Shown: positions 1 to 32,000 of the stretch, piece by piece
How the letters are laid out: every line of letters starts with the position of its first letter
Position numbering within the stretch: position 1 is the first letter of the stretch
Assembly (NCBI RefSeq): GCF_900289195.1
Contig: NZ_OMOH01000003.1
Coordinates: 337,099 to 369,098 of the forward strand
Direction: 5' to 3'
Source: Propionibacterium ruminifibrarum
GTDB taxonomy: Bacteria; Actinomycetota; Actinomycetes; Propionibacteriales; Propionibacteriaceae
DNA: 32,000 nucleotides
Position numbers and translations under genes: made by a program
The notes under the pieces: model-generated
What the model was told of the DNA's origin: nothing
The model's input: only the letters and a program-made list of their open reading frames with translations
Databases searched by the model: none

Positions 1-306
1 AAGGTCGCCGAGGACGTCGTGGCGGGCAAGGCCGATCGCGGTGTCGTCGTCTGCGGCACCGGCATCGGCGTCTCGATCGCCGCCAACAAGGTCAAGGGCG
101 CCTACTGCGCCTGCGTCGCCGACGTCTACCAGGCCCAGCGGGCCACCCTGTCGAACAATGCGAACCTGATCGCCATGGGCTCGCAGGTGCTCGGCATCGA
201 GACGGCCAAGGTCCTGCTCGAGAACTACCTGGCCAACGAGTTCGACCCCAACTCGCGCAGCGGCGTCAAGGTCGCGCGTATCCGCGAATACGAGAACGAG
301 CACTGA
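1..306 (+). CDS. rpiB: ribose-5-phosphate isomerase B family (RpiB/LacAB) sugar-phosphate isomerase, 5' end cut by window edge
   Basis: Frame 1 is open from nt 1 (KVAEDVVAGKADRG...). The motif VVCGTGIGVSIAANKV...NANLIAMGSQV is the RpiB/LacAB core. Stop TGA at 304-306. Third codon positions are G/C rich. Confidence 0.85.
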   Translation, partial: KVAEDVVAGKADRGVVVCGTGIGVSIAANKVKGAYCACVADVYQAQRATLSNNANLIAMGSQVLGIETAKVLLENYLANEFDPNSRSGVKVARIREYENEH

Positions 307-333
307 GCGGTGCGGGGAAGCCGGGATCTGGAC

Positions 334-1080
334 ATGAGTGAACCGATCGTCGCGGTGAGTCTCAAGATGTACTTCGAGCGGGCCCGCACGCTCGACTACG
401 CCCGCTCGCTCGTCGAGCTGGTCGGCGCCGAACAGGGCCTGTCCGAGGCCGTGCGAATGGCCGTGCTGCCGGACTTCCTGACCATCGCCGAGGCCGGGAC
501 CATTCTCAACGGCTCGGGCATCGTGCTCGGCGCCCAGGACCTCTGCCAGGACGACCGCGGTGCGCGCACCGGCGAGGTGTCAGGCGCCGACCTGGCGGCT
601 CTCGGCGTCGGGGTCGTCGAGGTGGGCCACGCCGAGCGCCGAACGATCTACCGCGAGGACGATGCGATGGTCGCCGCGAAGACCGCGGCGGCCGTCCGCA
701 ACGGCATCATCCCACTGCTGTGCATCGGTGAGGCCGAGCGCTCCACCGAGGCGGAGGCGGCCGCCAAGTGCATCGCCCAGGTGCGCTCCGCCCTGGCCGG
801 TACCCGGCCGGACGATCTCTGGCTCGGTTACGAGCCCTACTGGGCGATCGGCGCTCCGGCTCCGGCGCCGTCCGAGTACGTCTCGGGCGTGTGTCGTCTG
901 ATCCGCGAGGGTCTCGGCGACGTGCCCGGCCTGAGCCTGCTGTACGGCGGCTCGGCCGGCCCCGGCCTGCTCGGTACGCTCGACCCGGCGATCGATGGCC
1001 TCTTCCTGGGACGCTTCGCCCACGACCCGGCCGCCTTCGTCTCGGTCGCCAAGGAGGCCCGTGACCGCGCGGTGGTCTGA
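334..1080 (+). CDS. triose-phosphate isomerase family protein, divergent paralog (TpiA2/EryH-like tetrulose/erythrulose-phosphate isomerase candidate)
   Basis: The TIM catalytic landmarks are present but non-canonical: VAVSLKMYF (Lys), VGHAERR (His), GYEPYWAIGAPAPA (Glu). The ORF track starts at GTG 310. ATG 334 (MSEPIVAV...) gives the usual short N-terminus. Confidence 0.8.
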   Translation: MSEPIVAVSLKMYFERARTLDYARSLVELVGAEQGLSEAVRMAVLPDFLTIAEAGTILNGSGIVLGAQDLCQDDRGARTGEVSGADLAALGVGVVEVGHAERRTIYREDDAMVAAKTAAAVRNGIIPLLCIGEAERSTEAEAAAKCIAQVRSALAGTRPDDLWLGYEPYWAIGAPAPAPSEYVSGVCRLIREGLGDVPGLSLLYGGSAGPGLLGTLDPAIDGLFLGRFAHDPAAFVSVAKEARDRAVV

Positions 1081-1113
1081 ACGGAGCCGTGACCCGCTTC
1101 TCGAACCCAGACG

Positions 1114-1159
1114 CACTGGCAGGAGCCGCCGGTACCATGCCCGGCGGTTCCTGCCAGTG
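1114..1159. terminator. long GC-rich hairpin between convergent genes (probable bidirectional terminator)
   Basis: CACTGGCAGGAGCCGCCGG (1114-1132), loop TACCATGC, CCGGCGGTTCCTGCCAGTG (1141-1159). This is a 19-bp stem with one G-U pair. It lies between the TIM-like stop (1080) and the GntR stop (1251). There is no U-tract. Confidence 0.55.
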
Positions 1160-1250
1160 CTGCGCACTGTGAGTCCGGTGTTCTTCCTCCCCGAGTGGCG
1201 CTCCGGGGAGATGTCGTCGGCGAGTGAGGCGCCAACGGGTCACGGCGGTG

Positions 1251-1982
1251 TCACATCTGGGCCGTGAGGCGTTTCGTCGCGGTTCTCATGTGGGCCCGCA
1301 TGGCCTGTTCGGCGGCCTCGACGTCGTGTTTCTCGAGTGCCCGCAGGATCTTCTCGTGCTCGCCCAGGGACTCGACGGCGTCGGCCACGCTGCTCAGTGC
1401 CCGATCCATCCAGATGCTCAGCAGGGTGCGGCAGGTGCGCAGCATGTCGGCGGTCAGGGTGTTGCCGCAACTGTCGACCAGGATGACGTGGAAGCGGTAG
1501 TCGATGGGGATGGTCTTCTGCACGTCGGGGAGTGCCTCGCGCATTGATTCGATGTTGTCCTGGAGCAGGCCGATGGCCTGCTCGTCGGCGCGTTCGGCGG
1601 CCAGACGTGCCGCCTCGACCTCGAGTGCCGAACGGACCTCGAGCAGCTGCTGCGTGTCGTGCTCGCCGAGCAGCATGCCCCAGGTCAGCGTCTTGGGCAG
1701 CAGATCCGATGTCGTGCCGCGCACGTACGTGCCCGCCCCGGGGCGCACTTCGACCAGGCCCAGCAGCTCGAGGGCGGCGAGCGCCTCGCGGACGGCCGAG
1801 CGCCCCACCCCCAGCTTCTCTGCCAGTGCGCGCTCCGGCGGCACCCGATCGCCCGTCGACAGGGGGCCGGTGCCGAAGTGAGCCAGCAGGTGCTGAGCGA
1901 CCTCGGCGGCCGTGGTCCCGCGGGGGAGCGTCGACATCTCCTGGAGGAACTCGTCGGCAGGGCCGGATGCGTATGCGGGCAT
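1251..1982 (-). CDS. GntR family transcriptional regulator, FadR/FCD subfamily
   Basis: N-terminal winged HTH: RVPPERALAEKLGVGRSAVREALAALELLGLVEVRPGAGTYV. The C-terminal helical FCD-like domain includes ...HEKILRALEKHDVEAAEQAMRAHM. Divergent from the MFS operon. Confidence 0.85.
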   Translation of the reverse strand: MPAYASGPADEFLQEMSTLPRGTTAAEVAQHLLAHFGTGPLSTGDRVPPERALAEKLGVGRSAVREALAALELLGLVEVRPGAGTYVRGTTSDLLPKTLTWGMLLGEHDTQQLLEVRSALEVEAARLAAERADEQAIGLLQDNIESMREALPDVQKTIPIDYRFHVILVDSCGNTLTADMLRTCRTLLSIWMDRALSSVADAVESLGEHEKILRALEKHDVEAAEQAMRAHMRTATKRLTAQM

Positions 1983-2036
1983 GCCGTCAATCTACTAGGC
2001 GTGACGTGGCCGGTGCCGAGCACGAAAAGATTACAT

Positions 2037-2075
2037 GTTAACCGGTTGACAGGTTTACCGGTGTTCTTCTAATCT
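2037..2075 (+). promoter_or_regulatory. sigma-A type promoter with overlapping palindromic operator candidates
   Basis: -35 TTGACA (2046-2051), 18-nt spacer, -10 TAATCT (2070-2075). The 14-bp near-palindrome GTTAACCGGTTGAC (2037-2050) overlaps the -35. A second ACCGGT palindrome (2057-2062) lies in the spacer. Located 63 nt upstream of GTG 2138. Confidence 0.45.
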
Positions 2076-2137
2076 CGTCCCCATACCGACGCCGCGCAGC
2101 GTTGCGCGAGTCGTCCGAACGATGACGAGGAGGTCAC

Positions 2138-3469
2138 GTGTCGAGTGCTACAACCGTGAACCCGGCTGCTGAGAAGTCGGCGGTTCACAAGATCTCCGTG
2201 CGGCTGGTGCCATTCGTCGCACTGATGTTCTTCATCAACTTCCTCGATCGCACTGCGATCGGTTATGCGGGCCCCAACGGGATGCAGCAGGACCTGGGCA
2301 TGACGGCCGCCCAGTTCGGCCTGGCCTCGGGGGTGTTCTTCATCGGGTACATCATTCTTGAGGTCCCCTCGAACCTGGCGCTGCACCGATTCGGCGCCAG
2401 GGTCTGGCTGTCGCGCATCATGGTGTCGTGGGGCATCGTCGCCGTCCTGTTCACCTGGGTCCAGTCCAGCGGCCAGCTGTACGCCCTGCGTGTCCTGCTC
2501 GGCGTCGCCGAGGCCGGCTTCTTCCCCGGGGCCATCCTGTTCCTGAGCATGCTGGTGCCCTCGCAGCATCGCAGCCGTACCCTCATGCTCTTCTACCTGG
2601 CCCAGCCGCTCACCAGCGTGGTCGGGGCCCCGCTGGCCAGCTGGCTCATCCAGCACCACGGCGCCCTCGGGCTCGAGGGCTGGCGCTTCATGTACCTGTG
2701 CGTCGGCGCTCCGGCCATCATCGTCGGCATCGTCGCCTTCTTCTATCTGAAGGACAAGCCAGAGGACTGCCCATGGCTCACCGCGGAGGAGGTCGCGAGC
2801 CTTCGCACTCAGCTGGATGCCGAGGCTGCGGCCAACAGCGGCGAGAAGGGTGAGAAGAACGTCGTGGCCGCGCTCACCAGTGGCCGGGTGTGGGTCCTCT
2901 CGCTCATCTACTTCGGCTTCATCTACGGCCTGTACGCCCTGAGCTTCTTCCTGCCCACGATCATCAAGGGCTTCGGCGAACAGTTCGGCATCGAGTTGTC
3001 GATCCTCCAGCAGGGCCTGGTCACGGCCATCCCGTACGCCTTCGCCGCCCTCGCCATGTACGTCTGGTCGAAGGACGTCACCCGTCGCGGCCTGCGCAGC
3101 TGGCACATCGCCATTCCCGCCGCCATCGGCGGTGTCTCGATCCCGGTCGCCCTGTTCGTCGGTTCGCCGGTCATCGCCATCGGGGTCATCTCGATCACCG
3201 CCATGTCGATCTTCGCCGTGCTGCCGAACTTCTGGACGCTTCCCACGCAGTTCCTCACAGGAGCCCCCGCGGCTGCCGGCGTCGCCCTCATCAACACGAT
3301 CGGCAACATCGCCGGGTTCTCGGCCGGATACATCACCGGCGCGATCCATGACTGGACCGGCGGCTACACCGTCCCGATGTTCGTCGTCGGCGGCTTCATG
3401 ATCGTGTCCGCGACGCTCATGGTCCTGCTGGCCCGTCGCGGCCAGGTGAGGGTCGCCGACGCCTCCTGA
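2138..3469 (+). CDS. MFS transporter, anion:cation symporter (ACS) family (acid-sugar / tartrate-type permease)
   Basis: GAGGAGG RBS before GTG 2138. About 12 hydrophobic segments. ACS-like N-terminal signature FINFLDRTAIGYA...GYIILEVPSN...RVLLGVAEAGFFPG. Confidence 0.85.
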   Translation: MSSATTVNPAAEKSAVHKISVRLVPFVALMFFINFLDRTAIGYAGPNGMQQDLGMTAAQFGLASGVFFIGYIILEVPSNLALHRFGARVWLSRIMVSWGIVAVLFTWVQSSGQLYALRVLLGVAEAGFFPGAILFLSMLVPSQHRSRTLMLFYLAQPLTSVVGAPLASWLIQHHGALGLEGWRFMYLCVGAPAIIVGIVAFFYLKDKPEDCPWLTAEEVASLRTQLDAEAAANSGEKGEKNVVAALTSGRVWVLSLIYFGFIYGLYALSFFLPTIIKGFGEQFGIELSILQQGLVTAIPYAFAALAMYVWSKDVTRRGLRSWHIAIPAAIGGVSIPVALFVGSPVIAIGVISITAMSIFAVLPNFWTLPTQFLTGAPAAAGVALINTIGNIAGFSAGYITGAIHDWTGGYTVPMFVVGGFMIVSATLMVLLARRGQVRVADAS

Positions 3470-3498
3470 TCGTCAGGGGCCGGGAAACTGGAAAGGAA

Positions 3499-4320
3499 GT
3501 GAGGACAATGGGCCTGGGGATCGGCACCTACGCCCTGTTCTGGGAGTGGTCTGAGGCGGTCGAGCATCCCATCGACCTGACGGGCATGCTCGACGTGGCG
3601 GCCGAACTCGACTGCGATGTCTTTCAGATCTGCGACTACCCGCTCATCGAGACGATGGACGTCCATCAGCTGAACGACATCGCCGCCCAGGCTCGTGGGC
3701 TGGGCCTGGAGCTCGAGCTGGGCACCCGTGGCACACGCTCCGAGCACCTGAACAGGTACCTGGACATCGCCGAGACGCTGGGCGCCCACATGCTGCGCTC
3801 CATGGTGCGCGTGGGCGCCGGCGAACCCACACTCGACGAGTCCCTCGCCTCGGTCCGGGGACTGCTGGCGCGGCTCCACGAGAACGGCGTCTCGATCGCC
3901 TTCGAGACCTATGAACAGCTGCCCAGCGAGCGTCTCGTGCAGTTCGTGACCGATGTCAACGATCCGCACGTCGGCATCTGCCTCGACCCCGCCAACTGCG
4001 TCGCCGGGCTCGAACTGCCCGGTGACGTGATCGGTCGCTGTGCGCCGTACACGCTCAACCTGCACGTGAAGGACTTCGCCTTCACCCGCCAGGCGGGCTG
4101 GGTGGGGTTCACCTACGCGGGGGCGGCGATGGGGGAGGGGCTGCTCGACTTCGACGCCGAGATGAAGGCGGTCCGTCCCCTCGAACGGGGCATCAACATG
4201 ATCGTCGAGCACTGGCTCACCTGGCAGGGCGACCCGAAGTCCACCGTCGCGCTGGAGCGGCAGTGGACACGCCGGAGCCTCGACTACATCCGCAACTACA
4301 TCGAAACCAAGGAGAACTGA
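3499..4320 (+). CDS. sugar-phosphate isomerase/epimerase, xylose-isomerase-like TIM barrel
   Basis: E-D-H-E metal-ligand pattern typical of the family: AFETYE, CLDPANC, NLHVKD, IVEHW. Alternative start ATG 3508. Confidence 0.75.
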   Translation: MRTMGLGIGTYALFWEWSEAVEHPIDLTGMLDVAAELDCDVFQICDYPLIETMDVHQLNDIAAQARGLGLELELGTRGTRSEHLNRYLDIAETLGAHMLRSMVRVGAGEPTLDESLASVRGLLARLHENGVSIAFETYEQLPSERLVQFVTDVNDPHVGICLDPANCVAGLELPGDVIGRCAPYTLNLHVKDFAFTRQAGWVGFTYAGAAMGEGLLDFDAEMKAVRPLERGINMIVEHWLTWQGDPKSTVALERQWTRRSLDYIRNYIETKEN

Positions 4321-4323
4321 ACC

Positions 4324-5178
4324 ATGAGTGAGAACCTGAAGATCGCAGTCGTCGGCGCCGGCGGCAAGATGGGCATGCGCGTGTCCAACAACCTGCAGCG
4401 CACCGACTGGACCGTGTTCTACTGCGAGAACGGTGAGGCCGGGAGGCAGCGCGTGCAGGAGGCGGGCCGCGAGGTCGTGCCGACCGACGATGTCATCGGT
4501 GACGTCGACGTCGCGATCCTGGCCGTGCCCGACGTGGCCCTTGAGCCCGTCACCGCCGACGTCGTCCCCAAGATGAAGTCCGGCGCCATGGTGCTGACCC
4601 TCGACCCGGCGGCGGCCTATGCCGGCCTGCTGACCATGCGCGATGATCTCGACTATGTCGTGGCCCACCCCACGCATCCGTCGGTGTTCCTCGAGCGCCA
4701 CACGCCGGAGGAGTACGCCGACACCTTCGGTGGTGTTGCCGCCCCGCAGAACTCGGTCGCGGCGCTGCAGCAGGGCGACGAGTCGATCAAGCCGCTCGCC
4801 GAGAAGATCATCTCGACCATGTACGGTCCGGTCATCAAGGTCTACTGGACCTCGGTGCACGACCTGGCCGTGCTCGAACCCACCCTCAACGAGACCATCG
4901 GCTGCATGATCGGCCAGTTCCTCAAGGACGCCATCGACGCCACGGTATGCCACACCGACATGGACGAGGCGACCGTGACAGCCATGATCCATGGCCACAT
5001 CTGGATCGCCCTGACCAATGCCCTGCGCGGCTCGAACCCGTTCTCGGACGCCTGCCTGCTGGCCATGGACTACGGCCGCGAGGCCATCATCAAGGACGAT
5101 TGGGAACGCATCTTCAACGATGACGACCTCGACATCGTCATCGCCAAGATGCTCAAGCTCGACAAGGTCAGGCACTGA
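4324..5178 (+). CDS. NAD(P)-binding oxidoreductase (6-phosphogluconate-dehydrogenase-like fold)
   Basis: AAGGAG RBS. N-terminal Rossmann motif KIAVVGAGGKMG. The start lies 3 nt after the upstream stop, consistent with translational coupling. Substrate unknown. Confidence 0.65.
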   Translation: MSENLKIAVVGAGGKMGMRVSNNLQRTDWTVFYCENGEAGRQRVQEAGREVVPTDDVIGDVDVAILAVPDVALEPVTADVVPKMKSGAMVLTLDPAAAYAGLLTMRDDLDYVVAHPTHPSVFLERHTPEEYADTFGGVAAPQNSVAALQQGDESIKPLAEKIISTMYGPVIKVYWTSVHDLAVLEPTLNETIGCMIGQFLKDAIDATVCHTDMDEATVTAMIHGHIWIALTNALRGSNPFSDACLLAMDYGREAIIKDDWERIFNDDDLDIVIAKMLKLDKVRH

Positions 5179-5204
5179 CCGACTGTCGGATCGGCGAAGA
5201 AAGA

Positions 5205-5238
5205 GGGATGGTGGTCTCGTCAAGGAGGCCACCATCCC
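5205..5238 (+). terminator. stem-loop after oxidoreductase gene (terminator or attenuator candidate)
   Basis: GGGATGGTGGTCTC (5205-5218), loop GTCAAG, GAGGCCACCATCCC (5225-5238). This is a 14-bp stem with one G-U pair, 27 nt after stop 5178. There is no clear U-tract. Confidence 0.45.
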
Positions 5239-5305
5239 TATATCCTGTAGGAACTAACCCTATGGTTCGGGCCGCTGGGCCCTCAACGATGAGCACAACC
5301 ATGAG

Positions 5306-7018
5306 ATGGGAGAGACAATGACGTACCTGGTTGGCGAGCCGCTGGATTTCGCGGCTGACAGTCTTGCGGGCTTCGTGGCCGCGCACTCTGATCTGGTCCA
5401 GGCGGTTCACGGTGGCGTGGTCCGCGCCGACGCCTCACCGCAGGGCGAGGTGGCCGTCGTCGTCGGCGGGGGTTCCGGTCATTACCCGGCGTTCGCGGGC
5501 TGGGTTGGCCCGGGCATGGCCCACGCTGCCGTCTGCGGCAACATCTTCGCCTCGCCGTCGGACTCGCAGGTCGTGTCGGTCTCGAGGGCGGCCGACAACG
5601 GCGGGGGCGTCCTGCTGCTGTTCGGCAACTACGCCGGTGACTGCCTTCAGTTCGGCAAGGGTGCCGAGGTGCTCAACGCCGAGGGCATCGCCACACGCAT
5701 CGAGACGATCACCGATGACGTGGCCTCGCGCCCCGTCGAGCAGTGGGCCGAGCGCCGGGGCATCGCCGGTGACTTCTTTGTCGTCAAGATTGCCGGCGCT
5801 GCCGCCGCGGCGGGCTACGACCTCGACGGTCTCGTAGAGGCCACCCGTCGCGCGAACGCAGCCACCAAGACCCTGGGCATCGCCTTCGACGCCCCGACCC
5901 TGCCCGGTGCTGCCGAGCCCCTGTTCACCGTGCCCGAGGGGCACTACGAACTCGGTCTGGGCATCCACGGCGAACCCGGCCTGTCCTCGCACCCGCTGAG
6001 CGGGGTCGATGATATCGCCAAGACCCTCGTCGAGGGCCTCCTCGCCGAGAAGCCTGCCGATGCGCGACGAGTCGGCGTCCTGGTCAACGGCCTGGGCTGC
6101 ACCAAGTACGAGGAGATGTTCGTCCTGTACGGGCGAGTGGCTCGGCTGCTCGAGGCCGCCGGCTTGCAGATCGTCGTCCCGATCGTCGACGAACAGGTCA
6201 CCAGTCTTGACATGGCCGGTGTCTCCCTGTCGGTCTGCTTCCTCGACGACGAGCTCGAGAAGCTCCTGCTCGCCCCGGCTCTGACACCGGCCTACACCCG
6301 TGGCGCCGTTGAACACGGCGGTCCTCGGCGCGAGGTCTCCACCGAGGAGAGCGCCGAGCTGGCGGCCGGTTCGCCGGAGTCGGCGGCGCAGGGCGCCAGA
6401 CTCGCCACGATCGTGGCCCTCATGGCCGAGACGGCCGTAGCCGATGCCGACTTCCTCGGCAGGCTCGACTCCATCGCCGGCGACGGCGATCACGGGCAGG
6501 GCATGGTGCTCGGTTCGCGTGCCGCGGCGAAGGCTGCTGCTGTCGCCTCGGATGCGGGGGCCGGTGCCGCGACAGTCCTGAAGCAGGCGGGTCTGGCATG
6601 GGCGGAAGGCGCAGGAGGCACCTCGGGGGCGTTGTGGGGTCGCGCGCTCGAGGCCGTGGGTGCGGGCCTGTCCGATGACGCGGCGGCCGATGCGGCCACA
6701 GTGATCGCCGCTGTCGCAGCCGGTGCCGAATCCGTGGCTGCCAGCGGCGGCGCCGTGCCAGGCGACAAGACGATGGTCGACGCCACTACTCCGTTCGCCG
6801 TTGCGCTGCGCGATGCCGGTGATGACCTGCCGGGCGCCTTCGCCACCGCGGCCAGGGCCGCCACTGACGGGGCAGAGGCGACCAAGGACCTCGTGGCCCG
6901 CAAGGGCCGCGCCACGACGCACGGCGACGCCTCACTCGGCCATCCCGACCCGGGGGCGATCTCCTTCGCCCGCCACATGACGAGGATTGCTGAGTACCTG
7001 GCCGATCATCAGGCCTGA
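5306..7018 (+). CDS. ATP-dependent dihydroxyacetone/ketose kinase, fused DhaK-DhaL domains (erythrulose kinase candidate)
   Basis: The DhaK-type N-terminal half includes VVGGGSGHYPAFAGWVGPGMAHAAVCGNIFASPS. The DhaL-type C-terminal half includes IAGDGDHGQGM...PGDKTMVD. Alternative start ATG 5318 (MTYLVGEP). Confidence 0.88.
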   Translation: MGETMTYLVGEPLDFAADSLAGFVAAHSDLVQAVHGGVVRADASPQGEVAVVVGGGSGHYPAFAGWVGPGMAHAAVCGNIFASPSDSQVVSVSRAADNGGGVLLLFGNYAGDCLQFGKGAEVLNAEGIATRIETITDDVASRPVEQWAERRGIAGDFFVVKIAGAAAAAGYDLDGLVEATRRANAATKTLGIAFDAPTLPGAAEPLFTVPEGHYELGLGIHGEPGLSSHPLSGVDDIAKTLVEGLLAEKPADARRVGVLVNGLGCTKYEEMFVLYGRVARLLEAAGLQIVVPIVDEQVTSLDMAGVSLSVCFLDDELEKLLLAPALTPAYTRGAVEHGGPRREVSTEESAELAAGSPESAAQGARLATIVALMAETAVADADFLGRLDSIAGDGDHGQGMVLGSRAAAKAAAVASDAGAGAATVLKQAGLAWAEGAGGTSGALWGRALEAVGAGLSDDAAADAATVIAAVAAGAESVAASGGAVPGDKTMVDATTPFAVALRDAGDDLPGAFATAARAATDGAEATKDLVARKGRATTHGDASLGHPDPGAISFARHMTRIAEYLADHQA

Positions 7019-7036
7019 CGCGGGACCGCAACTGGA

Positions 7037-7090
7037 GCACGGGCGCCTCCTCCATCGGTGAAGCGAAGCCGGTGGAGGAGGCGCCCGTGC
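7037..7090. terminator. very strong perfect hairpin after kinase gene
   Basis: GCACGGGCGCCTCCTCCA (7037-7054) is the exact reverse complement of TGGAGGAGGCGCCCGTGC (7073-7090). CGG/CCG pairs extend it inside the loop. It starts 19 nt after stop 7018. There is no U-tract. Confidence 0.6.
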
Positions 7091-7280
7091 GCGATGGATG
7101 TGGCTGGGCAGGATCGTGATCAGGCGGTTCGGTGTCCGGAGCCAACCGTGGTGGTCGCGGGTCTGCTGCCGGATGGATCGCAACGGCAGGCCTCTGGTCG
7201 ATCGCCGATAGGTGTCGCCTTGTGCCCCATGGATGCGCGAGGGGCTGTAGACAGATGAGGAATTACTGGCGTTAGCGTCC

Positions 7281-7377
7281 TATATGATCTATGATGTGGC
7301 ATATCTGATCGACGATGACGTCCTGATCGGAGGGACATATGCACACGACGGATGCATGGCGCATCGGGTGCACGACA
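7281..7377 (+). repeat. copy A of duplicated promoter / 5'UTR / first-13-codon segment (copy B at 21557-21656)
   Basis: Identical 15-mer TATATGATCTATGAT (7281-7295 = 21557-21571). Also shared: ATGACGTCC (7315-7323 vs 21578-21586), TGATCGGA (7324-7331 vs 21596-21603), and ATG + 12 codons with 30/39 nt identical. Confidence 0.8.
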
Positions 7378-7533
7378 TCGCCCCATGCGCACGCTGGGGA
7401 TGGCCAGGTTGCTGACCGGATGGTTCTTGGTCCTGGGCCCCACCTGCTGAATCGCAGCACGCGAGTCGGGCTCGGCGAGGCAGACACCGTGGTGTGCTCC
7501 GCGTCTCAGAAAAGATGGGGCCATGCGCTCTGA
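7339..7533 (+). pseudogene. probable 5' remnant of a TIM-barrel isomerase/epimerase paralog (64-codon ORF)
   Basis: MHTTDAWRIGCT... parallels MYTADAWPIACK... of the 311-aa gene at 21618. Similarity fades after about 20 codons and the ORF stops at 7533, with only about 90 nt left before the next gene. A hairpin at 7519-7545 spans the stop. Confidence 0.4.
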
Positions 7534-7620
7534 AGCGCCATGGCCTCGTTCACACCAGTCGCCGAAACGGGCGGCGGGTTCACCAAGTTTTAGTTCAGCT
7601 ATGTGACAAGGAGGTCCATC

Positions 7621-9000
7621 ATGGCGGGAGAACTGACTTCTCGTGTGGCGCCAGATGAAGCGACCGTGAACAGTGCCCTTGGCAAGGTGACCAAGCATCT
7701 CATCCCATTCCTGTTACTCATGTACGTGATTGCGTTCGTTGACCGGACAAATCTTGGCTGGGCGCAACAGGAATGGGAGGCTAACTATGGGATATCCACC
7801 GCTGCCTACACATTCGGCGCCACTTTGTTCTTCGTGGGCTACGCCGTCTTCGAGGTGCCTTCGAACCTGATCATGCACAAGGTCGGGGCGCGCTGGTGGA
7901 TGACCAGGATCATGATCACATGGGGCATCGTGGCGGCATGCTTCATGTTCGTCCAAGGACCCAAGACTTTTTATGCCCTTCGATTCCTGCTGGGTGTCGC
8001 CGAAGCCGGCTTCTTCCCCGGTGTGATGTTGTACCTGACTTACTGGTACCCTGCTGCCCGCAGGGCATGGGCGACCGGGCTGTTCTACATGGGGCTACCC
8101 ATCGCCAATATGTTCGGGAATCCCCTGTCCGGGAGCCTGCTGGAGCTCGACGGTGTTCTGGGTATGGACGGCATCCACTGGATGTTTCTGGTCGAAGGAG
8201 CATTGGCCGTGGTCGTCGGCATTATCTGCCCGTGGGTTCTCGTCGATCGTCCCAGCAAGGCGTCATGGTTGACTGAAGAGGAGCAGCGGGACCTCACCCA
8301 GCAAATCGAACTCGAGGAAGCGGCAAAGCAAAAGGCCAAGCCGATCAGTTGGGGAAGGGCACTGGCAGATCCACGCATCCTCTATTTCTGCCTGATCTAC
8401 TTCTGCATCCAGGCCTCTGTCTATGGACTTACGTTCTTCTTGCCGAAACAGGTCACCTCGATGACTGGCACGACGGCAGGTTTCAAAGCATCACTTGTCA
8501 CCGCGATCCCATGGGTGGTTGCTCTCATCGGAGTCCTCATTGTCCCCAAAGTCGCTGACCGGCGACAGAACCACCGTTTGCTGTCGGGGCTCATGCTGGC
8601 CTTCTCTGGAATGGGGATCATGGGATCCGCACTGTTTCTTCATCAGCTCGTGCCGGCGCTGGCGCTGCTGTCCATTGCGGCGATCGGCTTCACCTGTGCG
8701 CAACCCATCTTCTGGCAGCTCCCGACCAGGTACCTCAGTGGTGCGGCACTCGCCGGTGCCACTGGCTTGATCAATGCCGTCGGAAACCTGGGCGGTTGGG
8801 CTGCTCCGCTGCTGCGTACTTGGGCGACTCAGAGCGCATTCGGCACCGCAGACAGCCCAAATGAAGCGGCTGGTCTCGTGGTGCTCGGCATGGCGGGTGT
8901 CGTCGGTGTTCTGCTCGTCACCGGACTCAATTTCTTCAAGAAATCAGTAGAAGAACGTGAAGCTCTTTCCCTGCAGAGCGGGGAATCCTTGGACAAGTGA
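7621..9000 (+). CDS. MFS transporter, ACS family (L-rhamnonate/acid-sugar permease candidate, RhmT-like role)
   Basis: Perfect AAGGAGG RBS (7608-7614) 6 nt before ATG 7621. The track start GTG 7603 is unlikely. Signature VIAFVDRTNLGWA...GYAVFEVPSN...RFLLGVAEAGFFPG. First gene of the rhm-like operon. Confidence 0.85.
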   Translation: MAGELTSRVAPDEATVNSALGKVTKHLIPFLLLMYVIAFVDRTNLGWAQQEWEANYGISTAAYTFGATLFFVGYAVFEVPSNLIMHKVGARWWMTRIMITWGIVAACFMFVQGPKTFYALRFLLGVAEAGFFPGVMLYLTYWYPAARRAWATGLFYMGLPIANMFGNPLSGSLLELDGVLGMDGIHWMFLVEGALAVVVGIICPWVLVDRPSKASWLTEEEQRDLTQQIELEEAAKQKAKPISWGRALADPRILYFCLIYFCIQASVYGLTFFLPKQVTSMTGTTAGFKASLVTAIPWVVALIGVLIVPKVADRRQNHRLLSGLMLAFSGMGIMGSALFLHQLVPALALLSIAAIGFTCAQPIFWQLPTRYLSGAALAGATGLINAVGNLGGWAAPLLRTWATQSAFGTADSPNEAAGLVVLGMAGVVGVLLVTGLNFFKKSVEEREALSLQSGESLDK

Positions 9001-9035
9001 ATCATGGAGAATATCTGACAAGGAGGATTGGAAAG

Positions 9036-9818
9036 ATGAAAGAGTATCAGAAGGCTGTATTCCCAGATCGTCACACGGCCGTTGTGAGTGGTGCGGGAGC
9101 ACCTCGAGGGATCGCCCGCAAGACTGCCCACAGGCTAGCCGCCGAGGGCTGGGACATCGTGGTTGTCGATCTTTCCGACAAGGTGTTGGAGTTCGGGGAT
9201 GAACTTGCCCGGGAATATCCTGAGCAAGACTCCCTGGCAATCCAGCTCGACATCTCTGACGAGAATCAGGTGAAAAATGCCTTCGCTCGGATCAAATCGG
9301 AGATGCCGCCCGTGGTTGGTCTTGCAAATATCGCGGGAATTGCCTGTCCTGTGCCGTTGCTCGAACTGGACGCCGCGCTCTTCGACAAGGTTCTGGCGGT
9401 CAACTGCCGCGGCACGATGTTGATGATGAAGTACGCGGCTGAGCATATGAAAGAATATGGGATCGGACGTATCGTCAACTTCTCGTCCATTACTGCTCTG
9501 GATGGCGGAGGCACTTTCTCGAAATTCGCATATGCGGCGGCAAAGGCTGGGGTTCTTGGCATTACCAAGGGTGGTGCTCGAGAACTCGGACCCTACGGCA
9601 TTACAACCAATGCGGTTCTGCCCGGTCCGATCGACACCGACATCATGGGCGGTAAGCTCACGGACGAGCGCAAGAAGCAGATGTCCTCGAACATTCCAGT
9701 GGGTCGTGTCGGCCAGCCCGAGGAGATTGCTGCCGTGGTGTCCTTCCTCCTTTCTGCTGACGCCTCGTTCGTCAATGGCGTCTCGCTGAATGTTGACGGT
9801 GGTAAGCAGATGCACTGA
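9036..9818 (+). CDS. short-chain dehydrogenase/reductase (SDR), classical type
   Basis: AAGGAGG RBS (9020-9026) before ATG 9036. TAVVSGAGAPRGIA (TGxxxGxG-like), NFSSI...YAAAKAG (S...YxxxK catalytic triad), PGPIDTD. The track start 8997 overlaps the upstream stop and is less likely. Confidence 0.85.
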   Translation: MKEYQKAVFPDRHTAVVSGAGAPRGIARKTAHRLAAEGWDIVVVDLSDKVLEFGDELAREYPEQDSLAIQLDISDENQVKNAFARIKSEMPPVVGLANIAGIACPVPLLELDAALFDKVLAVNCRGTMLMMKYAAEHMKEYGIGRIVNFSSITALDGGGTFSKFAYAAAKAGVLGITKGGARELGPYGITTNAVLPGPIDTDIMGGKLTDERKKQMSSNIPVGRVGQPEEIAAVVSFLLSADASFVNGVSLNVDGGKQMH

Positions 9819-9892
9819 GTGGTATCTGGGTGGCGGGTCTTGCCTCAATAGTGCCCGCCACCCGGGGTACCTGAGAAACAGGAGGAGGGATC

Positions 9893-11101
9893 ATGACACT
9901 TCCGACGATCACGGATATCCGTGCTTATTTCATGGGCGGAGCGAGTTCTTCGAGTGGCGGCCAAGGAGGTGGTGATTATCACGATCAAGGATCTGGGCAC
10001 TGGATTGACGATCACATCGCCACTCCGATGAGCAAGTATCCGCAATACGAACAGTCTCGTCAATCATTTGGCATAAACGTGCTTGGTACGCTTGTGGTTG
10101 AGGTCGAGGCAAGTGATGGGACGATTGGGTTCGCTATTTCTACGGCGGGCTTGATAGGCTGTTTCATAGCCGAGCATCATCTATCCAGGTTCCTCATCGG
10201 TCGGCGCGTTGATGACATCAAATTGATTCACGATCAGATGACCAACGCCACGCATTTCTATTCCGGTGGTGGTGGCGTTGTCATCAACACGATCTCATGC
10301 ATCGACTTGGCGCTGTGGGATTTGTTCGGCAAGGTTGTGCAGCAGCCCGTGTACAGCCTGCTGGGCGGTGCGGTGCGAGATGAGATTCAGTTCTATGCTA
10401 CTGGTTCCCGTCCGGACTTGGCACGCGAGATGGGCTTCATTGGTGGCAAGATACCCACGCACTACGGACCGCATGACGGGGATGCGGGAATTCGGGCAGA
10501 GGTGGAGCGGGTCAAGAGGTTCAGGGGTCTGGTGGGGCCAGATTTCTGGCTCATGTTTGACTGCTGGATGAGTCAGGATGTCAATTATGCTGTCAAACTT
10601 GCCCATGCAGTGGCTCCGTTCGGCGTGAAGTGGCTGGAAGAATCGTTCCCGGCTGCGCAATATGAGAGTTATGCTGCTTTGAAACGGCAGATGCCACCAG
10701 GGATGATGGTCACCTCTGGTGAACACACTGGAAACCTTGTCGCGTTCCGAACGTTGAGTGAAACAGGTATCGACGTCCTGCAGCCTGATGTGGGATGGTG
10801 CGGTGGTCTCACCTCGCTCGTGGAGATCGCGGCGATTGCGAAATCAAAAGGGCAACTTGTGGTGCCGCACGGTTCCTCCGTCTACTCCCACCATGCCGTG
10901 ATCACGTTCGTGAACACTCCGTTCAGTGAATTTTTGATGACGAGCCCGGGTGCCGATGAGATCAGGCCCCAGTTCGATCCCCTCCTCGTCAATGAACCCG
11001 TTCCAGTTGACGGGCGGATCAGCAAAGCGGAACTCACGAAACCTGGCTTCGGAGTGGACCTCAATCGCGCATGCCCGCTTGAAAGGCCATTTGTGCACTG
11101 A
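9893..11101 (+). CDS. rhmD: L-rhamnonate dehydratase (enolase superfamily)
   Basis: GGAGGAGGG RBS. Near-collinear with my recollection of enterobacterial RhmD/YfaW: MTLP.I...[45 protein letters not shown]...[16 protein letters not shown]...MVTSGEH...[53 protein letters not shown]. Confidence 0.92.
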
Positions 11102-11103
11102 CC

Positions 11104-11949
11104 ATGGAGAAGCTGATGTCAACTGAAACGAGTCACGTTCCCCTTAACCGATTGAAAGAACGCCTTCGGGTTGGCGATGAACCTCAGCTGGGGTTGTGGC
11201 TGAGCAGTGGCTCACCGGCAATGACGGAGATCGCTGCGGGTGCTGATTTTGACTGGGGGCTCATCGACGGCGAGCACGGGCCCAACGGGATCGAAAGTCT
11301 CCTTGCCCAACTCCGTGCTATCGCTCCTCATCGAACGGCGCCGATTGTACGCCCCGCTGAGACGAGCCGGGTACTTATCAAGCAGATTCTCGACATTGGG
11401 GCACAGAACCTGCTGCTGCCGATGGTTGACTCCCGAGAAGACGCCGAGATGGCTGTCGCGAGTACTAGGTATCCGCCCCGGGGGACGAGGGGAGTGGGAG
11501 CGTCCATTGCCCGAGCAGGCCAGTGGGGCAGGATCAAGAATTACATGATGGAGACCGAAGATCAGCTCTGTGTGATTCTTCAAGTGGAAACTCGCGAGGG
11601 ACTGGCCCACCTTGATGAGATAGTGCAGGTTGAGGGTGTTGACGGTGTCTTCATCGGCCCTGCTGACCTCGGCGCCGCGCTGGGGAGTCCCCCCATCGAG
11701 GAGCTCAACTCCATCGTCTGCGAATGTCTGTCCAAGATCCGCAGGGCTGGTCTCATCGCGGGATCGATCGCGTTGGAGGAGGCCACGGCGCGCACTTACC
11801 TTGAAGCCGGGGCAAATCTTCTTGCGATTGCTTCTGACACTGATTTGCTTGTGCACTCCCTTGATGACTGCAAGAGCAGATTTGCCGATGTCACCACGAC
11901 TCGTGATTCACGTCGAGCTGGCTCAGGAAATAAAAGCGAGAAGGGCTGA
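11104..11949 (+). CDS. rhmA: 2-keto-3-deoxy-L-rhamnonate aldolase (HpcH/HpaI aldolase family)
   Basis: Starts 2 nt after the rhmD stop. LKERLR.G..Q.GLWLSS...DW.LIDGEH.PN...IKQ.LDIGAQ.LL.PMVD...TRYPP.G.RGVGAS.ARA..WGRI.NYM...VEGVDGVFIGPADL matches RhmA/YfaU as I recall it. Confidence 0.9.
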   Translation: MEKLMSTETSHVPLNRLKERLRVGDEPQLGLWLSSGSPAMTEIAAGADFDWGLIDGEHGPNGIESLLAQLRAIAPHRTAPIVRPAETSRVLIKQILDIGAQNLLLPMVDSREDAEMAVASTRYPPRGTRGVGASIARAGQWGRIKNYMMETEDQLCVILQVETREGLAHLDEIVQVEGVDGVFIGPADLGAALGSPPIEELNSIVCECLSKIRRAGLIAGSIALEEATARTYLEAGANLLAIASDTDLLVHSLDDCKSRFADVTTTRDSRRAGSGNKSEKG

Positions 11950-11973
11950 TGTGAATGCTGGGAAGAGCTACTA

Positions 11974-12783
11974 TCAGGTGTCCTGGGGGATCATTCGGCG
12001 TGAGACCATCGCCAGATGGTGGGTCATGGCATGTATGGCTGCAGCCTTGTCGCCTGAACGCACGGCATCGAAGATCGTCTGGTGTTCCCCGATCGCCGTG
12101 GGGGCATCGACCTTGCCCGTCCCACTCGTCTGCCGCATCAAATGAACGCTGAAACCCAAGGAGTTCACAGATCTGTTGATGTACCTGTTGCCGCAGTGAT
12201 TCAGGATCGTCTGGTGGAAGTCCCAGTCGCGATGGTAATAGTTCCAGATCGCCGCTCGGTCACTCATTGCGCCTTCCGCATCGAGCCTGTCTGCTGCTTC
12301 AATGTTGGCGGCAAAAGATGTTTCGAGGTCTGCGACCAGTCCTGGGAGATTTCTGCTCATCGCACGGTCGAGCGCGCTCGTCTCCATGATGAGCCTGGCC
12401 TCAATCAGCTCGGACATCTGCGCCGCTGACATCGGCGGGGCGACCCGATAACCGCGGTTCGCCATGCGCCGCACCAGTCCCGTGTCCTCGAGCCTGGCCA
12501 AGGCCTCCCTCACTGGTGTCTGCGACACCGCGAGATAGCGCGCCAGTCCATCGATCGTGAGCGGCGAGTTCGGTTCGAAGGACCCTGACGTGAGCATGTC
12601 CAGCAGAGCGTCGTAGACGTCGTCGCGTAATCCTCGCGGCCGGATGGGCCTCAGCTGGGGCATCTCTAGGTCGGGGCTGCTGCTCATGGGCCGGATCATA
12701 TCCAGCTGTTCAGGAACCAAGCTGTCTGCGCGCTGTGCCCGGACTGTTGCCCACGATTCCGCGCTGGCCAGAACCCAACTCAT
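11974..12783 (-). CDS. GntR family transcriptional regulator, FCD domain (paralog of 25311-26036)
   Basis: HTH LTIDGLARYLAVSQTPVREALARLEDTGLVRRMANRGYRVAPP. FCD part DWDFHQTILNHCGNRYINRSVNSLGFSVHLMRQT. Convergent with rhmA. By alignment with the paralog the true start may be ATG 12687 (MSSSPDLEM...). Confidence 0.85.
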   Translation of the reverse strand: MSWVLASAESWATVRAQRADSLVPEQLDMIRPMSSSPDLEMPQLRPIRPRGLRDDVYDALLDMLTSGSFEPNSPLTIDGLARYLAVSQTPVREALARLEDTGLVRRMANRGYRVAPPMSAAQMSELIEARLIMETSALDRAMSRNLPGLVADLETSFAANIEAADRLDAEGAMSDRAAIWNYYHRDWDFHQTILNHCGNRYINRSVNSLGFSVHLMRQTSGTGKVDAPTAIGEHQTIFDAVRSGDKAAAIHAMTHHLAMVSRRMIPQDT

Positions 12784-12817
12784 TACGAGTCCGCGGGCCG
12801 GACTGCGGCGCGACGCC

Positions 12818-12967
12818 TCAAGCGGCGGTCGTCAGTTCCGGTCCGCCGGGAGCCGTGCCGCTGAGTATGTCCGTGCGGAAAAGGGGGAGGACCACACCGA
12901 TGAAGGTGACCAGGGCGGCGAACAGCACGATCACTGAAGAACTCCTCTGCTGTACGAGGGCGGGCAT
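12818..12967 (-). CDS. candidate 49-aa single-pass membrane peptide (speculative)
   Basis: ATG at 12965-12967 on the minus strand. MPALVQQRSSSVIVLFAALVTFIGVVLPLFRTDILSGTAPGGPELTTAA has one clear TM helix. 38 of 49 codons end in G/C by hand count. No convincing RBS. It is part of a longer, otherwise implausible 178-aa ORF. Confidence 0.25.
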   Translation of the reverse strand: MPALVQQRSSSVIVLFAALVTFIGVVLPLFRTDILSGTAPGGPELTTAA

Positions 12968-13135
12968 AGGACCCGCACCTGACGAAGCCACAGCGCACTC
13001 CGTCGTGTGGAGCAACGATAGATTCACCGGCAGCCGATGAGCCAGGCCGTGACCGGGGTGTCGCCCCATCGTGCCCCGGGCACTGGGCCCAGCGCCCGGT
13101 ATGGTTGATGGCGACGCATCGGGGGAGGAGGTCTC

Positions 13136-13972
13136 ATGGCGGGTACCCGCGAGGGGCACTCTTCCGGCCCCAGGGCCAGGCAGTACGCCATCGCTCAGGC
13201 GGTCATAGCCAAGGGCAAGGCGACCGTCGAGGAACTCGCCGATCTGACCGGCGTCTCCGCCATGACGATCTACCGCGACATCGCGGTGCTGGAGCAGAGC
13301 AACATCGTCCAACTCCACAACGGCACTGTCGTCGCGGTCGCAAGCGGCTTGCACGAGGCCGATGCGGTCTTCCGGCTGGAACAGGCCTCTGACGAGAAGC
13401 GACTCATCGCTGCCGAGGCCGCCACACTCGTCGCCAATGGTTCCTCGGTCATGCTCGACGACTCGAGTTCATCGGTCTGGCTGCTTCGTGCCCTGGCAGA
13501 TCTGTCATCGCTGACGATCGTCACGAACTCCCTGCTCGTCGCGGGCGAGGTCACCGAGAACCGCTTGGCGCAACTGATCATGACCGGCGGCGAGTACCGG
13601 GCCTGGGCCCACGCCCTGATGGGACCGACCACCGTGCAGAACATCACGGCGATGCACGCGGACTACTGCTTCCTTTCCACCTCCGGTATCTCGTCGATGG
13701 CCTGCTTCCACCCCTACCAAGAGGTGGCCGAGGTCAAGGCCGCCATGCTGCGCTCCAGCGAGGTACGGGTGCTGCTCATCGACAACAGCAAGTTCAACCG
13801 TCGTGCGTTGTTCAAGTTCGCCGAGCTGAGTGACTTCGACCACGTCATCGTCGACGACAAGGCGCCCGAGGCTGATCTCAGGCACCTCGAGGATGCCGGT
13901 GTTGCCGTTACCGTGGCCGCGTCCCGGGGGCGACGCGGCAGGCAGACGGCCGTTACCGCGCACCGCGGCTGA
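13136..13972 (+). CDS. DeoR/GlpR family transcriptional regulator
   Basis: GGAGGAGG RBS. N-terminal HTH RQYAIAQAVIAKGKATVEELADLTGVSAMTIYRDIAVLEQ. C-terminal DeoR-C sugar-phosphate sensor-like region (VMLDDSSS...IVTNS...LIDNSKF). Confidence 0.88.
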   Translation: MAGTREGHSSGPRARQYAIAQAVIAKGKATVEELADLTGVSAMTIYRDIAVLEQSNIVQLHNGTVVAVASGLHEADAVFRLEQASDEKRLIAAEAATLVANGSSVMLDDSSSSVWLLRALADLSSLTIVTNSLLVAGEVTENRLAQLIMTGGEYRAWAHALMGPTTVQNITAMHADYCFLSTSGISSMACFHPYQEVAEVKAAMLRSSEVRVLLIDNSKFNRRALFKFAELSDFDHVIVDDKAPEADLRHLEDAGVAVTVAASRGRRGRQTAVTAHRG

Positions 13973-13979
13973 TGGCAGA

Positions 13980-14010
13980 CGCCCCGAGGCCCTCACCGGG
14001 CCGGCGTTTC
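13980..14010 (+). terminator. weak terminator-like hairpin after deoR
   Basis: CGCC..GGCCC-tcacc-GGGCC-GGCG followed by TTTCCTCT. The stem is imperfect, with an asymmetric internal loop. Confidence 0.3.
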
Positions 14011-14582
14011 CTCTCGTCGTGACTCAATTTATGCGCCTCCCACAAGGCATTTAACATATATGATGATATTTGAAGCATTCTCAAAGGTGACATACCTCAG
14101 CCAAGCTGTTACTGTTCAGTCATGGAACAGGTCATGGCGGACCGCTCCGGGGGTGTGATGCTCGCCAGGGCGACAACTGGCGTACAGGGCGGCGTCTTCC
14201 CGGCAGTCAGGGCCAACGGGCTTCCGAGTGGCGATCGTTCGCTGAGAATTACCTTGCCAACAAGGATTTTAGGGTTGCCTGAGGTGCTCGGTCCGCGGTT
14301 CTCGTGTGCCGCCGCTGATGGGGGTGGGTTGAACTCGGAGTCATGGCCGGCCGTTGTTCCATGGGGCATGACGCCTCGTAACAGTATTTGTGATGATGGT
14401 ATCGCTGATGCTGTTAATGACGTGTTCTCGTGGGTGGGGCTCGTTACGCGCATCGCACTGCCCACCCCGGTAAGCACCCCGTGACGGATTCAGTCGGCGC
14501 GTCACACCTCACGTGGTGAGCCCGCGCCACGCCTGACACCGGGCGCAACCCTGTCCACCACTGAACGAACAAAGGAACAAGG

Positions 14583-15662
14583 ATGTTCACAACCTCCCTG
14601 GGGGTCTTCCTCTTCGGCCTGCTGGCCGCCATTGCCGGCGGAACCGTCGGCGCTGCGATCGGCGGCAACTACGCGTTCGTGCTCGTCGGTTTCTGCGTAC
14701 TCGCCTCATGGGGCATGTTCGCCGCCACCGGCAGCACCTTCGGCTTCGACTACCTGGCCTTCGGCCCCTTCATGGGGCCGCACATCGCCTTCGCAGGCGG
14801 CGTCGCGGCGGCCATCTACGCCCGCTACAAGGGACACTTCGATGACGGCAAGGACGTCAACTCCCCGCTGGCCGGCCTCGGCAAGCCCAGCGTCCTGATC
14901 GTCGGCGCCTGCTTCGGCGTCTTCGGCTACCTCTTGCAGATCGGTGTCAGCCACGTCCCGTGGTTCGGTTCCCACACCGACTCGGTCGCCTTCACCGTCC
15001 TGTGCTCCGGCCTGCTCGCTCGTATCGTCTTCGGCGGTGTTCCGGGCAAGGGCCTGTTCAAGGGATCGCTGCACAACCCCGAGGCCTTCCACGCCGACGC
15101 CACCAGCTTCCCGGCCAAGATCAAGCCCGGTCCCAACGGACGCTGGCTCGAGTGGCAGGAGAAGCCCTCGCAGCTCATCACCATCGGCTCGCTGTTCGGT
15201 GTCTTCGCGGGAGGCGCCGCGCTCTTCCTGGCCGCCAACGTCGGTGCCCATCTCACCGAGAAGGGTTTCGCCAACAACCTTGCGGCAGCGAACGCCAACA
15301 CCTTCGGTTTCGGCATCTCGGCCATCATCATCCTGTTCCTCATCACCAACCGGAACATGCCCGTTCAGCACCACGTGACGAACATCGCAGGCCTTGCCGC
15401 CGTCCAGTTCTTCCCCGTCCTCATGGGGGAGAGCTTCGCCACCTTCACCTGGACCGCCACCTCGGCCTGGGACTCGCACACCTGGTTGATGGCCTTCGTC
15501 GCGATCCTCATCGCGGGTTTCTTCGGTGTCGTCGCGGCAGCGCTCGGCGAGTTCGCCGCCCGCCTCTGGTACAACCGCGGTACGAGCCACATCGATCCTC
15601 CGGCCGCGTGCATCTGGATCAGCAACACCCTCGTCGTCTCACTGGCGGCGCTGCTGTCCTGA
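14583..15662 (+). CDS. uncharacterised polytopic integral membrane protein (about 10 hydrophobic segments), putative transporter
   Basis: AAAGGAACAAGG RBS before ATG 14583. High GC3. Gly/Ala/Phe-rich hydrophobic segments throughout. I recognise no family signature. First gene of the operon that continues into the HAD, FGGY, G1PDH-like and araB genes. Confidence 0.8.
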   Translation: MFTTSLGVFLFGLLAAIAGGTVGAAIGGNYAFVLVGFCVLASWGMFAATGSTFGFDYLAFGPFMGPHIAFAGGVAAAIYARYKGHFDDGKDVNSPLAGLGKPSVLIVGACFGVFGYLLQIGVSHVPWFGSHTDSVAFTVLCSGLLARIVFGGVPGKGLFKGSLHNPEAFHADATSFPAKIKPGPNGRWLEWQEKPSQLITIGSLFGVFAGGAALFLAANVGAHLTEKGFANNLAAANANTFGFGISAIIILFLITNRNMPVQHHVTNIAGLAAVQFFPVLMGESFATFTWTATSAWDSHTWLMAFVAILIAGFFGVVAAALGEFAARLWYNRGTSHIDPPAACIWISNTLVVSLAALLS

Positions 15663-15705
15663 GGGCCCGCGGCCCGATCGCCACGAAGGAAGAAGGGAAC
15701 CACGC

Positions 15706-16563
15706 ATGAGTCACGGTCTCGTGAGCAGCCCCACCGAGTTCGCCAGTGCCTACATCTTCGACCTCGACGGCACGATCTACCTCGGCAGCCAGCTGCTGCC
15801 CGGTGCCAAACGCTTGATCGAGGAATTGCGCCGACGCCGGATCCCGGTCCGCTTCCTGTCGAACAATCCCACCAGGGATCCCGACATGTACGTGAAGAAG
15901 CTGACCGGTCTGGGGCTGCCCACGGGGCTCGACGACATCTGCAACACCGTCGTGACCACCGTCCGCTGGCTCAAGCAGAACCACCCGGACGCCGTCCTGT
16001 TCCCGATCGCCGAGGAGCCCCTGTGCCGCGCCCTCACCGAGGCCGGCTTCGAGTTGAGCGATGACCCGTCCCGGATCGACATCGTCATCGCCTCCTACGA
16101 CCGCACCTTCGATTACCACAAACTCCAGGTCGCCTTCGACGCCATCTGGTTCCACAAACGGGCCATCCTCGTGCAGACCAACCCCGACCGCTTCTGCCCC
16201 TTCCCCGGCGGGCGCGGCGAGCCCGACTGCGCGGCCATCACCGCCGCCATCGAGGCCTGCACCGGTACCACGTGCCAGGTGAACTTCGGCAAGCCCTCGC
16301 CCGTGATGCTCACCGAGGCCCTGTCCGGCCTGGACGTCGACGTGGCCGACTGCGTCATGGTCGGTGATCGCCTCCAGACCGACATCCAGATGGCGCTCGA
16401 CGCCGGGATGAAATCGGCGTGCGTGCTCACCGGCGAGGCATCGCCGGCCGACATCGCCGCCCTCGACGAGGCCCACAGGCCCACCTACGTTCTCGACCGC
16501 GTCGACCGCCTCATCCCTGCCCGGTACTGGGGTGAACTCGGCTGGTCGGAGGACGACCTCTGA
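15706..16563 (+). CDS. HAD-IIA family sugar phosphatase (NagD/AraL-like)
   Basis: ATG 15706 follows a GAAGGAAGAAGGG RBS. The track ORF from 15526 overlaps the upstream gene and is Arg/Ser/Pro-rich junk. Motif I YIFDLDGTIY, FLSNNPT, GKP, VGDRLQTDI (motif IV). Confidence 0.88.
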   Translation: MSHGLVSSPTEFASAYIFDLDGTIYLGSQLLPGAKRLIEELRRRRIPVRFLSNNPTRDPDMYVKKLTGLGLPTGLDDICNTVVTTVRWLKQNHPDAVLFPIAEEPLCRALTEAGFELSDDPSRIDIVIASYDRTFDYHKLQVAFDAIWFHKRAILVQTNPDRFCPFPGGRGEPDCAAITAAIEACTGTTCQVNFGKPSPVMLTEALSGLDVDVADCVMVGDRLQTDIQMALDAGMKSACVLTGEASPADIAALDEAHRPTYVLDRVDRLIPARYWGELGWSEDDL

Positions 16564-16622
16564 AAACCGCAGGCTCCCAACGGGGGAGCGCTGCAAGTCA
16601 ACGTGCTCAAAGGAGAGTTCCC

Positions 16623-18182
16623 ATGACCGACAACGGCCCTTACGTGCTGGGTATCGACTACGGCACCGAGTCCTGCCGCGTGGCCATCTGCGATCTGCAA
16701 GGCCGCCCGATCACCTTCGCCGCCACGCCCTACAAGACCACTCACCCGCACCCGGGCTGGGCGGAGCAGAACCCGGAGGACTGGTGGAAGGCATTGCAGG
16801 CCTCCACTCACAAGGCCCTCGAGAGCTCGGGTATCCCGGCTTCCGCCATCGCCGGCATCTCCTACGACGCCACGACCTTGACGATGGTCGCCCTGGACGC
16901 CAGGGGTGTGGAGCTCCGCCCGGCCATCATGTGGATGGACGTGCGCGCCACCGAGCAGGCCGAACGGGCGAACTCGTCCGGGTCAGTGGCCCGTCTCTAC
17001 AACGGAGGTGGCCATTCCCCGGCGACGGCCGAGTGGTACCCCTTCAAGGCCGCCTGGTTGCGCGAGAACGAGCCCGAGACCTATGCCAAGGCAGCGCACC
17101 TGGTCGACGCGCCCGACTGGGTGACCTACAAGCTGACCGGCGAGTGGACCACCAACATCAACTCGGCCGCCATCCGCATGTACCACAACCGTGACAAGGG
17201 CGGCTGGCCGAAGGACTTCTACGAGACCATCGGCTGCGGAGACGTCTTCGACAAGATCCCCGAACGCGTCCTCGACCTGGGCGCCCCGGTCGGTGAGCTC
17301 GGCACCATCGCCGCCCAGCTGCTCGGCCTGCGTCCCGGTATCCCGGTCGCCCAGGGCATGGCCGACGCGTGGGCGGGCCAGATCGGTCTGGGCGTCCTGC
17401 AGCCCGGGCAGATGGCTCTCATCACCGGCTCCTCCCACGTCCTCACGGGCCAGTCGGACAAGGAGATCCATGGCGAGGGCTTCTTCGGCGCCTACACGGA
17501 CGGCGTCATGCCCGGCCAGTACACGGTCGAGGGCTCGCAGGTGTCCACCGGCTCGGTGCTCAAGTGGTTCCGCGACAATTTCGCCCGTGACGTCATCCAG
17601 GCGGCTGAGCGCGTCGGCCTCAACCCCTACGACGTGCTCAACGAGCAGTCAAGGAGCATCCGGCCCGGTTCGGACGGGCTCATCATCAATGAGTACTTCC
17701 AGGGCAACCGCACGCCGTACACGGACTCGAAGGCCCGTGGCATCGTCTGGGGTCTGTCGCTGGCCCACACCCCGGCTCACGTCTATCACGCGATTCAGGA
17801 GTCGGTCTGCTACGGGAATGCGCACAACCTGCGCGCCATGAAGGCCGCCGGTTTCGAGGTCAGCCGCATGGTGGCCTGCGGTGGCGCGACCAAGAGCCGT
17901 GACTGGATGCAGATGCACGCGGACGTCTCGGGCGTGCCGATCGCCCTGACCGAGGTCGGGGACGCGGTGGTGCTCGGAACCTGCATGCTTGCCGCGGTGG
18001 GTGCGGGGCTGTACAAGGATCTTCCCGAGGCGGCCGCCTCGATGGTCCACGAGATCGACGTCCTGGAGCCCGACCCCGAGCTGCACGAGGAATACGCGTT
18101 CTACGTGGACGCCTACTGCGACACGTACCCCAAGTTGCGGTCGATGATCCATGACATGGTGGACCACGAGGCGCAAAGGTGA
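16623..18182 (+). CDS. FGGY-family carbohydrate kinase (pentulose/polyol kinase type, substrate unknown)
   Basis: AAGGAG RBS. YVLGIDYGTESCRVAI...GWAEQNPEDWW (FGGY N-terminal). C-terminal GGATKSRDWMQMHADVSGVPI. 519 aa. Confidence 0.88.
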   Translation: MTDNGPYVLGIDYGTESCRVAICDLQGRPITFAATPYKTTHPHPGWAEQNPEDWWKALQASTHKALESSGIPASAIAGISYDATTLTMVALDARGVELRPAIMWMDVRATEQAERANSSGSVARLYNGGGHSPATAEWYPFKAAWLRENEPETYAKAAHLVDAPDWVTYKLTGEWTTNINSAAIRMYHNRDKGGWPKDFYETIGCGDVFDKIPERVLDLGAPVGELGTIAAQLLGLRPGIPVAQGMADAWAGQIGLGVLQPGQMALITGSSHVLTGQSDKEIHGEGFFGAYTDGVMPGQYTVEGSQVSTGSVLKWFRDNFARDVIQAAERVGLNPYDVLNEQSRSIRPGSDGLIINEYFQGNRTPYTDSKARGIVWGLSLAHTPAHVYHAIQESVCYGNAHNLRAMKAAGFEVSRMVACGGATKSRDWMQMHADVSGVPIALTEVGDAVVLGTCMLAAVGAGLYKDLPEAAASMVHEIDVLEPDPELHEEYAFYVDAYCDTYPKLRSMIHDMVDHEAQR

Positions 18183-18204
18183 GGAGTCTGGAGAGAAAGG
18201 GACA

Positions 18205-19566
18205 ATGATGTCAGATCTGATCGAGCAGGCACTGGCGAGCGCCGACGACACCGACAGGGTCGTGATGGGCGATGGGGTGCTCGCGGCGACGGGCCCCATG
18301 TTCAGGGAACTCTTCGGTCAGGCCAGGGGTGTCATCATCGCCGATGAGAACACCTGGGCGGCGGCCGGTGAGCAGGTGAGCGCATCGCTCAAGGACGCAG
18401 GCGTCGAACTCGCCGAGCCGTACGTCTTCCCGGGCAGCCCCAGCGTCTACGCCAAGTACGAGAACGTCGAGTTGCTGCGGGAATTCCTCGCGCCACTCGA
18501 TGCGAATGCCGTCGTCGTCGGCTCGGGGACGCTCAACGACCTCGTGAAGAGGGCCAGTGACGAGCTGGGGCGGCGTTATCTCGTCGTGTGCACCGCGGCG
18601 TCGATGGACGGCTATGCGGCGTTCGGCGCCTCGCTGTCGGTCGACGGGTTCAAGACGACGTTGACCTGCCGCGCGCCCCAGGGCCTCGTCGTCGACCTGC
18701 CGACCCTGGCAGCGGCGCCTCAGCGCTGCACCGCCACCGGCGTCGGCGATCTCATCGAGAAGATCCCAGCCGGAGCGGACTGGATCCTCGCCGATGAACT
18801 GGGCATCGAACCCATCGACCAGGGCTCCTGGGACCTGGCCCAGGGACGGTTGGAGGCCGCCATCAGCGACCCCCAGGGTCTGGTCGACCGTGAACCCGGC
18901 GCCTTCGTCGCCCTTGCCGAGGGATTGGTGCTCTCGGGCCTGTCGATGCAGAGATACCGCATCAGCTCCCGCCCGGCCTCCGGAGCCGGCCACCTCTTCT
19001 CACACGTCTGGGAGATGGAGCATCTTGGCATGGACGAGGACCCGCCGCTGACCCACGGCTTCAAGGTGGGGCTGGGCACGCTGGCCACCCTTGCGCTGTG
19101 GCAGAACGCCGTCGACCTCGACGTCTCGAGCATCGACACCGAGGAAGTCGTCGCCCGGTGGCGCAGCCGCGAGGACACCGAGGCCTTCGTGCGTTCCTGG
19201 TTCACCGGGAACATGGTGGAGCCGGCCGTCAAGCAGACACTCGACAAGTACCTCACCGCTGACGAACTGCGCGGACGCATCGAGCTGATCAAGGACAGGT
19301 GGCCCACGATCACGGAGCGGACCCGGGCGCAGATCATCCCGCCGGAACGGGCCGAGGCGATTCTCAAGCAGGTGGGGGCCTACTGGCACCCGCAGCAGAT
19401 CGGCCTGAGCCGTCAGCGCTTCCGGGACACCTATCTGCGCTGCCGCATGATCCGCAGCCGTTACACCCTGCCCGATGCCCTGTTCGAGCTCGGCGTGCTC
19501 GATGAACAGGTCGACCGATTGTTTGCGCCCGATGGCTTCTGGGGGCGGCGTCCCTGGGCCGAGTGA
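18205..19566 (+). CDS. sn-glycerol-1-phosphate dehydrogenase-like (AraM/EgsA family, iron-containing ADH superfamily) polyol-phosphate dehydrogenase
   Basis: ATG 18205 follows GAGAGAAAGGG. VVVGSGTLNDLVK...VCTAASMDGYAAFGAS...DGFKTT...GVGDLIEK...GHLFSHVWEMEH resembles the G1PDH nucleotide and metal-binding motifs. The track start 18151 overlaps the kinase gene. Confidence 0.75.
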   Translation: MMSDLIEQALASADDTDRVVMGDGVLAATGPMFRELFGQARGVIIADENTWAAAGEQVSASLKDAGVELAEPYVFPGSPSVYAKYENVELLREFLAPLDANAVVVGSGTLNDLVKRASDELGRRYLVVCTAASMDGYAAFGASLSVDGFKTTLTCRAPQGLVVDLPTLAAAPQRCTATGVGDLIEKIPAGADWILADELGIEPIDQGSWDLAQGRLEAAISDPQGLVDREPGAFVALAEGLVLSGLSMQRYRISSRPASGAGHLFSHVWEMEHLGMDEDPPLTHGFKVGLGTLATLALWQNAVDLDVSSIDTEEVVARWRSREDTEAFVRSWFTGNMVEPAVKQTLDKYLTADELRGRIELIKDRWPTITERTRAQIIPPERAEAILKQVGAYWHPQQIGLSRQRFRDTYLRCRMIRSRYTLPDALFELGVLDEQVDRLFAPDGFWGRRPWAE

Positions 19567-19685
19567 CTGGCACGCCGGGTGCCGGGCACGTCATCGGCGG
19601 GCCGGAGGGTCGATCCGCCCGGCCCGGTACCCGGATGACCGAGCAGCTCGGCAACCCTGCCCCTGTTTCTCGACGAGGAGGAAAC

Positions 19686-21353
19686 ATGACTGAGAAATAT
19701 GTAGTGGGACTGGATTTCGGTACCCTGTCCGGCCGAGCCGCCGTGGTTCGCGTCAGTGACGGTGAGATGGTCGGCACGGCGGTCTGCGAGTACCCGCATG
19801 CCGTGATGGACACGAGACTGACCGCGGCGAACGGGCAGGAACTGCCACCAGACTTCGCGCTGCAGGACCCGAGCGACTACCTCACCGCACTCTACGAGAC
19901 GGTCCCCGCGGCCGTGGCCGACTCGGGCGTCGAACCGGCCGACATCATCGGCGTGGGCCTGGACTTCACCTCGGCGACCGTCGTGGCAGCCACCGCCGAG
20001 GGCACCCCGGTGTGCGAGCTGCCGCAGTTCGCGGACAACCCGCACGCCTGGGTGAAGCTGTGGAAGCACCATGGTGCCGTCGAGCAGGCCCGGCGCATCG
20101 TCGATGTCGCCACTGAGCGAGGCGAGGAGTGGCTGAGCCGCTATGGCGGCGTGCTCAACTCCGAGATGCTGCTGCCCAAGGTCGCCGAGACCCTGGAGTG
20201 TGCTCCCGAGGTCTATGCGGCCACGGACGTCTTCTGCGAGGCCATGGACTGGCTCACCTGGCACCTGACCGGCCGGTTGACCTTCTCAGCGGGCTCGTCC
20301 GGCTACAAACGCATCCTCCAGGACGGCCGGTACCCGTCCAGGGACTTCCTGCGCCAGGTGAACCCGGGTCTGGAGAACGTCTACGACGAGAAGATGAACG
20401 CACCGGTCCTGCCCCTCGGCCACAACGTCGGTGGCCTGCTGCCGGAGGTGGCGTCCAGACTCGGGTTGCCGGCCGGCATCGCAGTGGCCAGCGGGAACAT
20501 CGACGCCCATGTCACCGGCCCGGCGGTGCAGGGCGTCGAGGACGGTGTCATGACGGCCATCATGGGAACGTCGGTCTGCTACCTGCTCTCATGGCCGACA
20601 CCTGCTCCGGTAGCCGGCATCTTCGGGATCGTCGATGGGGGGATCGTCGACGGCTCCTGGGGTTTCGAGGCGGGCCAGACCGCAGCCGGCGACATCTTCG
20701 CCTGGTTCGTCGACACCTGCGTCCCCGCCCGGTACCAGGCCGAGGCCGACGAGCTGGGCATCCCGGTGCACGAACTGCTCACCCGCAAGTGCGAGCATCA
20801 GCCGGTCGGCGCCCACGGACTGGTGGCCTTGGACTGGCACAACGGCAACCGCTCAACCCTCATGGACGCACAGTTGTCCGGCCTCATGCTGGGCACGAGT
20901 CTCACCACGACGCCCGAGGACCAGTATCGAGCCCTGCTCGAGTCCTGCGCCTTCGGGGCCAGGACGATCATCGAGGCCTTCGTCTCGGCGGGGATCGACA
21001 TCGAAGAACTCGTCGTGGCCGGCGGCCTGACCAGGAACCGCCTGTTCATGCAGATCCTTGCCGACGTCTGCCGTCGTCCCCTCTCGGTCGGTACCGCCGA
21101 GCAGCCCGGCGCCCTCGGCTCGGCCATCTTCGCCACCGTCGCGGCAGGGGAGTATCCCGATGTCAAGGCTGCTTCGGCTGCCATGGGGGCGAAGAAGGAG
21201 GGCGTCTACCTGCCCGACGAGGCCCGCGCGGATCAGTATGACCTGCTGTATGCGGAGTACAGCAGGCTGTACGACTACTTCGGCCGAGGCGGCAACGAGG
21301 TCATGCACCGGTTGAAGAGCCTCCGGGCGCAGGCCCGGGCAGCTTCTGCATAG
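19686..21353 (+). CDS. araB: L-ribulokinase (FGGY family, AraB type)
   Basis: GAGGAGG RBS before ATG 19686. YVVGLDFGTLSGRAAVVRVSDGEMVGTAVCEYPHAVMD...LPPDFALQDPSDY is the characteristic AraB N-terminus. C-terminal GGLTRNRLFMQILADV. The track start 19563 is an upstream extension without coding character. Confidence 0.88.
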   Translation: MTEKYVVGLDFGTLSGRAAVVRVSDGEMVGTAVCEYPHAVMDTRLTAANGQELPPDFALQDPSDYLTALYETVPAAVADSGVEPADIIGVGLDFTSATVVAATAEGTPVCELPQFADNPHAWVKLWKHHGAVEQARRIVDVATERGEEWLSRYGGVLNSEMLLPKVAETLECAPEVYAATDVFCEAMDWLTWHLTGRLTFSAGSSGYKRILQDGRYPSRDFLRQVNPGLENVYDEKMNAPVLPLGHNVGGLLPEVASRLGLPAGIAVASGNIDAHVTGPAVQGVEDGVMTAIMGTSVCYLLSWPTPAPVAGIFGIVDGGIVDGSWGFEAGQTAAGDIFAWFVDTCVPARYQAEADELGIPVHELLTRKCEHQPVGAHGLVALDWHNGNRSTLMDAQLSGLMLGTSLTTTPEDQYRALLESCAFGARTIIEAFVSAGIDIEELVVAGGLTRNRLFMQILADVCRRPLSVGTAEQPGALGSAIFATVAAGEYPDVKAASAAMGAKKEGVYLPDEARADQYDLLYAEYSRLYDYFGRGGNEVMHRLKSLRAQARAASA

Positions 21354-21395
21354 TGATCTGACTGGCCTGCGCAGCAGCGGCCAGAGCGCGAGGCA

Positions 21396-21426
21396 CTGGG
21401 CCCCCGTCATCAAGGCGGGGGCCCAG
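21396..21426 (+). terminator. hairpin terminator after araB
   Basis: CTGGGCCCCCG (21396-21406), loop TCATCAAGG, CGGGGGCCCAG (21416-21426). Perfect 11-bp stem, 43 nt after stop 21353. Confidence 0.55.
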
Positions 21427-21543
21427 CCATGTCGTTGAGCAGCGCACTGTCGATGGACTCTGAAGCTCCGGCCGGTCCTGTACCGCTGCCACTGAACGAA
21501 GAACTGAGCCGGTGCCATGGCGATCTGGGCTCGCCGGAAGCTA

Positions 21544-21571
21544 TGGACAAATAGAATATATGATCTATGAT
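21544..21571 (+). promoter_or_regulatory. sigma-A type promoter candidate containing tandem TATGAT hexamers
   Basis: -35 TGGACA (21544-21549), 16-nt spacer, -10 TATGAT (21566-21571). The sequence TATGAT-C-TATGAT is repeated exactly at 7283-7295. Lies 47 nt upstream of ATG 21618. Confidence 0.45.
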
Positions 21572-21656
21572 CGTCTCATGACGTCCGACCAACGGTGATC
21601 GGACGGGAGAGGACCAGATGTACACGGCTGATGCATGGCCCATCGCCTGCAAGATG
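21557..21656 (+). repeat. copy B of duplicated promoter / 5'UTR / first-13-codon segment (copy A at 7281-7377)
   Basis: See copy A. Same block order, with indels between the blocks. Confidence 0.8.
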
Positions 21657-22553
21657 AACTTCGGACCACTCGCCGAGGACGGCACCCCCATCGCGGAGGC
21701 CCCGCTGGAGATCTGGCGGGATCAGCTCCTCCAAGTCGCCGAACTGGGGTTCAAGCACTTCGACCCCATGGACGACTGGATCCCCCTCGCCGACATCAGC
21801 GAGGAACGGTTCGCACAGTTCCAAGTGCTGCTCGACGAGACCGGCCTGGCCTGCCCGGCCATGTCGATCGGGCGGAACAGCGTCATCGATGCGGACAGGG
21901 GTGATGAGAACCTCGCGCTCGTGCACCGCACCATCGACAGGGCCTCGGCGCTCGGCGCCACCATCGTCAACATCGGCTTCCAGCAGGAGCTCACGGAGCC
22001 CCAGAAGGAGGCGTTGTGGTTCTGGCTGGCTGACGGGCACCACGATGACCCGGGGTTGTATGACCTCGCAGTGGAGCGGGTCAGGGAACTCGCTGACCAC
22101 GCCCAGCGTCTGGGCCTGCAGATCAGTCTGGAGATGTACGAGGACACGTTCATCGGCACCGTCGACGGTGCTCTGCAGTTCCACCATGACGTTGATCATC
22201 CTGCTGTCGGGATCAACCCCGACCTGGGAAACCTGATCAGGTTGCACCGGCCCATGCCGAAGGGTGAGGAGATGTACGAGAGACTTCTTCCGCTCTCGAA
22301 CTACTGGCACATCAAGAGCTACATCCGCGACGAGGATGACGTCACCGGTGCGTACATGTCAGCGCCCGTGCCGCTCAAGTACGGCGTCGTGAATTACCGA
22401 GCGGTGATCAGACGGGCAATCCAAGTGGGATATGACGGCCCCTTCATGACCGAACACTATGGCTCGGATTGGCTTGGGGTGGGCGCCGAGAACGCTGAAT
22501 ACATCAGGCAGGTCTTGAGGGGAGCCTTGCGCTCTTTCGGGCGTGACAAGTAG
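21618..22553 (+). CDS. sugar-phosphate isomerase/epimerase, xylose-isomerase-like TIM barrel (UlaE/SgbU/EryC-type fold)
   Basis: E-D-H-E ligand pattern: SLEMYED, GINPDLGN, YWHIKS, MTEHYG. 311 aa. Confidence 0.78.
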   Translation: MYTADAWPIACKMNFGPLAEDGTPIAEAPLEIWRDQLLQVAELGFKHFDPMDDWIPLADISEERFAQFQVLLDETGLACPAMSIGRNSVIDADRGDENLALVHRTIDRASALGATIVNIGFQQELTEPQKEALWFWLADGHHDDPGLYDLAVERVRELADHAQRLGLQISLEMYEDTFIGTVDGALQFHHDVDHPAVGINPDLGNLIRLHRPMPKGEEMYERLLPLSNYWHIKSYIRDEDDVTGAYMSAPVPLKYGVVNYRAVIRRAIQVGYDGPFMTEHYGSDWLGVGAENAEYIRQVLRGALRSFGRDK

Positions 22554-22801
22554 TTTCCATGAGGAATCTTTGCTGGGGTTCGATCGCGAGGCAACCCGGG
22601 TGGAGACGGGTTGAGGGGGAAGATCCATGAACGGGTGGCTGGCCTGACGCGCCGTTGGATTCTTGTCGGCAAGCCATCTTGGGTCTGGAGGGCGACGATG
22701 CCCACCAATTGAGTGATTGTGGCCGATGGTCACGGTGTGAAATCTTGGCGTGAGCCTTGGGTTGTGCCTCATTCGTGGGACGCAACAACTTCTATCGCTG
22801 T

Positions 22802-22820
22802 GGGCGCAGTTTTTGCGCCC
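22802..22820 (+). terminator. terminator-like hairpin 250 nt downstream of the isomerase gene
   Basis: GGGCGCA (22802-22808), loop GTTTT, TGCGCCC (22814-22820), followed by the T-rich ATTTCCCCTGTTGATTCTGTT. Confidence 0.45.
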
Positions 22821-22870
22821 ATTTCCCCTGTTGATTCTGTTCGTTCAAGTATGCAAACAAGGAGTTTTCG

Positions 22871-23878
22871 GTGAAGACAATCAATAGTGTAACCGTTGTC
22901 GGCGCAGGGTACATGGGCGGTGGCATCGCTCAGAGCTTGGCCCTGGCCGGTATGAAAGTCACTGTCGTCGACGGTGACCCCGAACTGACGAAGAAGCAGT
23001 TCGCCCGGCTGCTCTCCGAGGCTCAGGATTTTGAGGATCAAGGGCTCTACAAGCCGGGGAGTGTCGAAATCATCAAGGCGAATCTCGTCTGCGGCACAAC
23101 CATTGAGGAGGCGGTCGGTGACGCGGATTTCATCGAGGAGGCAGTTTTCGAGAGGCCGGATGTCAAGATGCCCGTTCTTGAACGGATCTCGACACATGCT
23201 CGTCCTGATGCCATCATCGGAACGAACACGTCGACCATTCCAGTGCACGTTCTGGCGCCGGCGGTTGACCATCCTGAACGGTTCATGACGGTGCACTTCT
23301 CCAACCCGGCGCCGTTCATTCCAGGGGTGGAGTTGGTCGTGGGTGAGGCGACGACCCCTGAGACCGTCGCCCTCGTCAAGGATGTGCTGAAGCGCTGTGG
23401 GCGGCAAGGGGCCCAAGTCGCCGACCGTCCCGGAATGGTCCTGAACCGTCTGCAATACGCCCTGCTCAAGGAGGCGACTGCGTGCGTCGAAGAAGGCGTT
23501 GCGACGCCCGAGGACGTTGATGTCATCGTACGGACAACCTTTGGCTTCCGCTTGGGCTTCTTCGGCCCCTTTGCCATTGCTGACCAGGCTGGTTTGGATG
23601 TCTATGCCAACTGCTTCAAGACCTTCGAGGAAGCCTATGGGTCCCGGCTTGCCACCCCGAAGATGCTCTCCGATGCGGTCGCTGCCGGCCGCCTGGGCGT
23701 CAAGAACGGCAAGGGAATCACCGGAGACTTCGATGACGAGACCAAGACAGCCCTGATCGCCTATCGCAACAAGGCGTACGCGCGCATGTCGGAGCTTCTC
23801 GCCGAACTCGGCCCCGCTCCCGAGGGAGTCAAGGTCGACGATCGGGATCAGTTCGAGGCGTTACATCCTCAGGAGTGA
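22871..23878 (+). CDS. 3-hydroxyacyl-CoA dehydrogenase family oxidoreductase (L-gulonate 3-dehydrogenase-like candidate)
   Basis: AAGGAG RBS before GTG 22871. Rossmann motif VTVVGAGYMGGGIAQ. HFSNPAP...PG.V.NR pattern of the HADH family. C-terminal dimerisation domain present. The stop overlaps the MFS start region. Confidence 0.8.
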   Translation: MKTINSVTVVGAGYMGGGIAQSLALAGMKVTVVDGDPELTKKQFARLLSEAQDFEDQGLYKPGSVEIIKANLVCGTTIEEAVGDADFIEEAVFERPDVKMPVLERISTHARPDAIIGTNTSTIPVHVLAPAVDHPERFMTVHFSNPAPFIPGVELVVGEATTPETVALVKDVLKRCGRQGAQVADRPGMVLNRLQYALLKEATACVEEGVATPEDVDVIVRTTFGFRLGFFGPFAIADQAGLDVYANCFKTFEEAYGSRLATPKMLSDAVAAGRLGVKNGKGITGDFDDETKTALIAYRNKAYARMSELLAELGPAPEGVKVDDRDQFEALHPQE

Positions 23879-23883
23879 TGATC

Positions 23884-25158
23884 ATGGAGTTCGAGAAGGC
23901 TCTGACACGCAAGATCACCTTGCGGATCATTCCGTTCGTCATGGTCCTGTACACGGCTGCCTACGTGGACCGCTCGGCAGTGGGTTTTGCTCAGCTGCAC
24001 ATGGAGACCGACATCGGTATCGACTCGGCCGCCTATGGCTTCGGTGCCGGCCTGTTCTTCTTGGCCTACTTCCTGTTCGAGGTGCCGAGTAACTGGGTCC
24101 TGCCGAAGGTGGGTCCCAGACGCTGGTTCGCGCGCATCCTCGTGACATGGGGACTGATCACTGCGTTGATGGCAGCCGCCCGAGGGCCTATTTCCTTTTA
24201 CATACTGCGCTTCCTGCTCGGGGCTGCCGAGGCTGGTTTCTATCCTGGGATTCTCTACTATCTCACCGAGTGGTACCCACAGCGCAACAGAACGAAGGCG
24301 ACGGGTGTTTTCGTCATGGCGGCGCCGCTGGCGTTCCTTATCATGAGCCCGTTGGCCGGCTGGCTGCTCGGCGTGACCGGTCTTGGCATGGTTGGTTGGC
24401 AGTGGCTGTTCGTCGTCGTGGGTGGCGTGGCCGTCCTGCTCGCGATCCCGACGTTGCGTCTCCTGCACGACAGCCCGCACGCCGCCCCGTGGATCACCGA
24501 AGAAGAAGCTGCCTGGATCGACGCCGAACTGGAGAAGGACAGGCAGGAACTCGGTCAGGCAGATCACAAGAACCCGTTCAAAGCCCTTCTGGACAAGAAT
24601 GTGCTCCTGTTCGCCGTGCTGTTCTTCCCCTCCACGGTGGGTGTTTACGGCCTGTCTTACTGGTTGCCGCAAGTGATCAGCAAGTTCTCGAGTAGCGACA
24701 TGAACACCGGCTTGCTTACGGCGGTGCCGTATATCTTCGCGCTGATCGGAATCTGGATCACATCGCGTTGGGCGGCACGATTCCGTGAGAACTGGATCCC
24801 GCTGGCCGTCATCTTCGCCGGGGCTGCAGTGGGTATCGGTGCTTCGGCCTTGGTCAGTTCACCGCTCGCTCAGCTGGCATGCCTGTCACTCGCGGCTTTC
24901 TGCTTGTACTCGATCGCCGGAGTCTTCTGGGCGCTGCCGACCCTGTACGTGATCGGGGCAACTGCGGCGGTCGGTATCGCGGCGATCAACAGCTTTGGCA
25001 ATCTGGGTGGTTTCGTCGGCCCCTATGTGGTGGGGCTCATTGCCCAGTCAACCGGGACGACGACGGCCGGCATGCTGTTCCTGTCCGTCGTCCTGTTCCT
25101 GGGGGCAGCAGGGACCATGGTGGCCAAGGCCGTCAAGGGCCGATCTTCCGGGCATTGA
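23884..25158 (+). CDS. MFS transporter, ACS family (third copy in window)
   Basis: AGGAG (23871-23875) lies 8 nt before ATG 23884. The track start is GTG 23875. TAAYVDRSAVGFA...AYFLFEVPSN...RFLLGAAEAGFYPG. Confidence 0.85.
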   Translation: MEFEKALTRKITLRIIPFVMVLYTAAYVDRSAVGFAQLHMETDIGIDSAAYGFGAGLFFLAYFLFEVPSNWVLPKVGPRRWFARILVTWGLITALMAAARGPISFYILRFLLGAAEAGFYPGILYYLTEWYPQRNRTKATGVFVMAAPLAFLIMSPLAGWLLGVTGLGMVGWQWLFVVVGGVAVLLAIPTLRLLHDSPHAAPWITEEEAAWIDAELEKDRQELGQADHKNPFKALLDKNVLLFAVLFFPSTVGVYGLSYWLPQVISKFSSSDMNTGLLTAVPYIFALIGIWITSRWAARFRENWIPLAVIFAGAAVGIGASALVSSPLAQLACLSLAAFCLYSIAGVFWALPTLYVIGATAAVGIAAINSFGNLGGFVGPYVVGLIAQSTGTTTAGMLFLSVVLFLGAAGTMVAKAVKGRSSGH

Positions 25159-25209
25159 CCGACGCGAGTGCATAGGGTCACCTGCGTACCGCAGATGATG
25201 ATGGCTGAG

Positions 25210-25236
25210 GCTGGGCCCGATCACGACGGGTCCAGC
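25210..25236. terminator. hairpin between convergent MFS and GntR genes
   Basis: GCTGGGCCCG (25210-25219), loop ATCACGA, CGGGTCCAGC (25227-25236). 10-bp stem with one G-U pair. Confidence 0.35.
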
Positions 25237-25310
25237 CCGGCCGTTTCGGCGGGGCAGTCCTCGGGTGGTTCCATCAGTCGGACGGCGGAATGGACGGTGT
25301 GTGACCCCAG

Positions 25311-26036
25311 TCAGGGTTCAGCGGGAGCATCCGACAGGCAGCGACCCAAAACCTTGTTGAGGTGCCCGGTCATCGCATCGGCCGCTGCATCCGGGTCGCC
25401 GGTGCCAACGGCATCGAGGATCGCAGAGTGCTCCTCGATCGCGAACGGGGCGTCACTGACCTGCGTCCCGAGAGTCTGGCGCATGCGGTGCACGCTGAAT
25501 GACAGTGAGTTGACAGCCCGGCTCAGGTATCGGTTGCCGCAGTGGTCGAGGATCGCCTGGTGGAACATCCAATCCGATTCGAAATAGCGCTTGACCTGGG
25601 AGGGATCCTCAAGGGCATGCGGTTCGGCCATCTTGGCGGCCCATTGTTTGTGAGTGGTGAAGGCGCTTTTAAGTGATTGGAGCAAGGCCTCGGAGTCGCG
25701 CTGCATGGCCCGGTACAGGGCGCTCGGCTCCAGGACGAGACGGGCGTCCACGAGTTCGGTGATCTGATCACGTGACATCGGCGGGGCGACCCTGTACCCA
25801 CGATGCGCCTCGCGGGTGACCAGACCGGTGTGTTCCAGGCGCGCCAGAGCCTCCCTGACCGGGGTGGGGGACACCGACATCGACTTGGCGAGGCCATCGA
25901 TCGACAGGGGCGAGGCCGGGGGGAGCTGTCCGGCGAGGAGGACTTCCAGAATGGCGTCGTACACCTCGTCGCGTAGCCCATGAGCAGACAAGGGATTGAA
26001 GCCGGAAAGCCCCTCAGCCGCTGATTTCATGGCCAC
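25311..26036 (-). CDS. GntR family transcriptional regulator, FCD domain (paralog of 11974-12783)
   Basis: LSIDGLAKSMSVSPTPVREALARLEHTGLVTREAHRGYRVAPPMS...DWMFHQAILDHCGNRYLSRAVNSLSFSVHRMRQT is collinear with the other GntR. Confidence 0.88.
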   Translation of the reverse strand: MAMKSAAEGLSGFNPLSAHGLRDEVYDAILEVLLAGQLPPASPLSIDGLAKSMSVSPTPVREALARLEHTGLVTREAHRGYRVAPPMSRDQITELVDARLVLEPSALYRAMQRDSEALLQSLKSAFTTHKQWAAKMAEPHALEDPSQVKRYFESDWMFHQAILDHCGNRYLSRAVNSLSFSVHRMRQTLGTQVSDAPFAIEEHSAILDAVGTGDPDAAADAMTGHLNKVLGRCLSDAPAEP

Positions 26037-26142
26037 AGGTTACAAGTCGGAATGCGGTGGCTGCTGACAGCGCTCCGATGGTGAACCGAGACGCGGCGCT
26101 TCATGCGAAGAGCATCATGTGTGAATGACGTCGTCCGCCGGG

Positions 26143-27105
26143 TCACGCGAAGGCCTCATGCACCCGCTGCCGCAGGGCAGAGTCAGGAGCCATGCAGGAC
26201 ATCGTGAAACAACCCCCCAGGCCATTGCCGCAGGCGTCGATGATCCTGGCCTGGCTGAAACGTTCACGAATGAGCTGTTCGAAGCGCTCACGAAGCACCA
26301 CGTTGCGGAAGACCTGACCGAGCATGCCCACCACGGGGTCGGGGCGCTCGTCCTGACCCACCCTGTGCAGCCCGGCAACAGCCGAGACCGCGAGTTCGGT
26401 GGCGGCGGCCTCGCTGATCGACCGCGCAACCTCGTCGGTGCCGGCGAGTTCGGAGACCGTCTTGGCGTACGAGGCGATCCGTCTCACCTTGTGCTCGTCG
26501 GCCTGCAATTCCAGGTAGGCCTTCTCCAGATCGGGGAAGTCCCGTTCGACCTGTTCGCTCAACGCCGTGGCGGGGCCGCGCCCGTCATGGGCGCGCATGA
26601 CGGCGTCGAGTGCCGCGCGTCCGATCCAGTAGCCCGAGCCGGCATCGCCCAGCAGGTAGCCCCAGCCATCCACGCGGGCAACGCTGGTCAACCCGACGGC
26701 GAGCGTGACGACCCCGGTGCCGGCCGCCACGACGACGCCGGGCTGGTCGCCGATCGCACACAGGTAACTCGTCGTCGAGTCGTGGGCGAGGAGGACGTGG
26801 CGCACGCCCGCATCCCGGATCAGCGAGAGCAGCTCGGTGGGGTCGGCGTCATCGGCCAGCCCCGATGAGCCCACCGAGACAGTGGAGCAGGGCTGGTCAT
26901 AGGTGCGCAACGCCTCAAGGATGTACCCGGCCAGCTGAGGGATCTGGGGCCTGTCGTTGACCACACCCGGATGTGACGTCTCGGCGACGACAGTGCCGTC
27001 CCGTCTCAGCTGAGTGCGGGTTCCGGTCTGACCGCCATCCACGCACAGGACAACCTCGTCCCCGGTGTGCTTCATGTCCTCGTCGATCAGGGCGCCACTG
27101 CTCAT
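26143..27105 (-). CDS. BadF/BadG/BcrA/BcrD-type ATPase (N-acetylglucosamine-kinase-like sugar kinase)
   Basis: LCVDGGQTGTRT (phosphate-1), VVAAGTGVV, GWGYLLGDAGSGYWIGRAAL. All are typical of the family. Confidence 0.75.
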   Translation of the reverse strand: MSSGALIDEDMKHTGDEVVLCVDGGQTGTRTQLRRDGTVVAETSHPGVVNDRPQIPQLAGYILEALRTYDQPCSTVSVGSSGLADDADPTELLSLIRDAGVRHVLLAHDSTTSYLCAIGDQPGVVVAAGTGVVTLAVGLTSVARVDGWGYLLGDAGSGYWIGRAALDAVMRAHDGRGPATALSEQVERDFPDLEKAYLELQADEHKVRRIASYAKTVSELAGTDEVARSISEAAATELAVSAVAGLHRVGQDERPDPVVGMLGQVFRNVVLRERFEQLIRERFSQARIIDACGNGLGGCFTMSCMAPDSALRQRVHEAFA

Positions 27106-27225
27106 ACGGTGAGTCTAGTGAGGCGGCTCGACAACCCAACCGCGGGCCGCTCATGCGGGCATCCCAATCGCGGGGCACACGGGTGAGAATGTCATCGCGC
27201 CCGATGCGGTGGAGTGGCCAGGGCG

Positions 27226-27636
27226 TCAGATGCGCCCGGCCCGCCGGAGCGCGGGAATGACGTGGTCGATGAGCAGTGGCGCCTGGCGGGGATCGCCCGT
27301 ACAGTCGAGCAGATCGGTCCACTCGTACTCGGCGATCTCGTGGTCGGTGCGGGCCAGGGCGTCACGGGGCCAGTCGGCGACGTAGACAGTGCAGTGGATC
27401 TTGTCGGCGTCGCCATTGGCCGGGGCTGAGTCGAAGTCGCCCAGCAGTTCGAGGGCCTCCGGGTCGAGGTCGATGCGTAGTTCCTCGGTGGCTTCGCGCA
27501 ACACCGCATCGAGGGTGCTCTCGCCGGGCTCGATCTTGCCGCCCGGCAGGATGACGTGATCGGTTCCGCGCTTGCGCACGTTCAGCACCTCGTGGCCCCG
27601 CAGCAACGCAACCGCGGCCAACTCGAAAACCTTCAC
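27226..27636 (-). CDS. NUDIX hydrolase
   Basis: Nudix box GGKIEPGESTLDAVLREATEELRI. 136 aa. Confidence 0.85.
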   Translation of the reverse strand: MKVFELAAVALLRGHEVLNVRKRGTDHVILPGGKIEPGESTLDAVLREATEELRIDLDPEALELLGDFDSAPANGDADKIHCTVYVADWPRDALARTDHEIAEYEWTDLLDCTGDPRQAPLLIDHVIPALRRAGRI

Positions 27637-27937
27637 GTCTGCTCCTCATGCCGGATCCGTTGCGAGGTTACCCGGGATGGCGGTGTCGACGGCGTCCGTG
27701 GGGCGGGTGGCAGAGGTCTCACTCGTGGCGAACGGTCAAGGGATGGCATCGGGTGGCCAGGCGAGATGGCGAAGCCTAATCTGAACTCCATCGTCGCGGG
27801 CATCCGGTACCGCACGCGTTGGCGCTGGAAGTACCGGTATGACCACCAAAAATGTCATACTGACAGGGTCCGTTCGCGGCACAGGTACGGCCGAGGGAAG
27901 ATCCCCCAGGCGTACTGGACCAACAGAAAGGCAATCC

Positions 27938-30043
27938 GTGACCATCGCTGAAGCCGGCACAGTTCAGACCGAGAACCCCTGGCATGACTTCGTCACCGGC
28001 CCCTGGACTGAGGCCATTGACGTGCGCGATTTCATCCAGCGCAACTACACCCCTTATGAAGGAGACGCCTCCTTCCTCGAAGGCCCCACGGAGAAGACCC
28101 TCCGCGTGTGGGACCACCTGGAGAAGAACTACCTGAGCGAGGAGCGCAAGCGTCGCGTCTACGACGTCGACACCCACACTCCGAACGATGTGGACGCCTT
28201 CGGGCCCGGCTACATCAGCGAGGACGACGACGTGATCGTCGGCCTGCAGACCGACGTGCCGCTCAAGCGCGCCATGATGCCCAATGGTGGCTGGCGCATG
28301 GTCGAGACCGCCATCGGGGAGGCCGGCAAGGAAGTCGATCCCCGGGTCAAGGAGATCTTCACCAAGTACCGCAAGACGCACAACGAGGCCGTCTTCGACA
28401 TCTACACCCCCCGTATTCGTGCCGCCCGCAGCTCCCACATCATCACCGGTCTGCCCGACGCCTACGGGCGCGGCCGGATCATCGGCGACTACCGTCGCGT
28501 CGCCCTCTACGGCGTCGACAAGCTGATCGAGTGGAAGCAGGCCGACAAGGACAAGGTCGCCGACCAGCCCTTCAGCGAACACTGGGCCCGTTACCGCGAG
28601 GAGCACTCCGAGCAGATCAAGGCCCTCAAGAAGCTCAAGAAGATGGCCGCCGGTTACGGCTTCGACATCTCCGTGCCCGCCAAGAACGCCAAGGAGGCCG
28701 TCCAGTGGACGTACTTCGGCTACCTGGCCTCGGTGAAGTCCCAGGACGGTGCCGCCATGTCGATCGGCCGGCTGTCCGCCTTCCTCGACTGCTACTTCGA
28801 GCGCGACCTCAAGGCCGGTCTCATCACCGAGTCCGATGCCCAGGAGATGATCGACGCGATCGTCCTCAAGCTGCGCATCGTGCGTTTCCTGCGCACCATC
28901 GACTACGACCAGATCTTCTCCGGTGACCCCTACTGGGCCACCTGGTCCGATGCCGGCTTCGGTGACGACGGCCGCGCCATGGTCACCAAGACCTCCTTCC
29001 GTCTGCTCCAGACGCTGCGCAACCTCGGCCCGGCCCCCGAGCCGAACATCACGATTTTCTGGGACAAGGGTCTCCCGAAGGGGTACAAGGACTTCTGCGC
29101 CGCCATCTCGATCGAGACCAGCGCCATCCAGTACGAGTCCGACAAGGACATCCGCGCCCACTGGGGTGACGACGCGGCCATCGCCTGCTGCGTGTCCCCG
29201 ATGCGGGTCGGCAAGCAGATGCAGTTCTTCGGCGCCCGCGTGAACTCGGCGAAGGCCCTGCTCTACGCCATCAACGGCGGACGCGACGAGATGAGCGGCA
29301 AGCTCGTCGCCGAGGGCTTCGAGCCGGTCTCCGGTGACGGCCCGCTCGACTTCGACGACGTGTGGAACCGCTACGAGAAGATGCTCGACTGGGTCGTCGG
29401 CACCTACGTCGAGGCCCTGAACATCATCCACTACTGCCACGATCGTTACGCGTACGAGGCCATCGAGATGGCCCTGCACGACTCCGACATCGTGCGCACC
29501 CTGGGCTGCGGCATCGCCGGCCTGTCGATCGTCGCGGACTCCCTTTCCGCCATCAAGTACGCCACGGTGACCCCGGTACGCGACGAGACCGGCCTCGTGG
29601 TCGACTACATCACCGAGGGCGACTTCCCCAAGTACGGCAACGACGACGACCGCGCCGACGAGATCGCCTCGACCGTCGTCCACACGATCATGAGCAAGAT
29701 CCGCGAGATCGAGCTCTACCGCGACGCCATCCCGACCCAGTCCGTGCTGACGATCACCTCGAACGTCGTCTACGGCAAGGCCACCGGCTCCTTCCCCTCC
29801 GGCCACGAGAAGGGCACGCCCTTCGCCCCCGGCGCCAACCCGGAGAACGGGATGGACACGCACGGCATGGTCGCCTCCATGCTGTCGGTGGGCAAGCTGG
29901 ACTACAACGATGCGCTCGACGGCATCTCGCTGACGAACACCATCACCCCCACCGGGCTCGGCCGCGACAAGGAGGAGCAGGTCAGCAACCTGGTCGGCAT
30001 CCTTGACGCCGGCTTCCTCCCCAACGACTGCAACGAGTACTGA
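27938..30043 (+). CDS. pflB: pyruvate formate-lyase (formate C-acetyltransferase) catalytic core lacking the C-terminal glycyl-radical domain
   Basis: GTG 27938 follows AGAAAGG (27925-27931). Codons 27839-27937 mostly end in A/T and look non-coding. IDVRDFIQRNYTPYEGD, GRIIGDYRRVALYG, and the active-site AIACCVSPM are present. The ORF ends ...LVGILDAGFLPNDCNEY* before the RVSGYAV region. Confidence 0.9.
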   Translation: MTIAEAGTVQTENPWHDFVTGPWTEAIDVRDFIQRNYTPYEGDASFLEGPTEKTLRVWDHLEKNYLSEERKRRVYDVDTHTPNDVDAFGPGYISEDDDVIVGLQTDVPLKRAMMPNGGWRMVETAIGEAGKEVDPRVKEIFTKYRKTHNEAVFDIYTPRIRAARSSHIITGLPDAYGRGRIIGDYRRVALYGVDKLIEWKQADKDKVADQPFSEHWARYREEHSEQIKALKKLKKMAAGYGFDISVPAKNAKEAVQWTYFGYLASVKSQDGAAMSIGRLSAFLDCYFERDLKAGLITESDAQEMIDAIVLKLRIVRFLRTIDYDQIFSGDPYWATWSDAGFGDDGRAMVTKTSFRLLQTLRNLGPAPEPNITIFWDKGLPKGYKDFCAAISIETSAIQYESDKDIRAHWGDDAAIACCVSPMRVGKQMQFFGARVNSAKALLYAINGGRDEMSGKLVAEGFEPVSGDGPLDFDDVWNRYEKMLDWVVGTYVEALNIIHYCHDRYAYEAIEMALHDSDIVRTLGCGIAGLSIVADSLSAIKYATVTPVRDETGLVVDYITEGDFPKYGNDDDRADEIASTVVHTIMSKIREIELYRDAIPTQSVLTITSNVVYGKATGSFPSGHEKGTPFAPGANPENGMDTHGMVASMLSVGKLDYNDALDGISLTNTITPTGLGRDKEEQVSNLVGILDAGFLPNDCNEY

Positions 30044-30080
30044 CAGCCCCGACATCTGAACCAGAGGAGATAGAAAGAAC

Positions 30081-30332
30081 ATGTCCGTCAAGACCTACGC
30101 CGAACGCGTCGCCGACATGAAGGCCAACCGCGAGGCCTCCGGCGCGACCGATGGCCTGTACCACGCCAACATCAACGTGCTGAACCGTGAGACCCTCGAG
30201 GACGCCATCGAGCATCCCGAGAAGTACCCGAACCTCACCGTCCGCGTCTCGGGCTACGCGGTGAACTTCGTCAAGCTCACCAGGGAGCAGCAGCTCGACG
30301 TGCTGAGCCGCACCTTCCACCAGTCGGCCTGA
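30081..30332 (+). CDS. stand-alone glycyl-radical domain protein (GrcA/YfiD-like, equals the missing PFL C-terminus)
   Basis: Own GGAG RBS (30066-30069) and [60 protein letters not shown] carries the RVSGYAV glycyl-radical fingerprint. Almost every codon ends in G/C, including the unique N-terminal 25 aa. Confidence 0.88.
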
Positions 30333-30343
30333 CACGCCAACCA

Positions 30344-31207
30344 ATGACCGCTGACACGATCACGCCGGCCGGGGACAACTCCTTCAAGTCCCCGGCCCGG
30401 CGTCTTCACGGGGCAGGCCTCGATGGGATCACCACCGAGGACCTGCCCCGCGGCGCTCGCCTGGAGGCGATGCGCGAGGGCACCGTCGGGTCGATCCACT
30501 CCTGGGAGCTCGTCACCGCCGTCGACGGGCCGGGCACCCGCATGACCGTCTTCTTCGCCGGCTGCCCGCTGCGGTGCCAGTACTGCCACAACCCCGACAC
30601 CTTCTTCATGGCCAGGGGCCAGCTCGTGGCCGTGGAGGACATGCTCAAGCGTGTCAGCCGCTACCGCGGGGTCTTCAACGCCACCGGCGGCGGCCTCACC
30701 CTGTCCGGCGGTGAAGTGCTCATGCAGGCCCCCTTCGCGGCACGGCTGCTGCACGGCGCCAAGCAGAGGGGCATCCACACCTGCATCGACACGTCCGGTT
30801 TTCTCGGCGCCTCCTGCACCGACGAGATGCTCGAGGACATCGATCTGGTGCTGCTCGACGTGAAGGCAGGTGACCCGGACCTGTACGAGGAGGTCACCGG
30901 GCGGGCACTGGCCCCGACCCTGGCCTTCGGCGACCGGCTGGCGGCCAGGGGGACGCAGGTGTGGGTCCGTTTCGTCGACGTGCCCGGCCTGACCCATGAC
31001 CCCGCCAACGTGGCCGCAGTGGCCGACATCGTCGCGAAGTGGCCGAACGTCACGCGCACCGAGGTGCTCGGCTTCCACCAGATGGGCCGTGACAAGTGGC
31101 ACGACCTGGGCCTGGACTACAAGCTCGAGAACACCCCGGCCCCGACCCGTGACCAGCTCGAGGCCACCCGCGACATCTTCCGCTCCAAGGGCCTGACGGT
31201 GTACTGA
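30344..31207 (+). CDS. pflA: pyruvate formate-lyase activating enzyme (radical SAM)
   Basis: GSIHSWELVTAVDGPGTRMTVFFAGCPLRCQYCHNPDT (CxxxCxxC cluster motif), GGGLTLSGGE. Alternative start ATG 30470 (MREGTVGSIHSWE). Confidence 0.9.
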   Translation: MTADTITPAGDNSFKSPARRLHGAGLDGITTEDLPRGARLEAMREGTVGSIHSWELVTAVDGPGTRMTVFFAGCPLRCQYCHNPDTFFMARGQLVAVEDMLKRVSRYRGVFNATGGGLTLSGGEVLMQAPFAARLLHGAKQRGIHTCIDTSGFLGASCTDEMLEDIDLVLLDVKAGDPDLYEEVTGRALAPTLAFGDRLAARGTQVWVRFVDVPGLTHDPANVAAVADIVAKWPNVTRTEVLGFHQMGRDKWHDLGLDYKLENTPAPTRDQLEATRDIFRSKGLTVY

Positions 31208-31246
31208 GCTGGCCCACGAGGTGCGCATGCTGGTAGACAGGGAACC

Positions 31247-31648
31247 GTGAGCACACCCCGTGAGTCTCAGACCTCCGATGAACTGCTCCGCCATCTCGTC
31301 GGTGACCGGCTCGTCTCGGTCGCGTTCGTGCTCGACGACTACGTACAGCTCCAGTTCGACGGGGCATCCATGAACATCGAGGTGCTTCCCCACATCAGCT
31401 ACGAAGGACGCCTCTGGCGGGGCCAGGACCTCGGCTACGCCGACGCCTTCCGCAGACTCGGGGGCCACGAGGTGGTCGCCGTTTCCGGACGCGCCGGGGA
31501 GGGCCTGCGCATCCGCGTGGACAACGGCGAGATCCGCATCGACCCCGACCCCGGCGAAGCCCCCGTCGAGATCGCGAGCCTGCGCGTGGGCGACAGCCGC
31601 TGGGAGTCCTGGTACCCCGGCGAGGGCGTCTTCGAGCACCTGGCCTGA
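31247..31648 (+). CDS. hypothetical protein (133 aa)
   Basis: GTG start. High GC3. No family recognised. Lies 39 nt downstream of pflA on the same strand. Confidence 0.55.
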   Translation: MSTPRESQTSDELLRHLVGDRLVSVAFVLDDYVQLQFDGASMNIEVLPHISYEGRLWRGQDLGYADAFRRLGGHEVVAVSGRAGEGLRIRVDNGEIRIDPDPGEAPVEIASLRVGDSRWESWYPGEGVFEHLA

Positions 31649-32000
31649 ACCAGCAGGCCCTCGGCGCAGCGGCCCCGGCCGAGCGGGTCCCACCGTGATC
31701 CGGCAAGGACCGGTTCGGTGACAGCCTGTCCGGTAAGATGAACAAGGTTCCAAGCAGTGCCCCACCTGATGCGCTGCGCGGCGCCCAGCGAGGCAGCCGT
31801 ACCGTTCCCCGAGAAGATAGGCGCGTCGAGTGGCCCACAGTTCCATCGCCCTGCCCGCAGGTACGCCCGCGCAGACCACCGCTGCCACGGCGCGCCGTGG
31901 GGATATTCAGGGTTTGCGTGCGGTGTGCATGATGCAGGTGTTGGCTTATCATGCGTGGACGGTTGGTTCGCCGATTGGTGTGGATGCGTTCATCATGATC

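Follow-up and report, generated by a model that had tools for sequence, protein, structure and literature searches.

A widely conserved, uncharacterised cassette, in which an FGGY kinase is paired with an AraM-like dehydrogenase, resides in a 32,000-nucleotide stretch of the Propionibacterium ruminifibrarum genome (the window), and is the best candidate for the never-identified genes by which propionibacteria ferment erythritol, and perhaps ribitol. The cassette most likely acts as a phosphorylative polyol catabolic system, with erythritol as leading candidate substrate ahead of others. We give about an even chance to the reading as a whole, in which the window brings together, from separate modules, genes for four-carbon sugars and includes such a system. 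The modules are module A, running from upstream of the window to position 7018, an island at 7.2–12.8 kb, and module C, at 13136–21353, which carries the cassette:

13136..13972, + strand: DeoR-family regulator of the cassette (PF00455, PF08220)
14583..15662, + strand: DUF7973 membrane protein with some 10 transmembrane segments (assigned via the P. freudenreichii orthologue)
15703..16563, + strand: HAD-IIA (AraL/NagD/PGP-like) sugar-phosphate phosphatase (PF13344, PF13242)
16623..18182, + strand: FGGY1, FGGY kinase below all specificity cut-offs (PF00370, PF02782)
18205..19566, + strand: AraM/G1PDH-like metal-dependent NAD(P) dehydrogenase (Fe-ADH_2), 453 aa (PF13685)
19686..21353, + strand: AraB-type ribulokinase paralog, second FGGY kinase of the cassette (NF003154, TIGR01234)

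Counts were taken over 61 well-flanked loci of dehydrogenase relatives, the cassette being defined by FGGY1 plus the HAD phosphatase. The latter (at least 55% identity) occurs in 43 of the 61 loci, and FGGY1 is also present in 42. Cassettes were found in Propionibacteriaceae and Actinomycetaceae, and their FGGY1 orthologues are 63–98% identical. Gene identities, cassette conservation and synteny are established. DeoR comes first, in most cases followed by an additional RpiB paralog; the DUF7973 permease, the HAD-IIA phosphatase, the FGGY kinase and the AraM-like dehydrogenase come next, and a second kinase of the AraB type commonly closes the row. The DUF7973 protein is found in 41/42 cassettes, the RpiB paralog in 37, AraB in 35, DeoR in 26. 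The cassette RpiB is an additional copy, a housekeeping RpiB being present in the same genomes, and in most of them passes the actinobacterial ribose-5-phosphate isomerase equivalog; an RpiB2-type gene takes its place in Mobiluncus and Trueperella. Tetritol clusters typically have an RpiB paralog of their own. A TIM paralog is found in none of the 42 cassettes, and most cassette genomes also lack one. The cassette also has Dak and/or Zn-ADH neighbours in Acidipropionibacterium, Trueperella and Georgenia.

The dehydrogenase is the G1PDH-like protein pointed out in a first-pass annotation of the same DNA; it is confirmed as a Fe-ADH_2 protein, and a ribosome-binding site backs the gene start at 18205. 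Public annotation names the family sn-glycerol-1-phosphate dehydrogenase, and the protein scores 135 bits on the G1PDH equivalog model, far under the cut-off of 413. By sequence and fold, the best PDB match is 9h4x, B. subtilis AraM (112 bits); the structural model (pLDDT 90) aligns to it with a TM score of 0.82, normalised to the target. The two proteins are, however, only 23% identical, and the dehydrogenase has about 60 extra C-terminal residues. The metal ligands D182, H263, H267 and H284 do not vary among 16 relatives. We regard the enzyme as a candidate polyol-phosphate dehydrogenase; gene content favours C2 as the carbon oxidised.

FGGY1, a candidate polyol (erythritol) kinase, falls under every NCBIfam equivalog cut-off (280 bits against 380 for XylB, 276 against 428 for ribulokinase). 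The second kinase, its start moved to the ATG that follows a GGAGGA motif, exceeds the cut-offs of both NF003154 (689 bits; cut-off 428) and TIGR01234 (643 bits; cut-off 583). AraA is absent from the genome, so the AraB-type kinase is not for L-arabinose. The phosphatase scores 103 bits on TIGR01460 (cut-off 100). The DUF7973 protein, the presumed permease, has no match of its own in the Pfam and NCBIfam copies searched; the P. freudenreichii orthologue, 82% identical, carries PF25928 (DUF7973). DeoR shares 38% identity with its counterpart in a tetritol-type cluster of Arthrobacter and 32% with EryR.

Module A follows the order SorC; MFS, DUF1537 kinase, PdxA, RpiB2, TIM2; GntR; MFS1, XI1, PGDH_C oxidoreductase, Dak kinase. 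Immediately upstream of rpiB, which itself starts 132 nt upstream of the window, lie the genes for the DUF1537 kinase and PdxA. The remaining features discussed below are:

1..306, + strand: RpiB2 (C-terminal two thirds), RpiB/LacAB-family sugar-phosphate isomerase paralog (PF02502)
310..1080, + strand: TIM2, divergent triose-phosphate-isomerase paralog of a Dak-linked clade (PF00121, 165 bits)
1251..1982, - strand: GntR/FCD regulator of module A (PF00392, PF07729)
2138..3469, + strand: MFS1, anion:cation-symporter-type MFS transporter (PF07690)
3499..4320, + strand: XI1, xylose-isomerase-like TIM-barrel protein (PF01261)
4324..5178, + strand: PGDH_C-domain NAD(P) oxidoreductase, beta-hydroxyacid-dehydrogenase type (PF16896)
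5306..7018, + strand: fused Dak1/Dak2 ATP-dependent kinase (PF02733, PF02734; 666 bits on NF011049)
7603..12783, strand not given: L-rhamnonate island (MFS transporter, SDR, L-rhamnonate dehydratase, keto-deoxy-rhamnonate aldolase, GntR regulator)
21618..22553, + strand: XI2, xylose-isomerase-like barrel (PF01261)

The genes of module A are also found closely packed, as Dak–RpiB–TIM clusters, in Erwinia and in further actinomycetes. The orthologous GntR adjoins such clusters in other actinomycetes, and three further actinomycete genomes carry XI1 together with PGDH_C, Dak, RpiB and TIM. Identities to the Erwinia cluster proteins are 67% for MFS1 (best NCBIfam match, the D-galactonate transporter subfamily), 48% for XI1 and 54% for the PGDH_C oxidoreductase, for whose PDB relatives (5t57 and 3c24) no function has been assigned. 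The Dak fusion, a candidate erythrulose/dihydroxyacetone-type kinase, shares 49% identity with the Dak of the Erwinia/Arthrobacter clusters, and 63% with the Dak that abuts the cassette in P. freudenreichii. Full-length RpiB2 reaches 142 bits with the RpiB subfamily model and 129.6 with that for D-erythrulose-4-phosphate isomerase (cut-off 240); its orthologue (67–72% identity) adjoins the cassette in Trueperella and Mobiluncus. With the TpiA equivalog model (cut-off 293) TIM2 reaches 158 bits; it is 45–46% identical to Arthrobacter/Erwinia Dak-cluster TIMs, 36–38% to EryH and 32% to the TpiA of its own genome. It retains the catalytic Lys, His and Glu, and is a candidate tetrulose-phosphate isomerase.

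In the scheme that we infer for the cassette, which concerns substrates (tetritol or pentitol), flux direction and oxidised carbon, the permease would bring the polyol in and the FGGY kinase would phosphorylate it with ATP. The metal- and NAD(P)-dependent AraM-like dehydrogenase would then oxidise the polyol phosphate to a ketose phosphate, which an RpiB-type isomerase would convert into an aldose phosphate of the pentose phosphate pathway; the HAD-IIA phosphatase may serve as relief valve. [quoted passage not shown] The AraB-type kinase probably extends the range to pentitols such as ribitol or arabitol. The P. ruminifibrarum cassette has lost the RpiB of its own, and the nearby RpiB2-TIM2 pair, which otherwise belongs to the Dak-kinase tetrulose module, is a candidate to complete the route. 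As most cassette genomes have no TIM paralog, an L-erythrulose 1-phosphate route would there be devoid of its isomerase. The scheme does not by itself call for a phosphatase or for two kinases.

The known erythritol kinase of Propionibacterium (P. pentosaceum; EC 2.7.1.27) yields D-erythritol 4-phosphate, in which both carbinol carbons have the sn-glycerol 1-phosphate configuration. In P. freudenreichii, Dak and TIM genes directly precede the cassette and a transketolase gene comes after. This TIM has as best PDB match a solved L-erythrulose-1-phosphate isomerase (217 bits), and clusters with EryH in the tree. Because the conserved kinase–dehydrogenase pair adjoins erythrulose-phosphate genes, the cassette ranks first among candidates for propionibacterial erythritol fermentation. 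Erythritol and adonitol are fermented by all 21 P. freudenreichii strains tested, in which the pathway genes were not found (PMC4437456). Pseudopropionibacterium massiliense P6184, in which a full cassette has been identified (locus L062), can use erythritol, adonitol and both D- and L-arabitol, but neither L-arabinose nor glycerol (PMC6849414). Phenotype support comes from these two cassette-positive taxa only, both positive cases. The P. pentosaceum scheme, as far as its citation in PMC10733421 goes, ends with aldolase cleavage of erythrulose 1-phosphate, a step that the cassette does not encode.

A route dedicated to pentitols is unlikely overall, though its chemistry fits equally: AraB passes the ribulokinase equivalogs and the cassette RpiB the ribose-5-phosphate isomerase equivalog, as expected of a pentitol-to-ribulose-5-phosphate route. 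FGGY1 and/or AraB would phosphorylate ribitol or arabitol, the AraM-like enzyme would convert pentitol 5-phosphate into ribulose or xylulose 5-phosphate, and RpiB would yield ribose 5-phosphate; another system, such as a dehydrogenase together with the Dak kinase, would take care of erythritol. E. coli ribulokinase accepts ribitol and L-arabitol, adonitol is used by both cassette-positive taxa of known phenotype, and the P. freudenreichii transketolase is in line with such a route. However, ribulose 5-phosphate needs no dedicated isomerase, given the housekeeping RpiB in each genome, and the dedicated RpiB paralogs recall tetritol clusters. The cassette moreover adjoins an EryH-type isomerase and Dak kinases, and 7 of the 42 cassettes have no AraB.

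The first-pass annotation had proposed a single Brucella-type erythritol route spread over 22 kb and controlled by DeoR, with FGGY1 as EryA, an XI-like protein as EryC, TIM2 as EryH, RpiB as EryI, and the G1PDH-like enzyme replacing EryB at the phosphate-adjacent carbon. In this full form the model is improbable. The genes on which it drew are real: rpiB followed by a TIM paralog, two PF01261 barrels, the FGGY kinase and the DeoR regulator were all found again, and no GlpD/DAO-type gene occurs in the whole window, as it had stated. It had passed over the second FGGY gene, the phosphatase, DUF7973, Dak, PGDH_C, the island and DUF1537/PdxA. The claim that all roles except EryB are represented holds for the families, GlpD aside, but as family-level resemblance only; orthologues of EryA, EryB and EryC were not found. 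FGGY1 is only 23% identical to Rhizobium johnstonii EryA (51 bits), neither XI1 nor XI2 yields a BLASTP match to EryC, and TIM2 falls in a clade separate from that of EryH. The 41–52% identity of RpiB2 to Rhizobiaceae EryI, the intact TIM2 active site, and the EryH-type TIM and RpiB flanking the kinase and dehydrogenase in P. freudenreichii are in favour of the model. Against it, XI1, XI2 and the rpiB-TIM pair reside in other conserved acid-sugar/tetrulose modules with their own Dak kinase, which leaves a single route unsupported; XI2 is found in 2 of the 42 cassettes and a TIM paralog in none, and the rhamnonate island splits the parts. An EryC-type epimerase would be superfluous if the kinase product is D-erythritol 4-phosphate. 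What stands in outline is the replacement of EryA and EryB by the kinase and the G1PDH-like enzyme, which are adjacent in a conserved cassette.

More improbable still is a role of the AraM-like enzyme as genuine sn-glycerol-1-phosphate dehydrogenase, the AraB/AraL/AraM-like trio forming a side-activity, metabolite-repair or glycerol-phosphate set and not a dedicated polyol pathway. The nearest solved structure, B. subtilis AraM, is a proven G1PDH, the public family name agrees, and B. subtilis likewise links AraB, a HAD-IIA phosphatase and AraM. The low equivalog score, the distance from AraM and the C-terminal extension argue otherwise, as do the permease, second kinase and dedicated isomerase of the DeoR-controlled operon, and the cassette-positive strain that does not use glycerol. 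A reductive flow, in which RpiB would isomerise erythrose 4-phosphate or ribose 5-phosphate, the AraM-like enzyme would reduce the product and the HAD protein would remove the phosphate, leaving the free polyol as electron sink or compatible solute, is highly improbable: RpiB, dehydrogenase and phosphatase make up the required set, and heterofermentative lactic acid bacteria are thought to form erythritol in this way (PMC12542623), but the pair of ATP-dependent kinases, the permease in first position and the DeoR repressor are catabolic hallmarks, and cassette carriers are known polyol fermenters.

The L-rhamnonate island is inserted between modules A and C and is unrelated to the polyol cassette. 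Its dehydratase scores 700 bits on NF011968 (cut-off 393) and its aldolase 289 bits; its GC content is 56–57%, against about 65% elsewhere. XI2, preceded by a promoter-like site (21544–21571) and scoring 412 bits on PDB 5tnv, heads an XI2-HCDH-MFS3 module outside the conserved cassette; orthologous GntR-XI2-Dak-RpiB-HCDH-MFS-TIM clusters occur elsewhere.

The gene map was drawn from an ORF listing and from Pfam and NCBIfam scans, and takes in 16 kb of upstream DNA from the organism's own genome. All genes named in the first-pass annotation, which had read a Brucella-type erythritol route across the window with the G1PDH-like enzyme in place of EryB, were found where it had placed them. No protein with a DAO/GlpD domain was detected by the domain scans, and the window indeed lacks a GlpD-like gene. 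The genes are, in order:

Upstream of the window, minus strand: SorC regulator, the first of the upstream genes listed
Upstream of the window, after SorC: MFS transporter of the acid-sugar type
Upstream of the window: DUF1537 kinase (best match D-threonate kinase, 191 bits, below the equivalog cut-off of 450)
Upstream of the window, between the DUF1537 kinase and RpiB2: PdxA-family dehydrogenase
Start upstream, end at window base 306: RpiB2
310-1080: TIM2, a divergent triose-phosphate-isomerase paralog, module A
1251-1982, minus strand: GntR regulator, module A
2138-3469: MFS1 transporter, module A
3499-4320: XI1, a xylose-isomerase-like barrel, module A
4324-5178: PGDH_C oxidoreductase, module A
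5306-7018: fused Dak1/Dak2 kinase (Dak), module A
7603-12783: L-rhamnonate island (dehydratase and aldolase, with its own MFS, SDR and GntR genes)
13136-13972: DeoR regulator, module C
14583-15662: membrane protein (DUF7973), module C
15703-16563: HAD-IIA phosphatase, module C
16623-18182: FGGY1 kinase, module C
18205-19566: G1PDH-like protein, module C
19686-21353: second FGGY kinase, AraB-type, module C (passes both ribulokinase equivalogs, 689 vs 428 and 643 vs 583)
21618-22553: XI2, a second xylose-isomerase-like barrel, in the next unit after module C, preceded by 264 nt with a promoter-like site and followed by HCDH and MFS3

The start of the AraB-type gene was re-set to an ATG preceded by GGAGGA. 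The host is close to P. australiense, with 93-98% protein identity over module C, hereafter the cassette. The dehydratase of the rhamnonate island scores 700 bits (cut-off 393), and GC content is 56-57% in the island vs about 65% elsewhere; the island is arranged identically in P. australiense.

Homologues of the G1PDH-like protein measure about 452 aa, are common in Propionibacteriaceae and Actinomycetaceae, and are all annotated as sn-glycerol-1-phosphate dehydrogenase. Sixty-one related loci had enough flanking DNA for comparison, and FGGY1 and HAD genes adjoin the dehydrogenase gene in 42; these 42 were counted as cassettes. The membrane protein, whose P. freudenreichii orthologue carries Pfam DUF7973, is present in 41 of the 42, an RpiB paralog in 37 (34 of the actinobacterial type, 3 of the RpiB2 type), AraB in 35 and DeoR in 26. 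Zn-ADH (11/42) and Dak (7/42) genes are less frequent, XI2 resides in two cassettes, the other 40 being devoid of XI genes, and a TIM paralog in none. Conservation of the cassette reaches from Propionibacterium and Cutibacterium as far as Actinomyces, Trueperella and Mobiluncus, and no description of it was found in the literature searched. FGGY1 is split into two reading frames in Cutibacterium modestum (DNA record L015, 8416-9977) and in the public contig ERR5159244 (L097, 1642-3127); these genes may be natural knock-outs.

The cassette RpiB is not the housekeeping enzyme, as another RpiB copy is encoded elsewhere in each of 5 genomes tested. In four of the same five genomes, searched for a TIM2/EryH-type paralog outside the cassette, only the canonical TIM was found. 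The cassette RpiB has been lost without trace in the clade of the window (this genome, P. australiense, P. acidifaciens), and tblastn detected no decayed rpiB in the 611-nt gap between DeoR and permease, where the gene resides in relatives. The AraB-type kinase is not part of an L-arabinose pathway, because the genome (100% complete) has no AraA (PF02610). Other contigs of this genome encode a second AraB-type ribulokinase (C33:395627-397453), an AraD-like L-ribulose-5-phosphate 4-epimerase (C22:69762-70430) and a ribulose-1-phosphate/fuculose-phosphate-aldolase-like protein (C34:10427-11119).

The G1PDH-like protein matches PF13685 (109 bits), and has a Fe-ADH_2/DHQS-like fold with a NAD(P) site and a metal site. 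Its AlphaFold model (pLDDT 90) has as top Foldseek match B. subtilis AraM (9h4x; TM 0.82 normalised to the target, 23% identity), followed by G1PDH and then glycerol dehydrogenase (GldA) structures. Residues D182, H263, H267 and H284 are kept without exception in 16 family members; the Asp/His/His metal ligands align with the AraM motifs GDM...HHISH...HG. The G1PDH equivalog NF002022 scores 135 bits, below its cut-off of 413, over residues 36-317 of the 471-aa ORF opened at the upstream ATG 18151, corresponding to about residues 18-299 of the 453-aa protein. Because of the AraM structural match, the invariant ligands and the sub-threshold score, the enzyme is to be viewed as AraM-like in predicted fold and chemistry rather than as an established G1PDH.

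In B. subtilis, araB, araL and araM encode ribulokinase, a HAD-IIA phosphatase and a Ni-dependent sn-glycerol-1-phosphate dehydrogenase. The cassette likewise unites these three protein families in an operon, and AraM is the closest solved structure to its dehydrogenase. In contrast to the B. subtilis operon, AraA is missing from the genome and AraD from the locus, the cassette is larger by an FGGY kinase, an RpiB paralog and a permease, and the dehydrogenase shares only 23% identity with AraM and scores well below the G1PDH equivalog. Searches of the AraM/AraL literature returned nothing relevant.

For reference we took the erythritol locus on pRL12 of Rhizobium johnstonii, which is defined by genetics (EryA, B, C, D, R, H, I), and set aside another Rhizobium plasmid (L086) that lacks eryABC. 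The assertion that all Brucella-type roles are represented holds for protein families, but not for orthology. FGGY1 is not an orthologue of EryA (23% identity, 51 bits), the AraB-type kinase does not match EryA at all, and the best EryA match genome-wide is a glycerol-kinase-like gene on contig C19 (26%). XI1 and XI2, proposed as EryC, have no BLASTP match to EryC at E<1e-3. Neither EryA nor EryC has an orthologue anywhere in the genome, where tblastn of EryC also found nothing. GlpD homologues reside far from the window, at C21:2659-4146 and on C19. RpiB2 is 41-52% identical to EryI and scores 129.6 bits on NF051858 (D-erythrulose-4-phosphate isomerase, cut-off 240), and the cassette RpiBs of relatives score 138-150 bits. 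TIM2 cannot be equated with EryH, to which it is 36-38% identical, being about as distant from it as from ordinary TpiA. TIM2 belongs to a separate, Dak-linked clade of the TIM protein tree, the other two clades being canonical TpiA and the EryH type, in which the solved L-erythrulose-1-phosphate isomerase 11ef falls. TIM2 scores 118 bits on 11ef, less than on ordinary TIMs, and pairwise identity, PDB ranking and tree together rule out orthology to EryH.

The Brucella/Rhizobium pathway and the cassette share a general plan, in which an ATP-dependent FGGY kinase, oxidation of a polyol phosphate and sugar-phosphate isomerases lead to erythrose 4-phosphate, along with DeoR/SorC regulators and a dedicated RpiB paralog. 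They differ in most components. The FAD-dependent, GlpD-type EryB has its counterpart in a NAD(P)- and metal-dependent enzyme of the AraM/G1PDH family, FGGY1 stands where EryA would be without being its orthologue, EryC has no orthologue in the cassette, and the TIM paralog is missing from most cassettes, TIM2 of the window belonging to another clade. An ABC transporter is found in the rhizobial system, a DUF7973 permease, a HAD phosphatase and a second kinase in the cassette. The pairing of an FGGY kinase with a G1PDH-like enzyme survives in outline, but the window-wide Brucella-type route does not.

Clusters related to module A occur in other bacteria. In an Erwinia plasmid, rpiB and the series MFS-Dak-TIM-XI-PGDH_C-SorC form a single compact cluster, the products of which are 67% (MFS1), 54% (PGDH_C), 49% (Dak), 48% (XI1) and 45% (TIM2) identical to the window proteins. 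An Arthrobacter plasmid has the M. smegmatis-type tetritol layout: its cluster combines Dak, RpiB, DeoR and a TIM (46% to TIM2) with two polyol dehydrogenases and an ABC transporter composed like that for erythritol in rhizobia. TIM2-type genes were found in 8 of 300 sampled Actinomycetes genomes. Gene context was analyzed in seven of the eight: the TIM2-type gene lies beside Dak and RpiB in six, and with DeoR and Zn-ADH genes in the seventh. The orthologues of Dak, RpiB2 and TIM2 form compact Dak-RpiB-TIM clusters in these six, and are differently ordered in the Erwinia and Arthrobacter plasmids. Dak clusters of other actinomycetes carry either XI1 and PGDH_C, or XI2, HCDH and an MFS gene. 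Rather than standing in for EryC, XI1 and XI2 therefore feed two acid-sugar/tetrulose modules; both modules have GntR regulators, anion-type MFS transporters and a common Dak-TIM-RpiB lower pathway.

The M. smegmatis tetritol pathways, made by a polyol dehydrogenase (EltD), a Dak-family erythrulose kinase (LerK/DerK) and the isomerases LerI, a TpiA homologue (PMC10733421), and DerI, of the RpiB family, were compared to module A through the Arthrobacter cluster. LerI and DerI have been tested for rescue of an E. coli tktAB strain (PMC10733421). Dak kinase, TIM paralog and RpiB paralog are shared. Module A differs in lacking a Zn-ADH polyol dehydrogenase and an ery-type ABC transporter, and in having an acid-sugar-type MFS, a PGDH_C oxidoreductase, an XI-like barrel and GntR, a content which points to an acid-sugar rather than a tetritol feeder. 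The DUF1537/PdxA2 tetronate pathways, which convert D-threonate and D-erythronate to DHAP, find a likeness in the DUF1537 kinase and PdxA-family dehydrogenase encoded ahead of rpiB, accompanied by an acid-sugar MFS and a SorC regulator. The likeness is partial, as the kinase scores 191 of the 450 bits set for the equivalog, and the operon runs on into RpiB2-TIM2, which the described routes do not need. This SorC-linked operon (upstream stretch L004, 10712-16305, plus window 1-1080) joins DUF1537 kinase, PdxA-family dehydrogenase, RpiB2 and TIM2.

XI2, HCDH (3-hydroxyacyl-CoA-dehydrogenase family) and MFS3 form a module at 21618-25158, which may be an uncharacterised acid-sugar-to-tetrulose route. 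Orthologues reside in GntR-XI2-Dak-RpiB-HCDH-(SDR)-MFS-TIM clusters of three other actinomycete genomes, and XI2 scores 412 bits on the unassigned structure 5tnv. About 92 nt are repeated with 75% identity (7281-7372 and 21557-21645), a stretch that takes in an AT-rich TATATGATCTATGAT box, a promoter-like site and the opening codons of XI2. As the first copy of this XI2 promoter/start region sits directly 3' of Dak, bordering the rhamnonate island on its left, the intervening 14-kb block (island and cassette), which now parts Dak from XI2, seems to have come by rearrangement.

Candidate genes for tetrulose-phosphate metabolism border the cassette in several relatives. The order in P. freudenreichii is GntR, PGDH_C remnant, Dak, TIM, DeoR, SDR, RpiB, DUF7973, HAD, FGGY1, G1PDH-like, AraB, transketolase. 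Dak is 63% identical to that of the window, which, deprived of the rhamnonate island, would feature the same Dak-then-DeoR adjacency. The P. freudenreichii TIM clusters with EryH in the tree, and its best PDB match is the L-erythrulose-1-phosphate isomerase 11ef (217 bits vs ≤157 for ordinary TIMs). Dak and Zn-ADH genes, reminiscent of the M. smegmatis pathways, flank the cassette in several other genera: they lie immediately upstream of DeoR in Acidipropionibacterium, and downstream of the cassette in Trueperella and Georgenia. In Mobiluncus and Trueperella the cassette RpiB is replaced by an RpiB2-type isomerase (67-72% identical). Synteny in this genus thus supports the proposal that the rpiB/TIM pair works with the kinase/dehydrogenase pair, but the two do not make one operon here.

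We infer that the cassette encodes a phosphorylative polyol route. A polyol would enter through the permease and be phosphorylated by the FGGY kinase; the AraM-like dehydrogenase would act on the polyol phosphate, and an RpiB-type isomerase would deliver the product to the pentose-phosphate pathway. If D-erythritol 4-phosphate were oxidised at C2, D-erythrulose 4-phosphate would be formed and RpiB alone would suffice; this variant fits the gene content of most cassettes, as RpiB is nearly always present and TIM never. Oxidation at C3, beside the phosphate, as first proposed, would yield L-erythrulose 1-phosphate and require a TIM-type isomerase or an aldolase. A TIM-type gene adjoins the cassette in P. 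freudenreichii and lies nearby in the window. The AraB-type kinase probably brings in pentitols, and the phosphatase may act as a safety outlet when polyol phosphates accumulate.

Fermentation of erythritol and of adonitol belongs to the textbook criteria for identifying dairy and skin propionibacteria, and erythritol, a mass-market sweetener, is used for strain typing in Cutibacterium acnes. To our knowledge, the propionibacterial erythritol pathway has lacked its genes since the 1950s-60s. Both polyols are fermented by every one of 21 P. freudenreichii strains tested, and the study of their genomes reconstructed neither pathway, detected no Brucella-type genes, and concluded that both routes must be unlike any described so far (PMC4437456). 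Pseudopropionibacterium massiliense P6184, which has a full cassette (L062), utilises erythritol, adonitol and both enantiomers of arabitol; L-arabinose, glycerol and xylitol are not used (PMC6849414). For five other cassette species, no API phenotypes were found in the literature. Recent publications on erythritol catabolism retrieved by our searches dealt only with Brucella, Ochrobactrum-derived and Yarrowia systems, and those on D-erythritol 4-phosphate only with the unrelated MEP pathway. Work on P. pentosaceum is cited as suggesting cleavage of erythrulose 1-phosphate in erythritol catabolism (PMC10733421).

The strongest chemical argument for a G1PDH-like replacement of EryB comes from stereochemistry. 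The erythritol kinase of P. pentosaceum (EC 2.7.1.27) forms D-erythritol 4-phosphate, and Brucella EryA the L-4-phosphate. Both carbinol carbons of D-erythritol 4-phosphate are configured as in sn-glycerol 1-phosphate; the Brucella intermediate is instead akin to sn-glycerol 3-phosphate, the kind of substrate taken by the GlpD-like EryB.

We tentatively propose, while leaning to doubt, that the cassette is the propionibacterial erythritol pathway, FGGY1 being EC 2.7.1.27 and the AraM-like protein the first polyol-phosphate dehydrogenase of the G1PDH family, in a stereochemical mirror image of EryA/EryB. FGGY1 would form D-erythritol 4-phosphate, and erythrose 4-phosphate would be reached with an RpiB-type isomerase only, or with the addition of a TIM-type isomerase where the product is L-erythrulose 1-phosphate. 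A system devoted to pentitols only, in favour of which speak the ribulokinase equivalogs passed by AraB and the R5P-isomerase equivalog passed by the cassette RpiB of relatives, is unlikely. The old gap in propionibacterial erythritol/adonitol genes has now a concrete, testable candidate cassette. Were the erythritol pathway confirmed, an orphan EC number would gain a gene, and the G1PDH/AraM family would come to include enzymes for sugar-alcohol phosphates. The company that AraL/AraM-like genes keep with FGGY kinases would be explained, and by extension the puzzling AraL/AraM genes of arabinose operons would gain a function in the metabolism of polyol phosphates. Next to the Brucella erythritol route there would be a second solution, of opposite stereochemistry.

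Farther downstream in the window, the pyruvate formate-lyase gene (27839-30330) is interrupted by a stop at 30043, ahead of the glycyl-radical motif, and the missing C-terminus (…RVSGYAVNF…) can be read in a different frame, at about 30060-30330. A frameshift, an error in sequencing or a split gene could account for the interruption.

Follow-up and report, generated by a model that had tools for sequence, protein, structure and literature searches.

The presence of an anion-type permease gene in the same cluster as a dihydroxyacetone (DHA)-type kinase gene raises the question of which compound enters the cell and how it comes to be phosphorylated. The cluster lies at the beginning of a 32,000-nt stretch of Propionibacterium ruminifibrarum DNA, all of which was analysed and which is called here the window. 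The original prediction had proposed either an erythrulose or tetritol pathway or a variant of tetronate catabolism. We computed family membership, active-site residues, synteny and operator conservation, and consider it likely that the locus encodes the oxidative pathway for D-apionate, an acid derived from the plant cell-wall sugar apiose. Such a pathway, with a decarboxylase of the xylose isomerase family, is said to have been described by Carter et al. in 2018. Its enzymes, ApnO, OiaC, LerK, EryH (LerI) and EryI (DerI), make up "route 3" (PMC13753588). We read the locus as an ordinary copy of this published bacterial pathway, with the genes divided between two operons in Propionibacterium.

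Gene content and organization of the locus

All seven predicted open reading frames were found in place. At the left edge, the 3′ part of an rpiB gene (1-306, + strand; PF02502), whose start lies 132 nt left of the window, is followed by the gene of a TIM paralogue (334-1080, +; PF00121, 166 bits). The gene of a 243-aa FadR-type GntR repressor (1251-1982, − strand; PF00392 and PF07729) diverges from that of a 443-aa ACS-family MFS permease (2138-3469, +; TIGR00893, 258 bits, below the cut-off). Downstream come the genes of a 270-aa xylose-isomerase-like TIM barrel (3508-4320, +; PF01261), a 284-aa oxidoreductase of the ApnO family (4324-5178, +; PF16896) and a 566-aa fused Dak1-Dak2 ATP-dependent kinase (5318-7018, +; NF011049).

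These genes had been taken for one module, a view that has to be abandoned: the rpiB-TIM end is part of a different operon, oriented toward the GntR gene. Immediately before rpiB, and in the same orientation, come genes for a DUF1537 kinase (PF07005 and PF17042) and PdxA, which makes rpiB gene 4 of an MFS-DUF1537-pdxA-rpiB-TIM operon. The claim that OtnK is missing is correct inside the window but not outside it, the DUF1537 kinase gene lying 1.3 kb to its left. Operons of this type occur without ApnO in other Propionibacteriaceae (G066, G122) and separate from apnO in two further members of the family (G117, G165). The rpiB-TIM pair descends from this DUF1537-pdxA operon type, and its occurrence without ApnO counts against the apionate reading.

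The oxidoreductase belongs to the ApnO family

Both a Rossmann domain, matching KARI_N and NAD_binding_2 in the N-terminal part, and a PF16896 C-terminal domain (163.6 bits; cut-off 25) are present in the 4324-5178 protein, which also matches PDB 5T57 with E=6e-59. Eleven residues (D70, D94, H115, H118, F135, E185, E190, H225, F240, S241 and C244) correspond to ones mutated in AaApnO, and the positions that serve metal, coenzyme and substrate in AaApnO (D68, D92, H113, H116, E183, E188, H222 and S239) are all kept. Eight positions (D70, D94, H115, H118, E185, E190, H225 and S241) are invariant in 66 aligned sequences. By its sequence, the protein is a member of the D-apionate oxidoisomerase family (ApnO, EC 1.1.1.421). 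A tetronate dehydrogenase, as the original prediction had it, was rejected on the PF16896 assignment and the retention of every invariant active-site residue.

Within the substrate pocket, F133, F238 and C242 of AaApnO are kept and V225 is replaced by I. The protein shares 38-40% identity with the characterised C. necator-type ApnO and belongs to a separate, well-supported subfamily. This distance weighs against the apionate reading, as do the pocket replacements of S187 by N, F218 by M and L226 by A, which are of the same kind as those across the whole subfamily; an F218A mutant of AaApnO was inactive. Closer proteins are found in a Pantoea/Erwinia group (55% identity), one member of which is named D-apionate oxidoisomerase by JGI.

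The barrel and the permease

The 3508-4320 barrel is 50-54% identical to seven proteins named 3-oxoisoapionate decarboxylase by JGI and adjoins an apnO-family gene in 58 of 62 loci. Its metal site (E134, D161, H187 and E235, numbered from a codon at 3505) is invariant, and its predicted model (pLDDT 95.5) has a ketose-3-epimerase-like fold; no solved structural relative above 19% was found, nor any curated profile model or structure of OiaC. From these automatic names and the synteny, the barrel is probably a 3-oxo-isoapionate decarboxylase (OiaC). OtnI, the tetronate isomerase first suggested for it, was rejected: the model NF043033 gave no match to the barrel at E<=0.001, while matching other loci of the genome below its cut-off. 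The permease shares 61% identity with the MFS protein whose gene immediately precedes apnO-RLP-DUF1537 in Cupriavidus necator N-1, and 67% with the permease of the Pantoea/Erwinia module; it is probably a D-apionate (aldonate)/H+ symporter.

The kinase and the isomerase pair

The fused kinase scored 666 bits with NF011049 (cut-off 492), whereas the glycerone kinase model TIGR02361 gave 345 bits (cut-off 575). Its GGSGHYP motif, found in 44 of 46 motif hits, is that of M. smegmatis LerK, whereas the PTS-type DhaK of the same genome has GGSGHEP; 84 of the first 133 residues are identical to M. smegmatis LerK (∼63%, counted by hand). Profile scores and motif thus place this protein, the only fused DAK in a genome that carries a separate PTS DhaKLM, closer to LerK than to glycerone kinases, and it is probably an erythrulose kinase (LerK).

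Both motifs that had drawn attention to the TIM paralogue, SLKMY and WAIGAPAPA, are there, and the Lys/His/Glu triad (K11, H99, E167) is kept. The protein is distinct from the housekeeping tpiA product, encoded elsewhere in a gap-pgk-tpi operon (C32), and is paired with a DerI-type RpiB. It scored 159 with NF000722, short of the cut-off of 293, and matched PDB 11EF with only E=6e-33. Having SLKMY and not SWKMN, it stands outside the subfamily of the M. smegmatis and Brucella-type LerI, a further point against the apionate reading. An SLK-type TIM is encoded in 46 of 65 ApnO loci, and in two loci (L010, L106) a TIM of the SWKMN type, as in characterised LerI, takes the same slot. This equivalence of slots suggests that the SLKMY-type TIM is probably a functional equivalent of LerI/EryH.

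The RpiB paralogue, a second copy beside the housekeeping RpiB, keeps the catalytic CGTG motif and has GCDPN and LSNNA in place of the GADH and QHND of the housekeeping enzyme, as do Rhizobium DerI and M. smegmatis DerI1. The His of the RpiB HN motif has a ring-opening role; here it is absent, with SNN for HN. The score with NF051858 (rhizobial DerI), a model that is clade-specific by name, was 130, below the cut-off of 240. By motif and context, the kinase, TIM paralogue and RpiB are assigned as erythrulose-phosphate enzymes. The lower half of the proposed erythrulose or tetritol pathway therefore survives, but its upper half does not: there is no tetritol dehydrogenase, and the erythrulose would come from decarboxylation of an imported acid.

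Operator and conservation of the module

The palindromic region noted earlier at 2037-2062 is genuine and conserved, and consists of GTTAACCGGTTGAC at 2037-2050 (strand not applicable), predicted as an operator from its conservation, and a degenerate second half reaching 2062. Of the 37 homologous GntR intergenic regions, 35 contain its core, AACCGGTT, where shuffles expect 0.1; the operator is the sole site genome-wide at <=1 mismatch and is kept in four Propionibacterium species. GTTAACCGGTTGAC overlaps a −35 box, TTGACA (2046-2051), which is followed at 2070-2075 by the −10 box, TAnnnT; the GntR protein is the putative ligand of the palindrome. In the literature we found no description of a FadR-type repressor with a GTYAACCGGTTGAC operator.

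The 14-bp GntR operator and the module are conserved across Actinomycetota, and the gene set is found in Pantoea and Erwinia too. Across 62 ApnO loci, the recurring genes are those for the barrel (58), TIM (45), GntR (44), RpiB (43), DAK (39) and MFS (30). In close relatives the locus also includes upstream genes specific to apiose: L105 (72% identity in ApnO, same gene order) has an upstream ApnL-like gene, its unit preceded by the same operator; L122 (barrel 62%, ApnO 63%) has a lactonase (PF25837 and PF25838), its unit likewise preceded by the operator; and L123 has the full set together with Gfo/Idh/MocA, a DUF2291 ABC system and a lactonase. In 201 Propionibacteriaceae, strong ApnL-like matches were seen in 8 of 20 ApnO-positive and 1 of 181 ApnO-negative genomes, related genomes being non-independent.

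The proposed pathway and its substrate

By analogy with the reactions published for homologues, the permease would import D-apionate, ApnO with NAD+ and Mn2+/Mg2+ would oxidise C2 and shift the hydroxymethyl group to give 3-oxo-isoapionate, and the OiaC barrel would release C1 as CO2, leaving L-erythrulose. The fused DAK would convert this to L-erythrulose 1-phosphate, the TIM paralogue would turn it into D-erythrulose 4-phosphate, and the RpiB paralogue would yield D-erythrose 4-phosphate, which would feed into the pentose phosphate pathway; a transketolase is present in the genome. GntR, at the operator over the −35 box, would repress permease-oiaC-apnO-lerK. The apnO operon of this lineage, with no isomerase pair of its own, would use the rpiB-TIM pair ending the neighbouring SorC-controlled DUF1537-pdxA operon; EryH-EryI often stands apart from ApnO-OiaC-LerK (PMC13753588). 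Because an acid is imported, CO2 lost and a tetrulose phosphorylated, such a route would explain the pairing of an anion permease with a DHA-type kinase. We infer the substrate in P. ruminifibrarum, the repression and the use of the neighbouring isomerases.

Against this reading, the genome lacks an apionate lactonase (ApnL; best E=0.013, and no match when three actinobacterial queries were used) as well as a close apiose dehydrogenase (ApsD; matches of 24-32% only), so that the apiose-to-apionate step is not visible in the cell, and a complete D-apiose oxidative pathway including ApsD and ApnL was not found in it. In their original descriptions, routes 2 and 3 begin at D-apionate (PMC13753588). 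AaApnO is also similarly efficient on D-ribonate, L-lyxonate, D-erythronate and L-rhamnonate (PMC13753588). Since ApnO oxidises the first three of these as well, and the genome has no lactonase, it is only by inference that we name the in vivo substrate.

Linear 2R,3R pentonates as the main substrate of the same enzymes in these host-associated propionibacteria would be the next reading to consider, although we judge it unlikely. L-Lyxonate would pass through 3-oxo-L-lyxonate to L-erythrulose, using all five enzymes, and D-ribonate would give D-erythrulose, bypassing the TIM; the barrel would be a 3-oxo-pentonate decarboxylase. In its favour are the kcat/Km values of AaApnO (195 for L-lyxonate and 274 for D-ribonate, per min per mM), the reported activity of LerK on both erythruloses (PMC13753588) and the absence of ApnL from P. 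ruminifibrarum and its three ApnO-positive congeners. The same direction is indicated by a D-ribonate-type module that lies 15 kb from the locus and includes neither a kinase nor an RpiB. This module, separate from the locus described here, encodes an AP_endonuc_2 isomerase, a 3-hydroxyacyl-CoA-dehydrogenase-family enzyme and an MFS protein (21618-25158, +; Pfam); it resembles the D-ribonate upper pathway, the names OrnI/Rib2D being suggested by context and by a match of the 21618 protein to M. smegmatis 5TNV (412 bits). In L101 the same genes share an operon with DAK-RpiB-TIM, which they flank in L010 and L109. However, D-ribonate would already be served by this separate dehydrogenase-isomerase pair, an apionate lactonase is encoded in the nearest outgroups, whose gene order and operator are the same, and the characterised ApnOs have a lower Km for D-apionate (0.13-0.27 mM; PMC13753588).

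The D-ribonate-type module fits an already described metabolic funnel. More tentatively, the region might be a three-inlet funnel to erythrose 4-phosphate, with one kinase and one isomerase pair, two parts of which are undescribed. In the first, the OiaC-like barrel may supply the missing decarboxylation of linear 3-oxo-pentonates (D-ribonate, L-lyxonate), the lineage having perhaps lost the apionate lactonase. In the second, the SorC/MFS-DUF1537-pdxA-rpiB-TIM operon may phosphorylate a five-carbon acid first, the product then being oxidatively decarboxylated to erythrulose phosphate; we found no paper on such a phosphorylate-first route.

It is very unlikely that D-erythronate is oxidised to 3-oxo-erythronate, which would lose CO2 to give dihydroxyacetone for phosphorylation to DHAP, as the tetronate option held. 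This chemistry was seen in vitro, AaApnO plus DhaK giving DHAP from D-erythronate with spontaneous decarboxylation, but under the specificity rule published for ApnO the configuration of L-threonate is wrong (PMC13753588). The permease, an anion transporter, would suit a tetronate. Yet the barrel fails the OtnI model, the RpiB and TIM paralogue would be superfluous although they travel with the module, the kinase has the LerK motif in a genome with its own PTS DhaKLM, and a DUF1537-PdxA pair lies next door. [quoted passage not shown] The tetronate chemistry is a possible side route and not the purpose that the gene set serves. There is hardly any likelihood that the oxidoreductase makes erythrulose from erythritol or threitol: the kinase, TIM and RpiB are the trio of M. 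smegmatis tetritol use, may take erythrulose from an unlinked dehydrogenase, and in one congener DAK-TIM stands without ApnO (L100), but the oxidoreductase carries the residues with which ApnO binds metal and carboxylate, the permease is of the anion type and the ApnO loci have no conserved polyol dehydrogenase.

Comparison with known systems

The D-apionate reading is best compared with route 3, a published pathway naming all five enzymes that the original prediction had overlooked. Our locus shares with it the five enzyme families, the ApnO active site and an acid-sugar permease, begins at the acid and not at apiose, and keeps the isomerase pair apart from apnO-oiaC-lerK. It differs in its actinobacterial host, an ApnO from a subfamily that shares 38-40% identity with the enzymes studied structurally, an isomerase pair from a DUF1537-pdxA operon, a FadR-type repressor and a genome without lactonase.

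In the account given by PMC13753588, the tetronate pathway LtnD/DenD-OtnI-OtnK-OtnC (Zhang et al. 2016) likewise imports an acid sugar, oxidises it to a 3-oxo acid and removes the β-carboxyl group; our barrel has no OtnI match, the dehydrogenase is of another family and the product would be a tetrulose in place of DHAP. The same source describes a "metabolic funnel" into erythrose 4-phosphate, in which the M. smegmatis D-ribonate pathway (Luo and Huang 2018) is linked with route 3. Similar isomerase and dehydrogenase genes at 21618-23878 would share the RpiB and the probable erythrulose kinase, the only fused one, but lie 15 kb away and are not part of the locus. With the tetritol pathways of M. 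smegmatis (LerK-LerI-DerI1; PMC10733421) and Yarrowia (EYK1-EYL2-EYL1; PMC9835291), the locus would share the lower part, from L-erythrulose to D-erythrose 4-phosphate. The likeness to M. smegmatis extends to the LerK kinase motif, the N-terminal identity and the DerI-type RpiB motifs; the P. ruminifibrarum locus differs from it in having no tetritol dehydrogenase and a TIM with SLKMY in place of SWKMN.

Results

The source genome is of complete quality (2.78 Mb, 69% G+C), and its contig C21 carries the window. All seven ORFs of the original prediction, together with both non-canonical TIM motifs, are present where they had been placed; they are not a single module, as the region takes in the end of one operon and a second operon in full. 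The forward-strand rpiB and TIM (334-1080) genes end at 1080 and face the reverse-strand GntR gene (1251-1982). The MFS (2138-3469), barrel (3508-4320), oxidoreductase (4324-5178) and kinase (5318-7018) genes run divergently from GntR on the forward strand (2138-7018). Left of the window edge, a reverse-strand SorC-type regulator gene is followed by forward-strand MFS, DUF1537 kinase and pdxA genes, a hairpin and rpiB; the whole divergent unit, from the regulator gene to TIM, occupies positions 9713-15306 of the source locus (L001). OtnK had been described as absent, which holds inside the window, but a DUF1537 kinase gene lies 1.3 kb beyond its edge. In two congeners (L003 and L004), a 5-kb insert containing a SorC-type regulator, a class II aldolase-like gene and PTS fructose-type components sits exactly between TIM and GntR, supporting the view that the operons are separate units.

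By homology, the 284-aa oxidoreductase (4324-5178) belongs to the D-apionate oxidoisomerase (ApnO) family. It scored 164 bits against PF16896 and is 98% identical to the protein of Propionibacterium australiense and 93-95% identical to those of two further Propionibacterium species, which identifies the host as a Propionibacterium. Its best structure match, 5T57, has the sequence of a Cupriavidus necator N-1 gene, found there in the order GntR, MFS, apnO, RuBisCO-like protein, DUF1537. We take this protein to be the characterised F8GV06, an identity independently supported because all 15 residues mutated in AaApnO, the residue-numbering reference, align with it at a single fixed offset, 14 of them unchanged. 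With respect to the AaApnO residues whose roles have been described (PMC13753588), the window protein keeps D70, D94, H115, H118, F135, E185, E190, H225, F240, S241 and C244, and differs at S187, F218 and L226 in common with the rest of its subfamily. In a quick tree, actinobacterial, Pantoea/Erwinia and Salinisphaera proteins form a strongly supported group that includes the window protein and is separate from the rhizobial and Cupriavidus enzymes. One member of the Pantoea/Erwinia group bears the JGI name D-apionate oxidoisomerase, and a search from the Pantoea homologue, aimed at the characterised Pectobacterium set, recovered matches in Pantoea/Erwinia alone.

The barrel (3508-4320) had been read, in one of two options, as an OtnI-like isomerase. 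The OtnI model matches other loci of the genome and not this gene, whose homologues mark it instead as OiaC-like, that is, related to 3-oxo-isoapionate decarboxylase. An NCBIfam search gave no match for the barrel; seven homologues with 50-54% identity carry the automatic name 3-oxoisoapionate decarboxylase, and the gene accompanies apnO in 58 of 62 loci. The fold predicted by an alignment-based model (the single-sequence model had a pLDDT of 42) is like that of metal-dependent ketose epimerases, with an invariant E-D-H-E site; no solved OiaC structure exists for comparison with the model. Such a metal barrel would suit stabilisation of the enediolate once CO2 is lost.

The remaining enzymes resemble those of erythrulose metabolism. 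The kinase (5318-7018) passes NF011049 and fails the glycerone-kinase model. Its GGSGHYP motif is that of the Mycolicibacterium smegmatis erythrulose kinase LerK (supplement of PMC10733421), the PTS DhaK of the host having GGSGHEP, and by hand count 84 of its first 133 residues match LerK. RpiB shows the SNN motif of DerI enzymes without the histidines of the host RpiB encoded on contig C18, and the TIM keeps K11, H99 and E167, the housekeeping tpiA being located on contig C32. LerI and DerI convert L-erythrulose 1-phosphate into erythrose 4-phosphate (PMC10733421). The SLKMY-type TIM is the usual partner in ApnO loci (46/65), and a SWKMN-type TIM fills the same slot in two of them (L010 and L106). 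The best structural relative of the SLKMY type is PDB 3S6D, a fungal protein annotated as 'putative triosephosphate isomerase' that shares these motifs, so this TIM type is not confined to bacteria.

By descent and transcription, the rpiB-TIM pair belongs to the left operon. Within the genus, the close TIM orthologue is found in exactly the four genomes that are ApnO-positive, and so is the DUF1537 operon. Outside it, MFS-DUF1537-pdxA-rpiB-TIM forms its own unit, in two genomes without ApnO (G066 and G122) and in a third (G117) far from apnO. In another genome (G165) the two operons coexist, and each has an isomerase pair; identity to the window RpiB is 75% for the copy in the DUF1537 operon vs 41% for the one in the apnO operon. 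In G021, the same RpiB-TIM type (80% and 67%) faces apnO without DUF1537. Other Propionibacteriaceae genera retain the five-gene unit, whether or not apnO is present and with either TIM type; its DUF1537 kinase scores under the cut-offs of the DtnK and OtnK models, and a metagenome scan with this gene recovered close relatives only. DUF1537 and PdxA alone would take a tetronate to DHAP, with no need for either isomerase. A second, divergent DUF1537-family gene occurs on contig C19 (L102:7963-9402) without pdxA or otn neighbours. Since there is no other candidate pair in the genome, the rpiB-TIM pair most likely also serves the apnO operon.

Upstream of the MFS gene, the palindrome GTYAACCGGTTGAC (2037-2050) is conserved in 35 of 37 regions, with 0.1 expected. 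In four species it overlaps a TTGACA box, and a TAnnnT box follows 18 nt further downstream. A promoter scan made no call at 2046-2075, and the promoter therefore rests on conservation. The palindrome is unique in the source genome and also precedes the lactonase unit of L105, a relative with the window's gene order. It is absent upstream of rpiB-TIM, which places this pair outside the GntR regulon by sequence. Between pdxA and rpiB (L001:14750-14815) lies a G+C-rich hairpin whose outer arms, GGTTGAC and GTCAACC, correspond to the operator half-sites in the opposite arrangement. It is retained in P. australiense but missing from the other two Propionibacterium species, and probably serves as a processing or attenuation stem.

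Within the phylum, ApnO is uncommon (2/300 sampled genomes). The set GntR / MFS-DAK-RpiB-TIM-barrel-apnO recurs in Microbacteriaceae, Dactylosporangium, Glycomyces, Mycolicibacterium, Pantoea, Erwinia and Pseudomonas, and in Plantibacter and others such loci include apionate-lactonase homologues. A lactonase homologue is also present in an Arcanobacterium locus (L122; barrel 62%, ApnO 63%, kinase 60%), in a Pseudomonas locus (L123) with an apiose-type dehydrogenase and an ABC system, and in L105, from the same family, whose gene order MFS-barrel-apnO-kinase is identical to that of the window and whose ApnO shows 72% identity. Across 201 Propionibacteriaceae genomes, with NF049900 as the lactonase model, strong lactonase-like matches occurred in 8 of the 20 ApnO-positive genomes and 1 of the 181 others, with scores below the equivalog cut-off and kin that are not independent; seven lay within 8 kb of apnO. 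The permease and the MFS beside C. necator apnO share 61% identity. The original prediction had found an anion permease beside a DHA-type kinase odd; the pairing is real, but not odd if the imported substrate is an acid and the kinase acts on the ketose that would remain after decarboxylation. D-apionate is quite probably the in vivo substrate, and the best candidate that we can name.

The main rival is that linear pentonates are the substrate instead. Several 2R,3R aldonates are oxidised by AaApnO, which together with DhaK forms DHAP from D-erythronate in vitro (PMC13753588), and our search of the source genome found neither an apionate lactonase nor a close apiose dehydrogenase; the lactonase homologues of related loci point to D-apionate. 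That the barrel is a decarboxylase for linear 3-oxo acids, with a new route in the DUF1537-pdxA-rpiB-TIM operon, seems rather unlikely.

Several neighbouring clusters were also inspected. Positions 21618-25158 encode an AP_endonuc_2 isomerase, which scored 412 bits against M. smegmatis 5TNV, a 3HCDH-family dehydrogenase and an MFS, convergent with a GntR gene (25311-26036). The genes at 21618-23878 resemble the M. smegmatis D-ribonate isomerase and dehydrogenase and have no kinase of their own; the cluster is a probable D-ribonate upper pathway, and 6 of the 9 genomes from this genus have such a module. The block at 7603-12783, of lower G+C (55-58% vs 65-72%), encodes an MFS, an SDR, an L-rhamnonate dehydratase (NF011968 over cut-off), a RhmA-like aldolase and a GntR regulator, and is located 3' of the kinase gene in each of the four Propionibacterium species and in no others. 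Rha and Api are linked in RG-II; a functional tie between the apnO operon and these genes is unsupported outside the genus (3/62 loci). ApnO does oxidise L-rhamnonate (PMC13753588). The SDR of this block (9036-9818) is 58% identical to one whose gene in Brachybacterium (L010:1091-4006) is flanked by homologues of 21618 and 22871, which suggests that the three were once one module, rearranged in the window. At 27839-31207, a gene for a pyruvate-formate-lyase-like glycyl radical protein of 734 aa, with the gene end as called and a match to only 65/106 positions of the Gly_radical domain, precedes a radical-SAM activase.

Elsewhere in the genome, contig C25 (L068:1318-7526) encodes a metallo-beta-lactamase-fold protein, a UPF0261 protein, a class II aldolase, an ACS-type MFS, a Hyi-like isomerase and a DeoR regulator. 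We rejected it as a hidden otn cluster: isomerase and aldolase are both below cut-off, with no adjoining kinase or dehydrogenase, leaving an unexplained acid-sugar cluster. In a congener without ApnO (G072; L100:7101-13773), a fused DAK (62-64% to the window kinase), a SWKMN-type TIM and RpiB, near an FGGY kinase cluster, are a candidate for the erythritol route that could not be reconstructed in P. freudenreichii (PMC4437456).

Discussion

These findings extend a published plant-sugar-acid pathway to host-associated propionibacteria, a result of modest significance, and the FadR-type protein with GTYAACCGGTTGAC offers a ready predicted regulator-operator pair for actinobacterial apionate loci. 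The gene set matches ApnO-OiaC-LerK-EryH-EryI, route 3 of D-apionate catabolism, in which EryH-EryI are often separate and whose genes can be found close to D-ribonate genes, funnelling to erythrose 4-phosphate (PMC13753588). The pathway is known, the host is new, and the split layout has already been mentioned in the literature. The window's TIM, of the SLKMY type, differs from the SWKMN type of the characterised M. smegmatis LerI and PDB 11EF.

Follow-up and report, generated by a model that had tools for sequence, protein, structure and literature searches.

The six-gene array that begins at position 13136 of the window (the whole 32,000-nt stretch of DNA that was analysed) is a single DeoR-controlled operon and a reduced local copy of a wider actinobacterial cluster, which in hundreds of Actinomycetes joins a phosphatase and two sugar kinases to an AraM-like dehydrogenase and a DUF7973 membrane protein. 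We see about an even chance that the operon serves to break down an acyclic polyol, with a pentitol, for example ribitol (adonitol) or L-arabitol, as the first choice. All six genes are co-directional on the + strand, as a first-pass annotation had described, and profile searches of the window reproduced every family assignment. Gene starts were corrected from ribosome-binding sites and homologue lengths: the phosphatase starts at ATG 15706 (285 aa, ribosome-binding site GAAGGAAG) instead of the upstream GTG 15526, the dehydrogenase at ATG 18205 instead of 18151 (453 aa; homologues are ~452 aa), and AraB at ATG 19686 instead of GTG 19563 (555 aa, ribosome-binding site GAGGAGG). With these starts, the gaps downstream of the DUF7973 gene are 43, 59, 22 and 119 nt, in keeping with the short spacing from 14583 onward noted earlier. 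The array reads as follows:

13136..13972, + strand: DeoR-family transcriptional regulator, 278 aa (Pfam DeoRC and HTH_DeoR)
13973..14582, + strand: leader with presumed promoter/operator, 610 nt
14583..15662, + strand: DUF7973 polytopic membrane protein, presumed permease, 359 aa (PF25928 on homologues)
15706..16563, + strand: HAD-IIA (NagD/AraL-type) phosphatase, 285 aa (TIGR01460)
16623..18182, + strand: FGGY kinase 1, 519 aa (Pfam FGGY_N and FGGY_C)
18205..19566, + strand: AraM/G1PDH-like NAD(P) dehydrogenase, 453 aa (Pfam Fe-ADH_2)
19686..21353, + strand: AraB-type L-ribulokinase, 555 aa (PRK04123 and TIGR01234)
21396..21426, + strand: terminator-like hairpin closing the operon (11-bp stem, 9-nt loop)

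The hairpin, also called in the first pass, has a perfect G+C-rich stem (CTGGGCCCCCG / CGGGGGCCCAG); with its flanks (87 nt) it folds at -51.7 kcal/mol (z = -4.3), and 0/200 shuffles fold as well. Because no T tail follows it, the hairpin was missed by a consensus terminator scan. The next gene has a sigma-70-like promoter 3' of the hairpin, at 21544-21571. At the other end, the regulator matched DeoRC at 150.5 bits and HTH_DeoR at 36.3 bits and reached the cut-off of no NCBIfam equivalog (best GlpR-halo, 148, and SrlR, 133). The leader, which includes a long 5' untranslated stretch, carries AT-rich blocks at ~14040-14115 (TTTAACA…GATGAT…GGTGACAT…AGCTGTTACTGTTC) that are kept in alignment with P. 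australiense and P. acidifaciens and may represent the operator. Its position is held by rpiB in most relatives; a search of the leader for an rpiB remnant found none, an Rfam scan gave no match, and the 120-aa ORFs inside it matched no Pfam family.

To place the operon in context, we counted co-occurrence in 58 species-level loci with full flanks, anchored on the dehydrogenase, whose family is encoded in 404 genomes in our scan. The cluster was found in Propionibacteriales, Actinomycetaceae and some Micrococcales, among them dairy, skin and oral species; C. acnes, A. jensenii, P. freudenreichii and Schaalia turicensis all have it. Its usual order is RpiB–DUF7973–HAD–FGGY–AraM-like–AraB(–AraD)(–transketolase). 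The HAD phosphatase and FGGY kinase 1 were present in 44 of the 58 loci, DUF7973 in 43, AraB in 40, RpiB in 37, AraD in 17 and transketolase in 16, and a DeoR gene adjoined the cluster in 28. Conservation is strong for the proposed linkage of araB-, araL- and araM-like genes with a second FGGY kinase, a membrane protein and a DeoR regulator, and because the identical gene order recurs in dozens of species, chance juxtaposition is excluded.

Relatives add three genes to the version in the window: an RpiB of the ribose-5-phosphate isomerase type (actinobacterial TIGR02133, 169.7 against a cut-off of 168.2), a true L-ribulose-5-phosphate 4-epimerase (the Aldolase_II gene, 342 against 251) and a transketolase, the closing gene of many clusters. 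As a D-erythrulose-4-phosphate isomerase (DerI), the cluster RpiB fell below the cut-off (138 against 240). Since RpiB, AraD and transketolase point to entry into the pentose-phosphate pathway, a pentitol (ribitol or L-arabitol) is favoured over erythritol, and the first-pass idea, supported in part, narrows from a generic polyol to pentitols and this pathway. That the three genes are absent from the cluster in the window's own lineage counts against the pentitol reading. The window contained neither AraA nor AraD, by tblastn with E. coli AraA, E. coli AraD and A. jensenii AraD or by Pfam on its large ORFs, as first stated; given the AraD of relatives, the missing araD is a trait of this lineage and not of the system. 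The lack of AraA extends further, with no homologue within ~10 kb in ~90 loci, so L-ribulose or L-ribulose 5-phosphate must come from a source other than L-arabinose isomerisation.

The two kinases differ from each other, with 29 % identity. AraB passed both ribulokinase equivalogs of NCBIfam (PRK04123, 689.5 against 428; TIGR01234, 643.5 against 583) and shares 31 % identity with E. coli AraB across 544 aa. FGGY kinase 1 matched both FGGY_N and FGGY_C, its closest PDB matches were 3gg4 and 3qdk, and its NCBIfam scores were 280 for XylB (cut-off 380), 276 for ribulokinase PRK04123, 244 for pentulose kinase and 35 for rhamnulokinase, which would place it near XylB, AraB and the pentulose kinases within the family. 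Identity as AraB was rejected (TIGR01234, 222 against 583). It reached no NCBIfam equivalog cut-off, a point against the pentitol reading.

The HAD protein exceeded the TIGR01460 cut-off (104.2 against 100.15), carries motif I DLDGT, and was below cut-off on PGP_euk (135) and the YutF-like TIGR01457 (133). Its closest PDB relatives were Geobacillus NPPase, YutF and NagD, then the M. tuberculosis glycerol-3-phosphate phosphatase (4i9f, 82 bits). Why a catabolic operon should have a phosphatase of its own is explained by the pentitol reading only as a valve, which weighs against that reading. The 359-aa membrane protein gave no direct Pfam match; PF25928 (DUF7973) is precomputed on a 99 %-identical homologue (P0001) and on every one of its 388 homologues. 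Its AlphaFold2 model (pLDDT 90.4, ~10 long helices) had no Foldseek hit in the PDB at E <= 0.001 (TM <= 0.30), and thus no detectable similarity to known transporters in that search. The protein is presumed to be a permease; its invariant residues (D133, H263, H264, R332, H336, D338-P-P) could equally mark an enzyme, against an importer.

The dehydrogenase (Fe-ADH_2, 108.8) is AraM-like, as first proposed: B. subtilis AraM (9h4x) is its closest solved relative by profile (E 9e-52) and the top Foldseek match (TM 0.72/0.81) of its AlphaFold2 model (pLDDT 90.3), and the G1PDH/AraM-clade motifs SRPASG and RxRYT are kept together with the metal-ligand positions. These features would also suit a genuine sn-glycerol-1-phosphate dehydrogenase that, with the HAD phosphatase, turns DHAP into glycerol by way of G1P, an NADH sink on reduced substrates, or supplies G1P for an envelope component; the pair would then be mere companions of the pentulose genes, like araL and araM in Bacillus. 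Agreeing with this are the glycerol-phosphate phosphatase activity of the M. tuberculosis HAD-IIA relative and the separability of the gene, which also speaks against the pentitol reading: Luteococcus has DeoR–RpiB–DUF7973–HAD–FGGY1–AraB–AraD–transketolase without the dehydrogenase, whose stand-alone copies lie elsewhere, beside ftsY and glycosyltransferase genes and near the envelope genes GT2, GtrA and EamA. In several Propionibacteriaceae the gene is solitary or adjoins a XylB-like kinase. We nevertheless regard a genuine G1P dehydrogenase as unlikely. The protein scored 135 bits on the NCBIfam G1PDH equivalog, whose cut-off is 413, is ~100 aa longer than archaeal G1PDH, and has Gly for the Glu that precedes the metal-binding His (SRPASGAGH against SRPASG[SG]EH in G1PDH/AraM). 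Moreover, the HAD gene goes with FGGY kinase 1 and DUF7973 and not with the dehydrogenase, Micropruina has a dehydrogenase–AraB–AraD unit without HAD, and we found no G1P-consuming enzyme linked to the dehydrogenase.

For the pentitol route, we envisage that the DUF7973 protein would take up the polyol and that D- and L-ribulose 5-phosphate would be formed from it by both FGGY kinases together with the one oxidoreductase. In the favoured order, a kinase would act first and the dehydrogenase would then oxidise the polyol phosphate, as the mirror-image counterpart of GlpK/GlpD and EryA/EryB; alternatively, the free polyol may be oxidised and the ketose then phosphorylated. From these products, AraD and RpiB would supply transketolase with its two substrates, xylulose-5-P and ribose-5-P, while surplus polyol phosphate may be bled off by the HAD phosphatase, whose gene is invariably linked to that of FGGY kinase 1, and DeoR probably responds to a phosphorylated intermediate. 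The small units of Micropruina and Ruania (RpiB–HAD–FGGY1–dehydrogenase) are each consistent with a working unit of one kinase and one dehydrogenase. The chemistry proposed at first pass (polyol to polyol phosphate to ketose phosphate, a phosphatase valve and a membrane importer) is a hypothesis that all of our results would allow. A phosphorylated route is hinted at by the G1PDH/AraM motifs, by GlpD/EryB-like FAD dehydrogenases adjoining the cluster in Ruania, Georgenia and some Actinomyces, by a GlpP-like antiterminator in the C. acnes locus, and by the preparative phosphorylation of ribitol to ribitol-5-P by E. coli AraB (bioRxiv 10.64898/2026.07.27.741123). In favour of the pentitol reading, adonitol and erythritol are fermented by all 21 of 21 P. 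freudenreichii strains, each of which carries the locus, with a pathway found for neither polyol; xylitol is fermented by only 2 of the strains, and D-arabitol, sorbitol, mannitol and dulcitol by none (PMC4437456). The literature that we searched contained no expression, genetic or enzymatic study of any cluster gene, which counts against the pentitol reading and leaves the route functionally undescribed, as first claimed; the linkage itself had already been annotated as 'araBML' by Loux et al. 2015 (PMC4437456).

The position of oxidation bears on the substrate as well. A G1PDH-type enzyme oxidises the carbon adjacent to the phosphate ester, which would give a ketose 1-phosphate and not the 5-phosphate needed by AraD and RpiB; this argues against a pentitol. 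On a tetritol (erythritol or threitol), FGGY kinase 1 would make D-erythritol-4-P from erythritol, the G1PDH-like enzyme would yield L-erythrulose-1-P, and TIM-like and RpiB isomerases would lead to erythrose-4-P for transketolase, itself a member of the cluster. Reasoning from known structures, the stereochemistry fits, as sn-G1P and D-erythritol-4-P have the same configuration beside the phosphate, as for GlpD and EryB, and L-erythrulose-1-P is a reported intermediate in P. pentosaceum (PMC4437456, PMC10733421); the erythritol fermentation of P. freudenreichii agrees with such a route. Dak, a TIM paralogue and a second RpiB also adjoin the cluster in P. freudenreichii, A. jensenii, Trueperella and Georgenia, and in the window they lie 6-13 kb upstream of the operon, in a module with these genes:

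16-294: RpiB
310-1080: TIM paralogue
4324-5178: dehydrogenase
5306-7018: Dak

Even so, we give a tetritol route a low probability. FGGY kinase 1 is not EryA-like (rhamnulokinase 35 bits, XylB 280), EryA clustering with RhaB, FucK and LyxK (PMC3245297); the RpiB is of the ribose-5-phosphate isomerase type; and a C4 route would have no use for AraB and AraD, both bona fide L-ribulose enzymes. The M. smegmatis tetritol pathways with EltD, the Dak-type kinase LerK, LerI and DerI (Huang et al. 2015, as cited in PMC10733421) resemble the upstream module, which alone would give a complete route of this kind; they are unlike the focal operon, where Dak-type and TIM-type genes are absent. The separate upstream module probably handles tetritols.

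Several known systems share parts of this architecture. In the B. subtilis operon araABDLMNPQ-abfA, AraB is a ribulokinase, AraL a HAD-IIA sugar phosphatase and AraM a Ni2+-dependent G1P dehydrogenase. The same families are linked here, often with AraD, and neither linkage has an explanation. The actinobacterial cluster has no AraA, AraNPQ ABC transporter or AbfA; it adds an FGGY kinase, DUF7973, RpiB, transketolase and a DeoR regulator, and its dehydrogenase is ~60 aa longer than AraM besides the Gly substitution. The P. freudenreichii 'araBML' (araB is PFREUD_22370; PMC2909200) is the same locus, gene-for-gene orthologous at 65-83 % identity, annotated by homology only as a second, non-essential arabinose locus, with the membrane protein, RpiB, transketolase and wider conservation unmentioned (PMC4437456). 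An accessory L-arabinose locus of spare ribulokinases and non-essential AraL and AraM would agree with this annotation and with the Bacillus families. We consider it very improbable given the missing AraA, the cluster's own regulator and membrane protein, a FGGY kinase 1 that is not AraB, and the presence of the locus in 21/21 P. freudenreichii strains, arabinose users or not, with canonical araABD elsewhere (PMC4437456).

Returning to the pentitol reading, the Klebsiella rbt/dal and Sinorhizobium meliloti erythritol/adonitol/L-arabitol loci likewise have two FGGY pentulose kinases and polyol dehydrogenases, with tetritol and pentitol genes adjoining in one locus as here. They differ in that free polyols are oxidised by SDR or MDR dehydrogenases and transport is by ABC or MFS systems, and the G1PDH-like enzyme, HAD phosphatase and DUF7973 are absent from them. 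The Brucella/Rhizobium erythritol locus comprises the FGGY kinase EryA, the GlpD-like polyol-phosphate dehydrogenase EryB, the isomerases EryC, EryH and EryI and the repressor EryD. Our dehydrogenase is instead of the NAD(P) type with a G1PDH fold and not FAD-dependent, the kinase is not EryA-like, and the accessory enzymes are those of pentoses and not tetroses. Nevertheless, the favoured logic would be alike: an FGGY kinase forms a polyol phosphate, a homologue of a glycerol-phosphate dehydrogenase oxidises it, and isomerases feed the pentose-phosphate pathway under a repressor that senses a sugar phosphate.

The six genes named in the first-pass annotation are co-directional and belong to the families it gave them, as Pfam and NCBIfam scans reproduced, and the leader upstream of the membrane protein gene does measure 610 nt. 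The window has a G+C content of ~65 %, and its nearest relative in a species-level genome scan was Propionibacterium australiense, with 93 % identity in the dehydrogenase. Ribosome-binding sites and the lengths of homologues led us to correct three gene starts, which gave the following layout:

13136-13972, plus strand, DeoR regulator (family assignment reproduced)
between the DeoR and membrane protein genes, leader of 610 nt
14583-15662, plus strand, membrane protein of 359 aa (DUF7973)
from 15706 (corrected start), plus strand, HAD-IIA hydrolase
16623-18182, plus strand, FGGY kinase of 519 aa (FGGY1)
from 18205 (corrected start), plus strand, Fe-ADH_2/G1PDH-like dehydrogenase
from 19686 (corrected start), plus strand, AraB

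The gaps from 14583 onward are short, as first described (43, 59, 22, and 119 nt), and the hairpin proposed as a terminator at 21396-21426 has a perfect 11-bp stem. Together with its flanks, an 87-nt stretch, it folds at -51.7 kcal/mol (z = -4.3); a consensus terminator scan did not list it because a T tail is missing. Between the dehydrogenase gene and araB, the 119-nt gap (19567-19685) can likewise form a long G+C-rich hairpin (-59.9 kcal/mol, z only -1.9), though this may simply reflect base composition.

To survey the gene neighborhood we used one genome per species, found 404 genomes encoding a relative of the dehydrogenase, and examined the best 80 of these with 10-kb flanks, mapping neighbors by tblastn with the window's proteins and accessory proteins from relatives. 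The gene association recurs among these genomes, with one dominant order: RpiB–DUF7973–HAD–FGGY1–dehydrogenase–AraB, then often an Aldolase_II gene and a transketolase. In the 58 loci whose flanks were complete, HAD and FGGY1 were each present in 44, DUF7973 in 43, AraB in 40, RpiB in 37, DeoR in 28, an AraD-like gene in 17, and transketolase in 16; as the search was anchored on the dehydrogenase, these counts overstate its linkage relative to that of the other genes. The cluster occurs in Propionibacteriales (Propionibacterium, Acidipropionibacterium, Cutibacterium including C. acnes, Arachnia, Tessaracoccus), Actinomycetaceae (Actinomyces, Schaalia, Trueperella, Arcanobacterium, Varibaculum, Winkia, Mobiluncus, Flaviflexus), and Micrococcales (Georgenia, Ruania, Beutenbergiaceae). 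Look-ups of cluster members and their context showed that C. acnes carries it complete; A. acidipropionici may lack it. A reduced form without rpiB, araD, and tkt is common to the window and the species P. australiense and P. acidifaciens. Of the earlier proposal of a conserved but undescribed route, the conservation held but the novelty of the linkage did not: the locus already bears the name 'araBML' in a 2015 annotation of P. freudenreichii (PMC4437456). No functional study of the cluster was found in the literature searched.

Smaller arrangements were also observed. Micropruina has dehydrogenase–AraB–AraD only, Ruania has RpiB–HAD–FGGY1–dehydrogenase, and several Propionibacteriaceae carry the dehydrogenase gene alone or beside a XylB-like kinase. 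In Luteococcus the cluster reads DeoR–RpiB–DUF7973–HAD–FGGY1–AraB–AraD–TKT and is intact apart from the dehydrogenase; the AraM-like gene lies detached between ftsY and GT2/EamA/DUF6020 envelope genes (loci L086, 8001-13055, and L090, 6477-16297). This detachment suggests that the AraM-like enzyme may have a second, housekeeping role. In front of the cluster on a C. acnes-type contig (L092, 1-16527) come a split FGGY gene, a 2-hydroxyacid dehydrogenase, two Aldolase_II genes, and a GlpP-like 'G3P antiterminator'; behind it come a transketolase, a SorC-type regulator, and GpsA. The regulator itself varies by lineage, being DeoR, SorC, LacI, or a GlpP-like protein.

The 610-nt leader occupies the site where relatives carry rpiB, and we considered whether it might hold a decayed copy; neither tblastn at E <= 100 nor blastn found a remnant. 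A riboswitch or other RNA element was rejected on the Rfam search of the leader, which returned no match at E <= 1. The leader is common to the sister species P. australiense and P. acidifaciens only in short AT-rich blocks, which we read as a predicted promoter and operator. An AT-rich motif, ATATATGAT, occurs 8 times in the window when one mismatch is allowed, against 0.63 expected. Seven of the eight occurrences fall in promoter regions of three different sugar operons (7280-7309, 14053-14064, and 21556-21571) and the eighth lies at 10176-10184; the motif could be a common -10 region or a shared operator.

The dehydrogenase has the Fe-ADH_2/dehydroquinate-synthase-like fold nearest to G1PDH structures (Pfam PF13685, 108.8 bits), and its AlphaFold2 model has pLDDT 90.3. 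The top Foldseek match of this model was B. subtilis AraM (9h4x, TM 0.72/0.81), which outranks glycerol dehydrogenases and archaeal G1PDH as a superposition partner (TM 0.58/0.78 for the M. jannaschii G1PDH). A family profile likewise matched AraM at E 9e-52, against about 1e-27 for archaeal G1PDHs. Metal-ligand positions of AraM/G1PDH align with residues invariant in the family (D135, H263/H267, and H284), and, of the clade motifs (SxDG, SRPASGxEH, HG, and RxR[YW]T), SRPASG and RSRYT (RxRYT) are kept. These features would suit a genuine G1PDH working with a G1P phosphatase as a redox valve or as a supply of envelope precursors, a reading we consider unlikely given that the protein scores 135 bits against the 413-bit cut-off of the G1PDH equivalog NF002022, with a match confined to residues 36-317 of the 471-aa ORF. 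Moreover, where AraM/G1PDH have a Glu before the metal-binding His, 14/14 aligned family members have an invariant Gly (SRPASGAGH), and the protein is ~100 aa longer than archaeal G1PDH. Because of this substitution, the extra length, and the low equivalog score, we name the enzyme AraM-like rather than classing it with the G1PDHs.

AraB passes both NCBIfam ribulokinase equivalogs (PRK04123, 689.5 vs 428; TIGR01234, 643.5 vs 583) and is by family score a bona fide ribulokinase. FGGY1 falls below both cut-offs (276 and 222) and reaches no other, its scores being 280 bits for xylulokinase, 276 for ribulokinase, 244 for pentulose kinase, and 35 for rhamnulokinase. The erythritol kinase EryA belongs to the rhamnulokinase (RhaB/FucK) region of the FGGY family (PMC3245297), and an EryA-type assignment for FGGY1 was ruled out by these scores together with that phylogeny. 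The phosphatase, of the HAD-IIA (NagD/AraL-type) subfamily, matches the subfamily model (TIGR01460, 104.2 vs 100.15) and has motif I DxDGT as DLDGT at residues 19-23 of 285. In relatives, the Aldolase_II gene encodes an L-ribulose-5-phosphate 4-epimerase (342 vs 251), and the cluster-type RpiB passes the equivalog cut-off for actinobacterial ribose-5-phosphate isomerase (169.7 vs 168.2).

The published annotation would make this an 'arabinose accessory' locus. As first noted, no AraA or AraD is encoded anywhere in the window, a result now obtained by tblastn; nor did E. coli AraA find a match (E <= 1e-5) in any of ~90 related loci, where, with the window included, AraB matched 76 sources and AraD 29. 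An AraA hidden nearby can be dismissed for these loci, and we consider the arabinose reading highly improbable. From the identities of the accessory enzymes and of AraB, the system is predicted to make L-ribulose-5-P, xylulose-5-P, and ribose-5-P for transketolase, yet none of these loci links it to an L-arabinose isomerase.

A homologue from a Propionibacteriaceae MAG shares 99 % identity with the membrane protein; this homologue and all 120 listed homologues carry a precomputed assignment to PF25928 (DUF7973), as does the gene in the A. jensenii, P. freudenreichii, Schaalia, and C. acnes loci. The AlphaFold2 model of the window's protein is confident (pLDDT 90.4) and has about ten long helices, and invariant polar residues (D133, H263-H264, R332, H336, and D338-P-P) are located at helix ends. 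A Foldseek search of the PDB returned nothing at E <= 0.001 (best E 9.6e-3, TM 0.16-0.30), and we discarded known secondary-transporter folds, MFS among them, and enzyme folds on this basis. Because DUF7973 is the only membrane protein of the cluster in most genomes, and the Schaalia locus has no other transporter, uptake is presumably its simplest role.

A second sugar module lies 6-13 kb upstream of the operon (16-7018):

16-294, RpiB-type isomerase, cut by the window start, 40 % identical to cluster-type RpiB
310-1080, TIM paralogue
1251-1982, minus strand, GntR
2138-3469, MFS
3499-4320, AP_endonuc_2
4324-5178, PGDH_C-type NAD dehydrogenase
5306-7018, fused Dak1-Dak2 kinase

P. freudenreichii, A. 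jensenii, Trueperella, and Georgenia have comparable Dak/TIM/RpiB genes next to the cluster. The module resembles the Dak-kinase (LerK/LerI/DerI-type) erythritol/threitol route of M. smegmatis (Huang et al., 2015, as cited in PMC10733421), and L-erythrulose-1-phosphate chemistry, which fits it, has been reported for P. pentosaceum (PMC4437456, PMC10733421). A tetritol could in principle be the substrate of the focal operon instead of a pentitol; we find this improbable, since the Dak/TIM/RpiB module probably accounts for erythritol, FGGY1 lies near the XylB/AraB models and far from the RhaB/FucK/EryA region, and the cluster-type RpiB of relatives scores below the D-erythrulose-4-phosphate isomerase (DerI) model (138 vs 240).

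Three further groups of genes were noticed in the window. Between 7603 and 12783, where G+C is lower (55-60 %), lie an MFS transporter, an SDR, an MR/MLE (enolase-superfamily) dehydratase, an HpcH/HpaI aldolase, and a divergent GntR/FCD regulator, a gene set that looks typical of a non-phosphorylative acid-sugar or deoxy-sugar pathway. Immediately after the operon (21618-26036) come an AP_endonuc_2 TIM barrel that weakly resembles L-ribulose-5-P 3-epimerase models (39 bits), a 3-hydroxyacyl-CoA-dehydrogenase-type enzyme, an MFS transporter of the D-galactonate family, and a GntR regulator; among the loci examined, these occur at that site only in the P. australiense/acidifaciens lineage. The last group (26143-31207) combines a BadF/BcrA-type ATPase on the minus strand (26143-27105) with a glycyl radical enzyme that is PFL-like (27839-30043) and the radical-SAM activase of that enzyme (30344-31207).

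Beyond family membership, we infer function throughout; the best-supported reading, which we hold at about even odds, is a polyol-to-pentulose-phosphate catabolic operon with a pentitol substrate. The substrate would be ribitol or L-arabitol, which are left for the operon because the upstream module probably takes erythritol. In P. freudenreichii the locus is present in 21/21 strains (Loux et al., 2015; PMC4437456). All 21 ferment adonitol and erythritol, neither pathway having been reconstructed; two of 21 ferment xylitol, and none (0/21) ferments D-arabitol, sorbitol, mannitol, or dulcitol (PMC4437456). The favored order would be phosphorylation by a kinase, then oxidation of the polyol phosphate by the dehydrogenase, because the latter keeps G1PDH-clade motifs, whose part in phosphate binding is presumed, some lineages have GlpD/EryB-like FAD dehydrogenases next to the cluster, the C. 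acnes locus has a GlpP-like antiterminator, and E. coli AraB phosphorylates ribitol, preparatively, with no native ribitol kinase known (bioRxiv 10.64898/2026.07.27.741123). A dedicated phosphatase also makes more sense for a non-central polyol phosphate than for Ru5P or Xu5P. Oxidation of the free polyol first is a possible alternative, because G1PDH regiochemistry would predict a 1-phospho-ketose and not the 5-phosphate required by AraD and RpiB.

Two further schemes were set aside. A phosphate shuttle (kinase, dehydrogenase to ketose-1-P, HAD, then AraB) uses every gene and costs 2 ATP; it is contradicted by working sub-clusters without HAD (Micropruina) or without AraB (Ruania), and we regard it as remote. 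Repair of AraD side-products (glycolaldehyde phosphate) by HAD and the dehydrogenase drew its sole support from a weak PGP-family similarity of HAD. Returning to the kinase-first pentitol route, we offer tentatively, and as less likely than not, a joint reading for Actinomycetes in which native FGGY polyol kinases would act on ribitol/L-arabitol, the AraM/G1PDH-like enzyme would carry out an NAD(P) oxidation that mirrors GlpD/EryB, HAD would serve as a relief valve, and DUF7973 would be a new polyol permease family whose fold has no solved relative. B. subtilis AraL and AraM might then be remnants of the same pentitol/L-ribulose chemistry and not purely ether-lipid enzymes.

The cluster is found in hundreds of species of Actinomycetes, including Cutibacterium acnes, dairy propionibacteria, oral and urogenital Actinomyces, Schaalia, Trueperella, Varibaculum, and Mobiluncus, and fermentation of adonitol and erythritol is a classical identification trait of these bacteria. 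Working out what the operon does would probably fill in the ribitol pathway that is still missing. It would give DUF7973 its first function and put to the test the existence of a native ribitol kinase and of a polyol-phosphate dehydrogenase of G1PDH type. It would also provide a testable reason for AraL- and AraM-like genes traveling with araB in two phyla, a question that dates from the sequencing of the Bacillus ara operon.

Compared with known systems, the operon has three families in common with the Bacillus ara operon but lacks the AraA that a Bacillus-type L-arabinose operon encodes with araB/araD, as well as AraNPQ and AbfA, and adds four other components. It also differs from the Brucella-type ery system, with its EryA-type kinase, GlpD-type EryB, and tetrose-phosphate isomerases EryH/EryI: FGGY1 is not EryA-type, the operon in the window has no GlpD-like gene, and the cluster-type RpiB of relatives stays below the DerI cut-off. 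In gene content the operon is like rbt/dal and the Sinorhizobium pentitol loci, whose dehydrogenases and transporters it lacks altogether. The logic resembles that of GlpK/GlpD and EryA/EryB, although the dehydrogenase fold differs.

Follow-up and report, generated by a model that had tools for sequence, protein, structure and literature searches.

Among the glycyl radical enzymes, pyruvate formate-lyase (PFL) is the founding member. There is still debate on how its radical domain moves out of the barrel to be activated, and on how a spare one can return to it. In Escherichia coli, the full-length enzyme PflB (PDB 1H16/2PFL), whose gene lies beside that of its activase PflA, coexists with YfiD (PDB 6OWR), a small stand-alone glycyl-radical domain that is encoded elsewhere in the genome and completes a PFL lacking its own. 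YfiD begins with a disordered N-terminus of 60 aa, and this region of about 60 aa is required to bind oxygen-cleaved PFL. An engineered E. coli PFL(1-695) is fully active with YfiD after the radical is in place (Andorfer et al. 2021, PMC8683613); the Drennan laboratory found the binding of these two E. coli proteins too weak to detect and their activation 32-fold poorer than that of oxygen-cleaved PFL plus YfiD (PMC8683613).

Other glycyl radical enzymes are likewise multi-subunit, i.e., HPAD (gamma), BSS (beta/gamma), and MASS (beta/gamma/delta), but their small subunits are Fe-S or rubredoxin-like accessories that never bear the glycyl radical (PMC13450708). The review of glycyl radical enzymes from June 2026 that describes them does not mention split PFLs (PMC13450708), and in our literature search we found no account of a PFL that is split by nature, of GrcA2 or GrcA3, or of PDB 38LA/38LB. 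The split families are nevertheless already curated in the databases as GrcA2 and GrcA3. In the Coriobacteriia (Olsenella, Thermophilibacter, and P0390), the split PFL comprises a truncated core of 693-718 aa, an 80-aa Gly_radical protein (GrcA3), and PflA. The recent entries PDB 38LA/38LB correspond to one truncated core of this type, indicating that the Coriobacteriia version is already under study in one laboratory or more.

We have analyzed a window of 32,000 nucleotides from Propionibacterium ruminifibrarum (contig NZ_OMOH01000003.1, positions 337,099 to 369,098), in which the PFL is encoded by two separate ORFs followed by pflA. This locus shares with E. coli PflB and PflA the fold family, the predicted chemistry, the Cys-Cys pair, the RVSGYAV motif, and the adjacent activase gene. 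In contrast to PflB, the radical domain is here translated from a start of its own as a separate polypeptide of 83 aa, and each of the two proteins has an addition, i.e., a short tail in the core and an N-terminal helix in the small subunit. In contrast to the YfiD system, the PFL is here truncated by nature and is encoded next to the small protein, whose N-terminus is a conserved helix plus linker of 22 aa. Unlike in HPAD, BSS, and MASS, it is the radical domain itself that forms the small subunit. The split noticed in the initial annotation is real, although less unknown than was implied there, since GrcA2 is a curated family and Coriobacteriia core structures are already in the PDB.

The core, the small subunit, and their junction

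The large ORF (27938..30043, + strand) encodes a 701-aa PFL catalytic core, i.e., the product of a pflB without glycyl-radical domain, as delimited by profile matches and homologue lengths. It starts with GTG at 27938; if translated instead from an ATG upstream, at 27839, the protein would have 734 aa, but the GTG is favored by the homologue lengths (695-706 aa) and by the JGI/ENA gene calls. The core matches Pfam PF02901 (PFL-like) with 658.8 bits and aligns with residues 9-693 of E. coli PFL (862.9 bits), the mapping ending at F693. Against TIGR01255 it covers positions 2-680 of 744 and, because positions 681-744 are absent, its 975.8 bits stay below the cut-off of 994.2. The active-site pair Cys417-Cys418 (AIACCVSPM; codons at 29186..29191, + strand), located in the translation and equivalent to C418/C419 of E. 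coli, shows no variation across 30 aligned cores. These results agree with the initial annotation, which had recognized the PFL barrel and the AIACCVSPM site and had placed the stop of the core where canonical PflB goes on; this stop lies near E. coli residue 693. The protein ends in ...LVGILDAGFLPNDCNEY, with its TGA stop at 30041-30043. Its tail LPNDCNEY (30020..30040, + strand), which comes after the conserved LDAGF, has no equivalent in fused PFLs when these are compared with 26 split loci; in the latter, its length and sequence depend on the lineage, and it is frequently acidic or Cys-containing.

The radical-glycine motif RVSGYAV is missing from the core and is located in the separate 83-aa ORF, grcA2 (30081..30332, + strand). 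Its product matches the NCBIfam model NF008341 (GrcA2) over all of its 80 positions (1-80) with 164.4 bits (cut-off 145), the Gly_radical model at positions 58-106, and TIGR01255 at positions 682-743 (75.9 bits). The last match exactly complements the positions 2-680 that are covered by the core, and a rough sum of both scores (1051.7 bits) exceeds the cut-off of 994.2. Residues 22-82 align with residues 698-758 of E. coli PFL and 67-126 of YfiD, and the natural break (around E. coli 694-697) lies nearly at the point, 695, where E. coli PFL was truncated by engineering. The ORF encodes the missing domain, as had been claimed. According to the alignment to 1H16 and 6OWR, Gly58 (RVSG58YAV; codon at 30252..30254, + strand) is equivalent to E. 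coli Gly734 and is the predicted radical site; it is invariant in 50 sequences.

Just 24 residues precede the radical domain in GrcA2, comprising a predicted helix (aa 6-19; 30096..30137, + strand) and a variable linker (aa 18-24). The helix, with the consensus T[YF][ED]ERLAxMKAxR, is found in the split form only, being missing from the fused PFLs of Bifidobacteriaceae and from the apparently re-fused PFL of Sanguibacter inulinus, and AF2 predicts it at aa 6-19 with a pLDDT of 75-80. Its residues R9, M13, and R17 are invariant across 24 loci; in a second set of 50 sequences, R9 and R17 occur in all of them and M13 in at least 90%.

Directly downstream, pflA (30344..31207, + strand) encodes a radical-SAM activating enzyme of 287 aa that scores 288.5 bits against TIGR02493, above the cut-off of 231.75, and contains the CxxxCxxC cluster motif (C74, C78, C81; 30563-30586, + strand).

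The intergenic spacer between the core gene and grcA2 has 37 nt (30044..30080, + strand) and contains an AGAGGAG RBS (30063-30069) located 11 nt upstream of the ATG of the small ORF (30081). It also contains a TGA (30057-30059) in the frame of the small ORF and a TAG (30071-30073) in that of the large one, and, since both relevant frames are stopped, no single indel joins the two ORFs, as the initial annotation had argued. The spacer has a GC content of 0.51, whereas the GC3 of the ORFs on either side exceeds 0.9 and that of codons 1-25 of the small ORF is 0.92, confirming the strong third-position bias that had been noticed in this unique stretch of 25 aa. No significant secondary structure was found in the 37-nt spacer, the Rfam gathering search over the whole window returned no match, and the promoter and terminator consensus scan of 27500-31800 gave nothing exceeding the shuffled expectation. 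An intein or trans-splicing was also considered and rejected, as there is no extra domain and the gap is just 37 nt.

Conservation and origin of the split

The 120 best homologues of the core are all truncated (695-729 aa), and the reverse check starting from GrcA2 led to partner cores of 701/702 aa. The GrcA2 homologues share 77-100% identity, have 81-86 aa, and are found across Actinomycetota. A search of the representative library with GrcA2 returned mostly C-terminal PFL fragments on short contigs, whose lengths are for this reason uninformative; GrcA2 is covered end to end by four clusters only.

We have compared 26 intact truncated-core loci taken from genome contigs, including named species and MAGs. 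The split was found in Actinomyces, Corynebacterium, Rothia, and relatives. Many of the actinobacteria with a split PFL are host-associated. Thus, the split is clade-wide; it is not a lesion of one strain among uninterrupted relatives, the outcome that the initial annotation had set against its own proposal. Both genes are under purifying selection. The dN/dS is about 0.12 in the core, 0.13 in the radical domain of GrcA2, and 0.21 in its N-terminal helix region (aa 1-14), in line with the earlier view that both ORFs are maintained.

In a neighbor-joining tree (numpy, Kimura distances, with bootstrap), the split loci and S. inulinus form a monophyletic group in 92% of the bootstraps, and the fused Bifidobacteriaceae are their sister group in 100%. 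The fused gene of S. inulinus nests with the split Sanguibacter genes with a modest bootstrap support of 65%, obtained by neighbor joining only. It lies at the same syntenic locus and the helix is missing, and S. inulinus appears to have re-fused its split PFL. The split probably arose when a fused pflB of the Bifidobacterium type underwent fission, with the break just after ...LDAG, and the arrangement would have spread later through Actinomycetales, Propionibacteriales, Corynebacterium, and Micrococcales.

The operon of the Coriobacteriia follows the same logic, but its breakpoint differs from this one and is probably independent of it. There, the core covers positions 1-665 of TIGR01255 and GrcA3 covers 664-744, so that the last helix of the core is carried by GrcA3, which has no added N-terminal helix; the core tail is Cys-rich and acidic. 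This core belongs to a different PFL branch, and its score to the core of the window is at a similar level to that of E. coli PFL (877.9 versus 862.9 bits). GrcA2 reaches 102.6 bits against the GrcA3 model NF038360 (cut-off 158), aligning at positions 17-77 only, versus 166 for the Olsenella-type proteins.

A putative two-subunit PFL and its alternatives

We propose that the locus likely encodes a naturally two-subunit PFL activated by the adjacent PflA. This reading, already put forward in the initial annotation, is the best supported one because the split occurs clade-wide and purifying selection acts on both pieces. The enzyme may be obligately two-piece, as argued at the level of the locus from synteny and from a core that lacks the glycine; the PFL adjacent to GrcA2 has no radical domain of its own.

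The databases suggest another reading. The curated name of NF008341, which the RefSeq homologues also bear, is "autonomous glycyl radical cofactor GrcA2", implying a mere spare part that, like YfiD, would rescue an oxygen-cleaved full-length PFL encoded elsewhere, while the adjacent core would be a remnant or would have a radical-independent role. In fact, the radical domain of YfiD is 67% identical to that of GrcA2 over 60 aligned residues (80.9 bits). However, GrcA2 does not have the 60-aa N-terminal region of YfiD and scores only 92.5 bits against the GrcA/YfiD model TIGR04365 (cut-off 170), where the radical domain alone aligns. Moreover, the core does not look like a remnant, as its active site is invariant and its dN/dS is as low as that of fused PFLs. 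The order core-grcA2-pflA is kept in 26/26 loci, with pflA always directly downstream of grcA2, the two products are exactly complementary on TIGR01255, and one relative appears to carry both pieces re-fused as a single ORF. We consider the spare-part function improbable; the genomic evidence suggests instead that GrcA2 is an integral part of an enzyme made of two pieces.

It is far less probable still that programmed readthrough or frameshifting yields one canonical polypeptide. The small ORF does share the frame of the core in 9 of the 26 loci, with in-frame stops between them, but in the window such recoding would require the bypass of two stops and a change of frame. The gaps of the different loci are between 4 and 148 nt long, the relative frames are not constant, and each of the three stop codons is used, which argues against any recoding; the intergenic sequence is of low GC and unconserved, every small gene has its own AGGAG-type RBS and ATG, and the conservation of GrcA2 starts from Met1. 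Finally, a pseudogene or a sequencing or assembly error in the source strain, for which nothing speaks except the interrupted gene itself, has a negligible chance of being right, given the purifying selection on a clade-wide split and given four independent assemblies whose junctions are 100% identical while they diverge by about 0.5% elsewhere.

Assembly and significance of the proposed two-subunit enzyme

In the two-subunit PFL, the core would provide the barrel and the Cys417-Cys418 pair without glycyl-radical domain, and GrcA2, translated independently from its own RBS, would contribute in trans the strand beta10, the Gly loop with Gly58, and the C-terminal helix. PflA would take the hydrogen from Gly58 with GrcA2 either free or docked, and the radical domain would then be seated in the core like the fused domain of E. 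coli, handing the radical to the Cys pair. Since truncated E. coli PFL(1-695) binds YfiD too weakly, such an assembly in trans should need additional binding energy. We infer that this energy comes from the N-terminal helix of GrcA2 (aa 6-19), which, together with the variable linker, is the most likely tether substituting for the lost covalent link. An AF2 model of the concatenated core and GrcA2, made with a shallow alignment, gave a pLDDT of 46 and a pTM of 0.37 and no evidence of docking, and Foldseek matched this model to E. coli PFL at a TM of 0.24 only.

Whether the split is adaptive, with the replaceable radical cartridge of the initial annotation as its advantage, is a matter of speculation, and we regard the following idea as possible but rather doubtful. 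The oxygen-labile radical domain could be a cheap, exchangeable subunit of 9 kDa that PflA charges off the enzyme and that is swapped after cleavage by oxygen without remaking the 78-kDa core. If so, the N-terminal helix of GrcA2 would be a reversible docking handle, and the GrcA2 and GrcA3 types would represent two independent, convergent fissions in actinobacteria.

The spare parts GrcA2 and GrcA3 are more probably essential subunits, and a "formate C-acetyltransferase" of about 700 aa would be incomplete without a partner of the GrcA2 or GrcA3 type. This would correct the reading of thousands of genes in Actinomyces, Corynebacterium, Rothia, Propionibacteriaceae, and Olsenella, which is relevant for metabolic reconstruction and heterologous expression. 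This natural system is conserved in many species, and its radical domain would always act in trans; it may also offer a tractable model to study the docking, activation, and repair of PFL.

Composition of the locus and its surroundings

The PFL core gene (27938-30043, forward strand) encodes a PFL-like protein of 701 aa (PF02901, 658.8 bits in a profile search) that ends in ...LVGILDAGFLPNDCNEY at a TGA codon (30041-30043). It is followed on the same strand by a 37-nt spacer, between 30043 and 30081, that contains an AGAGGAG sequence (30063-30069), by the grcA2 gene (ATG at 30081, end at 30332; 83 aa) and, 11 nt past the end of the latter, by pflA (start at 30344; TIGR02493 match). The sequence matches the initial annotation, which had described two ORFs separated by a 37-nt spacer, the small one having its own RBS and ATG. 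The core aligns with positions 2-680 of the 744 of TIGR01255 (score 975.8, slightly under the cut-off of 994.2) and the small ORF with positions 682-743, and thus, the two pieces are exactly complementary. Over its full length, the small ORF belongs to NCBIfam NF008341 ("autonomous glycyl radical cofactor GrcA2"; 164.4 bits, cut-off 145). In the comparison with solved structures, the core aligns with residues 9-693 of Escherichia coli PFL, and GrcA2 residues 22-82 align with PFL residues 698-758 and with residues 67-126 of the spare-part protein YfiD, so that Gly58 of GrcA2 corresponds to Gly734 of E. coli PFL. The active-site pair of the core is Cys417-Cys418.

The core starts with a GTG codon at 27938. 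Initiation at an ATG further upstream (27839) would lengthen the protein to 734 aa; the 701-aa form is preferred by two of three gene callers and agrees better with the lengths of the homologues. A palindrome (ATGAC-N10-GTCAT, 27839-27858) overlaps this alternative ATG, 80 nt 5' of the favoured start; it may serve as a regulator site or have arisen by chance.

An assembly artefact or a private lesion was rejected because the junction is shared by four independent assemblies (the NCBI MAG GCA_015062705.1 from Propionibacteriaceae, one from JGI and two from ENA), being 100% identical there at an overall identity of 99.4-99.6%, and the homologues are split likewise. Moreover, as initially claimed, no single indel can fuse the two ORFs, since the frame of the small ORF carries a TGA at 30057-30059 and that of the core a second stop, TAG, at 30071-30073. 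Propionibacteriaceae, Actinomycetaceae and Micrococcales have GrcA2 homologues with 81-86 aa and 77-100% identity, and among the core's relatives the best 120 (85-95% identity) all measure 695-729 aa.

The region 310-25158 contains carbohydrate and polyol catabolism genes, encoding a triosephosphate isomerase, a dihydroxyacetone kinase (Dak1/Dak2), two kinases of the FGGY family, an Fe-ADH-like protein, TIM barrels resembling xylose isomerase and a HAD phosphatase, together with three MFS transporters and with GntR/DeoR regulators. Such a gene content fits a fermentative organism supplying pyruvate to PFL. Within it, the GC content falls to 55-60% at 7000-12800, compared with 64-71% in the 1-kb windows on either side. 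The products of this stretch are an MFS transporter, an SDR, a dehydratase of the enolase superfamily (MR/MLE), an aldolase of the HpcH/HpaI type and a divergent GntR/FCD regulator, so that it resembles an acquired island for sugar-acid catabolism. Two forward-strand ORFs with high GC3, of 359 aa (14583-15662) and 133 aa (31247-31648), have no Pfam match. The latter, directly 3' of pflA, was found in each of the four assemblies of the species, but in none of the Micrococcales and Coriobacteriia loci with examined gene calls.

Distribution and origin of the split

A genome scan with the core as query yielded 80 loci, which were parsed by script. At 78-86% core identity, 26 of 29 loci are split, which answers whether the split is clade-wide or specific to one strain: it is found in many genera, i.e., Varibaculum, Actinomyces, Pauljensenia, Gleimia, Ancrocorticia, Arcanobacterium, Brevibacterium, Rothia and Brachybacterium, as well as Propionibacteriaceae and ten Corynebacterium. 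Among the other three, Sanguibacter inulinus (L013) is fused, one core is interrupted (L026) and one runs off the contig end (L048). All loci at 64-71% identity are fused (51/51), including those of Bifidobacterium, Gardnerella, Cellulomonas, Streptomyces, Kocuria, Demequina and Microbacterium. In the reverse direction, 701/702-aa cores were found upstream of the GrcA2 genes of Sanguibacter hominis and two other Micrococcales.

The order core, grcA2, pflA is kept in the 26 split loci. Recoding was rejected, since the core-grcA2 gap may be as short as 4 nt or as long as 148 nt, only 9 of the 26 loci have both ORFs in one frame, the core stop codons are of all three kinds and an AGGAG-type site with an ATG marks grcA2 in every case, all of which fits independent initiation.

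Where the spacer has at least 90 nt, a strong stem-loop lies just 3' of the core stop (L001, L005, L007, L008, L010, L024 and L094; MFE z-scores -2.8 to -7.0), mostly without a T-run. Such elements could act on mRNA stability or partial termination, setting the core:GrcA2:PflA ratio; the 37-nt spacer studied here has no such stem-loop (z = +1.0). In the Trueperella MAG locus L026, the core ORF ends soon after the Cys-Cys motif, yet the GrcA2 gene comes next, probably reflecting a MAG frameshift or a decaying copy. A metagenome scaffold (L096:2542-4987) carries a frameshifted split-type core, with 85-89% identity to ours along most of the protein. The GrcA2 after it has 86 aa and is of the Bifidobacterium type in its radical domain and at its C-terminus (...QGAVVD), due either to recombination or to chimeric assembly.

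Split cores end in ...NLVGILDAGF plus a variable tail and a stop, and GrcA2 proteins start with M..KTYEERLASMKANRE..(linker).. before the radical-domain sequence. Comparison with the fused Bifidobacteriaceae junctions indicates that a Bifidobacterium-type fused gene was cut at LDAG/GLYH; judging from these junctions, the fission brought with it a tail on the core, an RBS and a new helix at the N-terminus of the small protein. In a neighbour-joining tree (Kimura distances, 100 bootstraps; NJ only), the split loci, S. inulinus and Bifidobacteriaceae group in 100% of the replicates, the split loci and S. inulinus in 92%, and the split loci without S. inulinus in only 2%; S. inulinus joins the split Sanguibacter loci in 65%, sharing their synteny. 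Its single fused 786-codon ORF (L013:3866-6223) occupies the same syntenic position, and its junction, LDAG-MTE-GLFHANINVL, has no GrcA2 N-terminal helix. Parsimony favours a secondary re-fusion with loss of core tail, spacer and helix, a natural indication that the fused and the split form have the same function and that only a broken chain requires the helix. The topology of the split clade departs from taxonomy, with identities of 78-86% across four orders, which suggests horizontal spread.

Low dN/dS values point to purifying selection on both pieces: the core has a dN/dS of ~0.12 (dN 0.122, dS 1.05), similar to fused PFLs, and the radical domain 0.13. GrcA2 residues 1-14 have 0.21, with M1, R9, M13 and R17 invariant in 24 sequences, and the i/i+4/i+8 spacing of R9, M13 and R17 suggests one helix face; residues 15-24, which include a variable linker (18-24), have 0.57. 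The AF2 model of GrcA2 (50 homologues) places a helix at residues 6-19 (pLDDT 75-80), followed by a linker of low confidence and a YfiD-like fold with Gly58 at the hairpin tip.

A second split type in Coriobacteriia

Among PDB entries, the core best matches two that are titled "Formate acetyltransferase", 38lb_A (739 aa) and 38la_A (687 aa); the small ORF matched neither. As far as the alignment shows their sequence, it has 100% identity to P0390, a naturally occurring protein of 718 aa with relatives of 693-698 aa in Olsenella and Thermophilibacter. 38LB consists of this entire 718-aa core with a tag added, and 38LA of the same protein minus its tail. Neither is in the fold library closing 2026-04-08, and our literature search found no paper on them. 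Downstream of the P0390-type core genes lie a gene for an 80-aa Gly_radical protein, a member of NCBIfam GrcA3 (166 bits vs 158), and then pflA. GrcA3 starts at MAASTEQVDNLVSMIDGY..GGHHLNINVF and therefore includes the last core helix. In these Coriobacteriia loci (L091-L095), the core covers 1-665 of TIGR01255 and GrcA3 664-744, a cut about 16 profile positions earlier than in our locus. The different breakpoint and PFL branch argue from sequence that this was probably an independent fission. The Coriobacteriia core ends in a Cys-rich acidic tail (e.g., ...GECDMCEM...PDCACAADASAKEGCEDNK or ...PAPDCGCC), and Cys is also present in many GrcA2-type core tails (PNDC, PDDC, PSC).

Proposed mechanism and significance

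At the level of its genes, the locus is established as a two-piece system, with an apparently catalytically intact core without the radical glycine, an adjoining conserved and independently translated radical domain, and an adjoining activase. PflA would generate the Gly58 radical on GrcA2, whose domain would take the place of E. coli residues 698-759, providing beta10 and the Gly loop beside Cys417/418, and the N-terminal helix may tether the radical domain. E. coli PFL(1-695) with YfiD, once activated, is as active as the wild type; their binding is below detection and the radical gain is 32-fold less than with oxygen-cleaved PFL and YfiD (PMC8683613). Such weak binding and activation imply that a natural split system needs an added binding element. 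The benefit initially proposed, a "replaceable radical cartridge", would be plausible but is speculative.

In a review of June 2026, YfiD is the sole spare-part protein listed, and small subunits are given only for HPAD, BSS and MASS, none of these subunits bearing the radical (PMC13450708); we found no paper on a natural split PFL in the searchable literature. The curated GrcA2 and GrcA3 families, the RefSeq annotation and the deposited Coriobacteriia-type core structures were already known. The split architecture is thus neither specific to this locus nor wholly unnoticed before; it is real, biologically meaningful, widespread and mislabelled.
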